Shown here: one piece after another, positions 1 through 64,000 of the stretch
Position numbering within the stretch: position 1 is the first letter of the stretch
Layout of the letters: every line of letters starts with the position of its first letter
DNA from: a virus
Reading direction: 5' to 3' (one strand)
Virus record (IMG/VR): IMGVR_UViG_3300009415_000002
Location: 195-64,194 of that record
DNA: 64,000 nucleotides
Notes under the pieces: model-generated
What the model was told of the DNA's origin: nothing
Seen by the model: only the letters and a program-made list of their open reading frames with translations
Databases searched by the model: none
Position numbers and translations under genes: made by a program

Positions 1-182
1 TCTTTTAAAAGGTTTACTTTTATTCCTGCATGATAAAAAGGATAATACAACACTTTCTTGTTATTATTTATATCGGGTCTAAGAGCAAATAATCTGGTTT
101 TTATATTTCGACTTTGGCCTTGCCTATAATAATCTTTCTCTACATATAGTGAAGACTGAAATTCTTCTAGCCATAAATACAT
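1..182 (-). CDS. Small hypothetical protein, member 4 of LY.PF.Y tandem family (runs off window edge)
   Basis: Hand translation: MYLWLEEFQSS...NNKKVLYYPFYHAGIKVNLLK; ATG at 182 overlaps the end of the upstream paralog; not in ORF track. Confidence 0.6.
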   Translation of the reverse strand, partial: MYLWLEEFQSSLYVEKDYYRQGQSRNIKTRLFALRPDINNNKKVLYYPFYHAGIKVNLLK

Positions 183-346
183 TGTATAGGTCGTCCATCT
201 TTATAGTAAAAAGGTAAGTATAAGTTTTTTTTTCTATGACTAAATAAATATATATGATAAAGATCTCTATCGTTTCTTTTATAAGCTGATATATTACAAC
301 CTAGTATATTTAAACACGCATAAGTTGATATTAATTTTATATTCAT
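167..346 (-). CDS. Small hypothetical protein (59 aa), LY.PF.Y tandem family
   Basis: Hand translation: MNIKLISTYACLNILG...FSHRKKNLYLPFYYKDGRPIQCIYG; ATG overlaps upstream TGA (ATGA coupling). Confidence 0.7.
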   Translation of the reverse strand: MNIKLISTYACLNILGCNISAYKRNDRDLYHIYLFSHRKKNLYLPFYYKDGRPIQCIYG

Positions 347-522
347 AAATACGTAGCCTTTATTTCTAAACCATCATTATATTTAAAAGGTAAATATAAA
401 TTCTTTTTGAATTCAGAAAATATATGTACTTCATATATTTTTAAATCTTTTATGTAAAAAGAATTTACTTCTTTGCCAAATATATTTAGTAAAGCAAAAT
501 CTACTTTTGGGTGAGGGCTCAT
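343..522 (-). CDS. Small hypothetical protein (59 aa), LY.PF.Y tandem family
   Basis: Hand translation: MSPHPKVDFALLNIFG...FSEFKKNLYLPFKYNDGLEIKATYL. Confidence 0.7.
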   Translation of the reverse strand: MSPHPKVDFALLNIFGKEVNSFYIKDLKIYEVHIFSEFKKNLYLPFKYNDGLEIKATYL

Positions 523-523
523 A

Positions 524-688
524 TTAATATATTGCGCTAACTATTATTCTCTTTCTATCTCTATATCTAAAAGGCATGTATAAAACATGTTTATGTCTTT
601 TATACATTCCTATTTCATATTCATTACCTGTTGCTGAAAGATAACCACAAGGTCTTTCATCTATTGTTTCTATAGTTAATATTTTCAC
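524..688 (-). CDS. Small hypothetical protein (54 aa, GTG start), LY.PF.Y tandem family
   Basis: Hand translation ends KRHKHVLYMPFRYRDRKRIIVSAIY; stop 1 nt before next ATG. Confidence 0.6.
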   Translation of the reverse strand: MKILTIETIDERPCGYLSATGNEYEIGMYKRHKHVLYMPFRYRDRKRIIVSAIY

Positions 689-845
689 TCTAAAACTTAG
701 TTATGTTTATTTTTGTAGGAACGTTGCTGTCTTTATTATATTTAAAAATATAAAGGGAAAGATGCTGTCAAACAATAGTTTACATTTAGTAAAAATAAGA
801 AAATATAGACACTGCAGATGTCTATATTTAAAATTTTATACAGTT

Positions 846-1877
846 TTAACCTAGGAATACACCACTTAATAAAAGGGCGGGGACTGCAGCAGCTCTTAAA
901 GCTTGCTTATCTTTAACTATTATATTTGCTATTAATCCACCAATGCTCATCACTAGAACAATTGGTAGTGATAGATTAATTACACCTATAGTTAAACTTA
1001 GAATACTAATTAAAAGAGATATACCTCTTTTTTCTTTTTTATTCTTTTTGTGATTATTTACTGCCTTTAATATGTCTTTGCTAAAAAACATATAGTTATA
1101 TATTAATGCGAATATTATAACTATGAAAGCAATAGCAATACGATTGGGATCTAATATTATTGAAGCATCTCCATTAATAATAGTACCAAGTGCGTCTTTA
1201 CCAGAACCCATAAGGATTGTTTGGTTAAGAATAATTGGTGCTACTAATAGATTACTTCCTGCACCATACAAAAAAGCACTTTTAAGATTTAATCTTTCTA
1301 GTACTCCATTATTTGATGTCTTAGTTTTATTTTTAATGAACATTGATGGAATTGATATTACACTAAGGAAATATGTGAATACACCACCGCTTGTTGGTTG
1401 TTTTACTGCTATTACTGCTAGTACACTTATTATTAATACTGCAATGGTATTTCTAATTACTCCTTTTTCACTCTTTGAATTGAAAAGATATGATATTGTA
1501 TTTAATAATATTACAATAATAGAAGTTGGCATTAGAAAGGTATGCAAACCTGTTAGTTGGCTTAATAAACCTATACAAAATCCACTACCGATTAATAGTA
1601 GTATGAATTGTTTGTATTTGTCACTAACTTTGTTAATAACTTTTACATACTCTTGATCTGTTGAAGCTTTTATTTTATTTGCTTCTTCATTTACTGCTGT
1701 TTTTGTATAGTTTTTTAAGAAAGCACTAACGCCTAGACCTAAGATGGCTACTGCGTATACTGCTGTTAAATGTGGATTTATGATTGAAGAAATCATTCCC
1801 ACTGCTATGATATGCTCAAATGAAATTGGTAGGATTAGACCTGCTGCTAATCCTATTAATAGTGCTACTATAACCAT
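846..1877 (-). CDS. Multi-pass integral membrane protein, possible transporter/permease
   Basis: 343 aa with about 9-10 hydrophobic segments separated by Lys/Asn-rich loops; family not recognised. Confidence 0.6.
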   Translation of the reverse strand: MVIVALLIGLAAGLILPISFEHIIAVGMISSIINPHLTAVYAVAILGLGVSAFLKNYTKTAVNEEANKIKASTDQEYVKVINKVSDKYKQFILLLIGSGFCIGLLSQLTGLHTFLMPTSIIVILLNTISYLFNSKSEKGVIRNTIAVLIISVLAVIAVKQPTSGGVFTYFLSVISIPSMFIKNKTKTSNNGVLERLNLKSAFLYGAGSNLLVAPIILNQTILMGSGKDALGTIINGDASIILDPNRIAIAFIVIIFALIYNYMFFSKDILKAVNNHKKNKKEKRGISLLISILSLTIGVINLSLPIVLVMSIGGLIANIIVKDKQALRAAAVPALLLSGVFLG

Positions 1878-1901
1878 AATAAATAATAGTAGCTTTGCTA
1901 C

Positions 1902-2540
1902 TTACCAGATTTTGTTAATAATAATATGTCTTATTGTTGTAATACTTACATTGTATTTTTCTGCAAGCATTTTTTGTGTAATAACATATGGCACATATTC
2001 TGATTTTATCTGATCTGCTAGTGCTTGTGTTAATTTGTTATTGCGCTTATTAGCGTGTTGTTTTTTATGTGATAACCATTTACAGTTAGACGGTTCATAA
2101 TTACCATTAACATTTATACGCTCTAATTCTGCTTCTTGATTAGGTTTACTACCTAAATCATTTATAAATTCTGTATACGAGTTTAACCATTTATTGCATA
2201 CAGTAATACCTCGCCCACCATAATTTTTATATGATGTATGTGTTGGGTTGTAGCATCTTTGTTTCATGCTTACCCATGTTCTATATTCTGGTATATCTTC
2301 AGCTTTTACATCACCATATTTTTTACGATAGGGACATTGTCTAGAACATACTACACTACTTTCTTTATTATTTGGATTAAGTTTATCTCCTATTTTATTA
2401 ACTATATTTCCACATTTGCATTTACACTGCCACTGTGATTTTTTAGTTTTACCAGAAGGACTTATATATGATTCTAACTGAGACACTACGGTTAGATAAC
2501 CAATAGTATCTCCTACGTTTACTTTTGTTTTATTAGTCAT
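1902..2540 (-). CDS. Free-standing HNH-family homing endonuclease
   Basis: WQCKCKCG N-terminal module, EYRTWVSMKQRCYNP, YGGRGITVCNKW, LERINVNGNYEPSNCKW, C-terminal HTH. Confidence 0.85.
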   Translation of the reverse strand: MTNKTKVNVGDTIGYLTVVSQLESYISPSGKTKKSQWQCKCKCGNIVNKIGDKLNPNNKESSVVCSRQCPYRKKYGDVKAEDIPEYRTWVSMKQRCYNPTHTSYKNYGGRGITVCNKWLNSYTEFINDLGSKPNQEAELERINVNGNYEPSNCKWLSHKKQHANKRNNKLTQALADQIKSEYVPYVITQKMLAEKYNVSITTIRHIIINKIW

Positions 2541-2582
2541 TTATGATGTTATTTAAGCTTTACAACTAATATAAGATAACGT

Positions 2583-2903
2583 TTATAGAAAATGCCAGTT
2601 TAAATTTAGTCTTGCTTTGACAATCTTATTTTTAAGACGGTCTACTGTATTCATCTTTTCTGCAATTTGACTTACTAGAGGTGAATTGGGATTATGGGTA
2701 CGTTGATGTTCCCAAAGTTTATGCAATGTGCCATCAATAGTTGTTAATTCTTTCTCAATTTTTACTAGAATAACTACTAATCTTGCAATTTTTACTGATT
2801 TATCTTCTTGAGTATTATTACTAGCTTGTATTTGACGAGAGTTTTGAATAGCACTCTGGATCTCTTTTGCTAATTCATCGCCGTTGTTGAATGGAGTTGT
2901 CAT
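2583..2903 (-). CDS. Hypothetical helical protein
   Basis: 106-aa ORF co-oriented with neighbours. Confidence 0.6.
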   Translation of the reverse strand: MTTPFNNGDELAKEIQSAIQNSRQIQASNNTQEDKSVKIARLVVILVKIEKELTTIDGTLHKLWEHQRTHNPNSPLVSQIAEKMNTVDRLKNKIVKARLNLNWHFL

Positions 2904-2934
2904 GTTTATTTTTACTGTGTTTATACAAATAATA

Positions 2935-2966
2935 TAAGAGTACCTAAATTGGTACTCTTATTTTTT
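2935..2966 (-). terminator. Intrinsic terminator-like hairpin after 2987..3532
   Basis: Perfect 10-bp stem TAAGAGTACC/GGTACTCTTA, 6-nt loop, T-rich flanks on both strands. Confidence 0.6.
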
Positions 2967-2986
2967 AACCTAGACTAATTTATTGT

Positions 2987-3532
2987 TTAGAATTCAGTTT
3001 TTACAAATTCACGTGCCATAGCAATACTACGTTTAAATACGTTAGCGCTTTCACGAGCAATACTTGTTTGAGCACTTGGCTTTTTGGCAGCATTAGCTTT
3101 TAGTTTAGCAATGTTATCTAACACTGTTGCAGAGTTATCTACAACTTGAGTGTCAGCATCAACGTGAACTGATTTAACATTAACTATAAGAATGTTAGTT
3201 TCACGAGGGCGCACTGATTTACATTCAAACAGAACATCAACAGCAGGATTTAAATCTCCTTTAGCTGCACGTTGTTCAAAGATTTCAGCACATTTAGATA
3301 CTAAGGCATCGCCCATTGCATCATTGAATAATAACATTGTTGTTGGGCAATCGATACTAACTAGTTCTTGTGATAAGTCTTGTCCATCACGAGTGACGAA
3401 TCCTTCTAGTTCTACAAGATTACCTGTGATGTTATAAGAGCGGAAAGAACCGTCATCATTGTGGCTAATAGTTCCAGTGATGTTAGATTTAGCTTGAGCT
3501 TTAGTTAATTTTAGAGTTCCTGTGATTGACAT
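2987..3532 (-). CDS. Hypothetical protein (beta-rich N-terminus, helical C-terminus)
   Basis: 181-aa ORF, higher GC and biased codons like the RNAP region. Confidence 0.7.
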   Translation of the reverse strand: MSITGTLKLTKAQAKSNITGTISHNDDGSFRSYNITGNLVELEGFVTRDGQDLSQELVSIDCPTTMLLFNDAMGDALVSKCAEIFEQRAAKGDLNPAVDVLFECKSVRPRETNILIVNVKSVHVDADTQVVDNSATVLDNIAKLKANAAKKPSAQTSIARESANVFKRSIAMAREFVKTEF

Positions 3533-4188
3533 AGTTTTATTTCTTTTAGATTGTTATATATTTTATTGGCAAACGCAATGCTTGCGACAAGACTTGTGCT
3601 AATAGATAATTCTGAAGCTATTTCTTTATATGTTAAAGAGTTGGCTTCTAATTTTTCTATTGCTAGTCTTAATAGCTCATTGTCTATTTGATTATTCATA
3701 GAGTTTCTGGTATTTCTACCTTGCTCTATTGTTGTTGCCCACTTGCAATTTTCTTTGCAGTAGTTTTTATTATTATTTATACGTTCTAAGGTTAGGTTGT
3801 TTGAATCTCCCATATCATTATAGAAGTTTATAAACAATTCCCAAGATGGGTGATATGTTATAGCTCTACCACCGTAATTTTTATATTGATTATAGTTTTT
3901 ATTGTTGCATCTATCTTTCATTGCATTCCAACATTGGTATGTATGTGATTTATACATTCCATGCGTTTTGGATGATGCTGCTATTTCTTTTTGCAGACAT
4001 CCGCACGACTTTGATTCATTATTAGTTAGGCTAGTTTCTCTAACACTTTTAGTTTTGCCACATTCACATTGGCAATCTACATAGTATTTTAGTCTTTGAT
4101 TTTTACCTTTAGGAATAGCAATAGGGTCTGATATTACAGTCCATCTATTGTATTTATCACCGATTGATGTTAATTTAGTTTTCTTCAT
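3511..4188 (-). CDS. Free-standing HNH-family homing endonuclease
   Basis: CQCECG...SKSCGC, YQCWNAMKDRC, YGGRAIT, LERINNNKNYCKENCKWAT, C-terminal HTH; 3' end overlaps start of next gene by 22 nt. Confidence 0.85.
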   Translation of the reverse strand: MKKTKLTSIGDKYNRWTVISDPIAIPKGKNQRLKYYVDCQCECGKTKSVRETSLTNNESKSCGCLQKEIAASSKTHGMYKSHTYQCWNAMKDRCNNKNYNQYKNYGGRAITYHPSWELFINFYNDMGDSNNLTLERINNNKNYCKENCKWATTIEQGRNTRNSMNNQIDNELLRLAIEKLEANSLTYKEIASELSISTSLVASIAFANKIYNNLKEIKLCQSQEL

Positions 4189-4198
4189 AGTTATAGTA

Positions 4199-4246
4199 TA
4201 TTGTCCAATAACTACATTGTATCATAATTATAGTTATTGGACAATA
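4199..4246 (-). promoter_or_regulatory. 16-bp perfect inverted repeat containing a sigma70-type promoter for the HNH gene
   Basis: TATTGTCCAATAACTA / TAGTTATTGGACAATA; minus strand reads TTGTCC-17 nt-TACAAT with TG at the extended -10 position. Confidence 0.6.
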
Positions 4247-4415
4247 AGATGCCTGACTCAGAGTTTTAAGACATACAGAACGTTATATTGGTCTATTGAT
4301 TAAGATTGATTATTTTTAATATTTGATACCAGAACTTTATTTAGATATTCATAATACTCATTTAGAAGAGCTGAATATGTTGGCTCACTAAGAACTGCTT
4401 TGCTGTCTATACTGT

Positions 4416-4673
4416 TTAGTGTTGAGCTGTTGCTCCTATCTGATAGCGATTTACTAGGCGTTGATTGTTGCATTCCCATATTATATTGTGAAGACTACTT
4501 TGAGCTATTAATTGGAGTTCCATGAACTGTGAAGGACTTACAATTTTAAACCTTGGCGGATCTTTTTGGAAACTGTAGAATGTTTGATTTTGATGGCAGG
4601 CATACATTAGATACATTGGACGACCAAGTTCTTTGTGGATACCTTTTATTCTGTATAGATTTCTCATAATCAA
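4416..4673 (-). CDS. Hypothetical protein
   Basis: 85-aa ORF in dense minus-strand run. Confidence 0.5.
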   Translation of the reverse strand: MIMRNLYRIKGIHKELGRPMYLMYACHQNQTFYSFQKDPPRFKIVSPSQFMELQLIAQSSLHNIIWECNNQRLVNRYQIGATAQH

Positions 4674-4770
4674 ATCTGCTTTCTTTACTTGTGGCTACTG
4701 TTCCGTTGTTAACTGTTGTTGTGATAGCAGTATTATTTCTGTCATCAAATACTGTGAAAGTTCTAGTCAT
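4546..4770 (-). CDS. Hypothetical protein (likely start MTRTF at 4770, not 4833); overlaps 4416..4673 so one may be truncated
   Basis: A terminator at 4787-4822 lies inside the longer ORF call. Confidence 0.4.
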   Translation of the reverse strand: MTRTFTVFDDRNNTAITTTVNNGTVATSKESRFDYEKSIQNKRYPQRTWSSNVSNVCLPSKSNILQFPKRSAKV

Positions 4771-4786
4771 TGTTTTATTTAATATT

Positions 4787-4822
4787 AAAAAAAGAGGGTA
4801 GGTCACAACTCTACCCTTTGTA
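4787..4822 (-). terminator. Intrinsic terminator
   Basis: AGGGTAG/CTACCCT stem followed on the minus strand by a run of T. Confidence 0.6.
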
Positions 4823-4935
4823 TACACTAACAAAGGAATATATCTTTACGACATATTCAAACACACTCTCTTTATACTTTTGGATGAGTTTATAGACAAT
4901 CCCGCCCAGAGAGAGGGCTTTGGTTGGTCTTATTA

Positions 4936-5301
4936 TTATCTATAGATTGAATGGGTACTAAAGTTATTCCAGTCATCTCTAGAACCATGAAAGTTATCTA
5001 AATGGTTTACATGTGTTTTATACATATTTTCAATACGCATTGCTTCTACAGTTTTGCGATATACATACTCGTTATACAAGCAATTGGCGTAATTACTATA
5101 TGCAATCCCGTTATACTTTTGAAATTCTTGGACTAAAGGATATTTTTCTGCTACTTGTGCTTTGCCTGCTACAATACGTAGCACATTAACAAGATAGTCA
5201 TCTTCCATATCTATAATACGTGTGGCAATACCGCTACTGCTTAACCATGCTACATTTGCATAGGCTACACGTTTTGATTCTAGGCTACTTAGTGCTGACA
5301 T
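4936..5301 (-). CDS. Hypothetical protein
   Basis: 121-aa ORF, translationally coupled to upstream ORF. Confidence 0.6.
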   Translation of the reverse strand: MSALSSLESKRVAYANVAWLSSSGIATRIIDMEDDYLVNVLRIVAGKAQVAEKYPLVQEFQKYNGIAYSNYANCLYNEYVYRKTVEAMRIENMYKTHVNHLDNFHGSRDDWNNFSTHSIYR

Positions 5302-5507
5302 ATGAATGTTTCCTTAGCGTTAATTAGGTTACTTGTTGATGAATTACGCACATATTGATAATGTGCATTATATTTATTTTCTACTTCTATAGCTTTATCT
5401 ATATAAGTATTGGCTGTGTCCCAATCTCCATTTTCTATCCAGTATCTTGAGATACTAGTGAGATAGTCTATTTCATTTTTAAGATTGTTTAAATTGTTTG
5501 TTGTCAT
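5289..5507 (-). CDS. Hypothetical protein
   Basis: 72-aa ORF. Confidence 0.55.
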   Translation of the reverse strand: MTTNNLNNLKNEIDYLTSISRYWIENGDWDTANTYIDKAIEVENKYNAHYQYVRNSSTSNLINAKETFICQH

Positions 5508-5528
5508 ATTGTTTGTTGAATAGTTTTA

Positions 5529-6161
5529 CTACATTTTTACCCAAGCTTTATTATTTTTTATGTTATTTATTGTTTTACGATCAACATTATATTCTAGCGC
5601 TAAATCTGATTCAGATTTATAGGATATTTCTTTTTTTATTTGGATTGCTTTTTCTAACGTTAATTTTGTGGATCTTCTATTTCTTGCTTGCGTTTTGCTT
5701 ACTGCCCATATACAATTAGACGGTTTATAATTACCATTATTATCAATTCTTTCAATAGAGTGTTTACTACTAGGAGCTTTTCCCATATCTTTATAGAATT
5801 TATTGAAAGAGTTAAGCCATTTAGGACACACTGTAATACCTCTTTCTCCATAGTATTTATAACTATCTCTTGACTTTTCATAGCATCTTCTTTTAATATC
5901 AATCCAACATTGATATTCTTTTGAAGAGCTTAGCCCATGCTTTTTATTATTATTACTTCTGTTTTTACTTGTAAGGCATCCGCAATGGGTTTTATTTTTA
6001 GTTTTTCTTGTTAGTTCTGAGCTTACAACACTTATTATGTTTCCACAGCTACATTTACATATATGCTTGCTTCTTTCCTTTCCATTTTTATTTACATGGT
6101 TTTCTGGATCTATTTTTATTACTGTTAATTCTCTAAACTTTTGGTTTATTAGATTTTTCAT
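5529..6161 (-). CDS. Free-standing HNH-family homing endonuclease
   Basis: CKCSCG...THCGC, EYQCWIDIKRRC, YGERGITVCPKWLNSF, SIERIDNNGNYKPSNCIWA, C-terminal HTH. Confidence 0.85.
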   Translation of the reverse strand: MKNLINQKFRELTVIKIDPENHVNKNGKERSKHICKCSCGNIISVVSSELTRKTKNKTHCGCLTSKNRSNNNKKHGLSSSKEYQCWIDIKRRCYEKSRDSYKYYGERGITVCPKWLNSFNKFYKDMGKAPSSKHSIERIDNNGNYKPSNCIWAVSKTQARNRRSTKLTLEKAIQIKKEISYKSESDLALEYNVDRKTINNIKNNKAWVKM

Positions 6162-6429
6162 TTAGTTTTTCTAGTGCTATTTCATGCATTTGGTCGCAGT
6201 ATCTTTCAAATGTGGAAAGGTATTCTGCTGCTACTATTATAACACTCCAATGATTAAATCCACAATCTTCTTGTTTAACAATTACACCATCTTTGTTAAT
6301 AATTGTTGCTTTTGCATTTAATCCATCTGATACAACAATTGCTGCATTTTTTGTCTCTGGATTATAGAATGTGTCTATATTTTTGCTGTTTATATTTATC
6401 ATTATTTTTATTTGAATTATACGGTACAA
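6133..6429 (-). CDS. Hypothetical protein
   Basis: 98-aa ORF overlapping HNH start. Confidence 0.55.
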   Translation of the reverse strand: MYRIIQIKIMININSKNIDTFYNPETKNAAIVVSDGLNAKATIINKDGVIVKQEDCGFNHWSVIIVAAEYLSTFERYCDQMHEIALEKLNEKSNKPKV

Positions 6430-6546
6430 TTGAGTACTTTTAACTTAGTATAACTGTTTAATTGCATCTTTTTTACTTTAAAAGTTATACAATCTGACAC
6501 AGTAATACTATGCAATACTAATAGTATATCTGTACTAGTTTAAATG

Positions 6547-6590
6547 TGGTGGTCGTCCTAGGATTTGCACCTAGATTGCACGTAGGCGCC
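6547..6590 (-). ncRNA. tRNA-like 3' half (T-arm + acceptor strand + encoded CCA) without recognisable 5' half
   Basis: CTAGG-TGCAAAT-CCTAG-GACGACC-A-CCA; no complementary GGTCGTC, D-arm or anticodon arm found upstream. Confidence 0.5.
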
Positions 6591-6671
6591 GAGTTATTTA
6601 TTATTTATAACGCTGTTCTTTAAAACTCTTACAGCTTATTTATCTTTTGAGTCTGTTTTATATCAAGACTA

Positions 6672-6745
6672 TAGTGCGTACGGGGTACGATCCCGCAATC
6701 TCTCGGGTGAAAGCCGAGTGTGTTATCCAGTTCCACTAACGCACC
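6672..6745 (-). tRNA. trnE: tRNA-Glu (anticodon TTC), CCA not encoded
   Basis: Cloverleaf by hand: GGTGCGT/ACGCACT acceptor, CTCGG-CTTTCAC-CCGAG anticodon arm, GCGGG-ATCGTAC-CCCGT T arm. Confidence 0.9.
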
Positions 6746-6750
6746 AAGTT

Positions 6751-6945
6751 TTATTTGTTTATATATAAAACAGCACTAATTCTATAATTGCTATCTATAT
6801 AATCAATCAATTCATATTTATTATTGAAAAATTCGTTATTTATTTTAAGTGCTACTTCTGAGGCAGCATAATTACTTAAACACGCATGCTTCTGTGCGTT
6901 ATTAACTATTTTATAATAATTTTCTTTATTACTTATTTCATACAT
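6751..6945 (-). CDS. Hypothetical protein between tRNAs
   Basis: 64-aa ORF. Confidence 0.5.
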   Translation of the reverse strand: MYEISNKENYYKIVNNAQKHACLSNYAASEVALKINNEFFNNKYELIDYIDSNYRISAVLYINK

Positions 6946-6968
6946 TGGTTTATTTAGGTTTATATATT

Positions 6969-7000
6969 AAAAAGACTATAACGTATACACGCTATAGTCT
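6969..7000 (-). terminator. Terminator downstream of tRNA-Pro
   Basis: AGACTATAGCGT-GTAT-ACGTTATAGTCT followed by TTTT on the minus strand. Confidence 0.7.
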
Positions 7001-7005
7001 ATAAG

Positions 7006-7078
7006 TCTGAGTGCTCGGGGTCGAACCAAGAACCTCCAGCTTCCAAAGCCGGCCGTCTACCATTGACAATACACCCAG
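7006..7078 (-). tRNA. trnP: tRNA-Pro (anticodon TGG), CCA not encoded
   Basis: C1-G72 and A73 Pro identity; CCGGC-TTTGGAA-GCTGG anticodon arm; CTTGG-TTCGACC-CCGAG T arm. Confidence 0.85.
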
Positions 7079-7102
7079 TTATTACTGCTTACAATACATA
7101 AC

Positions 7103-7131
7103 ATTATATTACAATGTAAACAGTGTGTCAA
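7103..7131 (-). promoter_or_regulatory. Perfect sigma70 consensus promoter for tRNA-Pro
   Basis: TTGACA-17 nt-TATAAT, 25 nt upstream of the tRNA. Confidence 0.85.
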
Positions 7132-7133
7132 TA

Positions 7134-7226
7134 TTATTGTTTTTGCTCTAGATGGCTATCTACTAATTCAAAGATGATAGTTAGGAAGAATGCCCATACG
7201 ATTGCGAACATAATTAGACTTGTCAT
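7134..7226 (-). CDS. 30-aa single-transmembrane peptide
   Basis: Hand translation MTSLIMFAIVWAFFLTIIFELVDSHLEQKQ. Confidence 0.45.
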   Translation of the reverse strand: MTSLIMFAIVWAFFLTIIFELVDSHLEQKQ

Positions 7227-7227
7227 G

Positions 7228-7407
7228 TTATTTAATTGTTAAGGTTATTTTGTTTAGATATAGACTATGATTGTTTTCTATATAGTCTAATGCTTCCTCA
7301 AATGAATAGCCTACTGTTTCTATTACATTAATAGTTTCCAGTGCTTTTTCTAAAGGAAGCGCTTCTTTTATACTTTCAGATAATTGTGCTAGCAATTCTT
7401 TATACAT
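7228..7407 (-). CDS. Hypothetical acidic protein (59 aa)
   Basis: Hand translation MYKELLAQLSESIKEALP...; ATG overlaps upstream stop. Confidence 0.55.
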   Translation of the reverse strand: MYKELLAQLSESIKEALPLEKALETINVIETVGYSFEEALDYIENNHSLYLNKITLTIK

Positions 7408-7679
7408 TATTCATCATCTGGTGCATTTTTAGGTTTAAGTTGAGCTACGTGTGCTGCTAAATTATTTCCTAGGTTTACTGATGTCTCCATGATTGTTGCC
7501 CACTTATAATTTGTGGATTCACCAACTCTCTGGATTTTTATATGATAGGCATCTGCTAACGTGATTAATGCTCTTGTACTACGGTTATAGTCATAGGACA
7601 CAACCATATTACCTTCTTCAATTTTTAGTCCTGCACAAAACTTTTGCAGAAAGATGAAATTAAGCTCTGTATTTAACAT
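7407..7679 (-). CDS. Hypothetical protein
   Basis: 90-aa ORF. Confidence 0.6.
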   Translation of the reverse strand: MLNTELNFIFLQKFCAGLKIEEGNMVVSYDYNRSTRALITLADAYHIKIQRVGESTNYKWATIMETSVNLGNNLAAHVAQLKPKNAPDDE

Positions 7680-8253
7680 ATATATACCTTGCTGTGTTTT
7701 TACTTAGGTTTAATTCTTTCTCTATTTCTTTGTATATGTAGCCTGCATTACGTAGTTTAATAACTTCTTCTATTAAATCTTTTGGAATATTATTTCTACG
7801 ATTATTGGCTTGTTCATCCCAGGTAGCCCATTTACAGTTAGATGGCTCATAATTGCCATTAACGTTTATACGGTCTATTGTATGGTCTTTAGTAGGTCTT
7901 TTTCCCATATTATTAAGGAATGTCTCTACGTTATTTAACCACTCTGGGCAAACACTAATACCTCTTTCTCCATAATTTTTATATGCTGGATTATTAGGAT
8001 TAGTACATCTATCTATCATATTAATCCATGCATTGTATTCTGATGTATGGCTTAGTTTATGAGTTCCTTGATTACAGCCACAGGATAGGCTTGTACCGCT
8101 TTTTAATGAGCAGCTTTGTATAACTTTTTCAGTTCCACATTTACATTTGCATAACCATGCAGTGTGCTTTCTTGAGGGGCTAATAATAGGCTCTGATTCA
8201 CTTATTACTAGCCAGTCTCCAAACTTTTGATTTAATAGATTTTGCTTTCTCAT
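7660..8253 (-). CDS. Free-standing HNH-family homing endonuclease
   Basis: WLCKCKCG...SLSCGC, EYNAWINMIDRC, YGERGISVCPEW, TIDRINVNGNYEPSNCKWAT, C-terminal HTH. Confidence 0.85.
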   Translation of the reverse strand: MRKQNLLNQKFGDWLVISESEPIISPSRKHTAWLCKCKCGTEKVIQSCSLKSGTSLSCGCNQGTHKLSHTSEYNAWINMIDRCTNPNNPAYKNYGERGISVCPEWLNNVETFLNNMGKRPTKDHTIDRINVNGNYEPSNCKWATWDEQANNRRNNIPKDLIEEVIKLRNAGYIYKEIEKELNLSKNTARYIYVKYRA

Positions 8254-8310
8254 ATGTTTTTAATTGATTCTTATACAATAATAACACATAAGTAAAGAAT
8301 TAGTCATCTA

Positions 8311-8493
8311 TTAGTCACTATCACTAACCTCTACATTATTAATTACATTTGCACTTTCGATAGCAATTCTAGTCTGAGCAACAATTGGGCGCTCTAGTCT
8401 AATCATACTACCATCTCTATCTACTACCCATTCATTATTCTTATCAGAATAACTACCTTGGAACATTTCTAATACTCTTCCGTTATTAACCAT
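8311..8493 (-). CDS. Hypothetical protein
   Basis: 60-aa ORF coupled to upstream ORF. Confidence 0.5.
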   Translation of the reverse strand: MVNNGRVLEMFQGSYSDKNNEWVVDRDGSMIRLERPIVAQTRIAIESANVINNVEVSDSD

Positions 8494-8695
8494 TGTTTGA
8501 ATCCTCTAATTGTTTTATTGATATTTGGTTTAATGGGACACAATAGTCATACTCTAATGTACCAGCTAACGCATAGTAATCTGTGTATGTTCTATCTGCT
8601 AATTTTATATAGTCTTCTTTATCTATTAGTCCCATTAATAATAGATTGTTTAGCATTGACTCTACATTGGCTTTTTTAAGCATTATTAACACCAT
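8486..8695 (-). CDS. Hypothetical protein
   Basis: 69-aa ORF. Confidence 0.5.
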   Translation of the reverse strand: MVLIMLKKANVESMLNNLLLMGLIDKEDYIKLADRTYTDYYALAGTLEYDYCVPLNQISIKQLEDSNNG

Positions 8696-8738
8696 AACGA
8701 TGTGTGAGTCCTAATTTATATTAAGACACGTATATGGA

Positions 8739-9146
8739 CTATTTATTATTGGTTGGGGCTTTCTTAAGAGACTCTATCTCTTTGGTTTTTTGCTTAAGCA
8801 ATATTTCTAATACATCTACACGGCGCTTATGCTTTGCTGATTCTTGTTCTAGGGCTTCTACTATGCATTCTAAAATTACGTCATTAGTGCGGTTTGAAAC
8901 ACTGTGGATTATTTCTTGGGCTAGTCCATGTGATTCAGGTGTTAGCCATCTTTTTTGGATTTCTCCTACTACTTTATCGTACGAGTTGAAGCGATCTCCG
9001 TGGCGAAAGCGTCCTAGTTCTATTCTTTTTTCTTCTAAGAATACTTTTTTAATTTCCTCTCTGTCTGTTTTAAGCATTGCTCTATACTTTTTAGCTTGAG
9101 TCTTAACGCATCTCAAGAAGGCTTTATTACGAATCTGGCATACCAT
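8739..9146 (-). CDS. Hypothetical coiled-coil protein
   Basis: 135 aa, charged helical pattern. Confidence 0.6.
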   Translation of the reverse strand: MVCQIRNKAFLRCVKTQAKKYRAMLKTDREEIKKVFLEEKRIELGRFRHGDRFNSYDKVVGEIQKRWLTPESHGLAQEIIHSVSNRTNDVILECIVEALEQESAKHKRRVDVLEILLKQKTKEIESLKKAPTNNK

Positions 9147-9249
9147 AGTATAATTTCTAATACAATTTCCAATATAATAAAATACTAGGTAGCAATTCCA
9201 AAACTACCTAGTACTACTTGCAAACTTTTATGTCATTTAACTACAAATA

Positions 9250-9576
9250 TTATTTGCGGGGCAATCTTTTACCTTTCTTGGTAAGTCCATGCTTCCTTAA
9301 ATGATATCTGATTGTGCTACCACTAACTCTAAATTGAAACGCTAATGCATTAATACCAGAACTTGTTCCGTCGAACATCTCTAATATATATTCTACATTT
9401 CCAGGCGTTAATTTATAATTTGATGGCGCAACTTTTAATTGGTTGTCTCTCTGCTCTCTATATACACAACCTAATTCTAACGCGCGCGTTTTCTTTAATA
9501 CTTTCATGAAGTTAGTAAACCCCTTAAAATATTCTTTACGTGCTTTCTCTAATTCTCTCTCAATTACTTCACTCAT
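9250..9576 (-). CDS. Putative HTH DNA-binding protein
   Basis: C-terminal GINALAFQFRVSGSTIRYHLRKHG fits a helix-turn-helix. Confidence 0.55.
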   Translation of the reverse strand: MSEVIERELEKARKEYFKGFTNFMKVLKKTRALELGCVYREQRDNQLKVAPSNYKLTPGNVEYILEMFDGTSSGINALAFQFRVSGSTIRYHLRKHGLTKKGKRLPRK

Positions 9577-9989
9577 ACTATCTCTCCTTATTTGGTTATT
9601 AAGTTATTAGGTTATTCTAATTCTTAGTCTATACGCTTTCTATACCCTATTACATACGCATACCCTAGGTGACTATTGAAACTGTTGTTTCTATCACACT
9701 CTGCTTGTGCACTTTCTTTACTATTGAAAGGTCTTACGTTTATACTTATTTGACCATTAGGTGTCTGAATTGCTGTCTTATATACTGCCATAATGCTTAT
9801 CTTATTTCTATTATTTTAGTATCTGTATTAGAATGTACTTCTGAAATTGGCTTTTATGTATTAATGTATAAGTATATATTATGGTATATACATTAATATG
9901 AGCTGTATTTATTGATTTAATATACTATTATAAGTTAAAATACAGCTTTTTACTCTAGGGTTTATACTTTAATTAATAAGCTATACTTA

Positions 9990-10238
9990 TTACAACATAG
10001 GAACATTGCTGGACTTATCATAAGTCTGGAGTCTTTGGTTAAGACGGTGCATTGTTTTGTTATTAAAGTTAGGATCTGAAATAATAGCCTTAGCATCCAA
10101 GAATTCATGATGAGAAATACAATAATGCCTTTGCATAAGGATTAATTGCTCTACAAGATACTCTTTGAAGATTTGAGAGACACCTTCACTAGTGTCTAGG
10201 ATGTTGTTTAGTTTGTGTCTAGTGTGATAGTTGTTCAT
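9990..10238 (-). CDS. Hypothetical protein
   Basis: 82-aa ORF. Confidence 0.5.
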   Translation of the reverse strand: MNNYHTRHKLNNILDTSEGVSQIFKEYLVEQLILMQRHYCISHHEFLDAKAIISDPNFNNKTMHRLNQRLQTYDKSSNVPML

Positions 10239-10246
10239 AGTTAGGG

Positions 10247-10453
10247 TTATACCTTGTGAATGTTTTTTAAAGACCAGAGATTTCTAGTTAGAAAGCAATT
10301 TACTATATGACTAGCATCATAAACATCTACATGATATAAGGACTTACCGACCCTATCAATTGTGAAGTCATGTGTGGGCCCGTCATACAAATAACTATCA
10401 CTGTTGTTAACAGCTTTAGTGCATCTAGACGATAGAAATAAATTGTTTAACAT
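10247..10453 (-). CDS. Hypothetical protein
   Basis: 68-aa ORF. Confidence 0.5.
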   Translation of the reverse strand: MLNNLFLSSRCTKAVNNSDSYLYDGPTHDFTIDRVGKSLYHVDVYDASHIVNCFLTRNLWSLKNIHKV

Positions 10454-10804
10454 GTGGTTGTTGATTGTTTAGGGCGTTTAACTTTACTTTTAGTGATATT
10501 AGCAGGCACTTTAAATGATTTATACCTGTCATTAAAGAATATACAGTTGATATTCTTAATATCTATGCCGATTAGTTTTTGTTGCATTGTTAAATAAGGT
10601 GTTTCTAACTACTAAACCCTTTAGATTTACTTAGTTTAATCTTAGGGGATTTTTTGTGTTTAGGTTGGTTATTAGGGTTAGGTTGAGGATAGTTATTTTT
10701 CTTACGTGTTGTTTTAACTCTATACATATGAATGTGGCTGTCCTTGTTTAAATTTAGGCTATGCACAATAGCCGACCCAATTAAGGGCCGACTAACTTAT
10801 ATCA

Positions 10805-11377
10805 TTACATGATATCAGCAGTTACAGAACTATTAGCAGCATTAGCTGATTCTTTAGTGGCTCTAGTGCTAATAGCATCCTGACGTTGTTGCTCTTGACG
10901 CTCACGAGCTTCTTGAGCTAACTGAAGGATTTCTTCCATATCTAAAATTTGACCTACACGTTGAACTTTCATAGGTTCAACTTCAATCATTGCACCTGGA
11001 TAGATAGCAAAGCTGATAACCACACCATCTTTCTTAGTGGTTAGCTTACTGATAGCAATAGGAGAGTCTAGCTCAAATACTATTTCAGCACCGATACCTT
11101 CAACTTCATGAAGTTCAGAGTTAAGCATTTCAAACTGCTCTTGGCTTAAACGCAAGTTAGCAGTTTGACCAATTACTACGTTAGTCATTTCACTAACTCC
11201 ATGTTGCTTAGATTGTCCTTGAATATTTAGACCGTCAATGATAGTGCATACAACACTATATTCTGGTCCATACATTCTATAGGAAGCCTTGGAACCTAAC
11301 TTTTGAATCATGTCTGGATTCTTTTGAAAGTTAATGCGAATTTGGATTTTGGAAGAAGTCTCTTGTTGAATAGCCAT
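10805..11377 (-). CDS. Hypothetical protein, probably highly expressed early gene
   Basis: 190 aa, biased codons, AGGA Shine-Dalgarno upstream. Confidence 0.7.
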   Translation of the reverse strand: MAIQQETSSKIQIRINFQKNPDMIQKLGSKASYRMYGPEYSVVCTIIDGLNIQGQSKQHGVSEMTNVVIGQTANLRLSQEQFEMLNSELHEVEGIGAEIVFELDSPIAISKLTTKKDGVVISFAIYPGAMIEVEPMKVQRVGQILDMEEILQLAQEARERQEQQRQDAISTRATKESANAANSSVTADIM

Positions 11378-11415
11378 GATATTTTAGTCCTAATTTGTTA
11401 ATTGTTTGATTATTG

Positions 11416-11570
11416 CCAAGCACTATCGTGCCACTTTAAAAATTATTAAAGATAACATCCAAGTACTATCGGGCCCTTTGAAACCTTTTAGGATACTCAA
11501 AGAGTAACGCTAAGACCCATCGGGATATCTTATAAGAAATTTATAAGACCATTGCCAAGACCCATCGGGA
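11416..11570. repeat. Four degenerate ~15-bp direct repeats separated by AT-rich hairpin spacers
   Basis: ccaagcactatcgtg (11416), ccaagtactatcggg (11459), ctaagacccatcggg (11510), ccaagacccatcggg (11555). Confidence 0.65.
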
Positions 11571-11629
11571 ATTTTATTAAGAATCTAACGGGGAATCTTA
11601 GGCGAATTTTAGGGAATCACTACCGTCAA

Positions 11630-11965
11630 CCTCCAGCCGTTATTCGCTAACACCTACCTTTCTCTGCATCTCTTTCGAGACCGTTATTCAGTAGCTGCGC
11701 TTTCTCTGCACTGGGACGGAGTTCACATAATTTATTTAGCGGAATCAAAGCACGATTATTGTTTCACGACAGTGCCGTGATAGTTTAACGTCTTATCAAG
11801 GACGGAGTAAGTTAACATCATACTCATGATGGATAGTTTGTTTTAGCACTTAACTATCAACAGTGCGGTTTGTTTATTAGACTGAATAACCAGTTCAGTA
11901 GGGCAGGCTCACACCCCATTTATGCTTATCTTCGTCAGACGAAGATAGACAAGCCTGATCAGAAG
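11630..11965 (-). ncRNA. Candidate structured non-coding RNA / leader
   Basis: No ORF; serial hairpins (TATCTTCGTC/GACGAAGATA, GCACT/AGTGC, CATCAT/ATGATG, TCACGGC/GTCGTGA, TCTC-GAAA-GAGA) joined by A-rich linkers. Confidence 0.45.
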
Positions 11966-11969
11966 AAAA

Positions 11970-13061
11970 TTATTCTTCGTCCATGTCAATAATTGCAGTT
12001 ACAGCATTAGCACGAGCAGATGCCTGCTTAGCTTCTTGCGCTCTAAGGTGCTTCATTAAAGGACTATCTTCACTAACTATATTAGTGGCTTCACCGTTGT
12101 TATCATTAGCGACTTCAGCACTTTCTACAGCAACAGAAGTTTGAGCAGCTGGCTCTTCATCAAAGCAAGGTGCATCATCTACGTCATCAAAGCAAGGAGC
12201 TTCTTCAACAATAGGTTCTACAATAGGCTCAGCGATTGGAGCAACAGAAGCTACAACAGCAGCAACGTGGCGTGCTTTGCGACCAGGACGACGAACACTA
12301 GATTTAGAAACAGACTCTAAGCCTACTACATTACTAGCGACAACATCCTCATCGACTAGAACTTTAGGAAGTTTAATACCTAATAGATTAGCAGAGGATT
12401 CTAGAGGAGTTTCGGCAATGGTGATAGAATGAAACCCACGAGCAGGATAGAATCTTAGTTCTTCTACAGACTCAAGAGCACCACTACCTTGAGTGAATGC
12501 ATTCTTACCCTGCACAAAGCAGCTATTAATGTCATTAAACTCAAAGACTAAAGCGCCTACGCTACCGTCTACTAGAAATTCCTTAAACTCAGCACCACTG
12601 CCGTCTAGTTTATATTGAATACGGAAGAGAGGGATATCGTCTTCAGCATCTAAACCTAGCATACTAGCCCAGAACTCAATAGTCTCAGCTTGAGATAGTT
12701 TACGAGTTTGACCGTTAGGGAATAGAAGCTCAATGATTGCGTGATAGCCAGGTTGACTACTCATTTTCTCAGGCAAAGGACGAAGATAACCAAAAGCTTC
12801 ATCAGCCTTGGTGTCTAAGGAGATCATACCGTGATAAGTGGAAGTCAACTTACCAAATCTTGCACTAGCATTGATTTCAGAGCTTGATCTAGAACGCTTG
12901 AAAGAAGTTACGTTCTCATACATACGGAAGCCAGTGGCTAAAGAGAAGTCTTGAGTCATATCTACAGATGTGGAATGATTGATAGGCATAGTGTTAGTGT
13001 TGTTAGTGTTTACAGAATTGTTAGCAGCTCGTTGTTGTCTTTCTTGATCAAACTTACCCAT
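11970..13061 (-). CDS. Hypothetical protein with acidic low-complexity C-terminus, directly downstream of the RNA polymerase
   Basis: 363 aa, ends IIDMDEE, duplicated APCFD motif; acidic tail is SSB-like but fold not recognised. Confidence 0.7.
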   Translation of the reverse strand: MGKFDQERQQRAANNSVNTNNTNTMPINHSTSVDMTQDFSLATGFRMYENVTSFKRSRSSSEINASARFGKLTSTYHGMISLDTKADEAFGYLRPLPEKMSSQPGYHAIIELLFPNGQTRKLSQAETIEFWASMLGLDAEDDIPLFRIQYKLDGSGAEFKEFLVDGSVGALVFEFNDINSCFVQGKNAFTQGSGALESVEELRFYPARGFHSITIAETPLESSANLLGIKLPKVLVDEDVVASNVVGLESVSKSSVRRPGRKARHVAAVVASVAPIAEPIVEPIVEEAPCFDDVDDAPCFDEEPAAQTSVAVESAEVANDNNGEATNIVSEDSPLMKHLRAQEAKQASARANAVTAIIDMDEE

Positions 13062-13101
13062 TTTAATAACCTCTAAGTTGCTAGTGTGTGTTTACGTGTG
13101 G

Positions 13102-13135
13102 ATACTTATTTTATGTCGACATCCACAGTCGACAG
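13102..13135 (-). promoter_or_regulatory. Hairpin + AAATAAGT element (class 2), upstream of 363-aa gene
   Basis: TGTCGAC/GTCGACA stem followed by TAAAATAAGTAT and a CA-rich leader; similar elements near 17560, 18125, 23795, 25172. Confidence 0.5.
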
Positions 13136-13171
13136 TGCTTAGATTAGAAGCTCTAAGCCTGCTTAGTGTTA

Positions 13172-16100
13172 TTACACACCATAGTTAGCTCTATCAATGT
13201 TGGCTTGCTTAGCATCACGAATCAATCCGTGAAATTCACAAACTGCAGTTGATAGTTCACCTAACAAGGCGTTATCAAACATATGACTATAACCACCCTC
13301 GTTAAAGAGGATAGCTAAAGGCTTAGCCACATACTGACCGCTAGAAGCATACTCAGCTTCTTCAATGAAGCCCATTTCATATGCAGCACGTTGAGAACCT
13401 TGTGAGATTCTACGAAGAGCACCGAACTTAACAGCTCCAGTTACTCCACCTTGCCACCACTTCTTAACTTCACCAAATCCTTCAAGCTTAGGCATAACAC
13501 GAGTTACGATGCGTGAGCGGATAAGTTGAGTGAAGACTTCTTCAGGAAGGTTAACACCTACAATCTCTTTGATAGCAGCTTGAAGAAGAATAGCTCCATC
13601 ACACCACTCCTCTTTAGGAGTGTTGAAACGAACATCAACTTGCTTCCAGTTGCCCATAGGAGACCAAACCATTTCAGATTCAGTGTCAGTGGATGCAGCG
13701 TTTACTAAGTTGAAGAACAACTCAGCATTTTTGGAATATCCAGATAGGCCTAGACCTTCATAGATAGCACGCCAAGCAATAAGGCTAGCATCAACAACGG
13801 TGTTGAAGCGAGCTTCATCAGGACCAACAGCACGGTCAGCAGCATCAAAGATAAGCTTAGAGCACATACCATAAGATACACCTACAGCAGACTTATAGTG
13901 CTTAGCTACACGAGCAGCGAAATCACCAAGATAAGCAGAAGTGATATAGACTTTCTCGTTAGTCTCAGGGTCTTTTAACTGAGAGTTAAGAAGACAAGCA
14001 TTACCACGAAGGGATTTCTTACCTTGCTTGTCTTTTTCAGAGATGAAGTCAATATAAGGAACGTTAGCACCATATAGATATTCATAACCAGCGATGCCCA
14101 TTTTAGAAGCATTGATTGCGATTACTTTATCAGTGGTGATTTCATAACCAGCAACAGTCTCAAGGTTAATGACAGCAATACCATCGCCATCAGAATCACC
14201 TTCATTAAGAGCATGCCATACTAGTGGGTCAACAACTACGTGAGCGATTCCGCAGATTTGCTCATCATCAGTCAACACAAGACGACCAGCGCCTAGGAAA
14301 GGCATTGGAGTGCGAGTGAAGCCAATATAATAGTTAACGAATGAATCCCAATCTTTAACGCCTAGAAGACGAACGATAGGACAGTTACGGTTAAGAATAA
14401 CTGTTGGGATTCCATCAGCACTGTGAAGCATAGGGTGGAAAGAAGTGCGGACTTTTCCATAGACTAAGTCACCAGAGCGAGTTGCTTTCTTAAGAACGTT
14501 ATTTGATTCAACTGCAGTGTTGATGATTTTGCTATAAGCACTGTTAAGCTTACCGACGATATCACCATCAAACTGGTTGACTCTATTGATGAATAAGTCA
14601 ACAATAAAGTTAACGATAGTCGCAGTCTCACGAGCAGCAGCACCACTAGCAGCACTGAAGCTACCATAGATAGCGACTACGTTAAGGTCAAGTTTGATAG
14701 ACTTAACATTAGCACTTTTGCCAATGAAGAACTTATATTCATTTTGACCAGCGAAGAAGTTAGCAATAGAAACTAGAAGCTTACGGTGTTTGATTCCGAT
14801 AGTTCCGTTAGGGAAGATAGTGCTACTAACTGCAGACATGTCTTCAGTGGTTGCATCAATAACACAAGGAGCTGTGCTAGTGTTACCAGCAAATTCATTA
14901 GCTAAGGTTAAGAAAGACTTAGTTTTATCAATAGACTCAGTGAATAGAGCATCACCAAGTTCTTTGTCTTGAATAGAGACTGCTGCAGCACTTTCAAGAG
15001 TGAAGCTGGACTTGGAAACAGACTCAAGAGCAGTGGAGATTTCCACGTCAAATACGAGCTGACCAAAGATTACGTCAATAGTCTCTTCGACTAGGACATA
15101 CTCATATCCATCAAAAGTTGTGCCTTCGCTAATAACTTTAACGCTATCAAAGAAGGAGTGGCCTTCTTCTGCATTACCAGCTTTAGCTTGCTTTTCAAAC
15201 ACAGACTTAGCCATAGTCATACGAATCTTAACATCATTAAAACGCTTGGATTCTTTCCATTCTTGAACAGCGTTATTTTCATCATAGAGATTAATAACAG
15301 AACCGTCAGCACCAACTAATTCACCGTTAGCGGTGTGAAGGTTGAACTCACCTTGGTCATTAGCGAACATCTCTAGGAGAGCGCCATGGCCTTTAGTGCA
15401 TTCGTTGTTAAGCATGATATCCCAGTGGTTGTTTTGACCAACGAACTCAACTTCATAAGGAAGAGTTGTGAACTTAGTGGCGAAACGACGAGTCTTAACC
15501 CACTGAGTTGTTTCAACAATTTCAACATTGATAGAGATTTCAATGGAGTTCTCATCATTAACAATATTACCAACAGTTCCACTAACAACACGAATATTAG
15601 CAGCATCAGAGCTATTACGAACAAGTTTGTGCTTAACACCATCAACAGAGACTTCAACAATAGTTGCTTTAGGAGCAAAGGTTTGACCTTTAGCAGCATC
15701 AATCTTCTCTTGGATTTTGTTAACAAGAGCAAGTTTGTTGTTAGCATGGTTCATGAATTTATTACCAAAGATGGAAAGAGTGAAAGACTCAGATTCTTTC
15801 TTACCAACATAATAAGTGATATAAGTTTCAGGATTGATAATACCAACACCGGAACCAAAACCTAACTTAGAGTTAGTGAATGCAACATCCATCATTTTGC
15901 CTTTAGTTTTAGCGACTTCACCAGATTGAAGAGCGAATCCAAAGTTAGATGCTACACGGTCATCAAGGTCAGCACAATCATAGTTATTAGCAGCACCACG
16001 GTTGATGAGCTTAGCAACTTTGTTTACATCATTAGGAGTGATGATGCGGTCTAGTTCACGGTTCCAACCAAGACCTGTGGCCTCAGCACCGTCATTAATA

Positions 16101-17512
16101 GTGACAAACTTGATATTAGTTTTATCAGATGCAGCGACTATACCTTGAGCTAGACACCAGCCTAAGAAGCTAGGAGCTTGCTTACCACCAATAAACTCAA
16201 GACCAAAGTGGTCATCACTTACTAAGTTAATACCATTTGCATAGATTAAGTTAGTGCGAACGAAGTGTGCAATGTCATCAGCATCAGGCTTATGACCATA
16301 GTTATGCTCAGGCATAAATAGTTTTACAGCCAAGTTAATACGAGTCTCCAATTGCTTGGAAGTTCCAGCGAAAGCTGAAAGAGCAAATAGAAATACTGCA
16401 TGATTACCATCCAGAACCACAAATTCACTACCAACTTGACCAAAGCAAGAAGCTTTATTAGCTTTAAGAACACGACTGCCTGTGGATACAGTTGCATTAA
16501 GCATATCAATCTCTACACGGTCGCGTTTAACGACGGTGCCGGAGACTGACGCACAGTTGTTGAAAAGAAATCCAGTGAATTGAGCACGTTCTTCAGCACT
16601 TAAGTTATAAGTGGCAGCAGCAATAAGAGCAACCCAGAATCCGCCTGCGTTGACAGGAAGTTTATACTCAGGGTTAGAAGCATTGAATGCTACTCCAACA
16701 CATTCACGGTCACCGTTAGCTTTGATTTTAACAATAGTGAATGCAGCTTTAACAAACTTAAGAACGTTATGTGGGAAAGCAGTTAGGTTTGCGAAACCAG
16801 TTTGCTCATAAGCAAGAGAGCAAGGTGCTAGATTACCAAGTTTATTACCAAACAAAGCAAGGAAAGCATCACGAGATTCAATAGCACGAGCATTGACTTT
16901 GGACTGAGTGGCCCACTTCTTAGCAATCATTTCATCACTAGGGTCTTTGAAGTTACGTTTTAGCTTAGCAACATAAGCTTCTTCAGTTGTGACGTTAAAT
17001 AAAACATCAGCAATAATATCAGCAAATCTCACACCATAACCATTGTGATTAACAATGTTAGATACAATAGTGCTAAAACTAACTAAAGAAGAAACTTCAG
17101 AATAGTCAGCGTTGAATGCAGTGTTGAACATAGTGGATTGAACAGTTGTGTTTGTCATAGTGATTTTGTCCTCAGAAGGGTTAGTGTTAATGTCATTAGA
17201 AGGGTGTTTATCGAGCTTACCCTCAGCTCCATCAGTTTCTTCTTGCTCTACTGACTTAGCAACACAATTAGTGTTAGCCATATAGAATATAGCGTCTTCT
17301 AACTCATCAGTTAGTTGAATACCTAATTGTTCTAATACTTCTTCATAACAGTTAAGAACTGCATCTAAATAAGATAGATCAACATCAAGTTTAGAACTAA
17401 TATCTGCTTCTGCAGCGTTATGGATTTGGATCAAAATGTCTTTCTGAGTCATGTTATTACCTTCGTTAGTGTTGTTAGCAGAGTTGTTGGAAGCAGTGTT
17501 TGAGTTAGTCAT
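13172..17512 (-). CDS. Single-chain two-barrel (beta/beta-prime-like) DNA-dependent RNA polymerase, probable non-virion RNAP
   Basis: Ordered motifs GKMMDVAFTNSKLGFG (cf. beta GQNMRVAF), KTRRFATKF (cf. K..GRHGNKG), DIMLNNECTKG (cf. DIVLNP), GFTRTPMP (cf. NRQP), catalytic ALNEGDSDGDG (cf. NADFDGD). Confidence 0.85.
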   Translation of the reverse strand: MTNSNTASNNSANNTNEGNNMTQKDILIQIHNAAEADISSKLDVDLSYLDAVLNCYEEVLEQLGIQLTDELEDAIFYMANTNCVAKSVEQEETDGAEGKLDKHPSNDINTNPSEDKITMTNTTVQSTMFNTAFNADYSEVSSLVSFSTIVSNIVNHNGYGVRFADIIADVLFNVTTEEAYVAKLKRNFKDPSDEMIAKKWATQSKVNARAIESRDAFLALFGNKLGNLAPCSLAYEQTGFANLTAFPHNVLKFVKAAFTIVKIKANGDRECVGVAFNASNPEYKLPVNAGGFWVALIAAATYNLSAEERAQFTGFLFNNCASVSGTVVKRDRVEIDMLNATVSTGSRVLKANKASCFGQVGSEFVVLDGNHAVFLFALSAFAGTSKQLETRINLAVKLFMPEHNYGHKPDADDIAHFVRTNLIYANGINLVSDDHFGLEFIGGKQAPSFLGWCLAQGIVAASDKTNIKFVTINDGAEATGLGWNRELDRIITPNDVNKVAKLINRGAANNYDCADLDDRVASNFGFALQSGEVAKTKGKMMDVAFTNSKLGFGSGVGIINPETYITYYVGKKESESFTLSIFGNKFMNHANNKLALVNKIQEKIDAAKGQTFAPKATIVEVSVDGVKHKLVRNSSDAANIRVVSGTVGNIVNDENSIEISINVEIVETTQWVKTRRFATKFTTLPYEVEFVGQNNHWDIMLNNECTKGHGALLEMFANDQGEFNLHTANGELVGADGSVINLYDENNAVQEWKESKRFNDVKIRMTMAKSVFEKQAKAGNAEEGHSFFDSVKVISEGTTFDGYEYVLVEETIDVIFGQLVFDVEISTALESVSKSSFTLESAAAVSIQDKELGDALFTESIDKTKSFLTLANEFAGNTSTAPCVIDATTEDMSAVSSTIFPNGTIGIKHRKLLVSIANFFAGQNEYKFFIGKSANVKSIKLDLNVVAIYGSFSAASGAAARETATIVNFIVDLFINRVNQFDGDIVGKLNSAYSKIINTAVESNNVLKKATRSGDLVYGKVRTSFHPMLHSADGIPTVILNRNCPIVRLLGVKDWDSFVNYYIGFTRTPMPFLGAGRLVLTDDEQICGIAHVVVDPLVWHALNEGDSDGDGIAVINLETVAGYEITTDKVIAINASKMGIAGYEYLYGANVPYIDFISEKDKQGKKSLRGNACLLNSQLKDPETNEKVYITSAYLGDFAARVAKHYKSAVGVSYGMCSKLIFDAADRAVGPDEARFNTVVDASLIAWRAIYEGLGLSGYSKNAELFFNLVNAASTDTESEMVWSPMGNWKQVDVRFNTPKEEWCDGAILLQAAIKEIVGVNLPEEVFTQLIRSRIVTRVMPKLEGFGEVKKWWQGGVTGAVKFGALRRISQGSQRAAYEMGFIEEAEYASSGQYVAKPLAILFNEGGYSHMFDNALLGELSTAVCEFHGLIRDAKQANIDRANYGV

Positions 17513-17597
17513 GTTATTAGTCTCCTAAGTGTTAGTGTGTTTATAGAAAATAGATAGCACTTATTTAAAGACACCGCTATCTAGATGTCTAGGTTAA

Positions 17598-18092
17598 TTA
17601 AATAAAAATGACAGGCTTTTTTCTATTTACCATTTTTATTCTTTTGCTTGGTTTATAAAATATAGACCTTAATATTTTAGAGCCATAACCAAACTTAGGC
17701 TTACCTACGCAAGTGAATAGATATGGATCTAATTTATTTTCTATAGCCTTTTTATTTACTTCTTTATTACATTTTCTTGAAGCATAGTCAAAGAAAAAAG
17801 ATCCAATTAACTGATTTTTATAATCACCTTTATTTATAACAGCAATCTGCTGATCTTCCTTTTCCCAGCCAGGACCTTCTTTAGAAAATCTTATATTACC
17901 TAACTCAATAGTCCATCTCTCATTCATAAAGTTAAATCTTATATAAAGAGATCTATCAGTCCTAAATAATACTGCATTACTTATTTCTAACTCTTTATTA
18001 TAGAAACAAAGATATAAAGTTTCTAAATTTAATAACGTGTCATTGCTACTATAGTTAGAAATATCAGCCGAAAACAAAATCTCATAAATCAT
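17598..18092 (-). CDS. Hypothetical protein upstream of RNAP
   Basis: 164 aa, GGAG Shine-Dalgarno. Confidence 0.65.
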   Translation of the reverse strand: MIYEILFSADISNYSSNDTLLNLETLYLCFYNKELEISNAVLFRTDRSLYIRFNFMNERWTIELGNIRFSKEGPGWEKEDQQIAVINKGDYKNQLIGSFFFDYASRKCNKEVNKKAIENKLDPYLFTCVGKPKFGYGSKILRSIFYKPSKRIKMVNRKKPVIFI

Positions 18093-18167
18093 AATAAATC
18101 TCCAGTGTTAATGTGTTTATGTAAATACTTATTTTACATCGTGATTTACACACACGATAGATCAGTC

Positions 18168-18293
18168 CTACCAGTTATGCGTTACAAATACAACACGTGC
18201 TTTACGCACCTCTAATCCTTTACGACGTGCTCTACCTAAGATAGATAGACGCAGTTGTGTTTGGATAGATTGTTTGATTTGTGCAATAGTCAT
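18168..18293 (-). CDS. 41-aa basic peptide, cassette 1
   Basis: Hand translation MTIAQIKQSIQTQLRLSILGRARRKGLEVRKARVVFVTHNW; follows a repeat element like the other cassettes. Confidence 0.6.
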   Translation of the reverse strand: MTIAQIKQSIQTQLRLSILGRARRKGLEVRKARVVFVTHNW

Positions 18294-18355
18294 GGTTATT
18301 ACCTATAGATATACAAAATAAGGGTCCTAATTAGGACCCTTACGTGTTTATTTAA

Positions 18356-18562
18356 TTAATCATCTAACTTTTCCAAAATAGCTTTAAGAGCATTAAGTTG
18401 TCCTGAATATGACTTGACCATATCTTGATATAAAACTTTACGTTGGATTTTGTCGGCCTCCGAACCGTCCATAAAGTCAGTTTCCAAAAGCTTTTTAGTC
18501 TTATCAAGTTTAAGCAATTCCAAAGCAGCAATTCTAAGTTTGATTTCATTCTTATTTGACAT
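18356..18562 (-). CDS. Hypothetical coiled-coil protein, cassette 2
   Basis: 68-aa ORF. Confidence 0.65.
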   Translation of the reverse strand: MSNKNEIKLRIAALELLKLDKTKKLLETDFMDGSEADKIQRKVLYQDMVKSYSGQLNALKAILEKLDD

Positions 18563-18624
18563 AATGAGTTATACCTTATTATATATTACAAAATAAGGGC
18601 CCGAAGGCCTTATCTTGCTGAATG

Positions 18625-19062
18625 TTATACCCACTCATTACGTTCAGACCACACAGGACAATCAGAAGGCTTAACGCCAAGACCTGATGTGTCAATATGT
18701 CTGCTTTTTCTGCTGAACTTATAGATCTTACAGTTAGATGCTATAAAGCATCCACTGTCATAATCCATATCAGCAATGTCGATAACCTCGTCATAGACAT
18801 GAAGATGTTCAACCTTCACTCCATTAACAAAAGCAGGCGAGATTAGGTTGAGATTTCTCTCTTCACCATCACCACGACGTTGTAGTACACCTGTTAGTGT
18901 GACAGGCTTGTCCAACGCATTCTCAAGGACTCTGCGCTTGTGCGCATTAAGTTTAACTTCGTGTTGTCTGTAGATGGATTGAAACTGAGAAGAACGAGAA
19001 CCGTAACATAAGAATGCTGTAATTGCTTGATCGATGATTGTGTTGATTGTAGTCATGGTCAT
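18625..19062 (-). CDS. Hypothetical protein, cassette 3
   Basis: 145-aa ORF. Confidence 0.7.
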   Translation of the reverse strand: MTMTTINTIIDQAITAFLCYGSRSSQFQSIYRQHEVKLNAHKRRVLENALDKPVTLTGVLQRRGDGEERNLNLISPAFVNGVKVEHLHVYDEVIDIADMDYDSGCFIASNCKIYKFSRKSRHIDTSGLGVKPSDCPVWSERNEWV

Positions 19063-19133
19063 AGTTGTTAAAGGGAACTACCCTAAATAAATTACAAAAT
19101 AAGGGCCCTTATGGACCCCTACGTGTTTAATAT

Positions 19134-19352
19134 TTATTTAAAAGGAAAGAAGCAAATTTCATCACTGCCTTCTGAATCAAAGATATTAGTTTTACATAAT
19201 GGTTTACTAATACCGATTTCTTCACAGGCTGATTCATAATTCGCAAGTGCTGAGTTAAATATAAACCTATCCTGTGAAGCATTACTACGCTTAACAGCAA
19301 AATGCGCTTTGGCAAAAGCTCTACATATTTCATAATAGTCTAGTTTGTCCAT
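19134..19352 (-). CDS. Hypothetical protein, cassette 4
   Basis: 72-aa ORF; its upstream 32 nt are identical to those of cassette 2. Confidence 0.65.
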   Translation of the reverse strand: MDKLDYYEICRAFAKAHFAVKRSNASQDRFIFNSALANYESACEEIGISKPLCKTNIFDSEGSDEICFFPFK

Positions 19353-19419
19353 AAGGTATACCTTATTATATATTACAAAATAAGGGCCCCGTGGCCCTTA
19401 CAAAGATTAATATAAAGAT

Positions 19420-19722
19420 CTATCTAGATCCTGCACCAACACTACTAATAGGAGCATTACACTTAAAAGTGCGCCCTCCTCTACGTCGCCCTAAAGCACC
19501 ATAGTTAACAGTGATAATGTCTCCATCACGTTGCATGTCAATATCCTTCATTTTCACAAAGGAACCACCACACTCATACTTAACTTTAAGATCAGGACCA
19601 TTCCACTCAGGAACAATCTCAACACCTACAAGGTTAGGATGAGCAAAGGAAGCAAACCAACAAGTGGATGCAACAGCAATAGCAGATACGGACACGGAAG
19701 CAATTGATTTAAAGTTACGCAT
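19420..19722 (-). CDS. Putative exported protein, cassette 5
   Basis: N-terminal basic + hydrophobic signal-like sequence ending ASFA. Confidence 0.6.
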   Translation of the reverse strand: MRNFKSIASVSVSAIAVASTCWFASFAHPNLVGVEIVPEWNGPDLKVKYECGGSFVKMKDIDMQRDGDIITVNYGALGRRRGGRTFKCNAPISSVGAGSR

Positions 19723-19802
19723 AGTTTTACCTAATGTGTTTACAAAATAAGGGCCCGAAGGCCCTTGTTAGGTTTAAGATGATAGGGATTAGGGATTAGG
19801 GA

Positions 19803-20072
19803 TTACTTATTAACAATATGATTTGTTACATAGCACATTATTACTGAGGACCATAACTGAGATGCAACTGCATCATCTCCTTCCCAAACCATTTCTACTC
19901 CTTTACTTTTGTTAACTAACTTGATCTGACCTTTATAAGTTTCCACATTATTAGTGAACTTAGCAAAGGAATAACCTTCATATGTGAAGCTCATTAATAT
20001 ATCATTTTCATACTGAAGAGTCCATACTTGAGGTTGAGTTTTGATTGAACGAAGAACTTGTGAAACTTTCAT
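19803..20072 (-). CDS. Hypothetical protein, cassette 6
   Basis: 89-aa ORF. Confidence 0.65.
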   Translation of the reverse strand: MKVSQVLRSIKTQPQVWTLQYENDILMSFTYEGYSFAKFTNNVETYKGQIKLVNKSKGVEMVWEGDDAVASQLWSSVIMCYVTNHIVNK

Positions 20073-20141
20073 GTGATTTACCTTTGTGTGTTTATATTAC
20101 AAAATAAGGGCCCTGTTAAGACCCCTTACATAAGTTATTAA

Positions 20142-20402
20142 TTAAAGTTTTGATAAGTCTATAATACTAAATGGCAGATATATGACCATACCTGTGCTTG
20201 CTTTTCTAAACTCTTTAGCCTCACTAATTGGGAAGTTGTGGGAATAAATCCATATACCCATTTCGTCTCTTTCTGCAAGGAAGATATATTGTTCATACAA
20301 TCCCTGCGTCGCCGAGAGGCGAGAGACCCAATTTTGCTTTTTAATAAGAATATTTTCTGCTTCAAACTTAAAGTCTTCCAGTCTTTCATTAAATAAATCC
20401 AT
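20142..20402 (-). CDS. Hypothetical protein, cassette 7
   Basis: 86-aa ORF. Confidence 0.65.
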   Translation of the reverse strand: MDLFNERLEDFKFEAENILIKKQNWVSRLSATQGLYEQYIFLAERDEMGIWIYSHNFPISEAKEFRKASTGMVIYLPFSIIDLSKL

Positions 20403-20456
20403 AACTTGTTTTAACTATTATATACTACAAAATAAGGGTCCGAAGACCCTTAATTA

Positions 20457-20990
20457 TTAAGTTAATGTTTGAGCATCTATAGTTAGATAACCTGCAAAGT
20501 CTTTTTTACTAACAGCTTTATCTATCTTCTTTAACATTTTATAGATAGCTTTAGCTAGTTCAGCACTAGATAGTTCATCTAATACTTCTTCATACTCTAC
20601 ATATACTACACAAGTAATATCTACTACTTGTAAGATGGCCTCTTTTAATCTTTTATGCTTATCAACTTTACTAAGCATTTCATTAGGATTAACTGTCCAG
20701 TCTATGCCTATCGCTATGTTAGCCTCATCATTATACAGAATGTCATCTATAGTTAGAAAATGATCTAACCTACTTACTGTGGTTTTATTACTATATCTAC
20801 GAGCACTTCTATACCTATCAAAGTCAATACTTTTTATAGTATCACAAGCACTATTTACTCTATCTTTCATAGAGTTTATATCTCTTTCTTGAAGAAGAGA
20901 TAAGTTAAATGTTTTATATTTCTTTATACTGTTCATAGCTTTCTTAGCATTAATTACTATTCCTTCTAAGTAATCTCCATTGTATCCCAT
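20457..20990 (-). CDS. Hypothetical protein, paralog of 21051..21581, possible PD-(D/E)xK-like fold, cassette 8
   Basis: Shared D..L.(I/V)DD...IDWT...GYLT motifs. Confidence 0.6.
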   Translation of the reverse strand: MGYNGDYLEGIVINAKKAMNSIKKYKTFNLSLLQERDINSMKDRVNSACDTIKSIDFDRYRSARRYSNKTTVSRLDHFLTIDDILYNDEANIAIGIDWTVNPNEMLSKVDKHKRLKEAILQVVDITCVVYVEYEEVLDELSSAELAKAIYKMLKKIDKAVSKKDFAGYLTIDAQTLT

Positions 20991-21050
20991 TGTAGTTTCC
21001 CCTATTTTGTAATTAAATACAAAATAAGGGCCCGAAAGCCCTTATATAAT

Positions 21051-21581
21051 TTAAACTAGTTTTTCCATATTAAGAGTAAGATAGCCTGCATATTTTTGCT
21101 TACTAACCATATCTTCTACTTTTAAAAGAATTTCAAATAAAGCAGCCATAGCAAAGCGAGCTTTATCTATTTTCCTTTCTAATAAAACATGATTAGTAAT
21201 ACATACTGACAAACATACATCTACCTGTAGTTTGTCCATCACAGACTTACGTGATGTAAATCTATCTCTTTTTTGTTCTAACTTCATAGGATCATCAGTC
21301 CAGTCTATGGCAGCAAATAAAAGATTTCCATCTTCTAATTCACATTCCATAATATCGTCAACACCTAGTATGTAGTCCATACGTGTTTTAATACTATTAC
21401 CATCTTTCTTAGCATATTTATTAGCAGTACAATAATGAACACTATCATACTGTTTCATTTCTTCAATAGCTAATTTAATCTCATCTTCAAATATAGAAGC
21501 ATCTACTAATAAGCAGTTGTTTTCTAATAAAGAGCAAGTTGTTTGCATTAGGTTTTCTGTATCGTACAATGACATAATCAA
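21051..21581 (-). CDS. Hypothetical protein, paralog of 20457..20990, possible PD-(D/E)xK-like fold, cassette 9
   Basis: MDYILGVDD...AAIDWT...YAGYLT. Confidence 0.6.
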   Translation of the reverse strand: MIMSLYDTENLMQTTCSLLENNCLLVDASIFEDEIKLAIEEMKQYDSVHYCTANKYAKKDGNSIKTRMDYILGVDDIMECELEDGNLLFAAIDWTDDPMKLEQKRDRFTSRKSVMDKLQVDVCLSVCITNHVLLERKIDKARFAMAALFEILLKVEDMVSKQKYAGYLTLNMEKLV

Positions 21582-21633
21582 TTACCAGTATATTACAAAA
21601 TAAGGGCCCGAAGACCCCTACTTTGTAATGATT

Positions 21634-21680
21634 AATTGGCTAGAGGAGTTGCACCCCCATTAAACCGTCATGTGCCAATT
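21634..21680 (-). ncRNA. tRNA-like minihelix (7-bp stem stacked on a T-arm)
   Basis: AATTGGC ... GGGGG-TGCAACT-CCTCT-A-GCCAATT. Confidence 0.45.
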
Positions 21681-21682
21681 TA

Positions 21683-22201
21683 TTAAATTGAAAGGTAAGT
21701 AGCATATAATTCTACTTCCCATCTAGCTTCTTTAACTACAGACTCAGAATAATAAGAGTTGATGTATTTAACAAAATAATCATCAACTGCATTATCAAAC
21801 AATTCTTTAGAGAAATCACTAGTGAACTCATACTTATCTCCTACTTGAACACGGTCAAAAGAAGATAGATAAGAACGGACTTCATTTATTACTTCAAAGC
21901 ATAAAACACCATATCCTGTTAAAGAACGGTGTATAGCTTCTACTTCTTCTGCAGATACTTTAGAAGAACCTTCTTGTGTATCAACTTCAGATAAATAAAC
22001 TAATCCAGTTAAGATTACTTCTTCATTTACAGGATTAAAATCTAATCTTGTATCAGAAGTAAGTTTAACTTTATATGTTTTTGTATAAGTCTCATCCTCT
22101 ACAATAGTGTAGTGGCGAGAAGCAGATACAGTGCAATACAAGTTGTTAGCTTGTAGTTCACCCTCAGAAAGAACTTCTTTGGAGGAATGATATAAAAACA
22201 T
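21683..22201 (-). CDS. Hypothetical protein, cassette 10 (likely start MFLYH at 22201)
   Basis: The track start (22225) lies within the repeat element. Confidence 0.65.
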   Translation of the reverse strand: MFLYHSSKEVLSEGELQANNLYCTVSASRHYTIVEDETYTKTYKVKLTSDTRLDFNPVNEEVILTGLVYLSEVDTQEGSSKVSAEEVEAIHRSLTGYGVLCFEVINEVRSYLSSFDRVQVGDKYEFTSDFSKELFDNAVDDYFVKYINSYYSESVVKEARWEVELYATYLSI

Positions 22202-22252
22202 AATTTTACCTAGTTTGATGTACAAAATAAGGGCCCGATGGCCCCTACATTG

Positions 22253-22399
22253 TTATTCATCGTCATCATCAAGCAATGCTAGCTGATCTAGCATTACCTT
22301 CTGAGACTGAAACTGTTTATCCCATTGCTCCTGTGTGCTACCCTCTGGAAGAGAGCATTGTTCACCGGTTAGTGGGTTAGTTTTAGTTTCGTATTTCAT
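22253..22399 (-). CDS. 48-aa acidic peptide, cassette 11
   Basis: Hand translation MKYETKTNPLTGEQCSLPEG...LLDDDDE. Confidence 0.6.
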   Translation of the reverse strand: MKYETKTNPLTGEQCSLPEGSTQEQWDKQFQSQKVMLDQLALLDDDDE

Positions 22400-22459
22400 G
22401 ATTACACCTATATTATTGATCATAATAAGGGTCCGAAGACCCCTATTATGTTTAAATGT

Positions 22460-22786
22460 CTATTCTCCTTTAAGATTAAAGAAGTAAGACATAACCTCAA
22501 CGTGTAGCTCAGTTAAGTTCACGACACCAGGAGTAAAGTCTTTAACTTCACTCTGGATACGCTCTAAAGAATAACCGTTCTTGATAAGATTTTGTACTAT
22601 GAGTACATCATCTTCAATCCCGTCGTTATCCCACTCGTCATCTGTTAGGTCAAGACCTAAGATGTCGTGTAGAGCATCGTGACAGATCATCTTTCCTATG
22701 AGCCATGATGGTCCTTCCTCACGGAGAGTTAGGTCATTACGGTCACAGAAAGCTGCTGCACGTTGGTTTAATTTAGCGAAAATCAT
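22460..22786 (-). CDS. Acidic hypothetical protein, cassette 12
   Basis: 108 aa, Asp/Glu-rich. Confidence 0.7.
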   Translation of the reverse strand: MIFAKLNQRAAAFCDRNDLTLREEGPSWLIGKMICHDALHDILGLDLTDDEWDNDGIEDDVLIVQNLIKNGYSLERIQSEVKDFTPGVVNLTELHVEVMSYFFNLKGE

Positions 22787-22839
22787 ATCATTAAAAGGTA
22801 TAGGACAAAATAAGGGCCCGAAGGCCCAAACAATGTTAT

Positions 22840-23076
22840 TTATACAGTTTCAAAATTAACTAATAACTCACTTAAGTTACAGCTGTGTTGGATGCCTAGA
22901 TCATAAAGACCTGTTAAAGCTTCTCTTACAGTTGCATACTTTTTGTCAAGTTGGATCTTAGCAGATCTTTCTTCATAAGCACCAAGACCAGAAGTCTTAA
23001 TAGTGTTTAGTTCAATAGCATAACGGTTGTTTAGAAGTCTGTTGTCGATGTTGATAGAAGCAGTTAAGTTAGTCAT
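22840..23076 (-). CDS. Hypothetical protein, cassette 13
   Basis: 78-aa ORF. Confidence 0.65.
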   Translation of the reverse strand: MTNLTASINIDNRLLNNRYAIELNTIKTSGLGAYEERSAKIQLDKKYATVREALTGLYDLGIQHSCNLSELLVNFETV

Positions 23077-23142
23077 AATATACCTTTGTGTTTGTTAGTG
23101 TTTAATGAACAAAATAAGGGCCCGAAGACCCTTACATATTTA

Positions 23143-23745
23143 TTAACAAGTGAATGTTCCTTTATTCTTTTGAGCTTTTTTATGTGCTGATATGTTATTA
23201 GTGATAACAACAGTGGCAATACTACCTATAGCAGCATGACCAAATCTCTCTTCCCAATCATTTAAGAAGATGAATCCACCAAAGATTACATATAGAAGAG
23301 GCAATAAAGCTATAAGACCTAATAAGATATAACCTTTATTATCATTATCTTTTCCTTTATTAAGATTATCTATCTTCTCTTGTTTTTGAACTTCTTTTTC
23401 TTCTTTCCATATTTCAAGTTCCCAAAGTTCTAAATGAACACGAGCTGAATCATTATAAAAGTTTAAAGTTCCATCAAGATCAATAGTTAATGGTTCATTT
23501 TTATAGGTTATAAATTCTACTCTAGTTGCTCTTTCTGAATTCCACTTAGGAGTGCAATCTCTTCCTGTGGGAGCAATACCGTCATCATAACTTCCTGCAT
23601 CGTAGATATAACTTCTTTTTAACTTTGAACTAAAGGTTTCAGGATTAGTTATGGGAAATTTAATATTCATTAAATTATTTACAAAATCATAAAGATCTCC
23701 AAGAGAGTTAAAGTTAATAGTGTTTCCGATGTGTGTATAGTTCAT
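23143..23745 (-). CDS. Hypothetical protein with C-terminal membrane anchor
   Basis: GYILLGLIALLPLLYVIFGGFIFL and a second hydrophobic stretch. Confidence 0.65.
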   Translation of the reverse strand: MNYTHIGNTINFNSLGDLYDFVNNLMNIKFPITNPETFSSKLKRSYIYDAGSYDDGIAPTGRDCTPKWNSERATRVEFITYKNEPLTIDLDGTLNFYNDSARVHLELWELEIWKEEKEVQKQEKIDNLNKGKDNDNKGYILLGLIALLPLLYVIFGGFIFLNDWEERFGHAAIGSIATVVITNNISAHKKAQKNKGTFTC

Positions 23746-23830
23746 AATTTTACCTTTTGTGTTTAATGTTTATTAGTGTTTTTTTGTAAAGTACTTATTT
23801 AAGGACCCCACTTTACAGAGGTCCAGTTAA

Positions 23831-24139
23831 TTACCAGTTTTGTGAAACTAAGATAACGCCTTTAGCTTTAGCAATACGGTACTTACTAGAAGCACGCATT
23901 TCTTTATTAAAGTTTTGATCAGCAGTGAAAGTATGCCCTTCACGTTTATTAACTTCAAACAAACTATTACTTCTTCTGTACTTAGCTAGTTCACGGAAGT
24001 AAACAGCTTTGAATAAAGGAGAAGATGTAGCACAGTCTATGAACTGTTGTACTATTGAGAATGTGTTATTAGGTTGTGCTGTAGCAGTGTAGTCCATATC
24101 AGTGTTATCAGAGGAGATGTTTAATGTAGTGTTAGTCAT
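23831..24139 (-). CDS. Hypothetical protein
   Basis: 102-aa ORF with CA-rich leader. Confidence 0.65.
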   Translation of the reverse strand: MTNTTLNISSDNTDMDYTATAQPNNTFSIVQQFIDCATSSPLFKAVYFRELAKYRRSNSLFEVNKREGHTFTADQNFNKEMRASSKYRIAKAKGVILVSQNW

Positions 24140-24231
24140 GATTGTTATATGTAGTAGTGTATGTGTATATAGGTGTGTATGTGTATGTGTATCTACCGTC
24201 GTCTATGGATAGATACACATGTGTGTGGTTA

Positions 24232-24777
24232 TTACTTAACTAGTGCACGACAGTTAGCCATGCTAGTTAGTAGTGCTGCTTGATCAGCCTTGATACCTTC
24301 TTTGATATCAGCACTGTAGTCATCTTCACCGAACGTATCTACCATGACACTAGCATTCCAAGAGGAAGCCATGTCAATGATGTATACAGTACCATTGCTG
24401 ATCATGATGTTGTTGCAGTGCAAGTCACCATGTACAATGCCACTCTTCCACATGACTAGTAGTGCAGCCTTGACAGCAGCTAGTAGTTCAGTAGTTACTC
24501 TACCGTGCTGGTAGTAGTCCCATAGTGTCTCTCCATGTGGAAGGAACTGTAGGCTGAGTGTGTTGTCATCAATCTGTGTAGCATGAGGTACACTAACACC
24601 ACACTCACGTGCAGTAGTTAACATCTCTAGTTCACGCTCAGTCTGACCTACCTTAGCTCTCTTGATAACACGGTTACCTGATAGTACTAGTTTGCTGTTG
24701 CGTGCACGGTCGAAGCGTGCTTGTGTGTGAGTAGATGTGATGCCTTGATCAACGAAAGAATAAAGTGTGTTAGTCAT
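24232..24777 (-). CDS. Atypical protein kinase-like enzyme (Bud32/RIO/APH-like fold)
   Basis: VIKR (beta3 Lys), ERELEML (alphaC Glu), IVHGDLHCNNIM catalytic loop, YIIDM metal-binding motif. Confidence 0.8.
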   Translation of the reverse strand: MTNTLYSFVDQGITSTHTQARFDRARNSKLVLSGNRVIKRAKVGQTERELEMLTTARECGVSVPHATQIDDNTLSLQFLPHGETLWDYYQHGRVTTELLAAVKAALLVMWKSGIVHGDLHCNNIMISNGTVYIIDMASSWNASVMVDTFGEDDYSADIKEGIKADQAALLTSMANCRALVK

Positions 24778-24815
24778 GTCAGTAGTCTCCTATGTATATA
24801 TGTGTGTGTATGTAA

Positions 24816-25124
24816 TTAAGCGTAGTAGTGAGAGCAAGCAATGGATAGTTCTACTAGTGTGTCAGCAGGTAGAAGAGAGATAATAAAAGCACATCTCTCA
24901 GTTAAGTATGCTGAAGTATCTAGTCCAGCTAACATATTAGCTATGTTAGATACTACCTCTTCATCAGCTAGTGTAGTAGAGAGACCACACCATGCATGAA
25001 TAGCATCATGCACCATAGCAATCTCAGTAGTAACAGGATCTAGATCGGGAGAAGAAGCATGCCATTCATTGATAAGAGTAATAGTGTCAGAAGAAAGAAG
25101 TGAAGTGTTGATGTTAGTAGTCAT
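24816..25124 (-). CDS. Hypothetical protein
   Basis: 102 aa; shares a 25-nt leader/start sequence with the kinase gene. Confidence 0.65.
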   Translation of the reverse strand: MTTNINTSLLSSDTITLINEWHASSPDLDPVTTEIAMVHDAIHAWCGLSTTLADEEVVSNIANMLAGLDTSAYLTERCAFIISLLPADTLVELSIACSHYYA

Positions 25125-25209
25125 GTCAGTAGTCTCCTATGTGTGTATATATGTGTGATGATGTGTAGTACTCTTATTTATAGTTGTAGTACTACATACA
25201 ACTGTGTAG

Positions 25210-25416
25210 TTAAGACCAGAAGGAAGCTTCCATGTCCTCATATGATGTCTCTACATCAACAGCTTGATCCCAACTAGTAGTTGAGACACTTGCTGATGTA
25301 TTGTATCTCTTAGCTTGAACACGTGATCTGTTGTATCTCTTTGATGGGATGGATGCAGTGCGAGATCCTTTGTTGACGTTTCTTGCTTCGTTCATTAATT
25401 GGTAATGATTATTCAT
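25210..25416 (-). CDS. Hypothetical protein, first gene of the leftward block
   Basis: 68 aa, basic middle and acidic end. Confidence 0.55.
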   Translation of the reverse strand: MNNHYQLMNEARNVNKGSRTASIPSKRYNRSRVQAKRYNTSASVSTTSWDQAVDVETSYEDMEASFWS

Positions 25417-25525
25417 AGTAATCCTAATTTTATTTTGTAATTTTGCAAATCGCGGGGTGCCAGGGGGGTCCTAACTACCTACATAACAGCCTTATTTACC
25501 TCCGTGATATATTTTTAGGCTCTTT

Positions 25526-25554
25526 TTGGAAATCCTTAAACAGGGTGTTATAAT
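25526..25554 (+). promoter_or_regulatory. Sigma70-type promoter for the HNH/GIY-YIG gene
   Basis: TTGGAA-17 nt-TATAAT with extended -10 TG. Confidence 0.6.
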
Positions 25555-25581
25555 ATAAAAAATGACTACAAATATAAGATA

Positions 25582-26451
25582 ATGCCGAAAAAGCAAATAA
25601 GCAAAGAAAAACAAGACGAGATTGTAAAACTATATAAAGAAGGTTTAGGTAAAAAGAAAATAGCGTCAATATTAAAGACTTCTACAAGAACAATAACGTT
25701 AGTATTACAAGAACAAAAAATAGAGACACATAAAAGTGGAGACAATGGAAAAGGGGGCAGACCTTATACAGGAGGAAGAAAACCAAGACATTGGTTATAT
25801 CAAACTTGGAGCGGGATAAAACAAAGGTGTTATAACATTAACAATAATTCTTATAATAATTACGGAGCAAAAGGAATAGGTATATATAGTGAATGGAAAA
25901 ATGATTTTAATAAATTCAAAAAATACGTAGAAAAAAATTTAGGTGAAAAAGATGCAAATTTATCTTTAGATAGAATAAATCCAAAAGGAGATTATGAACC
26001 TGGTAATATTAGATGGGCGAACAAAATAACACAAGCATATAATAAAACTAATTGTTTTAATAGAAATTTAGAAACTGTAGATACTTCTTTAATAATAAAA
26101 AATTACAATTTAGATATTAAATACTATTCCGTAAAAGAATTACAAATTAATAAAGAAATAGAAGACTTAGAAAATACAGGAGTATATATAATAAAATGTG
26201 AATCAAATAATAATTATTATATAGGTAGTACATCTCGTAGTTTTAGAGAAAGATGGAAAGAGATAAGAAAACAATGTAAAAATAACAAAAATAAAATTTC
26301 TAAATACCTAAGAAAATTTTGGCAAGAATGTGACGGAGAAACTAACTTCAAGTTTGGTATTTTAGAAATTACAGACAATATAAAAGAACGAGAGCAATAC
26401 TGGATATCTAAATTAGAGCCTAGTTTAAATATTGTAAAAATAGTGTATTAA
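25582..26451 (+). CDS. Homing-endonuclease fusion: HTH + HNH-family domain + GIY-YIG domain
   Basis: LYQTWSGIKQRCYN...YGAKGIG...SLDRINPKGDYEPGNIRWA, then TGVYIIKC...YYIGSTSRSFRERW...EREQYWI. Confidence 0.8.
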   Translation: MPKKQISKEKQDEIVKLYKEGLGKKKIASILKTSTRTITLVLQEQKIETHKSGDNGKGGRPYTGGRKPRHWLYQTWSGIKQRCYNINNNSYNNYGAKGIGIYSEWKNDFNKFKKYVEKNLGEKDANLSLDRINPKGDYEPGNIRWANKITQAYNKTNCFNRNLETVDTSLIIKNYNLDIKYYSVKELQINKEIEDLENTGVYIIKCESNNNYYIGSTSRSFRERWKEIRKQCKNNKNKISKYLRKFWQECDGETNFKFGILEITDNIKEREQYWISKLEPSLNIVKIVY

Positions 26452-26462
26452 TATACAAAACA

Positions 26463-26484
26463 AAAAGGCCACCGAAGTGACCTT
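26463..26484. terminator. Hairpin between convergent genes, distant variant of the repeat element
   Basis: aaggccac-cgaa-gtgacctt with upstream A-run (UUCG loop on minus strand). Confidence 0.5.
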
Positions 26485-26516
26485 AAAATATACGTAGAAT
26501 AATTTTTACATTTCTA

Positions 26517-26780
26517 TTAGAACAAATCGCCTAGTAATAAAATCCAGGGTTCCCATAAATCTTTATTACCTAACAAAATCCCGTAAGTAATTATTTGAGA
26601 GTTATAAAGATACATAGAAGGATAACCTAACCATAGTACTAATTTCATTGGAGGTTTAAATCTAACTATTTGTATTAATAACAACATGTGGCCAGGTATT
26701 AAAATATAGTCTACACATTTGCAATATAACCATAATGCAAAAAAGATAGGAAAAGTAACTATTGAGAGCAATGTATTCAT
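26517..26780 (-). CDS. Small membrane protein
   Basis: 87 aa, mostly hydrophobic, coupled to pyrG stop. Confidence 0.55.
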   Translation of the reverse strand: MNTLLSIVTFPIFFALWLYCKCVDYILIPGHMLLLIQIVRFKPPMKLVLWLGYPSMYLYNSQIITYGILLGNKDLWEPWILLLGDLF

Positions 26781-28387
26781 ATTTGATTTAAAGTATGTTG
26801 TAATAAACTAATAAATAAAGGATGAGGGTTAAGTAACGTAGATTTAAACTCTGGGTGATATTGAACACCTATAAAGAAAGGATGGGTAAAGTAATCCACT
26901 TCTATACTTTCTACAAGTTTATTATCAGGAGATAAACCACTAATAAATACTTTATCGCTTTTACTAAATAGTCCTCTATAACTATTATTAAACTCATACC
27001 TATGACGATGCCTTTCGTATATAAGAGAACTTCCGTATATTCTTTTTAATAGAGTATCTTCTCTAAGTATAGTAGGGTAAGAACCTAAACGTAATGTACC
27101 ACCAATAGGTAAATCTTTCTTTTCAGGCAGTATATCAATAATAGGATTTTGACAACAAGGGTTAATTTCTGTAGAAGAACAATCTTGTAAACCTAATAAT
27201 TGTTCTGCTAAGAAAATACACATTAATTGCATACCATAGCAAATACCTAAAACAGGTACCTTTTCATAAAATGCTTGTTCTAATAATTCTAAAATACCTG
27301 CAGTGCCAGATTCACCAAAACCACCTGGTATAACTATTGCGTCATAGCTTTTAACATCACAGTCAAAGTACTCACTAGTAGTATCTACAAACACAATGTC
27401 TAAGACACACTCAGTAGGCACTGAAGCGTGTAAAAGAGATTCTTTGATAGATAGATAAGAATCTTCTAAAGAAGCGTATTTACCTACAATAGCAATGCGT
27501 AAAACGGGATAGTTATCTCTATTATTATTTATATAAGAGAACTCGTGAGATTTAGAGTTAAAAGAATCGTCATAATTAGTTCTAGTAATAGAGAGCTTAT
27601 CTTTTAAAGCATTTAATAAACCATTATTAATAAGATAGTAAGGAATTCTATATAAAGAGTCTGCATTAGGACAAGGTATGACATAATCTTCTTGAAAGTA
27701 GCAGTACTTAGATAGTTTACGAATAACCTCATTATCAAGACAATCTTTTGAACGAGCAACTAAGATATCAGGATTAATACCTAGACTACGAAGTTCTTTA
27801 CAAGAGTGTTGAGTAGGTTTAGTTTTTAGTTCACCAGTATTATCAAGATAAGGAATATAACTAACATGAATATAGCAAGTATCATTTTCATCTTGCTCTA
27901 CTTGTATTTGGTGAAGAGATTCCATAAAGGGTTGGGATTCTAAATCACCTATAGTACCACCTACTTCTACAATTAAGTAATCGCAGTTAGATTGGTCAGC
28001 ACAAGAATAAATCCGCCTCTTAATTTCATCAGTTATATGAGGAATAATTTGAACAGTACTTCCTTTATAATAACCATCTCTTTCACGCAGCATAACAGAG
28101 TTATAAGCTTGACCAGTGGTAATATTATTAATTTTTGAAACAGGAGTATTAATAAATCTTTCATAATGACCTAAATCTAAGTCTGTCTCTCCACCATCAT
28201 CAGTAACAAAGACTTCCCCATGTTGTTTAGGATTCATAGTACCAGGGTCCATATTAAGATATGGATCACATTTCATAATAGAAACTGAGTACCCTAAATT
28301 AGTAAGGATATTACCTACGCTAGCAGCTATAATACCCTTACCTATTCCTGAAACAACCCCTCCTGTAACAAATATATATTTAGACAT
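26777..28387 (-). CDS. pyrG: CTP synthase
   Basis: GGVVSGIGKG, KCDPYLNMDPGTM, QHGEVFVTDDGGETDLDLGHYERF, KTKPTQHS, GICYGMQ, ERHRHRYE, QYHPE. Confidence 0.97.
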   Translation of the reverse strand: MSKYIFVTGGVVSGIGKGIIAASVGNILTNLGYSVSIMKCDPYLNMDPGTMNPKQHGEVFVTDDGGETDLDLGHYERFINTPVSKINNITTGQAYNSVMLRERDGYYKGSTVQIIPHITDEIKRRIYSCADQSNCDYLIVEVGGTIGDLESQPFMESLHQIQVEQDENDTCYIHVSYIPYLDNTGELKTKPTQHSCKELRSLGINPDILVARSKDCLDNEVIRKLSKYCYFQEDYVIPCPNADSLYRIPYYLINNGLLNALKDKLSITRTNYDDSFNSKSHEFSYINNNRDNYPVLRIAIVGKYASLEDSYLSIKESLLHASVPTECVLDIVFVDTTSEYFDCDVKSYDAIVIPGGFGESGTAGILELLEQAFYEKVPVLGICYGMQLMCIFLAEQLLGLQDCSSTEINPCCQNPIIDILPEKKDLPIGGTLRLGSYPTILREDTLLKRIYGSSLIYERHRHRYEFNNSYRGLFSKSDKVFISGLSPDNKLVESIEVDYFTHPFFIGVQYHPEFKSTLLNPHPLFISLLQHTLNQI

Positions 28388-28566
28388 ATTTTATTTATAT
28401 AGTATTAAATTTATTATAATCAATTGTGAATAGTAATTACTTATAAAACTTTGAAATACATAGTTAAAAAATCCGCGAGTATCTATGACTACCACTTACA
28501 TATAATAGTTTATACACTAAAAAAGTAAGGATTTAAAGGTAATAATTTATTTAAGATAGGTGTAAG

Positions 28567-29625
28567 ATGAAAGGTACTGAAACAGTATTAATAGCAAGCT
28601 TGATAATATCAATTTATTTGTATACAAATAAAGTTAGTAAAACTATAAACTTGCCAAATAATATAATAACTCTTCAAGAGAGTACAAAGATAATAGAGTC
28701 AAGAGGAGAAGATATTGTAGTAGTATTTACTAGTGGGCCTAAATTTAACAGTTCAAATCAGTTTGCTAGATTTATAGACGAGACTTTATTTGGTAAATTA
28801 AATACAGAGTTAGGCAAAAGAGATATAACTTTTGTGGTGTTAAATACTACATGTTTAGCTAGAACAGAAGTTAGATGTACTGCTAAGTTTACTGATATAG
28901 CTTTATCTATAGCAAAGTTAAAACCTATCGCTGTAGTATACGCTGGTATAGATTCAGGTATCGCTGCTAATTCTTTTGAATCTATAATAAAATCTGAGTC
29001 CATACCTATATATATCATAGGTACTAGAGTAGCTATAGCTAATAATGTATATATAGGTCCTGATAATGTCAAGTTAGGTAAAAGTGCTTATGAAGGGTTA
29101 AAGAAGTATATAGAACCTAATCAAGAAGCTTTGTATGTAGAGACAGTAAGAATAGTAGCTCCGCATGATAAGTTAGATAATGGATATCCTCGTATAAATA
29201 GTGCAAGGCAATTATTTGAGAAAGCAGGAGTAAAAACTAGAGAAACGTTATTTACTGTATGGAATAATGAACAAACTTATTTACAAGTAAGAGTACAGTT
29301 GTTAAGAGAAGGCCCTGTTGAATACATTATTGTTCCTTCAGGAGAAACAGCAATAGGTGCATCAAAAGCTGTCACAGAATTAGGATATAAAGGTAAGGTA
29401 AAAATAGTGGCTTTAGATTTTACAGAAGAAACTTTAGATCTCTTAAAAAGAAAAGAAATATATGGAATTGTTTCACAAGAGCTAAATAAACAAAGTGTAG
29501 CTTTATCAGATATTATAACTACAAAAAGAAAGCCTAATACAAAAGAGATACTCTTTGCATCAGACTTAATTACATTAGAAAATGTCTATAAATTTTATGA
29601 TGATGAAGGCAACGTTATATATTGA
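28567..29625 (+). CDS. Membrane-anchored periplasmic-binding-protein type I (RbsB/sugar-binding-like)
   Basis: N-terminal hydrophobic anchor; YIGPDNVKLGKSA; KIVALDFTEETLDLLKRKEIYGIVSQ. Confidence 0.7.
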   Translation: MKGTETVLIASLIISIYLYTNKVSKTINLPNNIITLQESTKIIESRGEDIVVVFTSGPKFNSSNQFARFIDETLFGKLNTELGKRDITFVVLNTTCLARTEVRCTAKFTDIALSIAKLKPIAVVYAGIDSGIAANSFESIIKSESIPIYIIGTRVAIANNVYIGPDNVKLGKSAYEGLKKYIEPNQEALYVETVRIVAPHDKLDNGYPRINSARQLFEKAGVKTRETLFTVWNNEQTYLQVRVQLLREGPVEYIIVPSGETAIGASKAVTELGYKGKVKIVALDFTEETLDLLKRKEIYGIVSQELNKQSVALSDIITTKRKPNTKEILFASDLITLENVYKFYDDEGNVIY

Positions 29626-29626
29626 T

Positions 29627-30064
29627 CTATTCTGATAGTTCTAATAGTTTTTCTATTCTATCATTTAACTCGCCGTCATTAGATATATTATCAGTGATGA
29701 CATTATCAAGTACACCAACTGAAGTAAGAACTGATACAACTATACCTGCAATTGTGATCCACTTTTTAAGATCCATAGTTTTAGTAAAGATCAAGAAACT
29801 GTTATGAATAAGTGGGTCCATAGAGTTTTCCATAGACTCTAACTTATTTTCTAACTTAGTTATTTTCTCGTCAATCTTTCTTTCTATATCCCTTACATCA
29901 TTGTAAAGTTTGTTTTCTAGTTGCTGAACCCTATCTCTGAGCTTAGTAACATTCTCACCAGTTAATACGTCTTGTTCTTTGAAGTTAGTAATAAAAAAGT
30001 CTATTACTGTTAATTTACTTTTAAGTTCATTTATTTCTTTAAAAAGATTGTAGTCGTCCTGCAT
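29627..30064 (-). CDS. Coiled-coil protein with C-terminal transmembrane helix
   Basis: Heptad-like N-terminus; WITIAGIVVSVLTSVGVL. Confidence 0.6.
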   Translation of the reverse strand: MQDDYNLFKEINELKSKLTVIDFFITNFKEQDVLTGENVTKLRDRVQQLENKLYNDVRDIERKIDEKITKLENKLESMENSMDPLIHNSFLIFTKTMDLKKWITIAGIVVSVLTSVGVLDNVITDNISNDGELNDRIEKLLELSE

Positions 30065-30665
30065 TTTTCTTAGTTTCCAATATGTTTGTTACAAAGGCAG
30101 CGGCATTTCTTACTGCTGCTGTTTCAACAGAGATTGACCCATCCTTCTTATTATTTAACCCACCTATATATCCAACTAGAGTATCGTTAACAAATATAGG
30201 GCAGCTTAAGTAAAATATGTCAGGACTTATTTCGTTATTAGATTCTAAGTTTTTGTATACTACTGAGGATTTAGATATATCAGTAGTGTTCTTTAGAAAG
30301 CAAATGTTGTTAGTATGATAAGTTAACATATCAACATAAAATGGATCATTGTCAGTCGGTTGATTAGGATTAGATAATGCTACATCAGATTTAGATATAA
30401 ATACTTCTCTTTCTGTATAGTTATCTAAGTAAAAGAAAACAAAATATCTATATAAAGATCTTTCTATAGAATCTTTATCTAGAGTTTCACTTATTCTTTT
30501 TTGTATTAATTCCGCTTTTTCTTCTGTTAAGTTTTCAAGAGCTCCTAGTTCATTTGAATTTAGTGCAGTGTATATATTGCCAAGGTGTCTAAATAAAAGA
30601 ACATAAAACAATACAGTAGCACCTGTAATTAGTTGTGATGCAATAAATGCTTTATTTAGTTTCAT
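30039..30665 (-). CDS. N-terminal TM + GAF-like domain protein, T4 holin T-like architecture
   Basis: TM AFIASQLITGATVLFYVLLF; C-terminal PDIFYLSCPIFVNDTLVGYIG resembles the T4 T GAF C-terminus as recalled. Confidence 0.45.
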   Translation of the reverse strand: MKLNKAFIASQLITGATVLFYVLLFRHLGNIYTALNSNELGALENLTEEKAELIQKRISETLDKDSIERSLYRYFVFFYLDNYTEREVFISKSDVALSNPNQPTDNDPFYVDMLTYHTNNICFLKNTTDISKSSVVYKNLESNNEISPDIFYLSCPIFVNDTLVGYIGGLNNKKDGSISVETAAVRNAAAFVTNILETKKNAGRLQSF

Positions 30666-30667
30666 TA

Positions 30668-31126
30668 TTAATTTGATTTGTCAGTTAGAATACATTGTTT
30701 ATAGTTTTTAAGCAATGTGTAAAAGTTAGGATCTAAGACCCCCTCTTTTATAAAAGAAGGACAAGTCTTAAATTGAAAAGATAAGATTCCCCATACATAG
30801 TTTTCTTGTATTAGTAATTGATTAACAATAACTTGTATACCAATTCTTTTTAAATGACTCGTACATTTAAGTTTATTCTCTAAGTTTGAATCACCTACAA
30901 CAATTGAATCTAAATCATCTCCAAATTCAGTTGCTATAACAGAAGTAGGAACATTTTGTACTATAGGTTTAATACTAAATATGTCTTCACAATGCTCAAA
31001 TATAATAGAGAAGGCACTGTCTAAAGATAGCGCGCCTTTTGAATCTTTTACTCCATGGATTTTTGCTATTACAGCTCTATCACATTTTAATTCTCTACAT
31101 ATAGTCTTTAAGTAGTTAGTGATCAT
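30668..31126 (-). CDS. Stand-alone GAF-like domain protein
   Basis: ELKCDRAVIAKIH...HLKRIGIQVIVNQLLIQENYVWGILSFQF GAF pattern. Confidence 0.6.
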   Translation of the reverse strand: MITNYLKTICRELKCDRAVIAKIHGVKDSKGALSLDSAFSIIFEHCEDIFSIKPIVQNVPTSVIATEFGDDLDSIVVGDSNLENKLKCTSHLKRIGIQVIVNQLLIQENYVWGILSFQFKTCPSFIKEGVLDPNFYTLLKNYKQCILTDKSN

Positions 31127-31308
31127 TTTGTATTCTCAGTATTTTCAATTTGCTTAATATTTTTATAAGGATGGTCATCTCCAAATACAGCAAACAAAAG
31201 AGTACCTAGTAATAGTACTATTAATAAACAGCTTGTAGCTAGGCCAAAAACAGAATCATTACTCTTTTTATTTGTACCTGGAGTAGTATACTTTGCAGGA
31301 TCTTTCAT
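31123..31308 (-). CDS. Single-pass small membrane protein
   Basis: 61 aa with one TM helix. Confidence 0.55.
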   Translation of the reverse strand: MKDPAKYTTPGTNKKSNDSVFGLATSCLLIVLLLGTLLFAVFGDDHPYKNIKQIENTENTK

Positions 31309-31557
31309 TTTTCTTATTTATATAATATTAAAGGCGGTTATTAACCGCCTTTAAACTTTTACAAAAGTACTATTAGTAATAAAATAACTAGTACAGAACC
31401 AAGGCTAATATTTAAGTACATTGTTTTAGTTACAGTAATTTGGTGAATTGAGTAAACAGTTATGGTTGTGACAATAAGTTCCTATAGTACTAACTAGTAT
31501 GCAGATAGATAATAAAGCTCCTACTCTAATTAGATGATGTTTAAGTATAGGATTCAC

Positions 31558-31836
31558 TTATACGCGTCCTTTCTTTTTGTGCTTAACAGTCTTAGGTTTT
31601 TTAGCAGTGATAGACATTTTCTGTCCTTTCTTTTTTGATCCGTAGCTAAGCTTTGTTTTTTTACTAGAAGCCTTCTTAGATTTCTTAGCAGTAACAGAAG
31701 CTTTTTGTTTACTTCCTGATTTCTTCTTTTTAGCTTCCATCATCATTTTGAATCTGTCTTTAGGAGACATCTTCTTCATATCGGTTTTTTTACTTGACGG
31801 AGCAGCTTTCTTTTTAGAAGCCATTTTCTTTTTCAT
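31558..31836 (-). CDS. Lys/Ser-rich highly basic protein (histone H1-like composition)
   Basis: 92 aa, about one third Lys. Confidence 0.65.
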   Translation of the reverse strand: MKKKMASKKKAAPSSKKTDMKKMSPKDRFKMMMEAKKKKSGSKQKASVTAKKSKKASSKKTKLSYGSKKKGQKMSITAKKPKTVKHKKKGRV

Positions 31837-32010
31837 AACAAATATATAGTTAGTTTTATACTTTTATATAGTATAGTTAATGTCAAATCATAAAGTAAGC
31901 AATTTTAATACTGGATTCTTTATTTGAGTCTACTTCCATATAAGTAATTACCCAAGCAATAACAGACAATATTAAAAGCATAGAGCAAAGTCTAGTAATA
32001 GTAGCCTTGT

Positions 32011-32166
32011 TCATTTTTTCTTCTTTGCTGTTCTATAAGCTTTTTTAAATTGTTTTTTAGTAGGTGCTTTTTTAGATCCTTTTTTACGCATGGTCTCACC
32101 ACTTCCTTTTTTTATGCGTTTGCGTTTTCTATGAATATTGGCATAGAGACCTTTCTTTTTAGCCAT
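32011..32166 (-). CDS. 51-aa basic protein of the GLYANIH phage family
   Basis: Hand translation MAKKKGLYANIHRKRKRIKKGSGETMRKKGSKKAPTKKQFKKAYRTAKKKK. Confidence 0.7.
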   Translation of the reverse strand: MAKKKGLYANIHRKRKRIKKGSGETMRKKGSKKAPTKKQFKKAYRTAKKKK

Positions 32167-32182
32167 TATTTTTTATTTGAGA

Positions 32183-32623
32183 TTAAGCTCCTATGCTATA
32201 AATAGCTATATTAGAACTACCTGTAGCAGTTATTGCGTGGATTTCTGCTTGTGCAAATTGAGGAATTTCAGAACTCCAACTAGCATCTGAACTAAGTTTT
32301 AACCCACCGTTTACAGCAGAAGGAGCACCAAAGTTAATGTAGATTGCTTCTGATTCTAGGTTCTGAATCATAATATAATCTCTGTTAGTATCCTGTGTAA
32401 GAATAACAGAATCTGTATCACTTACTGAAGTAAAAGTACTAGATATATCTCCTTCAGGATAATTATCTGATTTACCCTTTTCTACAGTTTCAGAGTCAAT
32501 AGTGCCTGATAGTAAATTAGTATAGTGAGAGAGAACATCTCTAGGGACCTTTTGACCATTATTAACATAACGGTTCATTTGACGTTCAGTGGTTTTTATA
32601 TCTTGTGAAAAATCTACAGCCAT
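32183..32623 (-). CDS. Hypothetical protein with C-terminal beta-sandwich, possibly virion-associated (likely start MAVDF at 32623)
   Basis: Longer track start overlaps the divergent ORF. Confidence 0.55.
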   Translation of the reverse strand: MAVDFSQDIKTTERQMNRYVNNGQKVPRDVLSHYTNLLSGTIDSETVEKGKSDNYPEGDISSTFTSVSDTDSVILTQDTNRDYIMIQNLESEAIYINFGAPSAVNGGLKLSSDASWSSEIPQFAQAEIHAITATGSSNIAIYSIGA

Positions 32624-32705
32624 AGTTATAATTGTATATAATGTAATTAAGATTAATAAAGAGCTTATGCGTAATTTTATACTAAAGATAATTCGGCTGT
32701 ACAAG

Positions 32706-32972
32706 ATGTTCAATTTTACTAAAAGCGGTGACTTGATAATCTCTTTCGCTGGTAGCAAAATTGCTATGACAAAGAAAGGAGACATTATAGTTAACTCAAA
32801 GAGACATACTATTCATCATAGAATATTATTTTTAGATGGTTGTGATCAAACTTTCATTGATGAAATGGTTCATGAAAGAGAAAAAGGGAAAGAACATTTT
32901 GAAGATTATGTAACAAGAAAGAATATGGCGACCCATGCTAATGTAGCTTGTAAAGCAAAGGAGTTAGTTTAA
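32706..32972 (+). CDS. Putative short baseplate spike-like protein
   Basis: TKSGDLII / TKKGDIIV beta-repeat; directly upstream of PAAR-like gene. Confidence 0.45.
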   Translation: MFNFTKSGDLIISFAGSKIAMTKKGDIIVNSKRHTIHHRILFLDGCDQTFIDEMVHEREKGKEHFEDYVTRKNMATHANVACKAKELV

Positions 32973-33238
32973 TGGTAATGGCAACTAGAGTAGGAGATTT
33001 TGTAGCTTACACATGTCCACCGCCACCACCTCCTACACCAGGTCCTTTCTTTAAAGGCAGTATGGATACTTTTACAAATAATAGACCCCAAGTAAGAATG
33101 TCAGACCCTTCTTTACCAGGTATTGCTATAGGAGGATCTTTTAAAAGATTTACTAATAACTTGCCCACTGTTAGATTAATTGATCCAGTAGTATGCGGTG
33201 TAATAACAAGAAGTAGTACAGATACCTTTATATTTTAA
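32972..33238 (+). CDS. PAAR-like spike-tip protein
   Basis: ATRVGD...GSMDTFTNNRPQVRMSD...GSFKRFTNNLPTVRLID repeats. Confidence 0.75.
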   Translation: MVMATRVGDFVAYTCPPPPPPTPGPFFKGSMDTFTNNRPQVRMSDPSLPGIAIGGSFKRFTNNLPTVRLIDPVVCGVITRSSTDTFIF

Positions 33239-34413
33239 TGTTTCCTTTATTTGATAAATTTGATGATAGTAACTTTGATATAGATAATCAAGAGTTACAA
33301 ATAGGAGCTAGAACTTTAGCTACTATTAATAGAGAGTACTCAGAGTTAGGCACTCTCAAAACTTGGGTACATGGAGAACAAGAAGCTGATCAAGACTTAA
33401 ACATACTCAGCAGAAAGTATGCTGAATTAATATTTGATGACGTAGCGTGCGATTTTGACTTTAATGATGCTGGTTTTAATGATGATTCTTTTGGGGGTAG
33501 ATACTATTGGAGAGTCGTACATAAATTTACAGAACATGAATTCTATTCTGAGGATACTCCTGAATTTAAAAACTTCTTGATATGGGAAGAAGCTGATCAT
33601 AGATTTCAAATGGATATTATATATAAACACCAAATTGGGGAAACTATAGAGTGGTTAAGACCTCGTACAGAAACTACTGGAGTTTCTACAGGAGCTCCAG
33701 GAACTTCCCCATGCCCTCTATTTGGAGGTACCTCAGCTACTAATGATAAAACAGGTGATAGTAGCTGGATAACAATTCCTAGCCTAATTCCTTTGAATCC
33801 CCCTACTTGTAGACAGTATAAATCTGTATCTATTCCTTACTATAAAGTATTTGATGCAGGTGGTTTTTTAGGGGCTGTAGTAAGTGGAGATACTCCAGAT
33901 AATGTTTATATATTTGATGTAAATCCTACGTTGCTAGAACAAGATCCTAATTTAGATATAGGAGCTTTATTAAAGACTTCTTTAGATAGCGTTAACTATG
34001 GTTCAGGAACTAAAGTAACTTTAACAGAAGCTTTAGCATCAGTTACATCTTCTAGAGGTATAAGTTCAGTAGGTACAGGTAGTGTGTCAGATCCTATTAG
34101 ACTAAGACAAAGATATATTTTAGTAGAATATCTTTCTCCAACAAGCACTACTCCTAAAGAAGGAAAGATAGATTTTTATGGTGTTGAATTTTACAGATCA
34201 TTTGTACCTGTATCAAGAGATCAAGAACCTTTATTAAGAGAACACCCTCCTGCTACACTTGAAAATCCTCACACAAATGATACAATTACATTAACTAGAT
34301 TTAAACCACCTAGTAGAATGGATTTTCCAGATAACTTCTGGAATGATAATAATGTAGATACTATAGAAGCTTATGGTTCTAGAGTAGGAGCAACAGGAGG
34401 AGAATTACTTTGA
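33238..34413 (+). CDS. Hypothetical protein, probable baseplate/tail component
   Basis: 391 aa, coupled to PAAR gene. Confidence 0.55.
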   Translation: MFPLFDKFDDSNFDIDNQELQIGARTLATINREYSELGTLKTWVHGEQEADQDLNILSRKYAELIFDDVACDFDFNDAGFNDDSFGGRYYWRVVHKFTEHEFYSEDTPEFKNFLIWEEADHRFQMDIIYKHQIGETIEWLRPRTETTGVSTGAPGTSPCPLFGGTSATNDKTGDSSWITIPSLIPLNPPTCRQYKSVSIPYYKVFDAGGFLGAVVSGDTPDNVYIFDVNPTLLEQDPNLDIGALLKTSLDSVNYGSGTKVTLTEALASVTSSRGISSVGTGSVSDPIRLRQRYILVEYLSPTSTTPKEGKIDFYGVEFYRSFVPVSRDQEPLLREHPPATLENPHTNDTITLTRFKPPSRMDFPDNFWNDNNVDTIEAYGSRVGATGGELL

Positions 34414-34685
34414 ATAAACAACTAGTAACTAAAGATGGTCGAGTTGTAGTAAGATTACCAATTGGATATAAACTTAAATATATCGACGGTATGAAAGATA
34501 AAAAACTAAATCAAAGTGAGTACTTAATGTACTTATTAGATAATTATGAAGGAGATAACTTAGAAGTGCTAAAACAGTTTAGACATAATTTAGCAAAAAG
34601 GATAAAGAAAGGAATTAACTTTTTATATATTAACGAACTAAAGAAAATAAAGGACTTAATTGATCCAGTCCTAGAAAGACTATGA
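34410..34685 (+). CDS. Hypothetical protein
   Basis: 91 aa, coupled. Confidence 0.55.
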   Translation: MNKQLVTKDGRVVVRLPIGYKLKYIDGMKDKKLNQSEYLMYLLDNYEGDNLEVLKQFRHNLAKRIKKGINFLYINELKKIKDLIDPVLERL

Positions 34686-34933
34686 TAAAAAAACCAGCAT
34701 TCATAACTGTACAAGAAGGTAGTGGTGTATCCCTAAGAGGAATTGTATCTCTAATCCTAGATGATTTTCCTAATACAGACATGTTTATAATGGAAGATAC
34801 CGAATACTACTTTGTGATAAAGTTTATATACGATGACTTTGTTGAAGTGCAAGAAATTGCAGCTGCAATCAGTTATTTATTAATACAAGAAGGAATCTGT
34901 GAATTTACAACTACATTAAACTGCGATGAATAA
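34682..34933 (+). CDS. Hypothetical acidic protein
   Basis: 83 aa, coupled. Confidence 0.55.
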   Translation: MIKKPAFITVQEGSGVSLRGIVSLILDDFPNTDMFIMEDTEYYFVIKFIYDDFVEVQEIAAAISYLLIQEGICEFTTTLNCDE

Positions 34934-35219
34934 TATTTCAAAATACATGCTCGTATATAACATAACAGCATTGCCTGCTATTCTATATGCTTCAATGACA
35001 CCCGCTGACGAACCTTTAACATTTGATTCAGATAAATTAGAAATACCACCAGATCTAAATGGTATTCCTATAGAGTTAAGAATTAGTATATATAATCCAG
35101 AAGGTAAGTTAATAGAGTTAGCAAGTAATATGTTACCAGCCAACTCTGTAGTAATTGCTCAAACTGCACAACTCACTGGACTAAAGTTAGTAAAGAAGTT
35201 AATTGACAACTTAAGCTAA
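34926..35219 (+). CDS. Hypothetical protein
   Basis: 97 aa; converges on the giant gene with overlapping ends. Confidence 0.55.
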   Translation: MNNISKYMLVYNITALPAILYASMTPADEPLTFDSDKLEIPPDLNGIPIELRISIYNPEGKLIELASNMLPANSVVIAQTAQLTGLKLVKKLIDNLS

Positions 35220-38200
35220 CACATCAGTATAAATTGTCCCATCCATACTGGGTTCTACGTCTTGAGCTTCTTGTAAGTCAGCTAGATGAGCAAAGTTATC
35301 TGGATTGTAAGTAGAATCAGTCATAACCCAGTAATCACTTATTTCACTATTAGTACCGTCAGTCTCAGCAGCAATCTCTTCATAAGCTGCTTGTTGATTT
35401 CTTTGACGAGATATTCTCTCTGCTACACTAGCACTTAAGTTAGCTACAGGAGCAAAAGAGTCTAGTATATTCTTAACTCCTCCGTTTTGCATTCTAGCTG
35501 CCGTTTTCATAAACACTCCACTAATTAAAGTAGAACTAACAGCAGATATAATAGAGGCCCCTATATTACCAGCAAGCTGTTTACCTGCAGCGTATTTCTC
35601 CATGCCCATAGCACTTAAAGATGGATGAGCTTTCATACCCAAAACATTTCTTTCTATTTTCTGATTAATCCAAGGAGTAGCTACAGCATTAAAACTAGTA
35701 GATACTACTTCTTGAACAGCCATCTCCGCCACAGCCATGCCTATATTATCATCACCATGCCTAGCTAAAGCATTTTTAAATTTGAATACTCCTGTTAGAG
35801 CTTTAGCACCTGATACTTTTCTCTTATAAGCATTGGGATTAGGATCATCAATTGAACCTGCTCTAGCGTATTGAAAAGCTGTTACAGTAGCTCCACCTAA
35901 AGCTTGAAGCTGGTTATCATCAACATTACCTTCTGATATCATTCCACCAACACCAGTTAAAAGAATAGGAACTAAAACATCTAGTCCAGTAGAAACCTTG
36001 TTTTTAGACATAGCTCTAAGACCTGCATCTCCTACTTTATTTAGTACAGATCCTTTCTTAGTAACATCACTCATGTCCATATACATCTCTCTTGCCATCT
36101 TTTGTTGTCTGATGACCTGTTGATTTCTACGAGCAGCCTGATACTGAATATTGTCCTTAACCATCTTTTTACCTTCCATAGTGATTTGTTCATCACCAGG
36201 TAAAAAGTCTCTAAGAATTTTATCTACTTCCTCATCGTTATTAAATGCATACTCATATAAAGCTTCTCTACCCATCATCTCAGCACTAGCAGCTTGTTGA
36301 CCAGTAAGACTTCGTTCATTCATTTCTACAAAAGCATCTAATATATCATTCTCTACTCTTATTAATTTACCACTACCTTTGTACTCACTAGAATCCTTAA
36401 CTACTGTAAGAGACTCATCAGCTTCTTGATAAACAAATCTTTCATCAGCCTCGTCTATCATACGAGCATTAAACCCTTTCCAATCTTTAGTCTCATCAGA
36501 AGTAGCCCTACTCCATAGTTGACCTTTATCTTCTGTACCAACTAAGTTTTTATAAACTACTTTTTTAAGAATATAGTCTTGTTCTACTTTATCAGCAGTA
36601 GTAAAATCTTTACCGTCTACGCTAAGAACTTCTTTATTAGCATTAACAAGCTCACTAAGAACACCTCTGTACATTGCACTAAAGATTCCCATACCTTGTG
36701 CACCTAACTTCTGCTGAGAAGCAAGTTGAGCCATTGTAGTCATTAACTCAGAACCAGCCATGTCTCTAATATTATGAGACCCTTCTTCTCCTGGCATATT
36801 ACCAGTCTCTTGTGCATTAGCTACATTCTTCCTCATAAGTTCAGTAAGAGTAAAGTTTTCCATTCTTTCTCCATCTTTACCAAACAAAGGATCAATTTGT
36901 TGTCTTGTAGTTTCGTATACAGAATCAAACTGTAGTAAGTAGGTTTCAACACTTACTCCTTGCTTTCTTGCAACGTCAGTCAATTCTTTTTGATACTCAG
37001 AAGTTAATACTCCTTTGTCATCATAAGCACTATCTAAATCTAGCTTCAAATGCTGAGCTAAGGCTGATTTCTGATCTAAGTGAATATCAAATTTATCCCC
37101 TTCTATATTAAGATTAGACAAGTATTTTTTATTTAAATACTCTAACATCTCATGATCTTCAGACATAGGTTGCCCATTCTCAAATCTGTTAACTAAAGCA
37201 ACTTTAGAAACTTTGTGAATCTGTTTGTTCTGACTAGCAAGTTTTAGTTTTTGAGAAGCAGCAAAACTAGTCATAATTTCAGAACTTTGTTTATTAGAGT
37301 TATCCATATGATATGAAGTAACCATTGAAGCTACGTTTCTAGCAGTTTGATATCTAGCCACTGCCATTAGAGAATGACTATCAGCCGATATATCATCACG
37401 ACTACCAATAGATTTATAGTTAGGATCTCTAGCAGCTAACTTAGCATTAATCTGTCTAAACTCATAACTATTACCAACCTCTTTTCCTCCCAGGAATCTA
37501 GATTCATAATCCATTAAGTTCATGCCTTTGTTAGTAGATTGATTAATTAAATAATCCATATCCATAAGAGACTTAAGACCAGGTCCTGGACCTAGTTGAG
37601 AAGCCATACCATCAATAACGCTATCTCTTTGACGTTTAAGATCTTCATACTCAGCTCTATCTTTTTTACTTAAGTCAGCTATATCCCCAGATTCAAAAGC
37701 AGCAATCTGAGAAGACTTCTCGTTATATACTTTTGAGTTTTCCTGTAGAGAGCTCATCATATCTCCATCAGTTTTTAATTTGATGCTATCTCTTAATAAC
37801 TGGTGGATATTCTTCATAAAGCTTTGGGTACCTTCAGCATTACTAACAGCTTGTCTAGTGGTTTCTTGATATTGATTAAACTGTTCAGCATATATTTCTT
37901 TTGCTGCTTGAGCTTGAGTCACACCAGTTTTATTAGCATAATCTACAACTTCATTTCTACGATCTTCAGATAATCTACTTATATCAAAAGAATCTTCATC
38001 TTGGAAATAATGTTTTCTTACTGCTTGATGTAGTTCACTATCAGTGTCCATCATTGCTCTACCACTACTAATAGTAGGAGCATCTTGAAATGTACTACCA
38101 ATAATAGTGTTATAAGTTTTACCTAGGATTTCCCCACCAGCTTTACCCAACGTTTTAAGTACAATATCAAACACTGGCTCAGTCATATCCATACCCACGG

Positions 38201-41200
38201 CTTGACTAGTAAACTTAGATAAAGTATCAGCTTCTTGAGTTTTATTAAATATTTCTCCACCAATCCATTGACCTAAGAAAGCTCTTTGACCTGCTTTACG
38301 TTTCTCATCATCAGAAGCAACATTCTTAAGCATGTCTACATATCTAAGCATGTTATCTTGATCGTTAGCAAAGTTAGATAGTGTTCCAGCGTAAGCTTTA
38401 AGAGTAACAGAGTCTTCTCCTTCTGCTTGTAATGCTCTTAGAAAATCTACTTGGCCCTGTTTTTCAGATCCACTAGATACTTCTGCCTCTAATATTTCTA
38501 ATCTCTTAGATATTTGCTCTCTAACTAAAGCAACATTAGGTTGGGCAGTCTCTCCTTTAGCAGTATTAGTATTAGGATCTAACTTAAGTTTGTGTAAGAA
38601 CTCTATTCCTTCAGCAGGATCAGTGCCTTGGTATCCTAGTAAGGCATCCATAGCAGTATTTACAGCCATCATTTTTCCTGCTTGACCGTATAAGCCTTCT
38701 ATAATATCAGTACCTTGGCCCATTAGAGCATTAAGTTCATCAGCACCCATAGTACGACCACCAAAGCCAGTTATAGCTTTATCTTGATCATCAAATCTTT
38801 CTTCACCAGTAATAGCATCTCTTAACTGTTCTCCTTGTTCAACAAAGAATCTTTCATCCATTCCAAGATAACCAGCAACTTGCTTACGCATTCTTTCTGT
38901 CAAAAGTCTACTACCAGCTGCAGACTGTTCTTGTAGTTTTTGTTGAGCATATTTAAACTTAGCTTCTGCTTGCACTTTCTTTCTTCTAGACTTAGCATAC
39001 TCTTGTTGAAGAGTCTTACCTTCGTCTTCATTAGAAGCCCCCTCTGCAATTTGTTTACTATATGAATTAGATAAAGCGGTTTGTTTATCAACTTCTAATC
39101 TAGCTTCACTCATATACTTTTGGTAATCAGATGCTCGATTCATAACAGTGGTATAAGGGTCACCATCCCAGTCACCACCACCAAAGGTAACAATACCTAG
39201 AGAAGCCATCCAAGACCCTGTTTGACCTCTAGAAATATCGCTAGTCATCTTTGTAGTTTCTATACCTGTTTGACCTACTTGTATCTCACCAGAAAGTTGA
39301 GCCACCCTATTTAAAGCGTGAACTCCTTCCATCAATCTATAAGTATGTAAACGAGGATCTGTACCACCTGGAGTAGGAGAACGAAATACCTCTGCAAGCT
39401 CTAAATTACTTCTATCTAAATCTTCCATCTCCATACGAACATAACTAAAGAGATCTTCGTAATCTCCTATATTCATATGCTTTTCATTAAGATCCAATTT
39501 AAGACTTTCTAGCCTTTGAATAATAGTTTTAGTTCTTGTTTCATATTCACTATGAGCTGCTGTAATACGAGACTCTTGCTCTGAATCTGTTTTGACTTGA
39601 GTAGTGCCATCTTTGTTCTTGAGTTTAGATTGAGACTCTCTAGTCATAGAGAACTTTTTCATATCCTCCATTCTATTCTTATACATTTGAATAGTTTCGT
39701 TAATTTGCTTTTCCGCAAACTTCTTCTGGACTGCATCTCGACTACCTGAAGAACCAGACTTATTAAATGCTTCCCCTATTTCTTTAATAGCATTAACAAC
39801 ACTCTTTGTAGGATCTTCATAATCTGAAGTACCAGCAGCTTTAGTCTTACCTGTAAATAATGTATGTTCAGCTAACTGAGTACTTGTTTTACCAAGACCT
39901 TCAAAGATAGTTCCATCATTCATTATCATTCCTACTTCCTTAAAGCGAGCAACTTTTCTATTAAGATATCCTACTTGCTCACTACTTAAATGTTGTCTAG
40001 CAGGATTAATACTAGATAGCTCAATACGAGCCAACATAGCATCGTAGTTCATTACAGTAGCATGATATATAAATGCATTAGCAGGATCTAATCTGTTCTT
40101 TATACCTTCTTTATCAAAGTAGTTTATTCTCTCTGCTGCTTCGTTTCTAAGTTTTAGTATAGAGCTTTTTAAAGTATCATAACCTTTACGTCTATCATCT
40201 TGAGACAGTCCTTTAGCACTTTCATAAGCAACTACTCTCTCAGTAATATTAAGAGATTGTCTCTTTATCTGTTTAAACTCATCTCTATGTGCAGCATCAA
40301 TACCTTCTCTAAGAGCAGAAGCTTGTCTTCTGTAGAACTGACGAATCTTTCTAACATCGGTTAAATCATCATCTCTAATAACTTCACCATTTAAAAACTC
40401 TGTTTTATCTCTAGTGCGACGATTATCATATACAGTTTGAGCCATTTGAGAACCATCTACTTCCATAGCTACTTCTCTAGTGACTACTTTATATGTATCA
40501 GAATACTCAGTAGCTTCAGATATTGTATTAGTTTTTATTACAGTTCTATTAATTTCTCTTTCTCGACCTACAGTAGCTATATAAGCCTTAGTAGTATCTT
40601 CAACAATATCATCTGTGATAATACTTTTTATCTTAGCTGTCTCACCTGGTTTTCTAGTAGCCTTAGTAGTATCATCTTCTTCATAAAAGAATTCTCTTCT
40701 AGTTTGTTCTTCCTGATATTCAAAGACATCAAAAGCCTCAACTCTGTAATTAAGCTTATGTATTTGTGCCTCTACTTCTCTTATAGTAGAAGTTCTTTCA
40801 CCATCATGTACAACACTCTGTACTCTACGAGTTTTACCTTTAACCTTATTAAGAAGTTGAGACTCTTGATCTTCTGTTATAGCTCCCCTTTCTACAAGAG
40901 CACTTAAAGTTAGATTAGATTTAACATCATTTCTAGCCCAAAAATCAGGAGTATTCTTAGAGATATCTAGTTCTGCATCAGCATACTGTCTTAGTTCTGC
41001 AGAACTATCTACTAAGTATTTCTGCATATTTCTAATGTCTTCTTTATTAGCTGCCATCTCAGGTAAACTAACAAGACTTTCTAATTGATCATAAGCTCTT
41101 TGTAAAGTTGTAACTGTAGTAAATACATTATCACGTTGTACATCTTTACTCATACCAGAAGCACCCGCTACGTAACCTAACTTTCTTAAGTCATGTAACT

Positions 41201-44200
41201 GATAAATAGTATCTTTAACTTCTTTAAGATGCTTACTATTACTATTAGTTTCTACTGCTTTACTTAAAGATGAGAAGCTATTGTATAAACCTGAACCCAT
41301 TTCTATATAGACTCTTTCAACAGCACTGCCGGCATACTTGCGACTGCTTCTCATTGACCTCATATTCTGAGTTGTTTCTTTTAGAAGTGCAGTACGCTCT
41401 TCATAAACTTCTAATCCTAACTCCTGTTGTTTTGATACAGCCATAGCAGCAGAACCAAATGGCATTAAGTTGCTACCAATACCTGTACTTGTAAAACCTT
41501 GATATTTAACTTTACCAGCGTTGGCCTCTTGCATACGAGCACCAGCTACTGCTTTCTCAATTTCTACTTCCATAGTAGCTGCTGCCTCCATTACAGATTG
41601 TAAAGCTTTAGTCTCATCTGTAGTAAGAACAATACTTATACCTGTTTGAGCTCCTGCTCTTACTTTTTCAAAGGCTACGTTAGCTATATTACCTGGAGTA
41701 AAGATTGCAGTTAAAGCTTTATAGTTTTGTACTACGGGATCTACAAAGTCAGCATGCTGTGCACCTAAGTTTCTCATTATCTGAGCACTAGGAATAATAG
41801 TAGACATGCCTTTAGATTTATCTATATGTGCAACTACCTGACCATACTGTTGATCAAAAGAAATACCAGGTAATGTAATATACATACTTTCATTACTCAT
41901 ATTAGCTAAGTATTCTTTTGTATTAGTTTTACCTATTACTTTACTAGCATTTTGTTGATGAGAATCATTCATAGCCATAAGTCCTCTTTCAACATCATCT
42001 AGTTGTTGCATAGCAAACTCACGACCACCTTTTTCAATGATTCTTTGTACATGTCTTTCTCTATCAGTAGAAGTTAAGTACCCATACTTAGCCTTTACAA
42101 AGTTTTCAACCTTAGTACGACCATCATCTGTAATAGAGTTAGCTTTCCACTCATAAGCACCCTCAGTTATATCTTTGTTAATATTTGTGTACATATCAAC
42201 AAAATCCTGGGTATAAACCCCTGTTGTTCCACCTTGGTAAAAACCTAAGAACTTTCTCTTCTCAAAAGAACTAAATAAGTAATTAGATTCTGCTTCTACT
42301 AAGTTGCGGGCTTTTCTTGAACCAAATTGATTAGCGTTTTGAGTTCCATACATAGTTAAACCAGACTTCATATTAGAAGTCATAGCAGCTAAGCTAGCAA
42401 CAGTATGTTTAATCTTACCTAACTGACCTGTCTCTTTATATTGTTTAATATCACCTAGATAAGGAGTTATTAAATGCTGCCCTTCATGTCTAGCTACAGA
42501 TTGAGTACCAGTTGGATCCTTACTATAAGAGAATGTAATATCACTAAAGATAGAAACAGCAGTTATCTGAGTAGAGAGACCTTCAATCATCTGCATTAGC
42601 ATTTCTCTATTTTCATCATCTATATCAGTAGGAGCTCCTAATACATTTAACATTACAGCTCTGTAATCTGGGTTAGATATGTCTATATCTCCAGGTACTC
42701 TCATACTAGAACCACTAGCTGATAATTGATGCATAAAGTCAACAGCAGTAGTAATGATAGTCGCCTGTCTATCCATTTGACTATCAAAGTTAATAGATCC
42801 ATAAGCTGCTGCATTTTTAGCAGTAGGGTCTACCAAGCTTCTAACTGCATGTAGTAATTCATTAGATTGAGAACCATCACCTGCTAATACATTAGACAGC
42901 ATAGTACTAGTAATACCTCTAAGACCACCTACTGATATATCAGAGAATGCTGACTTAGAAGTTAAGCTTTCAAATAACAAATCAGAACTAATTTCAGATC
43001 TTGATCTACCGTACTTATCTTTAGCCATTGCTTTGTCAATACTACCATCCATACCTATTTGTACAGCAAGAGCAGCAGTAAGCTTTTGATAATGTTTTCC
43101 ATACTCACCTTTAGCCAAGCCTTCTATTAAAGCTTGTTGTAATTTACGGGCTTCTGCAGGTTCAGAGTTATAACCAGATATATCTTTTCCTTTTTTTCTA
43201 TCTTCAAAATAACCTTTCATATTCAAAGCTTCACCAGAAGCACTTGTAGTTATAAAACTACCTCCGAACTGAATAAGTAAAGCTCCTGCTACCTTTTTAG
43301 CTGCAGCAATATCCGCTTCACCTTTAGCTCCAAATAACTCATCTAACATAAAGTGAGATTTAGTTCCATCTTCACCAGTTCTTAGTGAGCGCATTATAGT
43401 AGCACCGTGACTCCAGAAGAAAGACTTGAAGTTATTAGAGTTATATAGTCCATGTACTGTAGATGATAAAGGAGTATAACCATAAGTACCGTCTTGGAGT
43501 TTAGTATAATCACTAGCCTCGTTTACAGTAGCTCCTAGTACACCGTCTTTTCTCATATCTAAGTAAGCTTTTAAAGAACCACCAACTTCATTAGCATACA
43601 TTTGCTGCTCTAAGTGCTGGAAAGTATTCATTTCTACTTCTCGTCTTTCACCATCTATGTGAGTCATAAATTTATTACGACCTGCAAAGTTAGCTACACC
43701 TTTAATTAATGCACCACTATCTGTACCTTCAACTCTTCGACCACTTCCTGGCATAACAGAACGTAATCTGTGGAACATTCCTACATATTCGTTGTTATCA
43801 AAATTACCACCTCTATGATAAGCATCCATTAAGTAGTCAATACTTTGTTCTCCACTACGTCTGTAAGTAGCCATTTCTGAAGTACCGAGAGTAGGAGAAC
43901 CAACTGGACTAAATGAGGTATTGTCAACAACATTTTTTATAGTAGACATATTACCTTTATGGTCAGCAACACCTACTATCTTCCAGTCTCCATCAATCTT
44001 TCTCTTTAGAACAGTAGAATTAGTATTAGGATCTTGAACAATTATGTCTCCTCTCTTTTGGAGAACCTCATAACCACCTTCACCAATCATTGAGCCTTTT
44101 ATACTCTGTTGTTGAGTTTCTATATAACCTTCTCTCATTCCTCTTGCCAAGACTCCTTCACCAGGTTCTAACTGCCCAGGTCTTTCTAACACTAAGTCAG

Positions 44201-47200
44201 GGTCATCTATATGCCATTCATTAGCAAGACGTCTATTGTAAGCACCTTTACTTGTGTATACAGAGCCGTATAAAGGGTTAGCAAGGAAAGTATCAGTATA
44301 CGTACCTCCAAGCTGTATAAGAGCCATAGAGTAGCGCATATGATCACTACCAGCTAACATCTTACCTAAGTTTAGATCTAAACTAGCTTTAAGAACTTCT
44401 ACTCTTAACAATTCCTCCTTCATTTCATCAGTAACAGAGTCACCAACAGTATCTTCTATATCTTTTCTAGTACGCATTAAGAAATTCATCTGTTGTTGAT
44501 TCATAACAGATTTAGTATTACCAGAGAACACAGCTCCTAAAGAAGAATGTGAATCAGCAAAAGCGTTTCTAGAGACAGTACCTATATTAGTAACTTGTCT
44601 AGCTAATCTTATAACTTCTATATGATCATCACCTAATATTTTTCTTTTAGCCTCAAGCTCTTTCATAAGAGCTTCTCCACGAGCTTGAAGACCCATTTTT
44701 CCATCACTACCTTTAAGTAGCTTTTCTCTATTTCTCTTAAGGTAATTATCAGTTAGCTGAGACATACTGTCACCAGTAGAATACTCACCATCTAAACTTC
44801 TTTCTGATACAGCTTGTGCAGCTACCCCAAATTGATAAAGAGGTCTAGCACCTAAAGCATTTTTTATACGCTGAGGCAACTGTGATACTTTCTTAGCGTC
44901 TCCAGTGTAAAACTGTAAAGCAGTATCTTGACCTTGGAATGTATTTTTTAATCCCTCTCTATAATGTTGAATTGCAATTTCAGCAGCATCTTTGTTAGTG
45001 ATATTACCTTGGGAATCTCTTCTAAAGAACATTTCCATTTGCTCGTCCTTAAGAAGCATTTGGCCTTCAGCATCTCTTGCAAACTCCCCATTACCATCTT
45101 GAGAGAAATAAGCATTGGCATGTACCATATTACCTATACCAACAGAAGACAGTACACGAAGATTATCTGCTGTACCCATTTGTCTAGCTTCTTGAGCAAA
45201 GAATACAGAGTCTAATGCATCATCATACTTATTCATAGAAGTAGACTTACTAGCGATACTTCTATATAAGACTGCATTAATATCTGTAGTAGGTCTATAA
45301 GCTAAAGGAGTAATACGAGCAAACATTCCTACATTCTTTATAGAACTAATAACTTGCCCATTTTCATCTCGTGGTTGTTCTCCAAATAAATACTGAACAC
45401 TATCTTTATCATTTCTATTACCAGCAAACCCCATCATTACTGTACGGTAGACAGCCTGTTGTCCACCATAAGTTCTTCCCTCTCTACCCTGTAAGAAAGA
45501 ATCAAATAGACTAGCTTGAAACTGTTTAAACCTATTAACTTCTAATGCTTCTCCAGCATTTCCTCTGACGCTATTCATCATGTCTGAAGCTAAAGAAGGA
45601 GATAGTAAAGCTAAGGTTTCTAAATGCTTAGCAACAGAACCATCCATGATTCTTTGTCTTTCTTCATAATCTCCACTAGCAGCCACTCTTCTTAAAGCAC
45701 CTACTAAACCTTCCTGACCTTCTTGACTACCAGAGGCAGCTAGACCAAAGAATGCTTTATGTAATCCTAAAGTAGTATCTATCTCTGAACTACCCAGTTT
45801 CTTCTGACCAAATAGAGACACACTAATATCACCTATTAACTTTTCTGTCTCTAAGTTAAAGGCTTCTTTACCATCTTCTGTTCTACTTACACTGATATTA
45901 GATATGAAGTTTTGCATAGAGCTTACTTTAGCACCAGTTTCAGTGTTCATAGTATCACCATAACCAGTAAGCATCTTGGACATATAACTAGTAGCTATAT
46001 TTCTTCTATCTGTTTGACTAGTAATTGATGCGTACTTAGCTTGTTGAGATTCTACTCCAAAACGACTATCTGCTTCACCTAATATAGTTGCAAATAGTTG
46101 AGGAACTATATCTAGAGCACTCATGTAAGCACTTTGTCCAGACTGAAGATCTACTCTTCCATCTTCCAACCCTGACTTAAAATCATCATCATAATTATTT
46201 CTACCTAGAACACTAATAGCACTTCCACTATTATTAGCAAATATACCATTACCTACTATTTGACTTTTATCTACAAAGTAAACAAATGCACCTGCATCAC
46301 CATCATCAGTACGAGCGTTAAATAGGTTACTACCTCTATTAGGTCCATTAAGTACAGACAACTCAAATTGTAGTTTAGGTAATCTTGAAGTAGATGCTAA
46401 ATATCCTTTTGCTCCTAATGCCTGAGTTAGATCTAAACTTACATTAATAGAAGTAAGACCACTACCACTTGTGTCGCCGTATCTATCAACAATCTTAAAG
46501 GCCGATTCAGACACACCTAAAGTCTTGCGCATTTGCTCTAGTCTATTTTTAAGAATAACTAGTCCACCTGTATTAATATTACGCTGCCATAGAGGTTCAG
46601 TTCTAATAGCATTGTAGTTAGGATTAGTAATCTCGTTATTACCTAGTTGATTCCAAGTAGTGCTTAAATGCTGCATTGCTAGATTTAATTCATACCTTTC
46701 CTCTTCTTGGTCTAAACTAAAATCATTATTAAGAGGAGTAAACTCTGGATCGTTATCCATATAATAAGCATCATATCTTTGAGCCACTCTAGCTTGATGA
46801 GCTGATGCTCTACTTAGACTAGTAGATACATTTCTGTCTCCAAGCATCAATCCTATTTCAGTATTAGTTCTATCACCATCTCCAGGAATATACATAGGCG
46901 TACCCTGTTTTGATGTACCACCTTCTATACCCATAGAATATTGACCCATGTTAGAAGACCCCATGTAGTAAGATACTAATTTAGGATCTACGCCCTTATT
47001 GTTATATTCCATTAATCCAAAGCTCTTAACGTGCTGTCTAGGAGCTTTAGCCATAGTAATATTATCTGAAGCCATACCAATAATTTGCTTCAAATCAGAC
47101 TCACTAAATCCAGCTTCTTTTGTGAAACCTTGTACTCTAAGTAAAGTCATCATCTTACCCATTTGAGTAGAGTAAGAACTATCACTTGTAGAAGTAGACG

Positions 47201-49337
47201 GGTTAAACAAAGAGTACCCAGCCATTAGACCTAGATTTCTACCATACTTATTATAGTTAGATTTAAGTCTTTCACTCCCACTCTTTTCTATCTTTTGAAC
47301 AAGAGGATTAATAATTTGTTCTCTATAGTTTTTAGCATCAACAGTAACAGATGCTTTTCCGGTTATTAATAAGTCAAATAATTTATCTTGAGCTTGATAA
47401 TATCTTTGAGTTTGGAAGTTTTCTTTTCCGTAAGCACTAGAAACTTCTTTACCCATTTCTCCAGCTAAAGCAATGTTTTTAGAAGTATCACCTAACTGAA
47501 GCATAAAAGCCTGATCAAGCACCATAAACATATGAGTACTTGTACCAGTGGTAGTTTCTTTTGCGTACCCACCTCTAGTATTACCACCAACTACATCAAA
47601 TCTTTTCTCATGAGCATAGTTCAGAGTGTTCTTTAAGTGCTGCCAAATATCTCCAGCGAATCCTACCTGCATACCTCTAGATTGAGAAAGAATAGGAGTA
47701 GCGGTACTACCTCCTTTTCTACCTACATCATTTCGGCTATAAGTTAATTCCTCGTTAGAGATACTTTCTATTTGTCTATATAGTAAAGACTGAGTTACAT
47801 CTCCAGTTTTAAGAGCTACATCTCTTTGTTCAGTCCAAGTATCTCCTCTACCTTGTCTAGTATTAAGACGAGCAGCATTTAAACTTCTATCATCTTTATA
47901 TTTATTAACAACAAACCGCATAGTTTCAAAGTTGCTACCAGCTTGGTTAACACTATTACCTACAGGTCCTGTTAAGTTTTGAGTACCTATCCCTGCTACA
48001 TTATCTGTTAAGTAAAGTTTGGGGTGGAACTTCTTATCTCTAAACTGTATATTTAATTTAAAGTAATCCTTAATATCAACTCCAGTAATACCCATTTGTT
48101 GTAAAGTACCTTGAAGTTGTTCTTGTATAGCCTGTAGCTTTAAAGCTTCAATTAAGTTAGGACCTAGTATATTGTAATTAGTTGAACCTACACCGTACCT
48201 TCCTTCTTCAGTGGAAGTACCATCTAAGTCTCTTTGACGAGGATAAGCTAAAACAAAATCTACTTCAAATGCTTTGTTATTACCTGATGCTACGTTTTCT
48301 AATACTCTACGTTGAATTTTATCTATTAAAGCAGCACTGATAGCCTCGTTCTGAAACTGGAAGGATTGTATACTAATTTTATTTTCTGCTGTATTCACTA
48401 AATCCACAAAATTAGCAATACCAGCTTTATCTACATAACCACCTTGAGTAGCTGCACTACTTCTATTACCTAAATTATTATTAATGAGTTCAAGAGCGCT
48501 AACTAAATCTTTTGGATCAGTTTTTTGTTGAAGAGCACTAGCATGTATATCTGCAGAGTTAGCTAGTCTATTACGTTCACCTACTGTACCATTAACTAAA
48601 GTATTTCTTATAGTTCTACGAGCACTTGATAAACCACTACCTGTCATAGATAATTGATTTATCATTGACTCTCCATGGAATCTTTGAAATTCAACATCTA
48701 ATCTATCTACAATATTTTGACTATCGTATAAAGATCTATTCACATTATCTTTAAGAACTCTAGCTGCAGCAGTAGCAGCCATGTCATCTGGATTAGTGTT
48801 AGCCAATTGAGTTGATAAAGCAGAAGTACCATCTTCTAAGTTTTCATAGGGTGCAAATACATTATCGTATAATGCTCTTGAACCAAAAAAATCTTCATCA
48901 TCTCCTCCACCAAAACCACCTCCACTTAATATTTCACCAGTAAATCTATTAAAGGCATTACTAGTACCAAATCTAAAAGGAGATGAATTTACTTCAGCAA
49001 ACTTACTAGCGTTCATTACAGTTTCATCTGCAATAGTTGCTCCTAGTCTACTATTAAAAGCTCTATTGTGTCTTGCTTGCTGAACTGTACGATTATCACT
49101 ATCAGAATCTATACCTAATTCATTATTCCAATCTCTTTCAAGTTCTCTAACAGAGTTTTCCATTTGAGGAAGGAACTCATCTCTATCAGCAAATGCACGG
49201 CCATCTATGCCTTCATTTAACACATTAATCATTGTGTGAAATCTGACAGCATTACCTAAAGCAGTACGTTGATACTGATTAGTTCCCAAGGTACTTTTAA
49301 GGGAATCTATTCTATGTTGTGATCCTTCTCTTGACAT
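35211..49337 (-). CDS. Giant multidomain protein: PLD (two HKD) domain + two-barrel RNA polymerase + helical C-terminus; putative virion RNAP / tape-measure or ejection protein
   Basis: HPKLYLTD..GTQN (aa ~438), HVK..GSSN (aa ~769); MALIQLGGTYTDTFLANP (~1670), GRRVEG..IKGV (~1865), GLYNSNNFKS (~1960), GKVKYQG (~2607), FRSP (~3317), GGGDWDGD (~3388); hydrophobic segments near C-terminus. Confidence 0.8.
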   Translation of the reverse strand: MSREGSQHRIDSLKSTLGTNQYQRTALGNAVRFHTMINVLNEGIDGRAFADRDEFLPQMENSVRELERDWNNELGIDSDSDNRTVQQARHNRAFNSRLGATIADETVMNASKFAEVNSSPFRFGTSNAFNRFTGEILSGGGFGGGDDEDFFGSRALYDNVFAPYENLEDGTSALSTQLANTNPDDMAATAAARVLKDNVNRSLYDSQNIVDRLDVEFQRFHGESMINQLSMTGSGLSSARRTIRNTLVNGTVGERNRLANSADIHASALQQKTDPKDLVSALELINNNLGNRSSAATQGGYVDKAGIANFVDLVNTAENKISIQSFQFQNEAISAALIDKIQRRVLENVASGNNKAFEVDFVLAYPRQRDLDGTSTEEGRYGVGSTNYNILGPNLIEALKLQAIQEQLQGTLQQMGITGVDIKDYFKLNIQFRDKKFHPKLYLTDNVAGIGTQNLTGPVGNSVNQAGSNFETMRFVVNKYKDDRSLNAARLNTRQGRGDTWTEQRDVALKTGDVTQSLLYRQIESISNEELTYSRNDVGRKGGSTATPILSQSRGMQVGFAGDIWQHLKNTLNYAHEKRFDVVGGNTRGGYAKETTTGTSTHMFMVLDQAFMLQLGDTSKNIALAGEMGKEVSSAYGKENFQTQRYYQAQDKLFDLLITGKASVTVDAKNYREQIINPLVQKIEKSGSERLKSNYNKYGRNLGLMAGYSLFNPSTSTSDSSYSTQMGKMMTLLRVQGFTKEAGFSESDLKQIIGMASDNITMAKAPRQHVKSFGLMEYNNKGVDPKLVSYYMGSSNMGQYSMGIEGGTSKQGTPMYIPGDGDRTNTEIGLMLGDRNVSTSLSRASAHQARVAQRYDAYYMDNDPEFTPLNNDFSLDQEEERYELNLAMQHLSTTWNQLGNNEITNPNYNAIRTEPLWQRNINTGGLVILKNRLEQMRKTLGVSESAFKIVDRYGDTSGSGLTSINVSLDLTQALGAKGYLASTSRLPKLQFELSVLNGPNRGSNLFNARTDDGDAGAFVYFVDKSQIVGNGIFANNSGSAISVLGRNNYDDDFKSGLEDGRVDLQSGQSAYMSALDIVPQLFATILGEADSRFGVESQQAKYASITSQTDRRNIATSYMSKMLTGYGDTMNTETGAKVSSMQNFISNISVSRTEDGKEAFNLETEKLIGDISVSLFGQKKLGSSEIDTTLGLHKAFFGLAASGSQEGQEGLVGALRRVAASGDYEERQRIMDGSVAKHLETLALLSPSLASDMMNSVRGNAGEALEVNRFKQFQASLFDSFLQGREGRTYGGQQAVYRTVMMGFAGNRNDKDSVQYLFGEQPRDENGQVISSIKNVGMFARITPLAYRPTTDINAVLYRSIASKSTSMNKYDDALDSVFFAQEARQMGTADNLRVLSSVGIGNMVHANAYFSQDGNGEFARDAEGQMLLKDEQMEMFFRRDSQGNITNKDAAEIAIQHYREGLKNTFQGQDTALQFYTGDAKKVSQLPQRIKNALGARPLYQFGVAAQAVSERSLDGEYSTGDSMSQLTDNYLKRNREKLLKGSDGKMGLQARGEALMKELEAKRKILGDDHIEVIRLARQVTNIGTVSRNAFADSHSSLGAVFSGNTKSVMNQQQMNFLMRTRKDIEDTVGDSVTDEMKEELLRVEVLKASLDLNLGKMLAGSDHMRYSMALIQLGGTYTDTFLANPLYGSVYTSKGAYNRRLANEWHIDDPDLVLERPGQLEPGEGVLARGMREGYIETQQQSIKGSMIGEGGYEVLQKRGDIIVQDPNTNSTVLKRKIDGDWKIVGVADHKGNMSTIKNVVDNTSFSPVGSPTLGTSEMATYRRSGEQSIDYLMDAYHRGGNFDNNEYVGMFHRLRSVMPGSGRRVEGTDSGALIKGVANFAGRNKFMTHIDGERREVEMNTFQHLEQQMYANEVGGSLKAYLDMRKDGVLGATVNEASDYTKLQDGTYGYTPLSSTVHGLYNSNNFKSFFWSHGATIMRSLRTGEDGTKSHFMLDELFGAKGEADIAAAKKVAGALLIQFGGSFITTSASGEALNMKGYFEDRKKGKDISGYNSEPAEARKLQQALIEGLAKGEYGKHYQKLTAALAVQIGMDGSIDKAMAKDKYGRSRSEISSDLLFESLTSKSAFSDISVGGLRGITSTMLSNVLAGDGSQSNELLHAVRSLVDPTAKNAAAYGSINFDSQMDRQATIITTAVDFMHQLSASGSSMRVPGDIDISNPDYRAVMLNVLGAPTDIDDENREMLMQMIEGLSTQITAVSIFSDITFSYSKDPTGTQSVARHEGQHLITPYLGDIKQYKETGQLGKIKHTVASLAAMTSNMKSGLTMYGTQNANQFGSRKARNLVEAESNYLFSSFEKRKFLGFYQGGTTGVYTQDFVDMYTNINKDITEGAYEWKANSITDDGRTKVENFVKAKYGYLTSTDRERHVQRIIEKGGREFAMQQLDDVERGLMAMNDSHQQNASKVIGKTNTKEYLANMSNESMYITLPGISFDQQYGQVVAHIDKSKGMSTIIPSAQIMRNLGAQHADFVDPVVQNYKALTAIFTPGNIANVAFEKVRAGAQTGISIVLTTDETKALQSVMEAAATMEVEIEKAVAGARMQEANAGKVKYQGFTSTGIGSNLMPFGSAAMAVSKQQELGLEVYEERTALLKETTQNMRSMRSSRKYAGSAVERVYIEMGSGLYNSFSSLSKAVETNSNSKHLKEVKDTIYQLHDLRKLGYVAGASGMSKDVQRDNVFTTVTTLQRAYDQLESLVSLPEMAANKEDIRNMQKYLVDSSAELRQYADAELDISKNTPDFWARNDVKSNLTLSALVERGAITEDQESQLLNKVKGKTRRVQSVVHDGERTSTIREVEAQIHKLNYRVEAFDVFEYQEEQTRREFFYEEDDTTKATRKPGETAKIKSIITDDIVEDTTKAYIATVGREREINRTVIKTNTISEATEYSDTYKVVTREVAMEVDGSQMAQTVYDNRRTRDKTEFLNGEVIRDDDLTDVRKIRQFYRRQASALREGIDAAHRDEFKQIKRQSLNITERVVAYESAKGLSQDDRRKGYDTLKSSILKLRNEAAERINYFDKEGIKNRLDPANAFIYHATVMNYDAMLARIELSSINPARQHLSSEQVGYLNRKVARFKEVGMIMNDGTIFEGLGKTSTQLAEHTLFTGKTKAAGTSDYEDPTKSVVNAIKEIGEAFNKSGSSGSRDAVQKKFAEKQINETIQMYKNRMEDMKKFSMTRESQSKLKNKDGTTQVKTDSEQESRITAAHSEYETRTKTIIQRLESLKLDLNEKHMNIGDYEDLFSYVRMEMEDLDRSNLELAEVFRSPTPGGTDPRLHTYRLMEGVHALNRVAQLSGEIQVGQTGIETTKMTSDISRGQTGSWMASLGIVTFGGGDWDGDPYTTVMNRASDYQKYMSEARLEVDKQTALSNSYSKQIAEGASNEDEGKTLQQEYAKSRRKKVQAEAKFKYAQQKLQEQSAAGSRLLTERMRKQVAGYLGMDERFFVEQGEQLRDAITGEERFDDQDKAITGFGGRTMGADELNALMGQGTDIIEGLYGQAGKMMAVNTAMDALLGYQGTDPAEGIEFLHKLKLDPNTNTAKGETAQPNVALVREQISKRLEILEAEVSSGSEKQGQVDFLRALQAEGEDSVTLKAYAGTLSNFANDQDNMLRYVDMLKNVASDDEKRKAGQRAFLGQWIGGEIFNKTQEADTLSKFTSQAVGMDMTEPVFDIVLKTLGKAGGEILGKTYNTIIGSTFQDAPTISSGRAMMDTDSELHQAVRKHYFQDEDSFDISRLSEDRRNEVVDYANKTGVTQAQAAKEIYAEQFNQYQETTRQAVSNAEGTQSFMKNIHQLLRDSIKLKTDGDMMSSLQENSKVYNEKSSQIAAFESGDIADLSKKDRAEYEDLKRQRDSVIDGMASQLGPGPGLKSLMDMDYLINQSTNKGMNLMDYESRFLGGKEVGNSYEFRQINAKLAARDPNYKSIGSRDDISADSHSLMAVARYQTARNVASMVTSYHMDNSNKQSSEIMTSFAASQKLKLASQNKQIHKVSKVALVNRFENGQPMSEDHEMLEYLNKKYLSNLNIEGDKFDIHLDQKSALAQHLKLDLDSAYDDKGVLTSEYQKELTDVARKQGVSVETYLLQFDSVYETTRQQIDPLFGKDGERMENFTLTELMRKNVANAQETGNMPGEEGSHNIRDMAGSELMTTMAQLASQQKLGAQGMGIFSAMYRGVLSELVNANKEVLSVDGKDFTTADKVEQDYILKKVVYKNLVGTEDKGQLWSRATSDETKDWKGFNARMIDEADERFVYQEADESLTVVKDSSEYKGSGKLIRVENDILDAFVEMNERSLTGQQAASAEMMGREALYEYAFNNDEEVDKILRDFLPGDEQITMEGKKMVKDNIQYQAARRNQQVIRQQKMAREMYMDMSDVTKKGSVLNKVGDAGLRAMSKNKVSTGLDVLVPILLTGVGGMISEGNVDDNQLQALGGATVTAFQYARAGSIDDPNPNAYKRKVSGAKALTGVFKFKNALARHGDDNIGMAVAEMAVQEVVSTSFNAVATPWINQKIERNVLGMKAHPSLSAMGMEKYAAGKQLAGNIGASIISAVSSTLISGVFMKTAARMQNGGVKNILDSFAPVANLSASVAERISRQRNQQAAYEEIAAETDGTNSEISDYWVMTDSTYNPDNFAHLADLQEAQDVEPSMDGTIYTDVLA

Positions 49338-49442
49338 ATTAGTATGTACTTAGTGTAATATGTATATATAGTCTACTATTATTCTAATATACAAAACTAA
49401 TAGACTATAAGCAAAAAAACTTTTAAATTAGAGATTAAGCAT

Positions 49443-49799
49443 ATGTTTGAAGTAAAATTACCTAGCGGCATCAAAGTTTCAGTAAAAGCACCTTCGTTCA
49501 ATGATCGTATGGAAGCAGTTAAAGAATTCCGTTCAGTCAAAGATGAAGCTGGTTATTCAGTAGAAGAACTAATGGCTGCTAAAGCTATTGGTTCAGTTAA
49601 CGGTAACGTAGTAGATACTGGCATGATGTTAGACCCAATCTTCTTAATGGCAGACTGGCCTAACCAAGACGTTCAATATTACATTGAATTCTTTATGACT
49701 GCTTTCTTCCTTGATGATAAGATTCGTGAACGTGCAGCTACTGAAGCAAAAAAGCTGATGACTGGCCAGCCTTCCACAGAAACACCCTCCAAGAAGTAA
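49443..49799 (+). CDS. Tail assembly chaperone-like protein (gpG-like, non-frameshifted product)
   Basis: 118 aa; A AAA AAG slippery heptamer at 49748-49754. Confidence 0.65.
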   Translation: MFEVKLPSGIKVSVKAPSFNDRMEAVKEFRSVKDEAGYSVEELMAAKAIGSVNGNVVDTGMMLDPIFLMADWPNQDVQYYIEFFMTAFFLDDKIRERAATEAKKLMTGQPSTETPSKK

Positions 49800-50272
49800 G
49801 TCATTTTAATGATGACTTTAATCATTGCCGTGCCTTAAGCTATTTAATACACGGCGATACACAATTTATCGCACATAATGTCTCCATCTTACCTGTCTAT
49901 AATAAAATATACTCAGATAAGATAGCGCATTTTGTGCCACTTGGGTTCAAAGGATACAATTGTTCTATAGACCCTGACTTACCAATCTACTACCAAAACT
50001 GGGTAGAGCATCTTGCTAAATCATTCGTAAAAGAATTTAGACTAATAGACTTTATTCGTATTAACGGTGGTAGTTTAAGTATGAGTGTTGATGAATGGAT
50101 GAATCTAGATTTGTTTATGAGAGAAGCTGTAATTATGGCTAGCAATACTGTAGCTAAAGAACAGCAGAAACATGAATCACAATTAAAGTCTGACCTAGAA
50201 TCAAAACTCGAAGCTCAGAAAGAATATAAGAGTCCATTTGAAGGAGCACCAAAGCCATCATTTATACCTTAA
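49754..50272 (+). CDS. -1 frame extension of chaperone (gpGT-like); includes track ORF 49934..50272
   Basis: The -1 frame is stop-free from 49745 to 50269; MSVDEWMNLDLFMRE resembles chaperone C-terminal motifs. Confidence 0.6.
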   Translation, partial: ADDWPAFHRNTLQEVSHFNDDFNHCRALSYLIHGDTQFIAHNVSILPVYNKIYSDKIAHFVPLGFKGYNCSIDPDLPIYYQNWVEHLAKSFVKEFRLIDFIRINGGSLSMSVDEWMNLDLFMREAVIMASNTVAKEQQKHESQLKSDLESKLEAQKEYKSPFEGAPKPSFIP

Positions 50273-50278
50273 AGAAAT

Positions 50279-51868
50279 ATGACTGATACAAACTTTCTTG
50301 ATGAAGGTAAGACTTCAGTAAAGACAAACCCTAAAGAAAAACTAAAGTTAGAAGATAAGCCTCTGTCTGCGTCAGCAATAAGACAGAGGCCTGCTAACTA
50401 TGGGCAAACAGGTTTAGCTACATCTTATATAAGTACAGGTGATAACTTTACACCTATACGAAAGCCTCATCATTATCAATTGGCTGCATGGGATAACGCA
50501 AGATTAAAAGAACCTATTATTAATAATGGATTAGAAAAGCTAGTACTTTATATATGTAGTAAAGTAGGAGAATATCATCATCCTAATTCTATGATAGAAG
50601 ACTTTGTTAATGCCAATATAAAAGGCAAAGTTAAGAAGTGGATACAAGAAATTGCTACTACTGCTTACTGGTCAGGTTTTGGGGTATCAGAAGTTCTTTG
50701 GGAAAAGAAGATGGGCCCTGATAAGATTAGACAAGTTTGGATTGATGATGTAGTTAACTACCATCCAACACAAATCCAATTTAGATTAAATGATTATAGT
50801 AGGCTTACTCATGGAGAAAAGACTAGCTATGGTCAGTTGTACAGTGGTATTTGGGTTCCTGCTCCTAATGCTATTAAAACAAAACGTAAAAAGTTAAGCA
50901 GGAGCTACACTGGTGGAATGGTTAGACTAGAAAAGTCTAAAGTTTTTCATGTTGCTTTTGGTGGAAGTTCTAATAATCCTTGGGGTATTTCAAAACTACA
51001 CCCTGTATTAGACTATCACTTATTCAAAGAAGCTTTCCGTGACATGATGGCAGTTGCACTAGATAGATACGGCACACCTCTTTTATACGCTATTGTTCCT
51101 CCTCAAATTACTAATGAAGTAGTAGAGGAGGCCGATGGCACTTCTAGACCAAAACAATATAGAGAATCTGTTACAGAAGCTCTTGAAAATGTCAGAGGCA
51201 ATCAAGGTATTGTACTAGAACAATTGAGTAAAGAATATCCAGTAACTATAGGTTCACTAACTACAGGAAACAACTTTGCTGATGCGTTTGCACAAGCTAT
51301 AGATCTTTGTGATTCAAACATGATGGTAGGAATGGGAATTCCTAATTTAATCATGCGTGATGAATCAAGTGGACTTGGAAACGGACAGAGTTCTGAAAAC
51401 CAAGTAGAAATGTTCAATATGTTAATTGGGCATTATTTTGAGTTAGTAACATCTGCTTTTGTTAATCAGGTTGTACGTCAACTTATAGCTTATAACTTTA
51501 ATCCTGACACGGTTAAAGATATTAGTGATCCAGGTTATATATCTGAGATTCCTTTAAGACCTACAGAGATTGAAACGTTAATGAAGGCCTTTAGTGAATT
51601 AACTACACTAGGTTATATGAATCCAGGTAATCAAGAAGATTACAATCATGTACGTACTATGGTTCAATTACCTCAACGTGATGTTGATAAGTTTGCTAAA
51701 GATATGATCAAAGTACATACTGAACAAACTGACCAAGAAGTAGCTAAAGAAAGTATTACAGTTAAAAGAGAAGACATAGCAGCTAAAGAGCGTATGAATA
51801 AACAAAAGACAAGTGCAGCTAAAGCTACTGCTAAAAGTAGACCAGCACCTACAACTACTAATAAATAA
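50279..51868 (+). CDS. Portal protein (Mu gp29/DUF935-like)
   Basis: AYWSGFGVSEVLWE, NPWGISKL, LDRYGTPLL, AIDLCDSNM, VRQLIAYNF. Confidence 0.8.
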   Translation: MTDTNFLDEGKTSVKTNPKEKLKLEDKPLSASAIRQRPANYGQTGLATSYISTGDNFTPIRKPHHYQLAAWDNARLKEPIINNGLEKLVLYICSKVGEYHHPNSMIEDFVNANIKGKVKKWIQEIATTAYWSGFGVSEVLWEKKMGPDKIRQVWIDDVVNYHPTQIQFRLNDYSRLTHGEKTSYGQLYSGIWVPAPNAIKTKRKKLSRSYTGGMVRLEKSKVFHVAFGGSSNNPWGISKLHPVLDYHLFKEAFRDMMAVALDRYGTPLLYAIVPPQITNEVVEEADGTSRPKQYRESVTEALENVRGNQGIVLEQLSKEYPVTIGSLTTGNNFADAFAQAIDLCDSNMMVGMGIPNLIMRDESSGLGNGQSSENQVEMFNMLIGHYFELVTSAFVNQVVRQLIAYNFNPDTVKDISDPGYISEIPLRPTEIETLMKAFSELTTLGYMNPGNQEDYNHVRTMVQLPQRDVDKFAKDMIKVHTEQTDQEVAKESITVKREDIAAKERMNKQKTSAAKATAKSRPAPTTTNK

Positions 51869-51870
51869 TC

Positions 51871-52746
51871 ATGGTTCAGCATAATAATATACCAGCAGGT
51901 GAAATTCATAGTCTTGTAAACTGGGTATTTGCTACACAAGCAGATAGAGATAATGAGCCAGTTACTTCCGATGACGTATTTAAATTAGCTTATCAGCAAA
52001 GTAATGGCCAATTCTATTACCTACTAAACACAACTCCTACTTGGGCCCAACAGTTAACAGAGGGATCTACGGCAGCACCTACAGGACTTGCCGGTGGAGA
52101 CTTAACAGGGACTTACCCTAATCCTTCTGTTAGTAATGACAGTCATAACCACACACCAGGCTTATCAATACCAGCTTATCCTACTACATTACCTCCATCA
52201 GGTCCTGTTACTGGAACTGATATAACAGGTACTTACCCTAGTCCTCAGTTATCTACAACAGGAGTTACTCCTGGACAATACAATAGAGCTACAGTAACAG
52301 TAGATAATAAAGGCCGTATAACTAATATTACATCTAATACAAATCCAACTACAGGAGGTACAGTATTTCCTGGGTTTAATGATGTAAATTTAACAGGAGA
52401 ACCTACGGCACCAACAACTGTATATCAAGACTCCTCAACAAAGATTGCTACTACAGCCTACGTTACTAAAGGACAAGTAAGACAAGAAGAGCTTCCCAAT
52501 GGAGAAGCTTTAACTATATTACCTGGTAGACAAAAAGTAGTACATAAAAGATATAAAGTTAGTGGTATCCTAACAGTAGGAGGTAGTCTTATTATAGATG
52601 ACTTACCTTATACAGAGATAGAACCTAACTTTAGACCTGCTAATGCTGATGTATTAGTTATACCTCCTGACTATTTTAAGATAGTATTAAGTGGTTATAG
52701 AATAGGATCCCCTATTCATATTTACGGAACATTAAAAATTATATAA
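51871..52746 (+). CDS. Fibre-like structural protein
   Basis: GGDLTGTYPNP / GTDITGTYPSP repeats, VTVDNKGRIT motif. Confidence 0.65.
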   Translation: MVQHNNIPAGEIHSLVNWVFATQADRDNEPVTSDDVFKLAYQQSNGQFYYLLNTTPTWAQQLTEGSTAAPTGLAGGDLTGTYPNPSVSNDSHNHTPGLSIPAYPTTLPPSGPVTGTDITGTYPSPQLSTTGVTPGQYNRATVTVDNKGRITNITSNTNPTTGGTVFPGFNDVNLTGEPTAPTTVYQDSSTKIATTAYVTKGQVRQEELPNGEALTILPGRQKVVHKRYKVSGILTVGGSLIIDDLPYTEIEPNFRPANADVLVIPPDYFKIVLSGYRIGSPIHIYGTLKII

Positions 52747-52755
52747 TAAAATATC

Positions 52756-54177
52756 ATGCCTGAAATAAGAATGCCTGTTGGAGGAACAACTCCACCTACC
52801 CCATCAATTAATGAAGTATCTCTATATGTCAAAGGTGACAAGAGATTTTACATGCAAGACGACTCTGGAGCAGAAGTTAAGCTACTAACAGATGAAGCTA
52901 CTCTTGCTGGACTTAATGCTCAATTACCTCTTACTAGTAGTGGAGGATCAACACCTACTTTAGCAGTTAACACAGTTAGCACTACTAGTAATGGTGTAAT
53001 GACTTTCCAAGACAAAGTAAAGTTAAATAATGCTACTGCACTTAATACAGTTAATACAATTGTATCAAGAGATGCTTTAGGAAACTTTACTGCTAATGAA
53101 ATTACTGCCAATTTAAAAGGGCAAGCTACAACTGTGGCTACTGCACCTGCTTTAATAGGAGAAGTTACTAGTAACGGAACTACTAATGCTACTGTTATCT
53201 CTAATGGTGTTATTAATAATGATAAGATTTCAGCTACGGCTAATATAGCATTAACTAAATTAGCAGTGGATCCAAGAGATAGAAGTACTCATACAGGTCT
53301 ACAGCTTGCTTCAACTATTAGTGACTTTGGTACATCAGTTAATGATCATCTATCTAATAACTCACCAGTTGTAGATGCAATGATTTCATCTGGAGCTAAT
53401 ATTTCATTAAGTAAGTTAGCTTCTGATCCTCTTGATAGATCTAACCATACAGGTACACAAACCTCAGCAAGTATATCTGATTTTACTACACAAGTAGATA
53501 TTGACGTAGCTAACTATATTGCTAGCAATCCTTTTACAAATAATGAAATTGATGCTTCTGCTAATATTGAATTAAGTAAGTTAGAGACAAATCCTCTAGA
53601 CAGAAGTAATCATACAGGTACTCAACTAGCTTCTACAATTTCTGACTTTAATGCTTCAGTACCACTAGCTTTAACTGAAGGTAATGGTGTTGATATTACA
53701 TTAGGAACTATTAGTGTAATTGGTACTAGTAATAAGATTGACGTAACTGGAGGTACTATTGATATTTCTTCTGGGTATGTTGGACAAACTTCTATTACTA
53801 CACTTGGTAACATTACAACAGGTACTTGGGGCTCTACTACAATTGGTATTGGAGTAGGAGGTACAGGTGCTACTAGTCCTGGTAGTGCTTCTAATAATCT
53901 TATTGCACTAAGAACTATTACTTCCTCAGATACTTTAGATGATGACGATACTTATGTAATTGCAGATGCAAGTACTTCTGTTATTACAATCGCTCTTCCT
54001 TCAGCATCTGAAATATATAAGTTTGTAATCAAGAAAATTGATGCTAGTAATAATGTAGTTATTAATGCAGATGCTGGAGACCTTATTGAAGGTAATGCCA
54101 GCACTACTTTAACAACTCAATACCAAGACATTACTTTAGTAAGTGATGGTGTTACTAGCTGGTATACTACGAGCTAA
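52756..54177 (+). CDS. Fibre-like structural protein with internal repeats
   Basis: Three DRS(T/N)HTGxQxx(S/T)ISDF repeats; Gly/Thr-rich C-terminus. Confidence 0.7.
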   Translation: MPEIRMPVGGTTPPTPSINEVSLYVKGDKRFYMQDDSGAEVKLLTDEATLAGLNAQLPLTSSGGSTPTLAVNTVSTTSNGVMTFQDKVKLNNATALNTVNTIVSRDALGNFTANEITANLKGQATTVATAPALIGEVTSNGTTNATVISNGVINNDKISATANIALTKLAVDPRDRSTHTGLQLASTISDFGTSVNDHLSNNSPVVDAMISSGANISLSKLASDPLDRSNHTGTQTSASISDFTTQVDIDVANYIASNPFTNNEIDASANIELSKLETNPLDRSNHTGTQLASTISDFNASVPLALTEGNGVDITLGTISVIGTSNKIDVTGGTIDISSGYVGQTSITTLGNITTGTWGSTTIGIGVGGTGATSPGSASNNLIALRTITSSDTLDDDDTYVIADASTSVITIALPSASEIYKFVIKKIDASNNVVINADAGDLIEGNASTTLTTQYQDITLVSDGVTSWYTTS

Positions 54178-54625
54178 GGTTTCTTTGTTTCCATTGATTC
54201 ATACGAGCCCTTTGTAGCAATATAGCATCTCTATATATAATATGTTTACAAGGCTCTTGTGAATTATTAAGAAAGGCAGGACAAGTACATTCATTTTCTT
54301 TTATGTTGTACAGCTCTTCTCCACCAGCACATATATAACCACCTTGAATAGGAATAATCATATAACCAGCAACTAGCATTTCCGCTGCTACTAATGTCTT
54401 AAATAGATTTTCAAGACCACCGTGATTATGTACGTACTTAGTTATATCATTCTTATATAATTTAACTAAGGCTTCCCCATCTTTTTTAGACTTACCTGTG
54501 TCAAACTTAAAGACAAAGTAAATCTTACCGCTATCTTCTTCAAGAAGAATATCTGGTTCTGAGACTTTGGGTAAATGTTTTTTAGCAAGAAGTTTACTTG
54601 CTAGTAAGTTTTCTAAATTGAACAT
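54167..54625 (-). CDS. SWIM zinc-finger protein
   Basis: ECTCPAFLNNSQEPCKH (CxC...CKH). Confidence 0.7.
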   Translation of the reverse strand: MFNLENLLASKLLAKKHLPKVSEPDILLEEDSGKIYFVFKFDTGKSKKDGEALVKLYKNDITKYVHNHGGLENLFKTLVAAEMLVAGYMIIPIQGGYICAGGEELYNIKENECTCPAFLNNSQEPCKHIIYRDAILLQRARMNQWKQRNLSS

Positions 54626-54672
54626 AATATGCCTACTATTTTTAACTAATAAAATTCTATAATAAATTCATT

Positions 54673-55101
54673 ATGGCAGAATTACCACTATCTAAATTTG
54701 CACCTTTTAATAAAGAAGAGTGTAAATTCCAATATGAAGTATCTAATAAACTAGATGAGATTGGAGTTAAGTGCTCTAACTGTATCTACTTTGGTAAAGA
54801 GCTTCCTAAAGAAGTTGATGAATATGCACTTAGACATCCTATGGAGGATAAAACTATGTATAGCTGCAGTATCTTAACCGATTATGACAACGGTGTTTGT
54901 GATACTAGCTTATGTAGATTCTTTACAAATCAAGAAGAGATTGAAGATGTAAAAGAGGATAACTCAGAATTAGAAGACTCTAATGATTCCTCAGATGAAG
55001 AACTAAGTATTCAAATTCAAAAGCTAGACTTCACTAATAGTGATATTAGTAAAACTATTAATAAATTAAGAGAAAGACTTATAAATGAACAATCAGAATA
55101 A
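54673..55101 (+). CDS. Cys-rich metal-binding hypothetical protein
   Basis: CSNCIYF...C...C..C.FF, acidic tail. Confidence 0.55.
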   Translation: MAELPLSKFAPFNKEECKFQYEVSNKLDEIGVKCSNCIYFGKELPKEVDEYALRHPMEDKTMYSCSILTDYDNGVCDTSLCRFFTNQEEIEDVKEDNSELEDSNDSSDEELSIQIQKLDFTNSDISKTINKLRERLINEQSE

Positions 55102-56680
55102 AGGTACCTTTCTTCAAGAGTTTTATGGAGTACAAGATATTCCAGAGCTTGTTGATGATCAAGGTAAACCAACCAAATTTGCAGAAGCTGCAAGATTCTG
55201 GGGTGAGAAGATACCAAAAACACTTAACGATGTTAAGATGTTAGTATCTAAAGGAGCAGCCCTTACTGCCACAGAAAACCTATCAGTGTCCCAGAAGTTT
55301 AGTCATAACTCCGTATATGGAGGAAGACAAGATCTATCTTTGCTAAGACCTAATCAAGTTAAAGTTCCTTTTGTTAAAACAGGTGCTTGGAAACATGATG
55401 TGTATGGTGAAGTAAAGTTTACAGACTCTGATATTGACCAATTAGTTGAAAACTTTAACAAGGGTGTTGTAGGATTTACTCCTTACTTAACTTTAGGTCA
55501 TCTAGATGAAGAACCAGGATCAACTGATTCTCATCGTAAAAGAGGAGACCTTACAGACATTGTTGTAGAAGGTGAGACAGCTTATGGTATATTTGAAGTT
55601 AATGATGAAATTTATTCTTCAATTCAAAAAGGTGAATACGAATATTCCTCTGGGGAATTTAATCGTAAGTTCACAGATAAAGAATCAGGACAAGATGTTG
55701 GTACAGCAGTTATTAGAGTAGCTCTTACTAACTCACCTTTCTTACCATTTGGAAACGCGAAAGTCCAGGCATTATCTGATAATGTAGAAAGTTGCCCAGA
55801 AACTAAAGAGAATTATGTGTTTCTATTGTCAATAGATACATCTAATACTAGCAATGTCTCTGACGAAGACAAGACAGTTGAGCCTGAAGTTTCAGAAGAA
55901 AAAGCTCAAGCTTTATCTGAAACAACAGAAGTAGAAGCTGCTCCTACTACTGAGTCTGACGATGTTAACAATACTGATACAAGTAAATTAAATAATAAAC
56001 AAAGTATTATGCCACAAGAAAAAACACAAGCAGCTTCTACAGAAGCTAACGTAGCTCCTGCTGTAGTTGAAAAAGTTGAAGACAAAGCTGTTGAACCTGC
56101 TAAGTTAGAAACTGAAGCTGTAGACGTAAAAGACAGTGATTCTTTAAAGACTGAAAAAGTAAAAGAATCAAATAAGACTGATGATGTAATTGCCAATTTA
56201 ACTAGTCAATTAGCAAAAGTTCAAGAATTGTATACTTCTCAATTAGAAGTAGCTAATAAAACTATCACTGATTTAGGAACTAAAGTTTCTGCATTGACAG
56301 ACAAGCTTGCTGGACAAGAGAAAGTAACTCAAGCATTTTCTACTTCTATGAGTAAGGCACAAGAATCTGCTCTTATTCAAGACTTGCAAGTTAATGGAGT
56401 TCAACCAGCAACTGTTCAGAAATTCCTTAGCTTTAAATCTTCTTTTGAAAATGCAGACAACAAAAACATTGTTAAGTTCTCTGTTACATCTGGAGATGAA
56501 ACTAAAGAAGTTGAACAAACTGTTATTGATAGCGTAGCTGATATGCTTAAAGCTGCTGCTGGACAAGCTCCTCTTATTGAGCAACAACTTGGATACAGTG
56601 CTGGACGTAAGAGTGGAGCCTTTGATTTTAGCTCTATTATCGAGCGTAACGCTGAAGCTGCTTCTAAATTAAAAGCCTAA
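55085..56680 (+). CDS. Prohead protease/scaffold (Mu gpI-like)
   Basis: LGHLD, YEYSSGEF, VALTNSPFL, followed by acidic linker and coiled-coil scaffold. Confidence 0.8.
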   Translation: MNNQNKGTFLQEFYGVQDIPELVDDQGKPTKFAEAARFWGEKIPKTLNDVKMLVSKGAALTATENLSVSQKFSHNSVYGGRQDLSLLRPNQVKVPFVKTGAWKHDVYGEVKFTDSDIDQLVENFNKGVVGFTPYLTLGHLDEEPGSTDSHRKRGDLTDIVVEGETAYGIFEVNDEIYSSIQKGEYEYSSGEFNRKFTDKESGQDVGTAVIRVALTNSPFLPFGNAKVQALSDNVESCPETKENYVFLLSIDTSNTSNVSDEDKTVEPEVSEEKAQALSETTEVEAAPTTESDDVNNTDTSKLNNKQSIMPQEKTQAASTEANVAPAVVEKVEDKAVEPAKLETEAVDVKDSDSLKTEKVKESNKTDDVIANLTSQLAKVQELYTSQLEVANKTITDLGTKVSALTDKLAGQEKVTQAFSTSMSKAQESALIQDLQVNGVQPATVQKFLSFKSSFENADNKNIVKFSVTSGDETKEVEQTVIDSVADMLKAAAGQAPLIEQQLGYSAGRKSGAFDFSSIIERNAEAASKLKA

Positions 56681-56714
56681 TTGTAAAAAGTATTACTAAA
56701 TAAATAAAACTCTT

Positions 56715-58013
56715 ATGAACGGAATATCATACCCACCTCTAAATTTTGATGGTAACGTAACTCCTTACGCTATCACTGGCAATACAGAGAATCCAGGTGA
56801 GCCTTCTTTGACCGAACTTGCCAAGTCTTTTCAACCTATTGTAGGTCGTACTCCTCTATCGGAAGTTTTCCCAGATGAAAACATCGGTGAACGACATGTG
56901 TACATTCAACAAGAAATGAGTACTGTTGACACAATCTTTCCTCTAGTTAAGTTTGGTCAGCCAGATGTTATCTTGGGCCATAATTATGGAACCATGAGAG
57001 CATTCACAGTACAACCTCTATATATTAGACGTTCTTCATTCGTTTCATACGGTGAAATTAACTCTAAGATTAAGCCTGGTTCTACTAATGACAAATGGTC
57101 TCCAGAAGAACAGATTTCCAATGTTATCCAAGGGATGGTGCGTGAGCATAATCTTACTTGGGATGTATGGCGTGCTTCTATGCTATTGGGTGGTATTAAT
57201 TATACTGACCCACGTTCTGGTGTAGGTGCTTCTGTTAATGCACAAATTCCTGCTCGTAACTTCTTCCATTATGGAGTAACTGCTGGATACCGTGGTCGTC
57301 CTGAAGCTCAATTATTCAAAACTCTTTCAGACTTCAATGACACCGAGCCTAATAACGCTGGTGTACCTTGGACTCATCCTGATGCTGACATTGTAAACAG
57401 TGTTGCTCGTTTTGTCCGTTGGTTCCGTGAAACTAACAAAGGTATTGTAACTCGTATGTATATGCATCCAGAACTTAAGGAAGTTCTTATGATGTCTAAT
57501 CAAGTTCGTCTTGTTACTGGTGGTTTACTAGGTAATCCTGGTAAAACTGAAACAGTTACAGACCCTACTAAAGATATTGTTGGACGTGACCATATGGGTC
57601 TAAGCGGATTCCAATTAGGTTTATCTGCTGACGGTCTTACTTCTATTGCTGGGGTACCTATCTACACTGTAGAGACTACTTATAAAGATCCAGTCGATGG
57701 TATTAATAAACGTGTATGGCCTAAGAATAAGGTTGTATTTGTTGCTGATCGTACTACTAATGGTGAATCTATCCAAGTTGGTCGTACTCAGTTCTGTGTA
57801 TCTGAAGAAAGTGGTGGAGCTCCTGGTCTATGGACTCGCCGTCAGACTGAAACTCAAATCCCTGCTGCTCCTGGTATGCATGTACAAATGGGCAACGCCG
57901 GGATGCCTTACTTAAGATATCCGTACATGGTTGCGCACATGACTGTGTGTGACGTTGAGGATATCAACAACAGACTTGGTGTATTAGGTGACCTACACTT
58001 CGGTCAATTCTAA
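56715..58013 (+). CDS. Major capsid protein
   Basis: 432 aa directly after protease/scaffold; strong codon bias; followed by terminator. Confidence 0.75.
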   Translation: MNGISYPPLNFDGNVTPYAITGNTENPGEPSLTELAKSFQPIVGRTPLSEVFPDENIGERHVYIQQEMSTVDTIFPLVKFGQPDVILGHNYGTMRAFTVQPLYIRRSSFVSYGEINSKIKPGSTNDKWSPEEQISNVIQGMVREHNLTWDVWRASMLLGGINYTDPRSGVGASVNAQIPARNFFHYGVTAGYRGRPEAQLFKTLSDFNDTEPNNAGVPWTHPDADIVNSVARFVRWFRETNKGIVTRMYMHPELKEVLMMSNQVRLVTGGLLGNPGKTETVTDPTKDIVGRDHMGLSGFQLGLSADGLTSIAGVPIYTVETTYKDPVDGINKRVWPKNKVVFVADRTTNGESIQVGRTQFCVSEESGGAPGLWTRRQTETQIPAAPGMHVQMGNAGMPYLRYPYMVAHMTVCDVEDINNRLGVLGDLHFGQF

Positions 58014-58034
58014 ATAACCCTTTCTGATTAATAT

Positions 58035-58062
58035 AATGTAGCCTAGTATTAGGCTACATTAT
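58035..58062 (+). terminator. Hairpin after major capsid gene
   Basis: TAATGTAGCCTA-GTAT-TAGGCTACATTA perfect 12-bp stem. Confidence 0.65.
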
Positions 58063-58103
58063 TAGACTAGAATTTTACTATTGGTAATTTAAAAAATAAA
58101 ACT

Positions 58104-59255
58104 ATGCTTAATTCACATCAAATCCTTGCTGGTGCTCGCACTAAAGGTGGTATCAAAACTTATGTTGATGCCGATTATGTTGTACGCCCCGAAGTTACAT
58201 TAGCCTCAGACGCCCTTTCTTTTGATGGTGCAATTGAACTTGATGGCGAAGTCTTTGACCTTAACACTTACGGCTTAGATCTATCTACTATTAGTTCTCT
58301 ATTAGTTGATGGTGATTATATTGTTGGAGCTGTTCCTTCTTATGATGAACCAGCTGACCGAGCTGAGGCTGAAGGTGCAGGTAAAAACTACTATGTAAGT
58401 GCAACTGCTACTGGAGACACTATTCTTCATTACTTCCTACCTTCAGCATTGGAAGCTGAAATGGCTGCTGCAGGTGGTTACGATCAACTTTATAAGTTGA
58501 GAGCAATGGGTGCTGCATCTCCTCTTGAGATTCAGTTAATTAACCGTTACTCTGATGAACTAGAAAGATTGTCGGACCCTCGTTATGTAGGTCAATTATT
58601 AATTCCTACTGGCGTTGAGTATGTACTAAGACGTGTATTCCCTCAAGATAATAAATCCAAACGCGATGCATTAGTTGGTCTTACTAATCAACAAATTGAA
58701 TTGTTTATTGCTACTCAAGGTTATATTGCAGCTCAACGTGCTATTTATGCTATTGGTGATGCTTATATTACTAGCGATAACGACGGTGTTCTAGCTAAAG
58801 TTAAACGTGCTTTTGCATATGATTCTGAAGCTGATGCTGCTGCTGACGTAAATGGTACAGAGATTCGTCTAGACTACAAAACTGGAGACACTCTTTCCAG
58901 CCCTGTAGATTTAGATGGAGATGCTATTACTGGTCATAGCCACATTGCTCTATTTGAATACTACCAACCTACTTATATGTCTAAAGGACATGAAGGAACT
59001 AACCCTGGTATTCTAGATACTTATACTAAGCAAGATAGCTTACTATTAGGTCGTTTGAATCCTATTTACTTAGCACGTGACTTTGAAGTTGCTCGTGTAA
59101 GTGCAGGACGTGGTAAACCTTTAAGTGCGTTGACTAAGTACGGACATCCTCTAGCTGTAGCCAAGTTTAATCTTGATGGTGGTACATTTAGTGCTTCAAG
59201 CAAGTATACTCCAGGTGCGTTCATTCCTTCTGGTGGTCCAACTCCTACTCCATAG
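58104..59255 (+). CDS. Abundant head-associated protein (second head/decoration protein)
   Basis: 383 aa, capsid-like codon bias, position after MCP. Confidence 0.5.
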   Translation: MLNSHQILAGARTKGGIKTYVDADYVVRPEVTLASDALSFDGAIELDGEVFDLNTYGLDLSTISSLLVDGDYIVGAVPSYDEPADRAEAEGAGKNYYVSATATGDTILHYFLPSALEAEMAAAGGYDQLYKLRAMGAASPLEIQLINRYSDELERLSDPRYVGQLLIPTGVEYVLRRVFPQDNKSKRDALVGLTNQQIELFIATQGYIAAQRAIYAIGDAYITSDNDGVLAKVKRAFAYDSEADAAADVNGTEIRLDYKTGDTLSSPVDLDGDAITGHSHIALFEYYQPTYMSKGHEGTNPGILDTYTKQDSLLLGRLNPIYLARDFEVARVSAGRGKPLSALTKYGHPLAVAKFNLDGGTFSASSKYTPGAFIPSGGPTPTP

Positions 59256-59287
59256 AGTATAATAAGAAAAATACACAGAGAGAATAA

Positions 59288-60058
59288 ATGATTAGAATTC
59301 AAATTACAAGCCCATTCAGACATCAGTTTCGTACAAGCGACTATGATGATAAGACTGTGGCTGATAAGATGATTAAAGACTGTTTCTTAACTGCTGGTAG
59401 TTATTACCACTTAGATCTCAAAAAAGATCGTGAAGAAATTAAGTTTATTCTCTCTCCTAACTTTGTTTTTAAAAGCTATATTCATGTAGACCTTGAATCC
59501 ATCCCAGCTGACCTAGCTAAAGAGCTAGAGTTAGAGGGTGGATTTACTAATACGTTTACACTACCAAGAGATGAAGAGTATATTCCTACTCTTATTCAAG
59601 ACAATAAGTTTGTACATAGTCCTGATGACTATTACCCAACTTTAATTGAGGCTAAAGACGAACAAGATTATACTGTTCGAGAACCTAAGCCAAACATCTT
59701 TGATAAGACTACTTCTGTTGCTCCAGAACCTGAAGTTGAAGAAGTCGTTGATACAGTAGAAGAAGAAAAGAATCAAGGTGCTTTAAATACACCAGACCTC
59801 GAACCAGTTGAGGAACCTTCTGAAGAAGTAGAAAACGTAGAAACTAAAGACGTTAGTAGAGAGACTCGTAAAGACGAACTAGATGGACTTCATTATATGA
59901 AGATCAAAGAGATATGTGAACTCTATGATATTGATTATACTAATAAGAAAGAAGTCGTCAGCCAGATTCTAGATTTAGAATTTGGTAATCCTGACTCAGA
60001 AATCAGTACTAATATTGATGTAAAAGAAACTGAGAAAGGAAGCCCAACCAATATTTAA
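59288..60058 (+). CDS. Acidic protein with C-terminal HeH/Rho-N-like helical motif
   Basis: ELDGLHYMKIKEICELYDIDYTNKKEVVSQIL. Confidence 0.5.
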   Translation: MIRIQITSPFRHQFRTSDYDDKTVADKMIKDCFLTAGSYYHLDLKKDREEIKFILSPNFVFKSYIHVDLESIPADLAKELELEGGFTNTFTLPRDEEYIPTLIQDNKFVHSPDDYYPTLIEAKDEQDYTVREPKPNIFDKTTSVAPEPEVEEVVDTVEEEKNQGALNTPDLEPVEEPSEEVENVETKDVSRETRKDELDGLHYMKIKEICELYDIDYTNKKEVVSQILDLEFGNPDSEISTNIDVKETEKGSPTNI

Positions 60059-60071
60059 ACCAGGATAGATA

Positions 60072-62219
60072 ATGGCTAACATTTCTCAAGTACAACTCAT
60101 AGCAAATACACTGGCTCCAGCCGGCACTTTTACAACCGTTGATGTTGAACCAGACTTTGCTAAGTTAGTACGCTCAGCAAGTGTTTTGCTTAAAGACAAT
60201 GGAGCTTTATCTTATGAAGATATAAGAAGAGCAACTCCTGGTGAAATTCACACAATCTTTCTACGTATCGCTACAGGTCGTAATGCTAATAATGATTTTC
60301 TTTATACAGCAGACGATATTGTAGAAATGATGCAGCCTACAGGTGGTACTGGGGCTACTAAAGAAAGATACAATATGTACGGACAAGCTTTAACATGGGC
60401 AGCTGCTAAACTAGTAGCTTCCCATCTTTTAGCAACTATACCTCTTCAATCTAATCTTAAGTTTTACGACGTTGCTAAAGACTTAAAAGAGACAGCTATT
60501 GAAGATGTTGAAAGAATTATAAAACTCCTTGATAACGATGTAGCTCAACCTACAGACATTTCTACAGACGAACAAGGACAGATAAGTTTATATATAGCAC
60601 ATGATTTAAACTTAGCGACTATACCTGAGTCATCATTTAATATACCAGATACTAGCTCTAGTTCTGTGCCTTTATCACAGCAGAACGGCCCTACATACGA
60701 TGCACCAGTAGAATTAAAAGATAGCGTATTCACCCATAGAGGAGTAGAAATACCTACTGGACAAGTAGGCTTTTGTTATTTCTATATGACAGGCCAAGCT
60801 ATTGATGCAGATAAAGATGCAATACTAGCTGCCAACGAAGTCAATAACAGTTCCTCAGTATCCTATAAAATAGAAGATGTATTTAGAGTTCCTGATAATG
60901 CTGATATAGATACCATTATTACATTAGTATCAGATGCTATAAATATAAAAACATTAGAAGTAATCCCTAACACTGCAATAGGAAACATTCTAGTAGGTCC
61001 TGAAAGAGGACAGACTATTGCAAGACCTCAATTTGCTGTTAAAGGAGAGTTATATCCTGAAACAACAAGTTTAAAAACAAGGCCTGCCACTTTTGATTTA
61101 GTATATAGAGTTAACAGACTTAACTTTGAAGTTAGAAGATCGTCAAGTAAAGTGACCGCTGAGCTTCTAACTATTATGTTTTATACTGTAGATGAAGCTA
61201 GTTGGAATACTTATCAGTTTGATAATAATGTTAGCAACTTAAGAAACTCTGGAAGTTTTGGAATAAAAGGTTTGATCTTTGGTCAGACTCAAAACTATAG
61301 TTCTCTTAGCACAACATCTCCTTTTTCAGTCTTACTTAAAGTAGATAAAGGAAGCGTAATACCAGTATCTATACAATCTGATCAACTAGGTAATGGAGAT
61401 GATCCTGATCTTAGTGCAGATGGAAATCTTTTACCTATAGATTCTTTTTACTTCCATGCTCCTAATAGTCATGCAGGCTTTTCTAAGAACTTAGTTTTGA
61501 GAGTATCTTCAACAGCTTATGGTGCTAAATCACCTGATCTAATAGAAGTAGATTTAGTTAATCCTCCAATATTACCTAGACCCATTATTCCTGGAGAAGT
61601 AAGAGAAAATGAATGGACACCTCCTAATTGTATAGGAGAAGAAGTAGCTAAGAGAGTAACAGAAGCTATCTATAAATATACTAGAGTTACTAATACAAAT
61701 GAAGATGATAGCGACAACACTAATATTCTAGCTGTTCATTTAGGAGAGTATAGTCTTAAGACTCGTAGAATTAATGAATCTGAAGAAGAAGTCTATGAAA
61801 TTAATCTTCGTAATTTGCGAACAGATAATGCAGATACTAATGAAGTAGAATACAAAATGGACTTTGATGCAGGTCGAGTTCAGATAGTAGGATTTAAATA
61901 TAAGAGTCGTGAATTTAAAATTGTAGTAGATATTATACAGATACCTTCTGAGCTATACGTTGCTACAGGTAACTATAAAAACAGAAGAACTATCTGGGTA
62001 AAAGGTAAACCTAGGTCTATTACAATAGAAACAAAAGTACTTAATCCAGCGAGTGAAACAGTGGCAGAAACTATATCTCAACAACTAAATTCAGTAAAGG
62101 CTAGTGTAGGAAAAGCTAGTGCTTCTAATTCACCTTTACTGCAGTCAGTATATGACAAACGTAAATTATTAAGAGAATCACTAAGAGGATTTCCTAACAG
62201 ATGGCACGACAAGTATTAG
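60072..62219 (+). CDS. Putative head-tail adaptor with long C-terminal extension
   Basis: N-terminal helical ALTWAAAKLVASHLL...AIEDVERII pattern typical of adaptors; position in neck cluster. Confidence 0.4.
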   Translation: MANISQVQLIANTLAPAGTFTTVDVEPDFAKLVRSASVLLKDNGALSYEDIRRATPGEIHTIFLRIATGRNANNDFLYTADDIVEMMQPTGGTGATKERYNMYGQALTWAAAKLVASHLLATIPLQSNLKFYDVAKDLKETAIEDVERIIKLLDNDVAQPTDISTDEQGQISLYIAHDLNLATIPESSFNIPDTSSSSVPLSQQNGPTYDAPVELKDSVFTHRGVEIPTGQVGFCYFYMTGQAIDADKDAILAANEVNNSSSVSYKIEDVFRVPDNADIDTIITLVSDAINIKTLEVIPNTAIGNILVGPERGQTIARPQFAVKGELYPETTSLKTRPATFDLVYRVNRLNFEVRRSSSKVTAELLTIMFYTVDEASWNTYQFDNNVSNLRNSGSFGIKGLIFGQTQNYSSLSTTSPFSVLLKVDKGSVIPVSIQSDQLGNGDDPDLSADGNLLPIDSFYFHAPNSHAGFSKNLVLRVSSTAYGAKSPDLIEVDLVNPPILPRPIIPGEVRENEWTPPNCIGEEVAKRVTEAIYKYTRVTNTNEDDSDNTNILAVHLGEYSLKTRRINESEEEVYEINLRNLRTDNADTNEVEYKMDFDAGRVQIVGFKYKSREFKIVVDIIQIPSELYVATGNYKNRRTIWVKGKPRSITIETKVLNPASETVAETISQQLNSVKASVGKASASNSPLLQSVYDKRKLLRESLRGFPNRWHDKY

Positions 62220-62932
62220 CACCCCCTGCACCTGGGTTAACCAATTTAGTAAGATGCTTATTTATCTATCTATCAAATCATCCTTTATTTATTAATCCTA
62301 TTGTTAGACATCCATTAACAAAAGATTTAATAGGGATAAGCAGATATAGGCTGCATGATGGACAAGAAGTAAGAAACGGATTAACTTGTAGTATTTTTGC
62401 ATATGCAGGATCACAAGGAGGTATCCCCACCCCTTCCAGTAGAAATGTATCGTCTATGTTTGAACCTTATAGTTTAGGTTCTGAAGGAACTGATATGGCA
62501 CAATTCCATATCGTTATAAAGTTCTCTTTTAATGAAGTTTCTTTAAATAGAAAACTTAATGATGAGAATGTAGTAGAGGTACCAGCCTGGAGTTCATTTG
62601 GTGTTGGGCAAAGATTGCTCACATCCAACACAAAAAAGAATGTATCATTAGAAATAAATCCGGGTATAGATATTATCCAAGATTATCTAATGATAACTAA
62701 ATATATTTTAGATGATAGTATCCATAGAAAAGATTTTCCTCTAGAAGGAGTCAGCTCATTCGAGATGTTGTCACAAAATGTAAAATCGATAAGATGGGAA
62801 GAACAAGATGCAATCTACTTCCAAGAAGGTGTAGCTATGACAAGATTCAATGCTTACATCTCTAGAGGATGGAGAGATAGTTTAAATCCCCTATATCTTT
62901 CACAATCAAATATTAACAATACTATTAATTAA
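62201..62932 (+). CDS. Putative neck/tail-completion protein
   Basis: 243 aa immediately before the sheath gene. Confidence 0.45.
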   Translation: MARQVLAPPAPGLTNLVRCLFIYLSNHPLFINPIVRHPLTKDLIGISRYRLHDGQEVRNGLTCSIFAYAGSQGGIPTPSSRNVSSMFEPYSLGSEGTDMAQFHIVIKFSFNEVSLNRKLNDENVVEVPAWSSFGVGQRLLTSNTKKNVSLEINPGIDIIQDYLMITKYILDDSIHRKDFPLEGVSSFEMLSQNVKSIRWEEQDAIYFQEGVAMTRFNAYISRGWRDSLNPLYLSQSNINNTIN

Positions 62933-62941
62933 TAAATAGAT

Positions 62942-64000
62942 ATGCTCATACCTCAAATTACTTTTAATGAAGCTAATGTAGGTGTTCAACCTATTCAACC
63001 TAATGTTCGTAACAGAATTGGCATCGTTGGTCAATTTAGTCGTGGACCTGCAAACGTTTTTGCATACGTAAATGGATTTAGCGAATTCGCTTCTATTTAT
63101 GGATCTGACTCATCTACTGGTTCAGTTGGTTATCAAGCTGCATACGATCAAGGAGCGAGAAACTTTGGTCTTGTCCGTGTATTAGGACGTAGTCAGCCTG
63201 CCTTTGGTGAAATCATCGTAGGCGGTGTCTCAACTAAAGAGAACAATATTGACTTTAGAATTACAGGTGTTCAAGAACCTTTTTCAGAACTTCAGTCTAC
63301 TTTTAAAATGGACATTGAGACCAATGGTACATTCACTGGTCAAAGCTCAGGACGTTATGTATTTGTAGTAACAGATGCTACTCCAAATGCTACCGTAGTT
63401 AAATATAAATTTTACACAAACTCCGAAGCAACTAGCCGACTAGATGCTCTTGCTAAATTCACTAGTGCTGAACAAGCATTAGTAACTACTGCTGCTGGAG
63501 TTACTCCATCAGAAGGTGTTCTTACCTTTGATGCTAGTACAGTTACAGTACCTCACTCAGAACCTATTGAAAATGGGTTTAACGTAATCTTTGGAGATGT
63601 AGGAGATACACTTTTCTTTTCATTAGACCAAAAGTTTACAGTTGATGTATTTTCTAAGAGCTATAACATTCCAGTTAACATTGGAGACGGTGCTGTTGAA
63701 ATAGCTAACAGCTTTGTTAATGCAACTCAAGGAGCTGACCCACTAGGAACAGTTACTAACTCAGTTAACTATGTAACTACTGGTTCAAGTAACTACACAG
63801 CTAATGTCAAGTTTGAATTTGACAATGATACTATTACTGGAGCAGAAGGTAATAATTATCATTACAACATTAATTTAGATGAGCCAGACGGTTTCTTTAA
63901 TGTTGGAGATATCACTTGGGATGAAAACACACCTCTTGATTTAGTAACTACAGATGCTGAGGCAGCTTTACTTGCTAATGGAGATGAAATTACTTTCCCT
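62942..64000 (+). CDS. Contractile tail sheath protein (N-terminal part; runs off window)
   Basis: Hand translation MLIPQITFNEANVG...RIGIVGQFSRGP...FSEFASIYG...GARNFGLVRVLG; missing from ORF track because truncated. Confidence 0.85.
   Translation, partial: MLIPQITFNEANVGVQPIQPNVRNRIGIVGQFSRGPANVFAYVNGFSEFASIYGSDSSTGSVGYQAAYDQGARNFGLVRVLGRSQPAFGEIIVGGVSTKENNIDFRITGVQEPFSELQSTFKMDIETNGTFTGQSSGRYVFVVTDATPNATVVKYKFYTNSEATSRLDALAKFTSAEQALVTTAAGVTPSEGVLTFDASTVTVPHSEPIENGFNVIFGDVGDTLFFSLDQKFTVDVFSKSYNIPVNIGDGAVEIANSFVNATQGADPLGTVTNSVNYVTTGSSNYTANVKFEFDNDTITGAEGNNYHYNINLDEPDGFFNVGDITWDENTPLDLVTTDAEAALLANGDEITFP

Follow-up and report, generated by a model that had tools for sequence, protein, structure and literature searches.

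A predicted single-chain two-barrel RNA polymerase of a marine Fukuivirus-like phage with homologues in Microcystis phages

Introduction

The characterised single-chain RNA polymerases of the two-barrel kind are few (YonO, crAss gp66, and gp64 and gp96 of Thermus phage P23-45), and each of them has informed the minimisation of RNA polymerase. YonO has a mass of roughly 100 kDa. Phage P23-45 has a demonstrated pair of two-barrel polymerases, of which gp64, the counterpart of P74-26 gp62, is the non-virion enzyme (PDB 8f5m) and gp96 is the virion enzyme (8h2m). YonO of the Bacillus prophage SPbeta (PMC5467207) is a single-polypeptide phage DNA-dependent RNA polymerase with a DxDGD motif and two barrels.

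The Microcystis phages Ma-LMM01 and MaMV-DH01 were described as phages without their own RNA polymerase, which rely on sigma-70 transcription by the host (PMC5780444, PMC9927357). According to the transcriptome study of Ma-LMM01, sigma-70-like motifs precede all three classes of its genes, and no phage-specific motif was found. Here we analyse a gene from a 64,000-nucleotide stretch of viral DNA (positions 195 to 64,194 of IMG/VR record IMGVR_UViG_3300009415_000002), referred to as the window. In the gene product, P0001, the two large subunits of cellular RNA polymerase are very probably combined in one piece, as its predicted structure indicates.

Results

The P0001 gene and its annotation

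The first-pass annotation of the window proposed that the gene encodes a non-virion, YonO/gp64-like polymerase too diverged to be labelled by simple annotation. The open reading frame, the upstream signals and all five motifs quoted as evidence are present in the sequence, and the positions given for FTRTPMP and ALNEGDSDGDG were correct.

13172..17512, minus strand: complete open reading frame of P0001, 1446 residues, ATG start, no internal stop
17522-17525, minus strand: GGAG Shine-Dalgarno sequence, 9 nt ahead of the ATG
17560-17566, coding (minus) strand: AAATAAG, part of the class B element described below
15878-15901, minus strand: GKMMDVAF, residues 538-545
15470-15496, minus strand: KTRRFATKF, residues 673-681
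15389-15421, minus strand: DIMLNNECTKG, residues 698-708
14300-14320, minus strand: FTRTPMP, residues 1065-1071
14180-14212, minus strand: ALNEGDSDGDG, residues 1101-1111

Simple annotation indeed does not label the protein. P0001 matched no Pfam family at E ≤ 10, including RNA_pol_Rpb2_*, RNA_pol_Rpb1_* and the RdRP family PF05183, and its only PHROG match was PHROG 30979 of unknown function (E 6.1e-120; residues 444-1420 aligned to positions 701-1650 of the 1677-position profile). Searches of the PDB, both with the sequence and with a profile of the family alignment, returned nothing useful. A language-model atlas gave sub-threshold leads only, the RdRP neighbourhood among them.

Motif order and invariant residues

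The five motifs of P0001 occur in the same order as in E. coli beta followed by beta-prime (MG1655 record). GKMMDVAF...GFGSG corresponds to GQNMRVAF...GYNFED of E. coli beta, and the motifs of the second half-barrel are collinear with GDKMAGRHGNKG...MPY...DIVLNPLGVPSR...ILE. In an unconstrained local alignment, the DSDGD segment falls on residues 446-468 of E. coli beta-prime; short alignments of this type recovered the true site for DxDGD only, and the other four motifs were matched by order and pattern. Across 19-20 homologues, no substitution occurs at D1106, D1108, D1110, R1067, P1069, K673, R675, K680, N702, E704 or K707, and G708 is also invariant in the P0001 alignment. Since the aligned homologues are only 26-71% identical, the quoted motifs are more than a chance resemblance. 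A published filter for RNA polymerases consists of [RK]xP located 20-100 residues before DxDxD, which is usually DxDGD (PMC10770324, Suppl. Data 4). P0001 contains R1067-T-P1069, 36 residues and then D1106-S-D-G-D1110, all invariant.

The motifs that hold the basic residues K673, R675, K680 and K707 follow the order of GDKMAGRHGNKG and PSR in E. coli beta, and this order suggests that the residues may be equivalent to K1065, K1073 and R1106. The protein also differs from the E. coli subunits: GSG replaces the acidic pair E813/D814 of beta (GYNFED), the K...K spacing is 7 instead of 8, and the DSDGD loop is preceded by NEGD instead of NAD, which adds one residue.

Predicted fold

Two AlphaFold models of P0001 (pLDDT 87 and 84), both predicted from shallow alignments of 16-20 sequences, show a fused two-barrel RNA polymerase. 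The model of the core (residues 440-1446) has a pLDDT of 86.9 and a pTM of 0.86. The domains listed from the N-terminus are as follows.

17141..17512, minus strand: poorly conserved N-terminal extension rich in N and T, residues 1-124
15959..17140, minus strand: N-terminal beta/Rpb2-like region in the predicted structure, residues 125-518
15818..15958, minus strand: first half of the beta-like barrel, residues 519-565, with GKMMDVAF...GFGSG and invariant G553, S554 and G555
15515..15817, minus strand: flap-like insertion between the halves of the beta-like barrel, residues 566-666, with a structural match to the beta-flap
15338..15514, minus strand: second half of the beta-like barrel, residues 667-725, with KTRRFATKF, LPY and DIMLNNECTKG...LLE
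14477..14998, minus strand: inter-barrel connector in a clamp-like position, residues 839-1012, mostly helical in the model
14096..14476, minus strand: beta-prime-like catalytic barrel, residues 1013-1139, with GKVR, FTRTPMP and NEGDSDGDG
14183..14197, minus strand: D1106-S-D1108-G-D1110, predicted catalytic metal-binding triad, invariant in both alignments
13832..13939, minus strand: bridge-helix candidate, a 36-residue helix past the catalytic barrel, residues 1192-1227
13175..13816, minus strand: helical C-terminal region, residues 1233-1446, defined from the model and invariant residues, with beta-prime/Rpb1 chains aligned as far as about residue 1423 (about residue 984 of the core model)

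In the relatives, about 290-810 residues precede the conserved core, which aligns to P0001 from residue 440. Residues 125-518 align with the N-terminal parts of second-largest subunits, starting at about residue 35-56 of those chains. The position of the connector suggests a clamp-like role. The helix of residues 1192-1227 (residues 753-788 of the core model), with invariant H1205, Y1206, G1211, Y1214, G1215 and S1218, is by its position a candidate bridge helix. It is followed by a pair of helices (residues 1233-1275), trigger-loop-like by position, with invariant W1247, Y1251, E1252 and G1253.

The first half of the core model matched beta-like subunits of Pol I/III and of the vaccinia, ASFV, AR9 and PhiKZ polymerases, and the second half matched Pol I A190, archaeal RpoA' and M. 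tuberculosis beta-prime. The beta-prime/Rpb1 chains align to residues from about 1013 to 1425, isolated DPBB domains match residues 1013-1139 with an rmsd of 2.0-2.4, and single-chain enzymes match both halves. All matches of the N-terminal-half model were second-largest subunits, aligned from the N-terminal domains through the barrel; in VIA alignments, residues 6-711 of this model correspond to residues 44-1049 of 7eu0_B, with similar ranges in other top matches, and its residues 442-542 are matched by the beta-flap structures 3tbi_B and 3woe_A. In the AlphaFold database, the best clusters were single-chain entries of 1052 and 1262 residues (E 9e-13 and 3e-9; query residues 2-1004), and the best Swiss-Prot match was the fused RNA polymerase of killer plasmid pGKL2 (E 6.5e-8). 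The 1052- and 1262-residue entries carry the automatic name DNA-directed RNA polymerase. PolD chains were absent among the structural matches, and a PolD-like DNA polymerase was dropped from consideration. The predicted structures place a beta-like and a beta-prime-like double-psi beta-barrel in one chain. Together with the collinear motifs and the invariant active-site residues, this fold supports the single-chain two-barrel polymerase proposed by the first-pass annotation.

Family and Microcystis phage homologues

The family comprises 218 clusters at E ≤ 1e-3. The signature [RK]xP-x(20-100)-DxDxD is present in 99 of the 110 members of at least 1150 residues, and nine of the eleven long members without it are N-terminal pieces of interrupted genes. 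The sequences interrupting these relatives sit exactly at catalytic codons; homing elements typically target essential, conserved sites. In the L003 homologue, the interrupting sequence matched no intron known to Rfam, and a complete DxDGD could not be rebuilt from the two pieces of this homologue. Related polymerase modules are embedded in very large proteins of 2.9-3.2 thousand residues (P0115, P0120 and P0135).

Megablast matched no phage genome. With tblastn, the only matches of P0001 among 50,697 phage records were nine from Microcystis phages. When prokaryotes were searched with two peptide patterns as seeds, one genome for each species, no relative was detected. As far as these two patterns reach, the family thus seems confined to viruses and metagenomes. 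The P0001 sequence was found only in marine DNA metagenomes, and no RNA-seq run contains it.

Cultured Microcystis phages, published as lacking an RNA polymerase, carry the same gene as P0001. Ma-LMM01 gp064 and its MaMV-phage counterparts belong to PHROG 30979 and are true homologues of P0001 (31-33% identity over residues 446-1435, E 1e-100), and the predicted structure of the MaMV-DC protein matches the P0001 model with TM-scores of 0.73/0.87. Ma-LMM01 gp064, annotated as hypothetical, is longer than P0001 (1673 versus 1446 residues), and similarity was not detected ahead of P0001 residues 444-446. Like the P0001 gene, it lies within a region of small genes, where the early cluster gp054-063 follows immediately downstream of it. 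Its mRNA rises with the middle genes, which makes it a middle-class gene.

Genome context and the upstream element

The P0001 gene is located amid small minus-strand genes of unknown function, at a great distance from the 50-64 kb module that contains the portal and virion genes. The "early region" to which the first-pass annotation assigned it is an interpretation and not an observation. Two further features of the window bear on its expression and role.

17551..17590, minus strand: class B structured upstream element, recognised by structure and covariation
35211..49337: giant virion-associated protein of 4708 residues, adjoining the portal, with an RSP...DWDGD signature

The class B element ahead of the P0001 gene consists of a 7-bp stem with an 8-nt loop, TT, AAATAAG, T and 8 nt complementary to the loop. 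It shows significant covariation and may control the gene, as a candidate RNA signal or phage-specific promoter. The bare AAATAAG is marginally enriched in the window, with 41 copies compared to 29.5 ± 5.6 in shuffled sequences, of which 5 of 100 reach 41. Sigma-70-like promoters are not enriched between 10.5 and 26 kb (39 versus 50.9 ± 6.4 in shuffles), and a 10-mer count upstream of the virion genes in the window yielded no repeated candidate for a late promoter.

The language-model atlas gave nothing for the region of the 4708-residue protein, and this protein has no BLAST similarity to P0115, P0120 or P0135. A recent duplication giving rise to P0001 and the putative giant-protein polymerase was rejected because comparisons of the giant protein with P0001 or the P0001 family profile, by BLASTP and hhalign, detected no significant similarity.

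Discussion

Proposed function and alternatives

We conclude, with a probability of about 0.8, that P0001 is a single-polypeptide, non-virion DNA-dependent RNA polymerase that transcribes later phage genes. The non-virion status, which we hold most likely, is suggested by the position of the gene. The observations concern the predicted fold, the order of the motifs, the conservation of the active site, the breadth of the family and the surroundings of the gene; we infer that the enzyme is catalytic, copies DNA and is not part of the virion, and likewise its timing and its promoters. The chain would combine a compact beta/Rpb2-like module (residues 125-845), containing the N-terminal domains, the flap-like insert and the first barrel, with a beta-prime/Rpb1-like module (residues from about 1013 to 1446), containing the second barrel with its Mg-binding D1106-x-D1108-G-D1110 loop, followed by a long helix of the bridge type and a C-terminus that is also helical. 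Facing each other, the two barrels would form an active site as in cellular RNA polymerases, in which K673, R675, K680 and K707 would keep the 3' end of the RNA and the entering NTP in place. P0001 would be produced inside the infected cell, not carried in the particle, and would transcribe a later class of genes from phage-specific signals, independently of the host polymerase. The first genes, perhaps including that of P0001, would be transcribed by the putative polymerase within the 4708-residue protein.

It is unlikely that P0001 is instead packaged in the virion and ejected to transcribe the first genes. Virion polymerases of the superfamily exist (P23-45 gp96 and phi14:2 gp66), and the relatives of P0001 within P0115, P0120 and P0135 have a format typical of ejected proteins; a search for the virion proteome of a relative found none. 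However, 18 kb separate the P0001 gene from that of the giant protein, its closest virion-associated neighbour, and about 33 kb separate it from the portal, and the giant protein of the same phage has its own polymerase signature. The P0001 model also retains the full helical connector and C-terminus, whereas P23-45 gp96 is flat and clamp-less, and the mRNA of Ma-LMM01 gp064 does not follow the late virion genes.

Slightly less probable still is an RNA-templated polymerase, resembling RDR2 and QDE-1, or an enzyme making primers for replication. The highest Z-scores of the core model, 11.7 to 10.4 over 385-491 aligned residues, belong to RDR2 and QDE-1, which are single chains with both barrels; such a best match was what the first-pass annotation regarded as contrary to its proposal. 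RDR2 and QDE-1 chains are absent among the matches of the N-terminal half of P0001, and PF05183 does not match P0001; the likeness is one of fold. RDR2 and QDE-1 belong to eukaryotic RNAi, whereas P0001 belongs to a dsDNA phage. A catalytically dead descendant kept for nucleic-acid binding or structure is very improbable. The loss of some beta-side acidic residues would fit it, as would one group of relatives in which the joined pieces, as read, would miss part of DxDGD. However, the three aspartates, RxP and the K/R residues persist through the divergence of the family and are kept in about 90% of its long members, and the intervening sequences of the relatives are targeted to the catalytic codons.

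For the reading of P0001 as a non-virion transcriptase, the sigma-70-like motifs across the gene classes of Ma-LMM01 argue against a phage polymerase, or at least do not require one. The failure of sequence searches to connect P0001 with any RNA polymerase family, the GSG in place of E813/D814, the altered K...K spacing and the lack of a repeated candidate promoter ahead of the virion genes also weigh against this reading. We speculate, with considerable doubt, that Fukuivirus-like phages (the marine phage, its metagenomic relatives and the Microcystis phages) use a largely host-independent cascade, in which an injected giant-protein polymerase starts at AAATAAG elements and expresses, among others, the P0001-type enzyme, which in turn transcribes the later genes. 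The start sites would be structured, sequence-variable elements, with a hairpin and loop-complement around the constant AAATAAG. Such a cascade would contradict the publications, in which Ma-LMM01 relies throughout on the unmodified host polymerase, and would add a structure-specified class of promoters to the two-barrel polymerases. A polymerase function of P0001 would change the reading of the Ma-LMM01 transcriptome as showing no host shut-off. The phages of bloom-forming Microcystis that carry the gene are ecologically important and in culture, so this function is directly testable in an existing host-phage system.

Comparison with known polymerases

The module order of P0001 is that of cellular beta/Rpb2 and beta-prime/Rpb1 and their fused derivatives. 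E. coli beta and beta-prime together have about 2750 residues, compared to the single chain of 1446, and no alpha, omega or sigma-like partner of P0001 was identified. The family is larger than the YonO, crAss gp66, gp64 and gp96 enzymes. A whole miniature beta subunit, flap included, appears to be kept and fused to beta-prime, which would make the family intermediate between the cellular core and the minimal enzymes of phages. Both barrels of pGKL2 ORF6 were matched in the Foldseek comparison of predicted structures with a TM-score of 0.26, as a comparison of folds.

The two-polymerase scheme proposed here would parallel that of P23-45. This phage is a long-tailed siphovirus, whereas P0001 comes from a myovirus-type relative of Fukuivirus. 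If P0001 acts alongside the putative polymerase of the giant protein, the strategy would also be one of contractile-tailed phages. The first-pass term "YonO/gp64-like" holds for the single-chain two-barrel kind, but not for membership in the gp64 family at the sequence level: P0001 is more than twice as long as gp64 (616 residues), with an hhalign probability of 0.4%. The comparison of the P0001 family with gp96 gave a probability of 1.4% (E 0.036), in an alignment that puts RxP and DFDGD of gp96 on RTP and DSDGD of P0001. In the database searches, YonO was absent from the top 30 Swiss-Prot structural matches, and the tblastn matches came from Microcystis phages only. In sequence, P0001 is not a member of the gp64, gp96 or RdRP families, and in our reading it represents a new family within a kind of polymerase that is already known.

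Identity and relatives of P0001

P0001, the product of a 1446-residue open reading frame, is predicted to be a single-chain DNA-dependent RNA polymerase (RNAP) that transcribes phage DNA (probability about 0.85). Its gene lies on a 65.4-kb IMG/VR virus contig with an estimated completeness of 39%, and in a run search the window sequence occurred in marine DNA metagenome runs only. The five motifs quoted for P0001 by the first-pass annotation were found where it had placed them, and the GGAG and AAATAAG upstream of the gene were both located.

Features of the P0001 gene
13172-17512, minus strand: P0001 reading frame, ATG start
14183-14197, minus strand: DSDGD codons
9 nt 5' of the ATG, minus strand: GGAG
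17560-17566, coding (minus) strand: AAATAAG

P0001 had been considered too diverged for simple annotation, which is borne out by zero Pfam matches at E ≤ 10 and a single PHROGs family, 30979 (E 6e-120, residues 444-1420), of unknown function. Sequence and profile searches of the PDB returned zero matches. A tblastn search of 50,697 phage records matched nine, all Microcystis phages (Ma-LMM01, MaMV-DC, MaMV-DH01 and others), whose homologues are 31-33% identical to P0001 across residues 446-1435 (E about 1e-100) and are without exception annotated as hypothetical. The Ma-LMM01 homologue, gp064, has 1673 residues. The literature search found no paper in which the family is recognised as a polymerase.

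The family profile, searched against 1.84 billion representatives, matched 218 clusters at E ≤ 1e-3, of which 133 reached E ≤ 1e-30. The signature [RK]xP-x(20-100)-DxDxD, mostly with DSDGD, DGDGD or DTDGD, is present in 99 of the 110 members of at least 1150 residues, and nine of the 11 long members lacking it correspond to the N-terminal part of an interrupted gene. A pattern-seeded scan covering one genome from each prokaryotic species gave zero P0001 relatives.

In many relatives (P0018-P0025, P0043-P0045, P0062, P0095 and others), the polymerase gene is broken exactly within the DxDGD codons, after EG, EGDS or EGDSDG, and a separate 300-345-residue reading frame beginning ..DGI(A/S/G)LLN follows. 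The interrupted region of the related metagenomic locus L003 (JGI 3300055046 contig, 11040-12400) contains a 1.3-kb insert with a LAGLIDADG homing-endonuclease reading frame. Rfam identified no known intron in this interruption, and a full DxDGD could not be rebuilt from both pieces of the gene.

Predicted fold and active site

The core of P0001 (residues 440-1446) was modelled by AlphaFold from an alignment of 20 metagenomic homologues with 26-71% identity (pLDDT 86.9, pTM 0.86), and the model was compared exhaustively with 48,161 PDB representatives.

Best PDB structural matches of the core model
Maize RDR2: Z 11.7, 408 residues aligned
QDE-1: Z 10.4
P23-45 gp96 RNAP: Z 10.2
P74-26 gp62: Z 9.7

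Isolated double-psi barrels matched model residues 574-700 with rmsd 2.0-2.4, and Foldseek's own match list left the picture unchanged. Among the reviewed entries of AlphaFold DB, the yeast killer-plasmid pGKL2 fused RNAP matched best (E 6.5e-8). Among cluster representatives, the best matches were two proteins (1052 and 1262 residues; E 9e-13 and 3e-9), each a single chain, automatically named DNA-directed RNA polymerase and aligned across query residues 2-1004. The predicted structure of the MaMV-DC homologue superimposed on the core model with TM 0.73/0.87. An RNA-templated enzyme, as RDR2 and QDE-1 are, or a priming enzyme is less likely than a DNA-dependent polymerase.

Comparison with E. 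coli rpoB and rpoC, taken from the MG1655 record, placed five motifs of P0001 in the same order as in beta followed by beta-prime.

Motif pairs of E. coli RNAP and P0001
Beta GQNMRVAF...GYNFED: GKMMDVAF...GFGSG
Beta GDKMAGRHGNKG...MPY...DIVLNPLGVPSR...ILE: VKTRRFATKF...LPY...DIMLNNECTKG...LLE
Beta-prime GKRVDYS: GKVRTS
Beta-prime NRAPTLH: FTRTPMP
Beta-prime AYNADFDGDQMAV: ALNEGDSDGDGIAV

Unconstrained local alignment recovers only the last pair; the other four are matched by order and pattern. The acidic pair of beta GYNFED is absent from its P0001 counterpart. Residues invariant among homologues are D1106, D1108, D1110, G1105, G1109, G1111, R1067, P1069, M1070 and K1020, as well as K673, R675, K680, N702, E704, K707 and G708. 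Despite the missing acidic pair, a dead relic is the less likely reading beside this invariant site. The earlier proposal of a single-chain two-barrel RNAP is supported by the predicted fold, the collinear motifs, the invariant site and the RNAP-type Foldseek matches, and P0001 very probably has the two-barrel fold with an intact site.

Genomic context and timing of expression

The neighbours of the P0001 gene are short minus-strand genes of unknown function, and the P0001 gene is flanked by intergenic elements of two families, class A and class B.

Features of the surrounding region
17551-17590, minus strand: class B copy directly before the P0001 gene
18316-23135, minus-strand reading: 12 near-identical class A copies, one per gap between short genes
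25582-26451, plus strand: GIY-YIG and HTH homing-endonuclease-like gene, adjoining the small-gene region
26777-28387, minus strand: full-length CTP synthase (PyrG), adjoining the small-gene region
28567-29625, plus strand: periplasmic-binding-protein-domain gene, adjoining the small-gene region
From 50.3 kb, plus strand: Mu-type portal and other large genes

Between 10.5 and 26 kb, sigma-70-like promoters are not enriched (39 versus 50.9 ± 6.4 expected), whereas terminator-like hairpins are (18 versus 7.6 ± 2.6). Class A elements, which score as intrinsic terminators, lie about 25-35 nt 5' of each small gene and consist of a GC hairpin (GGGyC-TTCG-GGrCC; the loop is often TTCG), then CTTATTTTGTA and often a TATAAT-like sequence. 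A similar arrangement in Ma-LMM01, hairpin-T-run-TAGTGG..TATAaT, precedes gp064 and gp066.

Bare AAATAAG is barely enriched in the window (41 copies versus 29.5 ± 5.6 in shuffles), but the copy 5' of the P0001 gene belongs to the structured class B family. In class B elements, a 7-bp stem with a loop of 8 nt is separated by 2 nt from AAATAAG, and 1 nt further on come 7-9 loop-complementary nt, in a pseudoknot-like shape or as two alternative hairpins; a CA-rich leader (..TAAACAC..) follows. The five clean window copies have minus-strand cores at 13105-13111, 17560-17566, 18128-18134, 23794-23800 and 25173-25179; L003 has about 18 copies (323-15600), ahead of nearly every small gene. Loop complementarity averages 6.96 nt versus 4.22 ± 0.24 with permuted partners, and none of 2000 permutations reached 6.96. 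The architecture is conserved between the window and L003 phages, whereas the stem sequence is not. Since the stems vary around a fixed AAATAAG, a single-stranded structure, RNA or DNA, is under selection. Class B elements may be promoters, processing sites or terminators.

L003 is syntenic with the window in its small upstream genes, polymerase and downstream gene. In Ma-LMM01, gp064 has the early genes gp054-063 directly on its downstream side and belongs to sub-cluster B5, alongside genes labelled with middle promoters (PMC5780444). A virion enzyme, as is gp96, the virion RNAP of Thermus phage P23-45, is less likely than synthesis after infection; P0001 is probably made then and used for later genes.

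The published model for the Microcystis phages says the opposite: host sigma-70 recognition sequences were reported before all gene classes of Ma-LMM01 (PMC5780444), and the MaMV-DH01 genome is said to lack an RNA polymerase (PMC9927357). The main importance of P0001 is that it has relatives available in culture and that the model published for them contradicts the polymerase reading.

Comparison with known RNA polymerases

The window also encodes a giant protein of 4708 residues (35211-49337, minus strand), in which RSPTP is followed after about 70 residues by GGGDWDGDP at residue 3389, so that it carries the [RK]xP...DxDGD signature as P0001 does. The two have no detectable sequence similarity, and hhalign of the P0001 family profile against the giant protein gave nothing. 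Microcystis phages with P0001 homologues also have weak matches to part of the giant protein. Three very large metagenomic proteins, P0115 (3218 residues), P0120 (3231) and P0135 (2889), contain a P0001-family RNAP module near the C-terminus (NNGD[ST]DGDP, E 1e-40 to 1e-49); BLAST showed no similarity between them and the giant protein.

The first-pass annotation called P0001 gp64-like, after the non-virion RNAP of P23-45. This stands for the predicted single-chain two-barrel architecture and fails for sequence membership, since hhalign of the family profile with gp64 gave a probability of 0.4%. In the P23-45 record (NC_009803.1, 5291-7141), P23p64 is labelled 'head protein' by RefSeq, although its product was experimentally shown to be the non-virion RNAP. 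The gp96 polymerase region scored 1.4% (E 0.036), with catalytic motifs correctly co-aligned. Microcystis phages are missing from a survey of two-RNAP viruses, as are the motifs DSDGD and DWDGD (PMC10770324). Because of these weak or missing profile matches and the absence from the survey, P0001 is placed as a distinct family inside the two-barrel superfamily, outside every described family at the sequence level. P0001 is predicted to work like the single-chain phage RNAPs, whereas in architecture a fused beta and beta-prime is closer to it than they are.

Follow-up and report, generated by a model that had tools for sequence, protein, structure and literature searches.

Which enzyme transcribes the genes of a phage whose infection leaves host transcription unchanged, and how is the timing of these genes set? 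The question is raised by the window (the whole stretch of 64,000 nt analysed here), which comes from a marine phage related to Ma-LMM01, a phage of Microcystis, and carries RNA polymerase genes of its own, one regarded as certain and one probable. In Ma-LMM01 infection host transcription is unchanged and the control of timing was left open (PMC5780444; PMC9927357). The finding matters because this phage group is described in print as wholly host-dependent: according to the published view, its cultured relatives have no RNA polymerase and use host SigA for three temporal classes (PMC5780444; PMC9927357).

Two DxDGD Genes, One after Small Early ORFs and One beside the Virion Module

An earlier note on this DNA had pointed to two proteins with DxDGD active sites, one encoded among early genes and the other among virion genes of a myovirus, and had proposed that both are RNA polymerases acting one after the other as in phage P23-45. 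Both reading frames are intact and lie on the minus strand (Table 1). DSDGD is found at aa 1106–1110 of a 1446-aa protein (nt 14183–14197, minus strand), and DWDGD at aa 3389–3393 of a 4708-aa protein (minus strand). The gene for the smaller protein stands after an array of about 18 small ORFs on the same strand; the giant gene adjoins the portal/head module, lying upstream of the portal gene in divergent orientation, and the surroundings of both genes are as described in the note. Since the module comprises tail sheath, portal and major head protein genes, the phage is a myovirus, which bears out the assignment made earlier. No BLAST similarity was detected between the early block of the window and the early genes of Ma-LMM01. 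As a side observation, the best matches of the CTP synthase gene are from Firmicutes (45–49% identical) and do not point to a host.

In a six-frame translation of the window only one further DxDGD was found, at 58908 inside an ORF of the head module, and about one is expected by chance. The motif by itself is therefore no proof, and its weight comes from conservation. GDSDGDG is present in 20 of 20 full-length homologues of the 1446-aa protein, with Ser replaced by Thr in one and by Cys in another, and in the giant family GDxDGD is retained by nearly every one of 75 clusters.

The two genes occur together in the window, in 9 Ma-LMM01-type records including isolates, in a complete 252-kb IMG/VR genome and in a 121-kb JGI contig, and overall 8 of 12 IMG/VR records have both. 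The giant gene without the smaller polymerase gene was seen in one 89%-complete relative and in one partial genome; IMG/VR 3300047552_001097 is an example of a record of this kind. The co-occurrence in related genomes, proposed earlier as a check, was thus found.

Table 1. Positions of the features discussed in the text, in window coordinates.
Feature	Position	Strand	Basis or context
Gene of 1446-aa predicted single-chain two-barrel RNA polymerase, candidate non-virion RNAP	13172..17512	-	Fold, motifs
Beta/Rpb2-like module with second barrel, aa 440–835	15008..16195	-	Foldseek, VIA-align, invariant columns
Catalytic double-psi beta-barrel (DPBB), aa 1015–1117	14162..14470	-	DPBB structural match, motif conservation
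Gene of 4708-aa giant multi-domain protein, candidate virion-delivered RNAP	35211..49337	-	Homologue of Ma-LMM01 gp080
RNAP-like core, aa 2242–3871	37725..42614	-	Conserved motifs in giant family
PLD-like region with two HxK motifs, aa about 330–800	46938..48350	-	H438/K440 and H769/K771 nearly invariant
Two hydrophobic, membrane-span-like segments, aa 4448–4468 and 4592–4610	35508..35996	-	Sole such segments of the giant protein
Class 1 elements, about 14 copies	18312..23144	-	GGGNCC-NNNN-GGNCCC, then TTATTTTGTA
Class 2 element, hairpin AGACATC(8 nt)GGTGTCT, then TTAAATAAGTGCT	17556..17593	-	Upstream of the smaller polymerase gene; ATG 55 nt on
Class 2 element, hairpin and AAAATAAGTATC	13101..13138	-	Ahead of the 363-aa gene next after the smaller polymerase gene
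Class 2 element, hairpin and AAAATAAGTATT	18124..18161	-	Ahead of gene 17598–18092
Class 2 element, hairpin and TAAATAAGTACT	23790..23827	-	Ahead of gene 23143–23745
Class 2 element, hairpin and TAAATAAGAGTA	25169..25206	-	Followed by CA-rich leader and conserved AGGAGACTACTGACATG start region
Sigma70 promoter, perfect TTGACA-17-TATAAT	7103..7131	-	25 nt before tRNA-Pro
tRNA-Pro and tRNA-Glu	7005–7078 and 6671–6746		Behind promoter 7103..7131
Extended -10 sigma70-like promoter, TTGGAA-17-TATAAT with TG	25526..25554	+	Before GIY-YIG homing endonuclease gene 25582–26451
Virion module	50279..64000	+	Divergent from giant gene; synteny with Ma-LMM01 gp083–gp091
Portal gene	50279–51868	+	Part of virion module
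Major head protein gene	56715–58013	+	Part of virion module
Tail sheath gene	62942–64000	+	Part of virion module; extends past window end

The 1446-aa Protein Is Predicted to Be a Two-Barrel RNA Polymerase

Pfam gave no match above threshold for either protein, PHROGs returned families of unknown function only, and phmmer and profile searches against PDB sequences yielded nothing or coiled-coil noise. In the 1446-aa protein the N-terminal 440 aa are weakly conserved and the conserved core comprises aa 440–1446 (nt 13175–16195). A structure model of this enzyme (pLDDT 88.6, pTM 0.87) was compared with known folds. The best 50 Foldseek matches were all second-largest RNAP subunits (Rpb2/beta), and VIA-align placed the beta-like module (model residues 1–396) at Z 9.7 with 306 residues aligned. 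In a wide search against 48,161 PDB representatives, the 50 matches listed included plant RDR2 (Z 11.5, 404 residues aligned), QDE-1 (Z 10.8, 447 aligned), P23-45 gp96 (Z 10.7) and P74-26 gp62 (Z 9.8, 402 aligned), all of which match over the whole length of the model; the catalytic barrel is followed by a bridge-helix region. Rpb1/beta-prime chains match residues 563–985 of the model, and DPBB domains match residues 576–678 (Z 10.9, rmsd 2.0) and cover the DSDGD loop.

Conserved residues fall into the same modules. K673, R675, K680, T682 and T683 of the second barrel are invariant (K234, R236, K241, T243 and T244 in alignment A1), the K, R and K of FVKTRRFATKFTT being its invariant basic residues in the family alignment, and the catalytic barrel contains RTPMPF at about aa 1067–1072. 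By ESM Atlas sequence features, 74 of 100 listed matches of aa 990–1446 are in PF05183 RdRP clusters. The order of domains is a beta-like barrel, a beta-prime-like barrel with DSDGD and the bridge-helix region. Fold and motifs together indicate that this protein is almost certainly a single-chain two-barrel RNA polymerase, with RNA synthesis as its predicted activity. Members of its family have about 1300–1800 aa, and a homing-endonuclease insertion sometimes splits the gene exactly at the catalytic motif; at the split site in L005 Rfam detected no group I intron.

Hairpin-Linked Motifs as Candidate Promoters

Two classes of repeated cis-elements had been suggested as promoters, and both exist far above chance. 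Class 1 elements occur once per gap between neighbouring small ORFs, with the next start codon 15–40 nt away. In class 2 a hairpin is followed by TAAATAAGT, an arrangement that five related contigs show ahead of small early genes and also ahead of the polymerase gene, where it was found in 5 of 5 contigs examined. All 35 class 2 stems are different, while the sequence of TAAATAAGT is kept, usually 42–62 nt from the start codon. Copies of [AT]AAATAAG are strongly biased to the coding strand (23 versus 2 on the opposite strand in L005, 14 versus 3 in L010), and 19 of 23 and 13 of 14 of them, respectively, are preceded by a hairpin, against a background of 12–19%. The AGGAGACTACTGACATG start region listed in Table 1 has a second copy at 24773–24793 and a variant with 3 mismatches at 17508–17528, before the polymerase gene. 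Nothing else than the hairpin with TAAATAAGT or TTATTTTGTA is conserved in the spacers between early cassettes, and a conserved -35/-10 pair is not present there. The class 2 motif is absent from Ma-LMM01, which has another hairpin-linked motif, TAGTGGTnCTATAWT.

These features make the hairpin with TAAATAAGT a strong candidate for a phage-specific promoter. The elements could instead insulate the cassettes, as terminators or sites of RNA processing, with the real promoters elsewhere, a possibility we consider unlikely but the best of the alternatives. Class 1 agrees with the pattern of intrinsic terminators (20 found versus 7.7 expected), and the virion RNAP of P23-45 uses a conserved terminator motif; at 25498, at the head of the block, TAAATAAGG occurs without a hairpin, a sign that the motif can be separated from the hairpin. 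TAAATAAGT, however, is no U-tract, is strictly strand-specific, keeps a regular distance to the next start codon and remains constant where the stems vary. Both readings are compatible with each other: the hairpin may terminate the preceding cassette and the motif may be the promoter of the following one.

Host Promoters and Expression in Ma-LMM01

Promoters of the sigma70 type had been reported in the earlier note only in front of tRNA and homing-endonuclease genes. The sites before tRNA-Pro and before the GIY-YIG gene were confirmed (Table 1), while the one at 4200–4246 is a weak match (9/12). Matches to sigma70-like promoters numbered 80 versus 66.5 in shuffled sequences in one count and 64 versus 78.6 in another; as they are no commoner than in shuffles, their restriction to these places cannot be claimed.

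RNA-seq data are available for Ma-LMM01. In these data gp064, homologous to the smaller polymerase, belongs to the middle class and reaches log2 1.6 at 1 h, when the earliest genes, gp054–gp063, are at log2 7–8 (Table S3, PMC5780444). The giant homologue gp080 is also of the middle class, and the authors of that study ascribe all temporal classes to sigma70-like promoters (PMC5780444). Early cassettes and the smaller polymerase gene share the class 2 motif in the five contigs; in Ma-LMM01 the homologue is middle class and the motif is lacking.

From these data one may picture both proteins as RNA polymerases that serve middle or late genes only, with the host sigma70 enzyme reading the earliest genes and no need for the giant protein to be packaged. 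The boxes reported before all classes, the middle-class expression of gp064 and gp080 and the functional-looking sigma70 promoters of the window fit such a division of labour. BPROM-type boxes, however, are equally frequent in shuffles of this AT-rich DNA, and no -35/-10 pair accompanies the elements kept in the early-cassette spacers. A protein of 3500–5400 aa with membrane segments and effector domains, encoded next to the portal gene, is a poor fit to a soluble late polymerase, and unchanged host transcription in Ma-LMM01 infection agrees with a phage that makes no use of host polymerase. We regard this division of labour as improbable, slightly more so than the insulator reading of the hairpins.

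The Giant Protein Is a Probable RNA Polymerase

The preferred reading, in which the giant protein is an RNA polymerase delivered with the virion, depends on the nature of this protein. Its PLD-like domain is followed by the RNAP-like core in the second half and by two hydrophobic segments, whose positions are kept in homologues. UniProt names gp080 of Ma-LMM01 a PLD phosphodiesterase domain protein; PF13091 was detected in homologue P0050 (E 4.4e-8), gave weaker matches in P0044 and P0055, and was not detected in the 4708-aa protein of the window itself. The family consists of 75 clusters at 50% identity, every one of proteins of 3000–5400 aa.

In the core, a conserved block at aa about 2490–2650 is the putative second barrel, separated by a hypervariable connector (aa about 2650–3000) from the putative catalytic barrel with RSPTPGG at aa 3319 and GDWDGD at aa 3388–3393 (nt 39159–39176). 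A bridge-helix-like LGKAGGEILGKTYNT at aa 3730–3744 and an LLRDSIKLK block at aa 3847–3855 follow. Across the family RSPxPGG, GDxDGD, the bridge-helix-like GKTYNT and LLRDSIK vary hardly or not at all and stand in the canonical order of polymerases; R3319, G3388, D3389, D3391, G3392, D3393, K3740, N3743, R3849 and D3850 are invariant. One of the alignments took in 51 sequences. In this family the putative second barrel has a Lys that is not strictly conserved.

Structure was modelled for P0055, a relative 22% identical to the protein of the window, with moderate confidence (pLDDT 74.9, pTM 0.59). In this model R753 is at a strand end and GDFDGD has the same helix-loop-strand position as the motif of the 1446-aa enzyme. 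In the ESM Atlas its three closest shapes come from an RdRP cluster, a viral Rpb1_2/Rpb1_5 cluster (438 residues aligned) and an Rpb1_2 cluster; the 1446-aa enzyme matches the last two of these and another RdRP cluster with similar TM. A wide VIA search gave mostly helical bundles, the only RNAP being ASFV Rpb1 at rank 46 (Z 7.2), aligned over 243 residues that span model positions 295–1189. Foldseek against PDB, AFDB clusters and BFVD returned noise or self-hits only, profile searches of the family against PDB gave no match, and hhalign detected no relation to P23-45 gp96 or to the family of the 1446-aa enzyme. Atlas sequence features of the core gave weak tape-measure matches (score 0.75), and the barrel alone had no match. 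As Foldseek and sequence profiles were empty, the protein is graded as a probable RNA polymerase, predicted with good confidence from its motifs and the shape of the modelled relative.

In another reading the 1446-aa protein is the only polymerase; the giant protein would be an ejection or internal-virion protein with the PLD-like domain as its enzyme, and its DxDGD block would have a different function. This would accord with the empty Foldseek and profile searches, the tape-measure-like features and the chance origin that DxDGD can have, but is quite improbable given the invariant blocks in canonical order across 75 clusters, the exclusively RNAP-type nearest Atlas shapes (two shared with the bona fide enzyme) and the ASFV Rpb1 alignment.

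Delivery of the giant protein with the virion is suggested by the position of its gene beside the portal/head module, by the conserved hydrophobic segments near its C-terminus and by the ADP-ribosyltransferase or PLD domains of its homologues, which are typical of injected effectors. In the relative Ma-LMM01, gp080 had no reads at 1 h (log2 0) and reached log2 7.3 at 3 h (Table S3 of PMC5780444), so that it is not expressed early, as would be expected for the gene of a virion RNAP. A virion proteome of this phage group was not found in the literature searched. A fusion to the tape measure protein was considered and rejected, because the giant gene lies on the upstream side of the portal gene and the tape-measure position is further downstream, past the sheath gene that follows the head genes.

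A Proposed Two-Polymerase Cascade

The best explanation overall, and one we favour by a small degree, is that the phage encodes two single-chain two-barrel RNA polymerases, unrelated in sequence, that act in a cascade. The giant protein would be packaged and ejected with the DNA, and, reading from the hairpin with TAAATAAGT, would be the first to transcribe the small-gene cassettes and the gene of the 1446-aa enzyme; this first step appears rather likely. The 1446-aa enzyme would then be produced after infection. With more reserve, we propose that it may next take over the later genes, while host sigma70 polymerase would serve the tRNA and homing-endonuclease genes. Part of the interpretation given earlier holds: two enzymes, very probably of the two-barrel type and of unrelated sequence families, are found together across the clade, P23-45 is a genuine precedent (PMC10770324), and the class 2 element is kept in relatives, always before the smaller polymerase gene and early cassettes. 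The middle-class expression of gp064 speaks against a strict copy of P23-45.

Two phage polymerases would directly answer how timing works without a change of host transcription. Moreover, two unannotated protein families are defined, a giant polymerase-like one and one of polymerases of about 1300–1800 aa, and the hairpin-linked motif provides a concrete promoter candidate. The strategy of two single-chain polymerases would be extended from one Thermus siphovirus to widespread marine and freshwater myoviruses.

Comparison with Known Systems

P23-45 has a virion RNAP, gp96, and a non-virion RNAP, gp64 (Chaban et al. 2024, PMC10770324). Both phages would have two single-chain two-barrel RNAPs, one a free enzyme of crab-claw type and the other forming part of a virion-type protein of giant size (about 5000 aa) that has membrane segments. 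In both, small early genes stand in arrays and phage-specific motifs are repeated. The 1446-aa model aligns to gp96 and to the gp64 homologue gp62 (Z 10.7 and 9.8), and the enzyme has the domain order of gp64, QDE-1 and RDR2. The systems differ in that sequence similarity is not found and P23-45 is a siphovirus. There the virion RNAP is fused to the tail tape measure protein and its core is N-terminal, whereas here the giant gene is upstream of the portal gene and the core lies in the second half, behind the PLD-like domain. The candidate promoters of our phage are hairpin-linked, and the smaller enzyme is not of the earliest class in Ma-LMM01.

[quoted passage not shown] QDE-1 and plant RDR2, the best whole-length structural matches of this enzyme, are eukaryotic silencing enzymes. 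YonO of Bacillus SPbeta is also a phage-encoded single-chain two-barrel DNA-dependent RNAP, and PF05183 RdRP clusters from bacteria and phages, with proteins of about 1000 aa, are among the Atlas neighbours of both window proteins, although similarity to YonO is not detectable in sequence.

The virion RNAP gp50 of coliphage N4 is a giant protein (about 3500 aa) that is packaged, ejected with the DNA and reads early promoters in hairpin form. It is a T7-like single-subunit enzyme and not of the two-barrel type, so that the likeness is one of logic only. Tentatively, and with clearly less confidence than for the cascade as a whole, the hairpin with TAAATAAGT might be a structure-dependent promoter read by a two-barrel virion polymerase within a giant ejected effector, and an N4-like logic might have evolved independently in the two-barrel polymerase superfamily. 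If this were true, Ma-LMM01-type phages, including those that control Microcystis blooms, would be transcriptionally independent of their hosts, and the constancy of host transcription in infection would be explained.

Genomic context of the two genes

The window represents 64 kb of a 65,435-bp IMG/VR contig from a marine metagenome (completeness estimate 39%, G+C about 34%). A virion module with genes for portal, major head protein and tail sheath occupies the right third and shares synteny with gp075-gp090 of the Microcystis phage Ma-LMM01. The tail sheath and this synteny identify the phage as a myovirus and a distant relative of the genus Fukuivirus. On the minus strand, the left 25 kb carry a block of small ORFs together with the gene for a 1446-aa protein, two tRNA genes and four paralogous genes for HNH homing endonucleases (PHROG 374, E down to 4e-61). 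The full-length CTP synthase, whose identity to the genomes of the searched collection reaches only 45-49%, and the periplasmic-binding-protein-like protein are likely products of auxiliary metabolic genes. Ma-LMM01 gp062, annotated as a kinase, is also among the earliest genes of that phage; BLAST revealed no similarity between gp062 and the RIO/APH-like kinase of the window.

Coordinates of genes and sequence elements (window positions unless a contig is named)
Feature	Position	Strand	Remarks
HNH homing-endonuclease genes, PHROG 374	1902-2540, 3511-4188, 5529-6161, 7660-8253	- (all)	in a 6.4-kb stretch surrounding the tRNA genes
RIO/APH-like protein kinase gene	24232-24777	-	early block; PF01163, E 1.4e-11
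GIY-YIG endonuclease gene with HTH domain	25582-26451	+	at head of early block
CTP synthase gene	26777-28387	-	PF06418, E 6e-115
Periplasmic-binding-protein-like gene	28567-29625	+	
Hypervariable connector between two putative barrels of the giant protein	40338-41390		
Divergent spacer, 105 bp	49337-49443		giant gene / first plus-strand virion gene; inverted repeat TATAGTCTATTAG ... AATAGTAGACTATA
LAGLIDADG homing-endonuclease ORF	L005 13804-14373		in gap of polymerase ORF, L005:13066-14378
Tandem repeat, 42 bp, 6.7 copies	L003:13272-13552 (Ma-LMM01 43271-43551)		between gp064 and earliest block gp063-gp054

The 1446-aa protein is a single-chain two-barrel RNA polymerase by fold

As the earlier note had observed, two proteins of the window carry a DxDGD motif: the 1446-aa protein (DSDGD at aa 1106) and a giant protein of 4708 aa (DWDGD at aa 3389). 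A third DxDGD is a chance occurrence in a head-module ORF, which makes the motif alone weak evidence. The case for polymerases rests on conservation and fold.

A search of 5.8 billion proteins revealed 28 relatives of the 1446-aa protein, none of them annotated. The conserved part comprises aa 440-1446, and the invariant residues of the family include FVKTRRFATKFTT, NNECTKG, RTPMPF and GDSDGDG. We take RTPMPF and GDSDGDG to resemble the NRAPTLH strand and the NADFDGD loop of E. coli beta-prime. An AlphaFold2 model based on the homologue alignment had a pLDDT of 88.6 and a pTM of 0.87. The best 50 Foldseek matches in the PDB were all second-largest RNAP subunits (Pol I, II and III, archaea, bacteria, plastids), and VIA-align placed model residues 1-396 onto residues ~450-1125 of Rpb2 (Z 9.7, 306 residues). 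In an exhaustive structural search against 48,161 PDB representatives, maize RDR2 ranked first (Z 11.5, 404 aligned, model residues 1-1000) and QDE-1 second (Z 10.8, 447 aligned), and high values were also obtained for the virion RNAP gp96 of Thermus phage P23-45 (Z 10.7 and 10.6) and for P74-26 gp62 (Z 9.8, 402 aligned), which is homologous to the non-virion RNAP of P23-45. Largest subunits (Pol I, III and IV, vaccinia, ASFV, AR9, phiKZ, M. tuberculosis) matched model residues 563-985, and isolated DPBB domains matched residues 576-678, a stretch that includes DSDGD, with an rmsd of 2.0. Based on language-model features, 74 of 100 matches of aa 990-1446 fell into PF05183 RdRP clusters. These data settle the fold as that of a single-chain two-barrel RNAP, and polymerase activity is predicted from it.

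In 8 of the 28 homologues (P0019-P0026) the ORF ends exactly at EG/DSDGDG. In L005, a JGI contig of 120,991 bp, the reading frame restarts with DGIALINL at 14378, behind the LAGLIDADG ORF. The arrangement resembles an intron, with a homing endonuclease placed inside the catalytic motif; a search with Rfam detected no group I intron at the L005 split site.

The giant protein probably contains an RNA polymerase core

A first search retrieved 28 relatives of the 4708-aa protein (3000-6500 aa). With a profile of aa 3290-3960, 1.84 billion proteins yielded 75 clusters (50% identity), almost all of them 3000-5400 aa long and almost all with GDxDGD. Invariant blocks are, in this order, RSPxPGGTDPR, GGGDxDGDxYT, LGKAGGExLGKTYNTxxG and QLLRDSIKLK, the third of which resembles the RNAP bridge helix ...GARKGLADTALKTANSGY. 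Between a further conserved block at aa ~2490-2650 and the DxDGD block lies a hypervariable connector of 300 to >2500 aa across relatives. In the relative P0039 the connector (aa ~3640-4250) harbours two ADP-ribosyltransferase domains (PF01129 and PF03496), which suggests a further role of the giant protein in the delivery of host-modifying enzymes. Two HxK motifs in the N-terminal third are nearly invariant; this third scored as PLD-like (PF13091) in three relatives, with no PF13091 match in the 4708-aa protein of the window. The only two hydrophobic segments are both near the C-terminus, at conserved positions.

As the window's own core surpasses the modelling limit of 1200 residues, we modelled residues 2060-3259 of P0055, a relative with a short connector that shows ~20% identity to aa 2242-3871 of the window protein and has every invariant block in common with it. 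In this model (pLDDT 74.9, pTM 0.59) a strand ends at the conserved Arg, and GDFDGD is flanked by a short helix and a strand, as is also seen in the model of the smaller enzyme. Foldseek searches with the P0055 model returned nothing useful. Helical bundles dominated a wide VIA search, in which ASFV Rpb1 aligned with Z 7.2 over 243 residues that span model residues 295-1189. RNAP families filled the first three rows of an ESM Atlas shape search, namely one cluster each of bacterial RdRP (PF05183; 396 aligned), of viral Rpb1_2/Rpb1_5 (438 aligned) and of Rpb1_2 (TM 0.54 by the hit). For calibration, the model of the smaller enzyme also retrieved this viral Rpb1_2/Rpb1_5 cluster (TM 0.34), the same Rpb1_2 cluster (329 aa) and similar viral clusters of ~900 aa. 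No sequence-profile link was found between the giant family and the smaller enzyme, gp96 or any PDB chain. The core of the giant protein is probably RNAP-like.

Both polymerase genes usually occur together

Both genes are intact and conserved, and the check on related genomes proposed in the earlier note showed that they usually occur together. All Ma-LMM01-type records (9/9) have both; in Ma-LMM01 itself gp064 contains GDADGD, and gp080 contains RSPPPG, GDFDGD, GKTYNT and LRDAIK. A complete 252-kb IMG/VR genome also has both genes, and so, apparently, does a 121-kb JGI contig, on which the smaller gene was read directly and the giant gene was deduced from the matching length of the P0031 contig. 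Twelve IMG/VR records have the giant core, and 8 of them contain the smaller gene as well; those without it are mostly fragments of 26-47% completeness, with one record at 89%. A partial Microcoleus phage genome has the giant gene only. The pairing is thus common, not obligatory.

One of two repeated element classes is a candidate phage promoter

Two repeated classes of cis elements had been proposed as candidate promoters. Class 1 reads GGGNCC-NNNN-GGNCCC followed by TTATTTTGTA on the coding strand, with about 14 copies at 18.3-23.1 kb, one per intergenic spacer, and matches the pattern of an intrinsic terminator. Class 2 has comparative support. It consists of a hairpin of variable sequence, directly followed by T[AT]AAATAAGT[AG][CT]T, a CA-rich leader and a Shine-Dalgarno sequence, and precedes the window genes starting at 25124, 23745, 18092, 17512 (polymerase) and 13061. 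In four related contigs, fetched via their polymerase homologues (47-71% identity), the motif dominates the small-gene arrays, with 23 copies on the coding versus 2 on the other strand in L005 and 14 versus 3 in L010. A hairpin precedes 19/23 and 13/14 copies, respectively, compared to 12-19% of random positions. The motif mostly lies 42-62 nt before the start codon, and is found ~50 nt before the polymerase gene in 5/5 contigs. Among 35 hairpin-linked copies every stem is different: four of five inner positions show all four Watson-Crick pair types, and 8/35 have a mismatch at the pair that is second from the loop. Of the stem cells 167/175 are paired, versus a mean of 84.5 with arms swapped between copies, a comparison that is partly circular in a hairpin-selected set. 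The motif is absent from Ma-LMM01 and the 252-kb genome; before gp064 and gp066 Ma-LMM01 has a hairpin and TAGTGGTnCTATAWT instead.

Class 2 is specific in sequence and strand, co-varies with the phage lineage and looks like no sigma70 promoter. A promoter read by a phage-encoded polymerase would be expected to have these properties, and we consider class 2 a candidate promoter. The hairpin may be part of this promoter or the terminator of the preceding cassette; TAAATAAGG without a hairpin at the head of the block favours the terminator.

Host sigma70 promoters had been seen only before tRNA and homing-endonuclease genes. The 12-of-12 consensus upstream of tRNA-Pro and the extended -10 site upstream of the GIY-YIG gene are real. 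Weaker matches were as frequent as in shuffled sequence, so that "only", the absence of host promoters elsewhere, is not demonstrable from sequence.

Shine-Dalgarno sequences are a feature of early genes that structural genes lack (upstream of late genes at 49900-59300, and also at 26777-28387). In several cases TATAATAAA is located 8-25 nt upstream of the ATG, at 4 sites compared with 0.29 expected, possibly as a late promoter or as a sign of short leaders.

Expression in cultured relatives and comparison with P23-45

In Ma-LMM01 the earliest expression class comprises gp054-gp063 (Morimoto et al. 2018, PMC5780444). In Table S3 of that study, the rows read for this class (gp060-gp063) show log2 values of 5.4-7.9 at 1 h; gp064, the homologue of the smaller polymerase, rises from 1.6 at 1 h to 7.5 at 3 h, and gp080, the homologue of the giant protein, from 0 to 7.3. 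Being silent at 1 h, gp080 fits the picture of a protein that must arrive with the particle if it is to act early. The early block is located downstream of gp064 and separated from it by the 42-bp tandem repeat, a candidate control region of early transcription. Host transcription remains almost unchanged during infection, and the authors ask how one kind of promoter can time three classes (PMC5780444). MaMV-DH01 was stated to be without any RNA polymerase (PMC9927357), and the literature searched contained no link of Ma-LMM01-type phages to two-barrel polymerases.

The earlier note had proposed a transcription cascade of two single-chain RNAPs as in P23-45. Its observation of two motif-bearing proteins is confirmed, and the proposed cascade is supported in part. 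One polymerase (1446 aa) is certain, the other (4708 aa) probable, and they usually co-occur; the middle-class timing of gp064 argues against an exact copy of the P23-45 scheme in Ma-LMM01. The scheme includes three parts that we infer, namely packaging of the giant protein, the temporal order of its steps and the assignment of signals to enzymes. The phage of the window shares the dual single-chain RNAP strategy with P23-45, and differs from it in lineage, in its unrelated sequences and in the architecture of the giant protein. Its system would thus be a variation, in a different phage lineage, on the strategy known from P23-45.

Follow-up and report, generated by a model that had tools for sequence, protein, structure and literature searches.

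The window analysed here, a 64-kb stretch of viral DNA, lies on a fragmentary, 39%-complete contig from a marine relative of the Microcystis phage Ma-LMM01. Between 18313 and 23135 its minus strand carries 13 short repeated elements, one in each intergenic gap of 13 co-directional ORFs (41–177 aa), and this array lies directly upstream of the gene for a 1446-aa single-chain RNA polymerase. An earlier reading of this DNA, made from the sequence alone, had described a strict alternation of 13 elements and 13 small ORFs, and this holds throughout. It had also counted two ORFs below its cut-off as cassettes. Both are probably real genes, because they are conserved in relatives: the C3 protein (22253–22399) is 67% identical to an ORF of contig L018 and its DNA 72% identical to contig L023, and C13 (18168–18293) is 51% identical to an ORF of contig L016 and has ~94% DNA identity in run X2. 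The elements (E) and cassettes (C) are as follows.

23109–23135, minus: E1, hairpin GTAAGGGTC-UUCG-GGCCCUUAU and tail TTATTTTGT
22840–23076, minus: C1, 78 aa, no family; homologues in L013, L016, L020, L022 and L023
22805–22827, minus: E2, GGGCC-UUCG-GGCCC and TTATTTTGT; left break point of the six-cassette replacement in L022
22460–22786, minus: C2, 108 aa; no homologue among the relatives compared
22420–22446, minus: E3, degenerate tail TTATTATGA
22253–22399, minus: C3, 48 aa; kept in L018 and L023, flanked there by a T-type element
22222–22248, minus: E4, loop AUCG
21683–22201, minus: C4, 172 aa, no family
21595–21621, minus: E5, element
21051–21575, minus: C5, 174 aa; paralogue of C6 (29% identity, E 2e-14)
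21019–21045, minus: E6, UUCG loop closed by a U.G pair
20457–20990, minus: C6, 177 aa; homologue in L018 (41%)
20427–20452, minus: E7, 34-nt core 97% identical to an L022 element that heads a different gene
20142–20402, minus: C7, 86 aa
20099–20129, minus: E8, 7-nt loop; right break point of the L022 replacement
19803–20072, minus: C8, 89 aa; homologues P0021–P0027 in five other contigs, headed by class-1 or class-2 elements
19742–19766, minus: E9, element
19420–19722, minus: C9, 100 aa; homologues in L013, L019, L022 and L023
19375–19401, minus: E10, shares 33 identical nt with E12
19134–19352, minus: C10, 72 aa
19094–19122, minus: E11, element
18625–19062, minus: C11, 145 aa; homologues in L013 (53%) and L020
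18588–18613, minus: E12, bulged stem
18356–18562, minus: C12, 68 aa
18313–18343, minus: E13, 11-bp stem; homology with the run X2 relative breaks in the loop at 18329
18168–18293, minus: C13, 41 aa; homologue in L016 and run X2

All elements follow one plan, a GGGYC-loop-GRCCC hairpin and then the tail TTATTTTGT, with a length of 25–31 nt, stems of 5–11 bp and a position a few bases 3′ of one gene's stop codon. The UUCG loop, which the sequence-only reading had called frequent, is present in 8 of the 13; the distance from tail to next ATG, put there at 15–40 nt, proves narrower at 18–32 nt. An exact 12-mer, CCCTTATTTTGT, recurs in 12 elements, all on the minus strand at 18313–23120, and nowhere else in the 64-kb window; with up to two mismatches it has 22 matches against 8.9 expected, a count reached in 0 of 100 shuffles. 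The thirteenth copy is degenerate (22420–22431, tail TTATTATGA). Seven copies start with GTA(A/G)GGG. Across 32 copies from four contigs, the GT after the T-run is kept in 30–31 and the next A in 23; the conserved block stops at GT(A), and information downstream is at most 0.6 bit per position. E10 and E12, the copies near 19358 and 18571, do share an identical stretch as had been claimed, of 33 nt rather than 32, running through core, tail and leader and long enough to break the unitigs of the source assembly.

The hairpin acts on the coding strand, that is, in RNA. Its sense form folds more stably than the antisense form for 11 of the 13 copies in the window and for 30 of the 32 over the four contigs (mean –11.8 versus –8.9 kcal/mol), stem pair 12–23 covaries (C-G 11, U-A 9, U.G 5), and 81.6% of stem cells are paired, compared with 26.7–64.6% when partners are slid, all of which bears out the earlier claim of a covarying stem with strand-specific wobbles. 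The anatomy is that of an intrinsic (Rho-independent) terminator: a GC-rich hairpin and then a U-tract just past the stop codon on the coding strand, with an A-rich upstream flank that pairs with the first U residues. A consensus scan scored 10 of the 13 elements as terminator-like on the minus strand and found 17 sites overall, against 6.0 ± 2.6 in shuffles. Unlike ordinary intrinsic terminators, the elements follow every gene of a co-directional array, keep both their stem sequence and the GU that follows the U-run from genome to genome and, in 13 of 13 window copies, have a U-tract interrupted at position 3, where the tail UUAUUUUGU (7 U in 9) has an A. In our own implementation of a d'Aubenton-Carafa-style score with ViennaRNA energies, which is rough, the A-type copies were borderline, averaging +1.1 in the window (6 of 12 above 0) and –3.7 in L013; all 11 scored copies of L018 and L019, whose tract is UUUUUUUGU, were positive (+9 to +36). 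From this anatomy we infer termination itself, along with its efficiency and the polymerase that responds.

Other environmental contigs from this phage group carry the element as well, in every case on the coding strand (8 copies each in L013 and L018, 5 in L023 and 4 each in L019 and L022, with further copies in L024 and L025), with the tail TTATTTTGT or TTTTTTTGT. The tail had been called near-invariant, which is correct within this genome and fails across relatives: at ~46% polymerase identity it is TTTTTTTGT, and the A of the tail is therefore specific to one lineage. The copies in L018, L019 and L023 have a canonical U7 tract as their tail, and the generally conserved part is only the T-run plus GT. 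Ma-LMM01 itself has six copies of a GC hairpin followed by TTTTTCYTTYTAGTG, a tail more complex than a U-tract, confined to gp064–gp067 and the stretch just after gp064. The genes gp064–gp067 all belong to a single temporal class, B5 'middle' (PMC5780444 supplement).

Comparison with relatives shows where cassettes change. The 1371-nt contig L022, from a different study (a second metagenome), is 93% identical to the window over C1 and E2 and 81% identical over E8, C8, E9 and C9, and the six window cassettes C2–C7 are replaced there by two unrelated ORFs. Identity is lost exactly after the GT of E2 and returns ~12 nt before the E8 hairpin; these two boundaries are opposite edges of the element, with no single fixed crossover point. 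Homology with run X2 ends at 18329, in the E13 loop, and at 23142, at the edge of the E1 gap. Cassette order, whose identity in all relatives would have spoken against exchange, differs in L023, where C8 precedes C1 and C3, and the L013 array has homologues of only 3 of the 13 cassettes despite a 65% identical polymerase. The proposal that the elements are cassette-exchange points thus gains support: it is at the elements that homology between relatives breaks where cassettes have been gained, lost, replaced or reordered. We further infer recombination inside the elements, rather than break points merely tolerated there. Break points at intergenic elements could also reflect selection for intact genes.

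When residues 400–1300 of the 1446-aa protein were modelled (moderate quality, pLDDT 60), the top 50 PDB matches of the predicted fold, from E 6e-5, were without exception beta/Rpb2 subunits, from cellular or poxviral polymerases, and the motif RTPMP...DSDGD is invariant in 11 homologues. Its beta-like predicted fold and DSDGD motif identify it as a putative phage-encoded two-barrel RNA polymerase. The contig also encodes a 4708-aa protein, in which the sequence-only reading had noted putative polymerase motifs, with weak similarity to Ma-LMM01 gp080. The Ma-LMM01 group has been published as wholly dependent on the host polymerase (PMC5780444).

The sequence-only reading had proposed a terminator fused to a promoter. 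The terminator half stands as anatomy; the promoter half found no counterpart in our scans. A consensus scan revealed no sigma-70-type promoter associated with the elements (35 promoter-like sites in 13 kb versus 46 in shuffles), and there is no room for a sigma-70-like promoter because only 18–32 nt separate tail and ATG. The leaders hold no conserved motif downstream of the tail, the information content collapsing after GT(A). The tail TTATTTTGT without a hairpin is at chance, with 4 copies in 131 kb on both strands against ~2.8 expected by our own composition estimate, and 0 of the 4 lie at an obvious unit start. Consecutive elements run without a recognisable promoter between them for 13 copies in the window, 8 in L013, 5 in L023 and 4 in L019. 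The sequencing runs listed as containing this DNA include no RNA run. A second kind of element, class-2, is a double-helix element with TAAATAAG and wobbles biased to the sense strand (36 G.U versus 13 A.C). Wherever the two classes stand together (L019 6357–6460, L024, L025 and L016 9515–9630), class-1, the kind described above, comes first, as expected if a terminator precedes a promoter-like element. Class-1 alone heads the polymerase gene of L018, and in L024 and L025 it heads the first array gene, with no upstream ORF to terminate; C1 and C8, headed by class-1 in the window, are headed by class-2 in L013 or L023. On this analysis a fused phage-polymerase promoter in the elements is possible.

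Starting from the anatomy, strand specificity, family conservation and break points described above, we think it somewhat probable that the 13 elements punctuate the RNA in the manner of terminators and also provide the homology by which cassettes are exchanged. A GC-rich hairpin in the sense transcript and a directly following U-rich tract (UUAUUUUGU here, UUUUUUUGU in distant relatives) would form one punctuation family that partitions a hypervariable early or middle region, with one gene to each unit. The most likely effect of each element is to stop transcription or attenuate it, with a hairpin left to protect the 3′ end of the RNA. The A within the window U-tract would make for borderline, probably leaky terminators, and read-through could therefore carry on into cassettes further downstream. 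In the DNA, the repeated 25–35-nt core could provide the homology through which modules of leader plus ORF are exchanged, lost and reordered.

Some observations sit uneasily with a terminator. Promoterless runs of elements clash with efficient termination, above all for the strong U7-type copies, unless read-through is high, the polymerase ignores the elements or the element restarts transcription. The class-1 elements that head the L018 polymerase gene and the first L024 and L025 array genes, the apparent interchangeability of the two classes before C1 and C8, and a stem sequence and GT kept at ~46% polymerase identity, neither of which a generic terminator needs, point the same way.

These same features would be natural if the element were a terminator and a compact promoter fused, with one of the phage's own single-chain two-barrel polymerases reading the T-rich, GTA-ending tail, transcription starting on the A or immediately after it and each cassette an autonomous transcription unit, a reading we regard as doubtful. 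The long runs lacking any other promoter, the placements of class-1 and its exchange with class-2, and the retention of GT and, less often, of A would all follow, and the Ma-LMM01 copies of hairpin plus TTTTTCYTTYTAGTG fall among genes of one temporal class. The precedent is the Thermus phage P23-45 (Chaban et al. 2024, PMC10770324), whose pre-early units of one gene each were mapped by ONT-cappable-seq. In these units a conserved hairpin+T6G terminator alternates with TTATTCCTTTA, the 11-nt T-rich promoter of the virion polymerase, which has its final base at the start site (PMC10770324 Supplementary Data 1). Only 6 nt separate TTS1 from TSS2 and TTS8 from TSS11, which makes the terminator T-tract part of the promoter there (PMC10770324 Supplementary Data 1). 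The window tail TTATTTTGTA equals this promoter in length and matches its first five bases. P23-45, with a virion and a non-virion single-chain two-barrel polymerase, also resembles the window in having small genes by the non-virion polymerase gene, each bounded by a conserved GC hairpin, a T-run and G, and in some units the T-run merges with the 11-nt T-rich promoter; it is a better precedent than the T4 system discussed below for a terminator fused to a phage-polymerase promoter. The likeness has limits. The P23-45 promoter is a separate motif, usually 34–49 nt downstream of the terminator, and most copies stand alone, without a hairpin, whereas the hairpin-less tail here is not above chance. 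Sequence comparison detected no similarity between this group's polymerases and P23-45 gp64 or gp96; host and virion type differ as well, and function was mapped there while the window elements are known from sequence. Furthermore, TTTTTTTGT carries very little information for a promoter, adjacent class-1 and class-2 elements would make two tandem promoters, and the G.U wobbles indicate a hairpin selected in the RNA-like strand, not the template strand. N4-type hairpin promoters have their hairpin in the template strand. It is a tentative extension that one 25–35-nt stretch serves as dual terminator and promoter, read by one of two putative phage polymerases, and as crossover site; if so, the small genes would be self-contained plug-and-play units swapped between phages, and the Ma-LMM01 group would gain a transcription system of its own with at least two element classes (class-1 and the TAAATAAG class-2).

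Alternatively, a phage polymerase that ignores the hairpins could produce one long transcript in which the elements serve RNA processing and stability, with a nuclease cutting the single-stranded AU-rich tail and the hairpin guarding the 3′ end of each monocistronic product. A hairpin selected in the sense RNA, a single-stranded, AU-rich tail, strict alternation of hairpin and gene with no promoters between and the sense wobble bias of class-2, which suggests long transcripts through regulatory elements, are consistent with this, and AUUUU fits the reported preference of RNase E. We nevertheless consider it unlikely: a GC hairpin with U7, as in L018, L019 and L023, is a canonical intrinsic terminator, and ignoring it is an extra hypothesis; no nuclease candidate was identified, and stems of 5–11 bp are too short for RNase III. 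The RNase III sites of T7 early genes likewise place one hairpin at each gene boundary of a co-directional early region, but are ~20-bp double-stranded, whereas here a short stem is followed by a U-tract. Very improbable, in our view, is that the elements are sites of a dedicated recombinase or transposase (integron attC-like, or REP-like with a RAYT) with a secondary role in transcription. Same-orientation one-gene cassettes separated by a conserved imperfect palindrome, the turnover of cassette content at the elements and the resemblance of the seven GTA(A/G)GGG starts to the GTAG head of REP elements invite the comparison. The contig has no PF00589 tyrosine recombinase and no PF01797 Y1 transposase, a weak argument given its 39% completeness. 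Elements of only 25–31 nt compare with 57–141 bp for attC and lack its R″/L″/L′/R′ layout, the L022 boundaries lie at opposite element edges, and the GTAA/GTAG flank is explained by pairing with UUAU of the tail as an extended stem.

With respect to the punctuation-and-exchange reading that we prefer, the closest known kind is the promoter-early stem-loop (PeSL) of T4-type phages (Arbiol et al. 2010, PMC2839356; Comeau et al. 2014, PMC4122927), for which PeSL-mediated shuffling has been described (PMC4122927). For the punctuation itself P23-45 is a precedent too, since conserved hairpin+T6G terminators delimit its one-gene pre-early units (PMC10770324). A PeSL runs from stem-loop to ribosome-binding site through a sigma-70-like –35/N16–18/–10 early promoter, and none was found here; the window phage is not T4-like and encodes its own putative two-barrel RNA polymerase. 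Both systems repeat a short stem-loop in the gaps of a hyperplastic region of small orphan genes, with indel, replacement and displacement junctions between close relatives at the elements, and the version in Vibrio phage nt-1, A3–4 G3-loop-C3 T3–4, is almost the same hairpin. The window elements are a new variant of the PeSL kind.

The sequence-only reading had described an array of one-gene cassettes, each headed by the same hairpin, and our analysis both confirms and extends it. Thirteen copies of this element, which we term class-1, are found at 18313–23135 on the minus strand, one per intergenic gap among 13 co-directional small ORFs (41–177 aa), and relatives of the phage carry the same family. 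Elements (E1–E13) and cassettes (C1–C13) are numbered from the highest coordinates down. The class-1 element has four parts:

Class-1 element, part 1: flank rich in A
Class-1 element, part 2: GC stem, GGGYC/GRCCC, extended by the flank to 9–11 pairs
Class-1 element, part 3: 4-nt loop, UUCG in 8 of 13 copies
Class-1 element, part 4: tail, TTATTTTGT

The start codon follows the tail after 18–32 nt, with an AGGT-type ribosome-binding site in between. The exact 12-mer CCCTTATTTTGT occurs 12 times in the window, always within the array and on the same strand, and nowhere else in the window; the 13th copy has the tail TTATTATGA. The earlier argument that the wobble pairs mark an RNA hairpin on the coding strand holds, as the sense RNA gives the more stable fold of the two strands for 11 of the 13 window copies and for 30 of 32 over four contigs, and a single stem pair covaries (C-G, U-A, U.G). 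The long identity noted between two copies is also real: E10 and E12 share 33 identical nt, a length at which unitigs of the source assembly break. That class-1 is a terminator-type RNA hairpin, and that it is the boundary of the cassettes, are both well supported.

Close relatives of the phage are present in a coral-reef metagenome from a separate study (run X2). One contig from that run, L022, is 93% identical to the window over the 3′ part of C1, the C1 stop codon and the hairpin and tail of E2 (22805..22827), and this identity stops exactly past the GT of the tail. Beyond E2, L022 has two ORFs that the window lacks; a class-1 element heads each of them, and the core of one of these elements is 97% identical to E7 (20427..20452). 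Identity to the window returns (81%) about 12 nt ahead of the E8 hairpin (20099..20129) and continues through C8, E9 and C9. Six cassettes (C2–C7, 2.7 kb) have thus given way to two unrelated ones, and each junction falls at an element. The points at which other X2 contigs lose homology are 18329, within the loop of E13; 23142, the upstream edge of the E1 gap; and 23076, the start codon of C1. An X2 relative without the 164-aa gene at 17598–18092 has 17545 directly followed by 18120 (window 17546–18119 absent). This junction lies between two class-2 elements, a distinct type with two helices, whose CA-rich leaders are similar; class-2 elements therefore bound an indel too. An identical cassette order in all relatives, which would have spoken against the sequence-only reading, was not observed: the C8 homologue of contig L023 lies upstream of those of C1 and C3, an order opposite to that in the window, and content differs in L022 and in L013, whose array has homologues for only 3 of the 13 cassettes and whose genes downstream of the polymerase are syntenic. 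As a separate observation, TCCCTAA stands three times in tandem at 19780–19802 (minus strand), between the C8 stop codon and E9; L022 is without these units.

Sequence comparison places the phage as a distant marine relative of Microcystis phage Ma-LMM01. Its 65.4-kb IMG/VR source record comes from a marine metagenome, with a CheckV completeness of 39%. The major head protein is 47% identical to its Ma-LMM01 counterpart, one part of a 4708-aa protein is weakly similar to gp080, and directly downstream of the array lies the gene for a 1446-aa protein (13172–17512, minus strand) with 31% identity to gp064, a hypothetical protein by annotation. Very probably, this 1446-aa protein is an RNA polymerase of the single-chain two-barrel type: a fold search with the predicted structure of residues 400–1300, which is of moderate quality (pLDDT 60), returned only beta/Rpb2 subunits among its top 50 PDB matches, from polymerases of bacteria, archaea, eukaryotes and poxviruses, and RTPMP...(37 aa)...DSDGD is invariant among 11 homologues. 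RNA polymerase was recovered by the fold search only, with no match to PDB sequences by sequence or profile search; a sequence search of the PDB with the giant 4708-aa protein also gave no match. The small cassette genes form a fast-evolving set and probably serve host takeover or anti-defence. C5 and C6 are paralogues, and Pfam and PHROGs returned no significant family (10 cassette proteins per database; C3, C11, C12 and C13 in at most one of the two). Elsewhere, a CTP synthase (PyrG) homologue at 26777–28387 (minus strand) is 43–47% identical to bacterial-type sequences in various phage records, and an Rfam search of the window found two tRNAs and nothing else.

Relatives were found by protein search, with DNA then taken from their contigs, and no other route yielded any. 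The protein search recovered polymerase homologues at 43–65% identity in environmental contigs; megablast with the array as query matched none of 50,697 phage records, the 11 single hits to GGGCCCTTATTTTGT in an exact IMG/VR scan were unrelated (generic terminators or chance), and a related-locus search of viral and JGI metagenome contigs with the polymerase as query gave none that was confirmed. Upstream of its polymerase gene, L013 (polymerase 65%) carries a one-gene array with eight class-1 elements, in which GGCCCTTATTTTGT is identical. L018 and L019 (polymerase about 46–47%) have 8 and 4 copies, with hairpin GGGTC...GACCC or GGGC-UUCG-GCCC and tail TTTTTTTGT, and further copies occur in L022, L023, L024 and L025, contigs reached via C8 homologues. 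All copies lie on the coding strand; none was found in L016, L020 or the sampled region of Ma-LMM01. Tail-anchored alignment gave a conserved block, TT[A/T]TTTTGT, with a preferred A, beyond which information content is at composition level. The A inside the tail, at the [A/T] position, is thus specific to one lineage; in relatives with tail TTTTTTTGT the tract is a canonical U7. U7 copies score clearly positive as terminators, and A-type copies (window, L013) are borderline.

The sequence-only reading had also proposed that each element fuses a terminator to a promoter. Its terminator-type hairpin and cassette boundary are borne out, and its promoter part is not: no sigma-70-type promoter is associated with class-1 elements, which leave no room for one, and the leaders of class-1 cassettes have no second conserved motif. 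Both points argue against a host-type promoter, as does the finding that class-1 tails without a hairpin are not above chance. A fused terminator and promoter is nevertheless plausible, if doubtful, as uninterrupted class-1 runs are long and include strong U7-type copies; in L018 the polymerase gene has a class-1 element as its only conserved upstream signal, the first array gene of L024 and of L025 is preceded by one too, and the element that heads C1 or C8 is class-1 in one genome but class-2 in another, all of which would suit a restart function.

Three other promoter candidates were rejected. For the tail as an antisense promoter (in reverse complement, CTTATTTT reads as the class-2 core AAAATAAG), relatives with tail TTTTTTTGT retain TAAATAAG in class-2, and the hairpin on that strand would be disrupted by C.A mismatches. 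The tail's match to a Bacteroidetes-type -7 box (TAnnTTTG) is one T short and is missing in T-type relatives, and the genes have strong Shine-Dalgarno sequences. TATA-like words past the tail, over-represented in the window (by eye, 8 of 13), are inconsistent in position and not conserved in relatives.

The best experimental precedent for a fused terminator/promoter is Thermus phage P23-45, where ONT-cappable-seq identified pre-early units of one gene each, delimited by a conserved hairpin+T6G terminator, with the virion polymerase starting at TTATTCCTTTA and, in two units, a start site 6 nt from the terminator (PMC10770324). The array shares with these units a conserved terminator and a phage-encoded polymerase of probable two-barrel type, but it has no independent promoter motif. 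Similarly, class-1 elements resemble the promoter-early stem-loops (PeSLs) of T4-type phages (PMC2839356, PMC4122927) in where they are placed, in the type of hairpin and in their role at indel junctions, but show no sigma-70 promoter, the defining feature of PeSLs. The array is a new variant of the PeSL-like arrangement in another phage group; integron-like and REP/RAYT-like readings were considered and judged unlikely. Ma-LMM01 (NC_008562) has six copies of a GC hairpin followed by TTTTTCYTTYTAGTG at 43757–51288 on the minus strand and none elsewhere in its 162-kb genome, standing about 20–25 nt ahead of gp064 (the polymerase homologue), gp065, gp066 and gp067, and also just past gp064. These four genes belong to one 'middle' expression cluster, B5 (PMC5780444 supplement), in a transcriptome for which no phage-specific motifs were reported and the programme was read purely via host sigma-70 promoters (PMC5780444).

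The class-2 element has five cores in the window:

about 25180, minus strand: class-2 core
about 23801, minus strand: class-2 core
about 18135, minus strand: class-2 core
about 17567, minus strand: class-2 core
about 13112, minus strand: class-2 core

It also occurs in L013, L016, L018, L019, L020, L023, L024 and L025, heading the polymerase gene in most relatives and nearly every small gene in L016. In order, it comprises a stem of 7 bp with a loop of 8 nt, a single base, TAAATAAG (or AAAATAAG), T, 8 nt complementary to the entire loop and then a CA-rich leader. Across 39 distinct instances in 9 contigs, stem and loop sequences are unrelated, and the pairs are 251 Watson-Crick, 13 G.U and 3 A.C in stem 1 and 258 Watson-Crick, 23 G.U and 10 A.C in helix 2. 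As read from these sequences, the pairing is massive sense-strand covariation, and the topology would be either an H-type pseudoknot or two hairpins that exclude each other. We know of no described counterpart.

Overall, these findings show gene flux at single-gene resolution in little-studied large marine and freshwater phages related to the bloom-controlling Ma-LMM01. Each small gene is delimited by a 25–35-nt regulatory repeat, and natural relatives from different samples have swapped genes exactly at the repeats, widening the PeSL idea from T4-like phages to phages that encode a single-chain RNA polymerase of their own. Concrete entry points to the transcription programme of this phage group are the six copies in Ma-LMM01, the class-1 family and the class-2 element with its TAAATAAG.

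Several other intergenic features were observed. Where the early array begins, the divergent intergenic region carries a conserved 'start element', TATGTAGGTAG..GGACCCCCCTGGCACCCC (25417–25581, minus-strand reading), which is also present in L016 (1655–1962), L020 (1–229), L024 (9707–10000) and L025 (2131–2545); it may be a first promoter or a DNA-end signal. An element with the loop motif CCATAGACGWCGG in a hairpin, followed by a CA-rich leader, is found at 24140–24231 (minus strand), in L013 (626–731) and in L023 (717–822). The repeated motif GTCCTGAnTATGACnTTAAACTA, not seen in the window array, stands ahead of some small genes in L013 (5039–5095), L016 (3942–4060), L018 (2693–2768 and 3033–3110) and L020 (11497–12314). 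Finally, an ORF-free region of 500–800 nt has a conserved position downstream of the polymerase operon:

window 11378–11969, minus strand: ORF-free region
L013 11202–11693: ORF-free region
L016 18998–19624: ORF-free region
L019 7992–8264: ORF-free region
L020 11497–12314: ORF-free region

With its shared word CCCTAAAATTCGCCTA and internal repeats, this region may be a structured RNA or a replication/packaging site.
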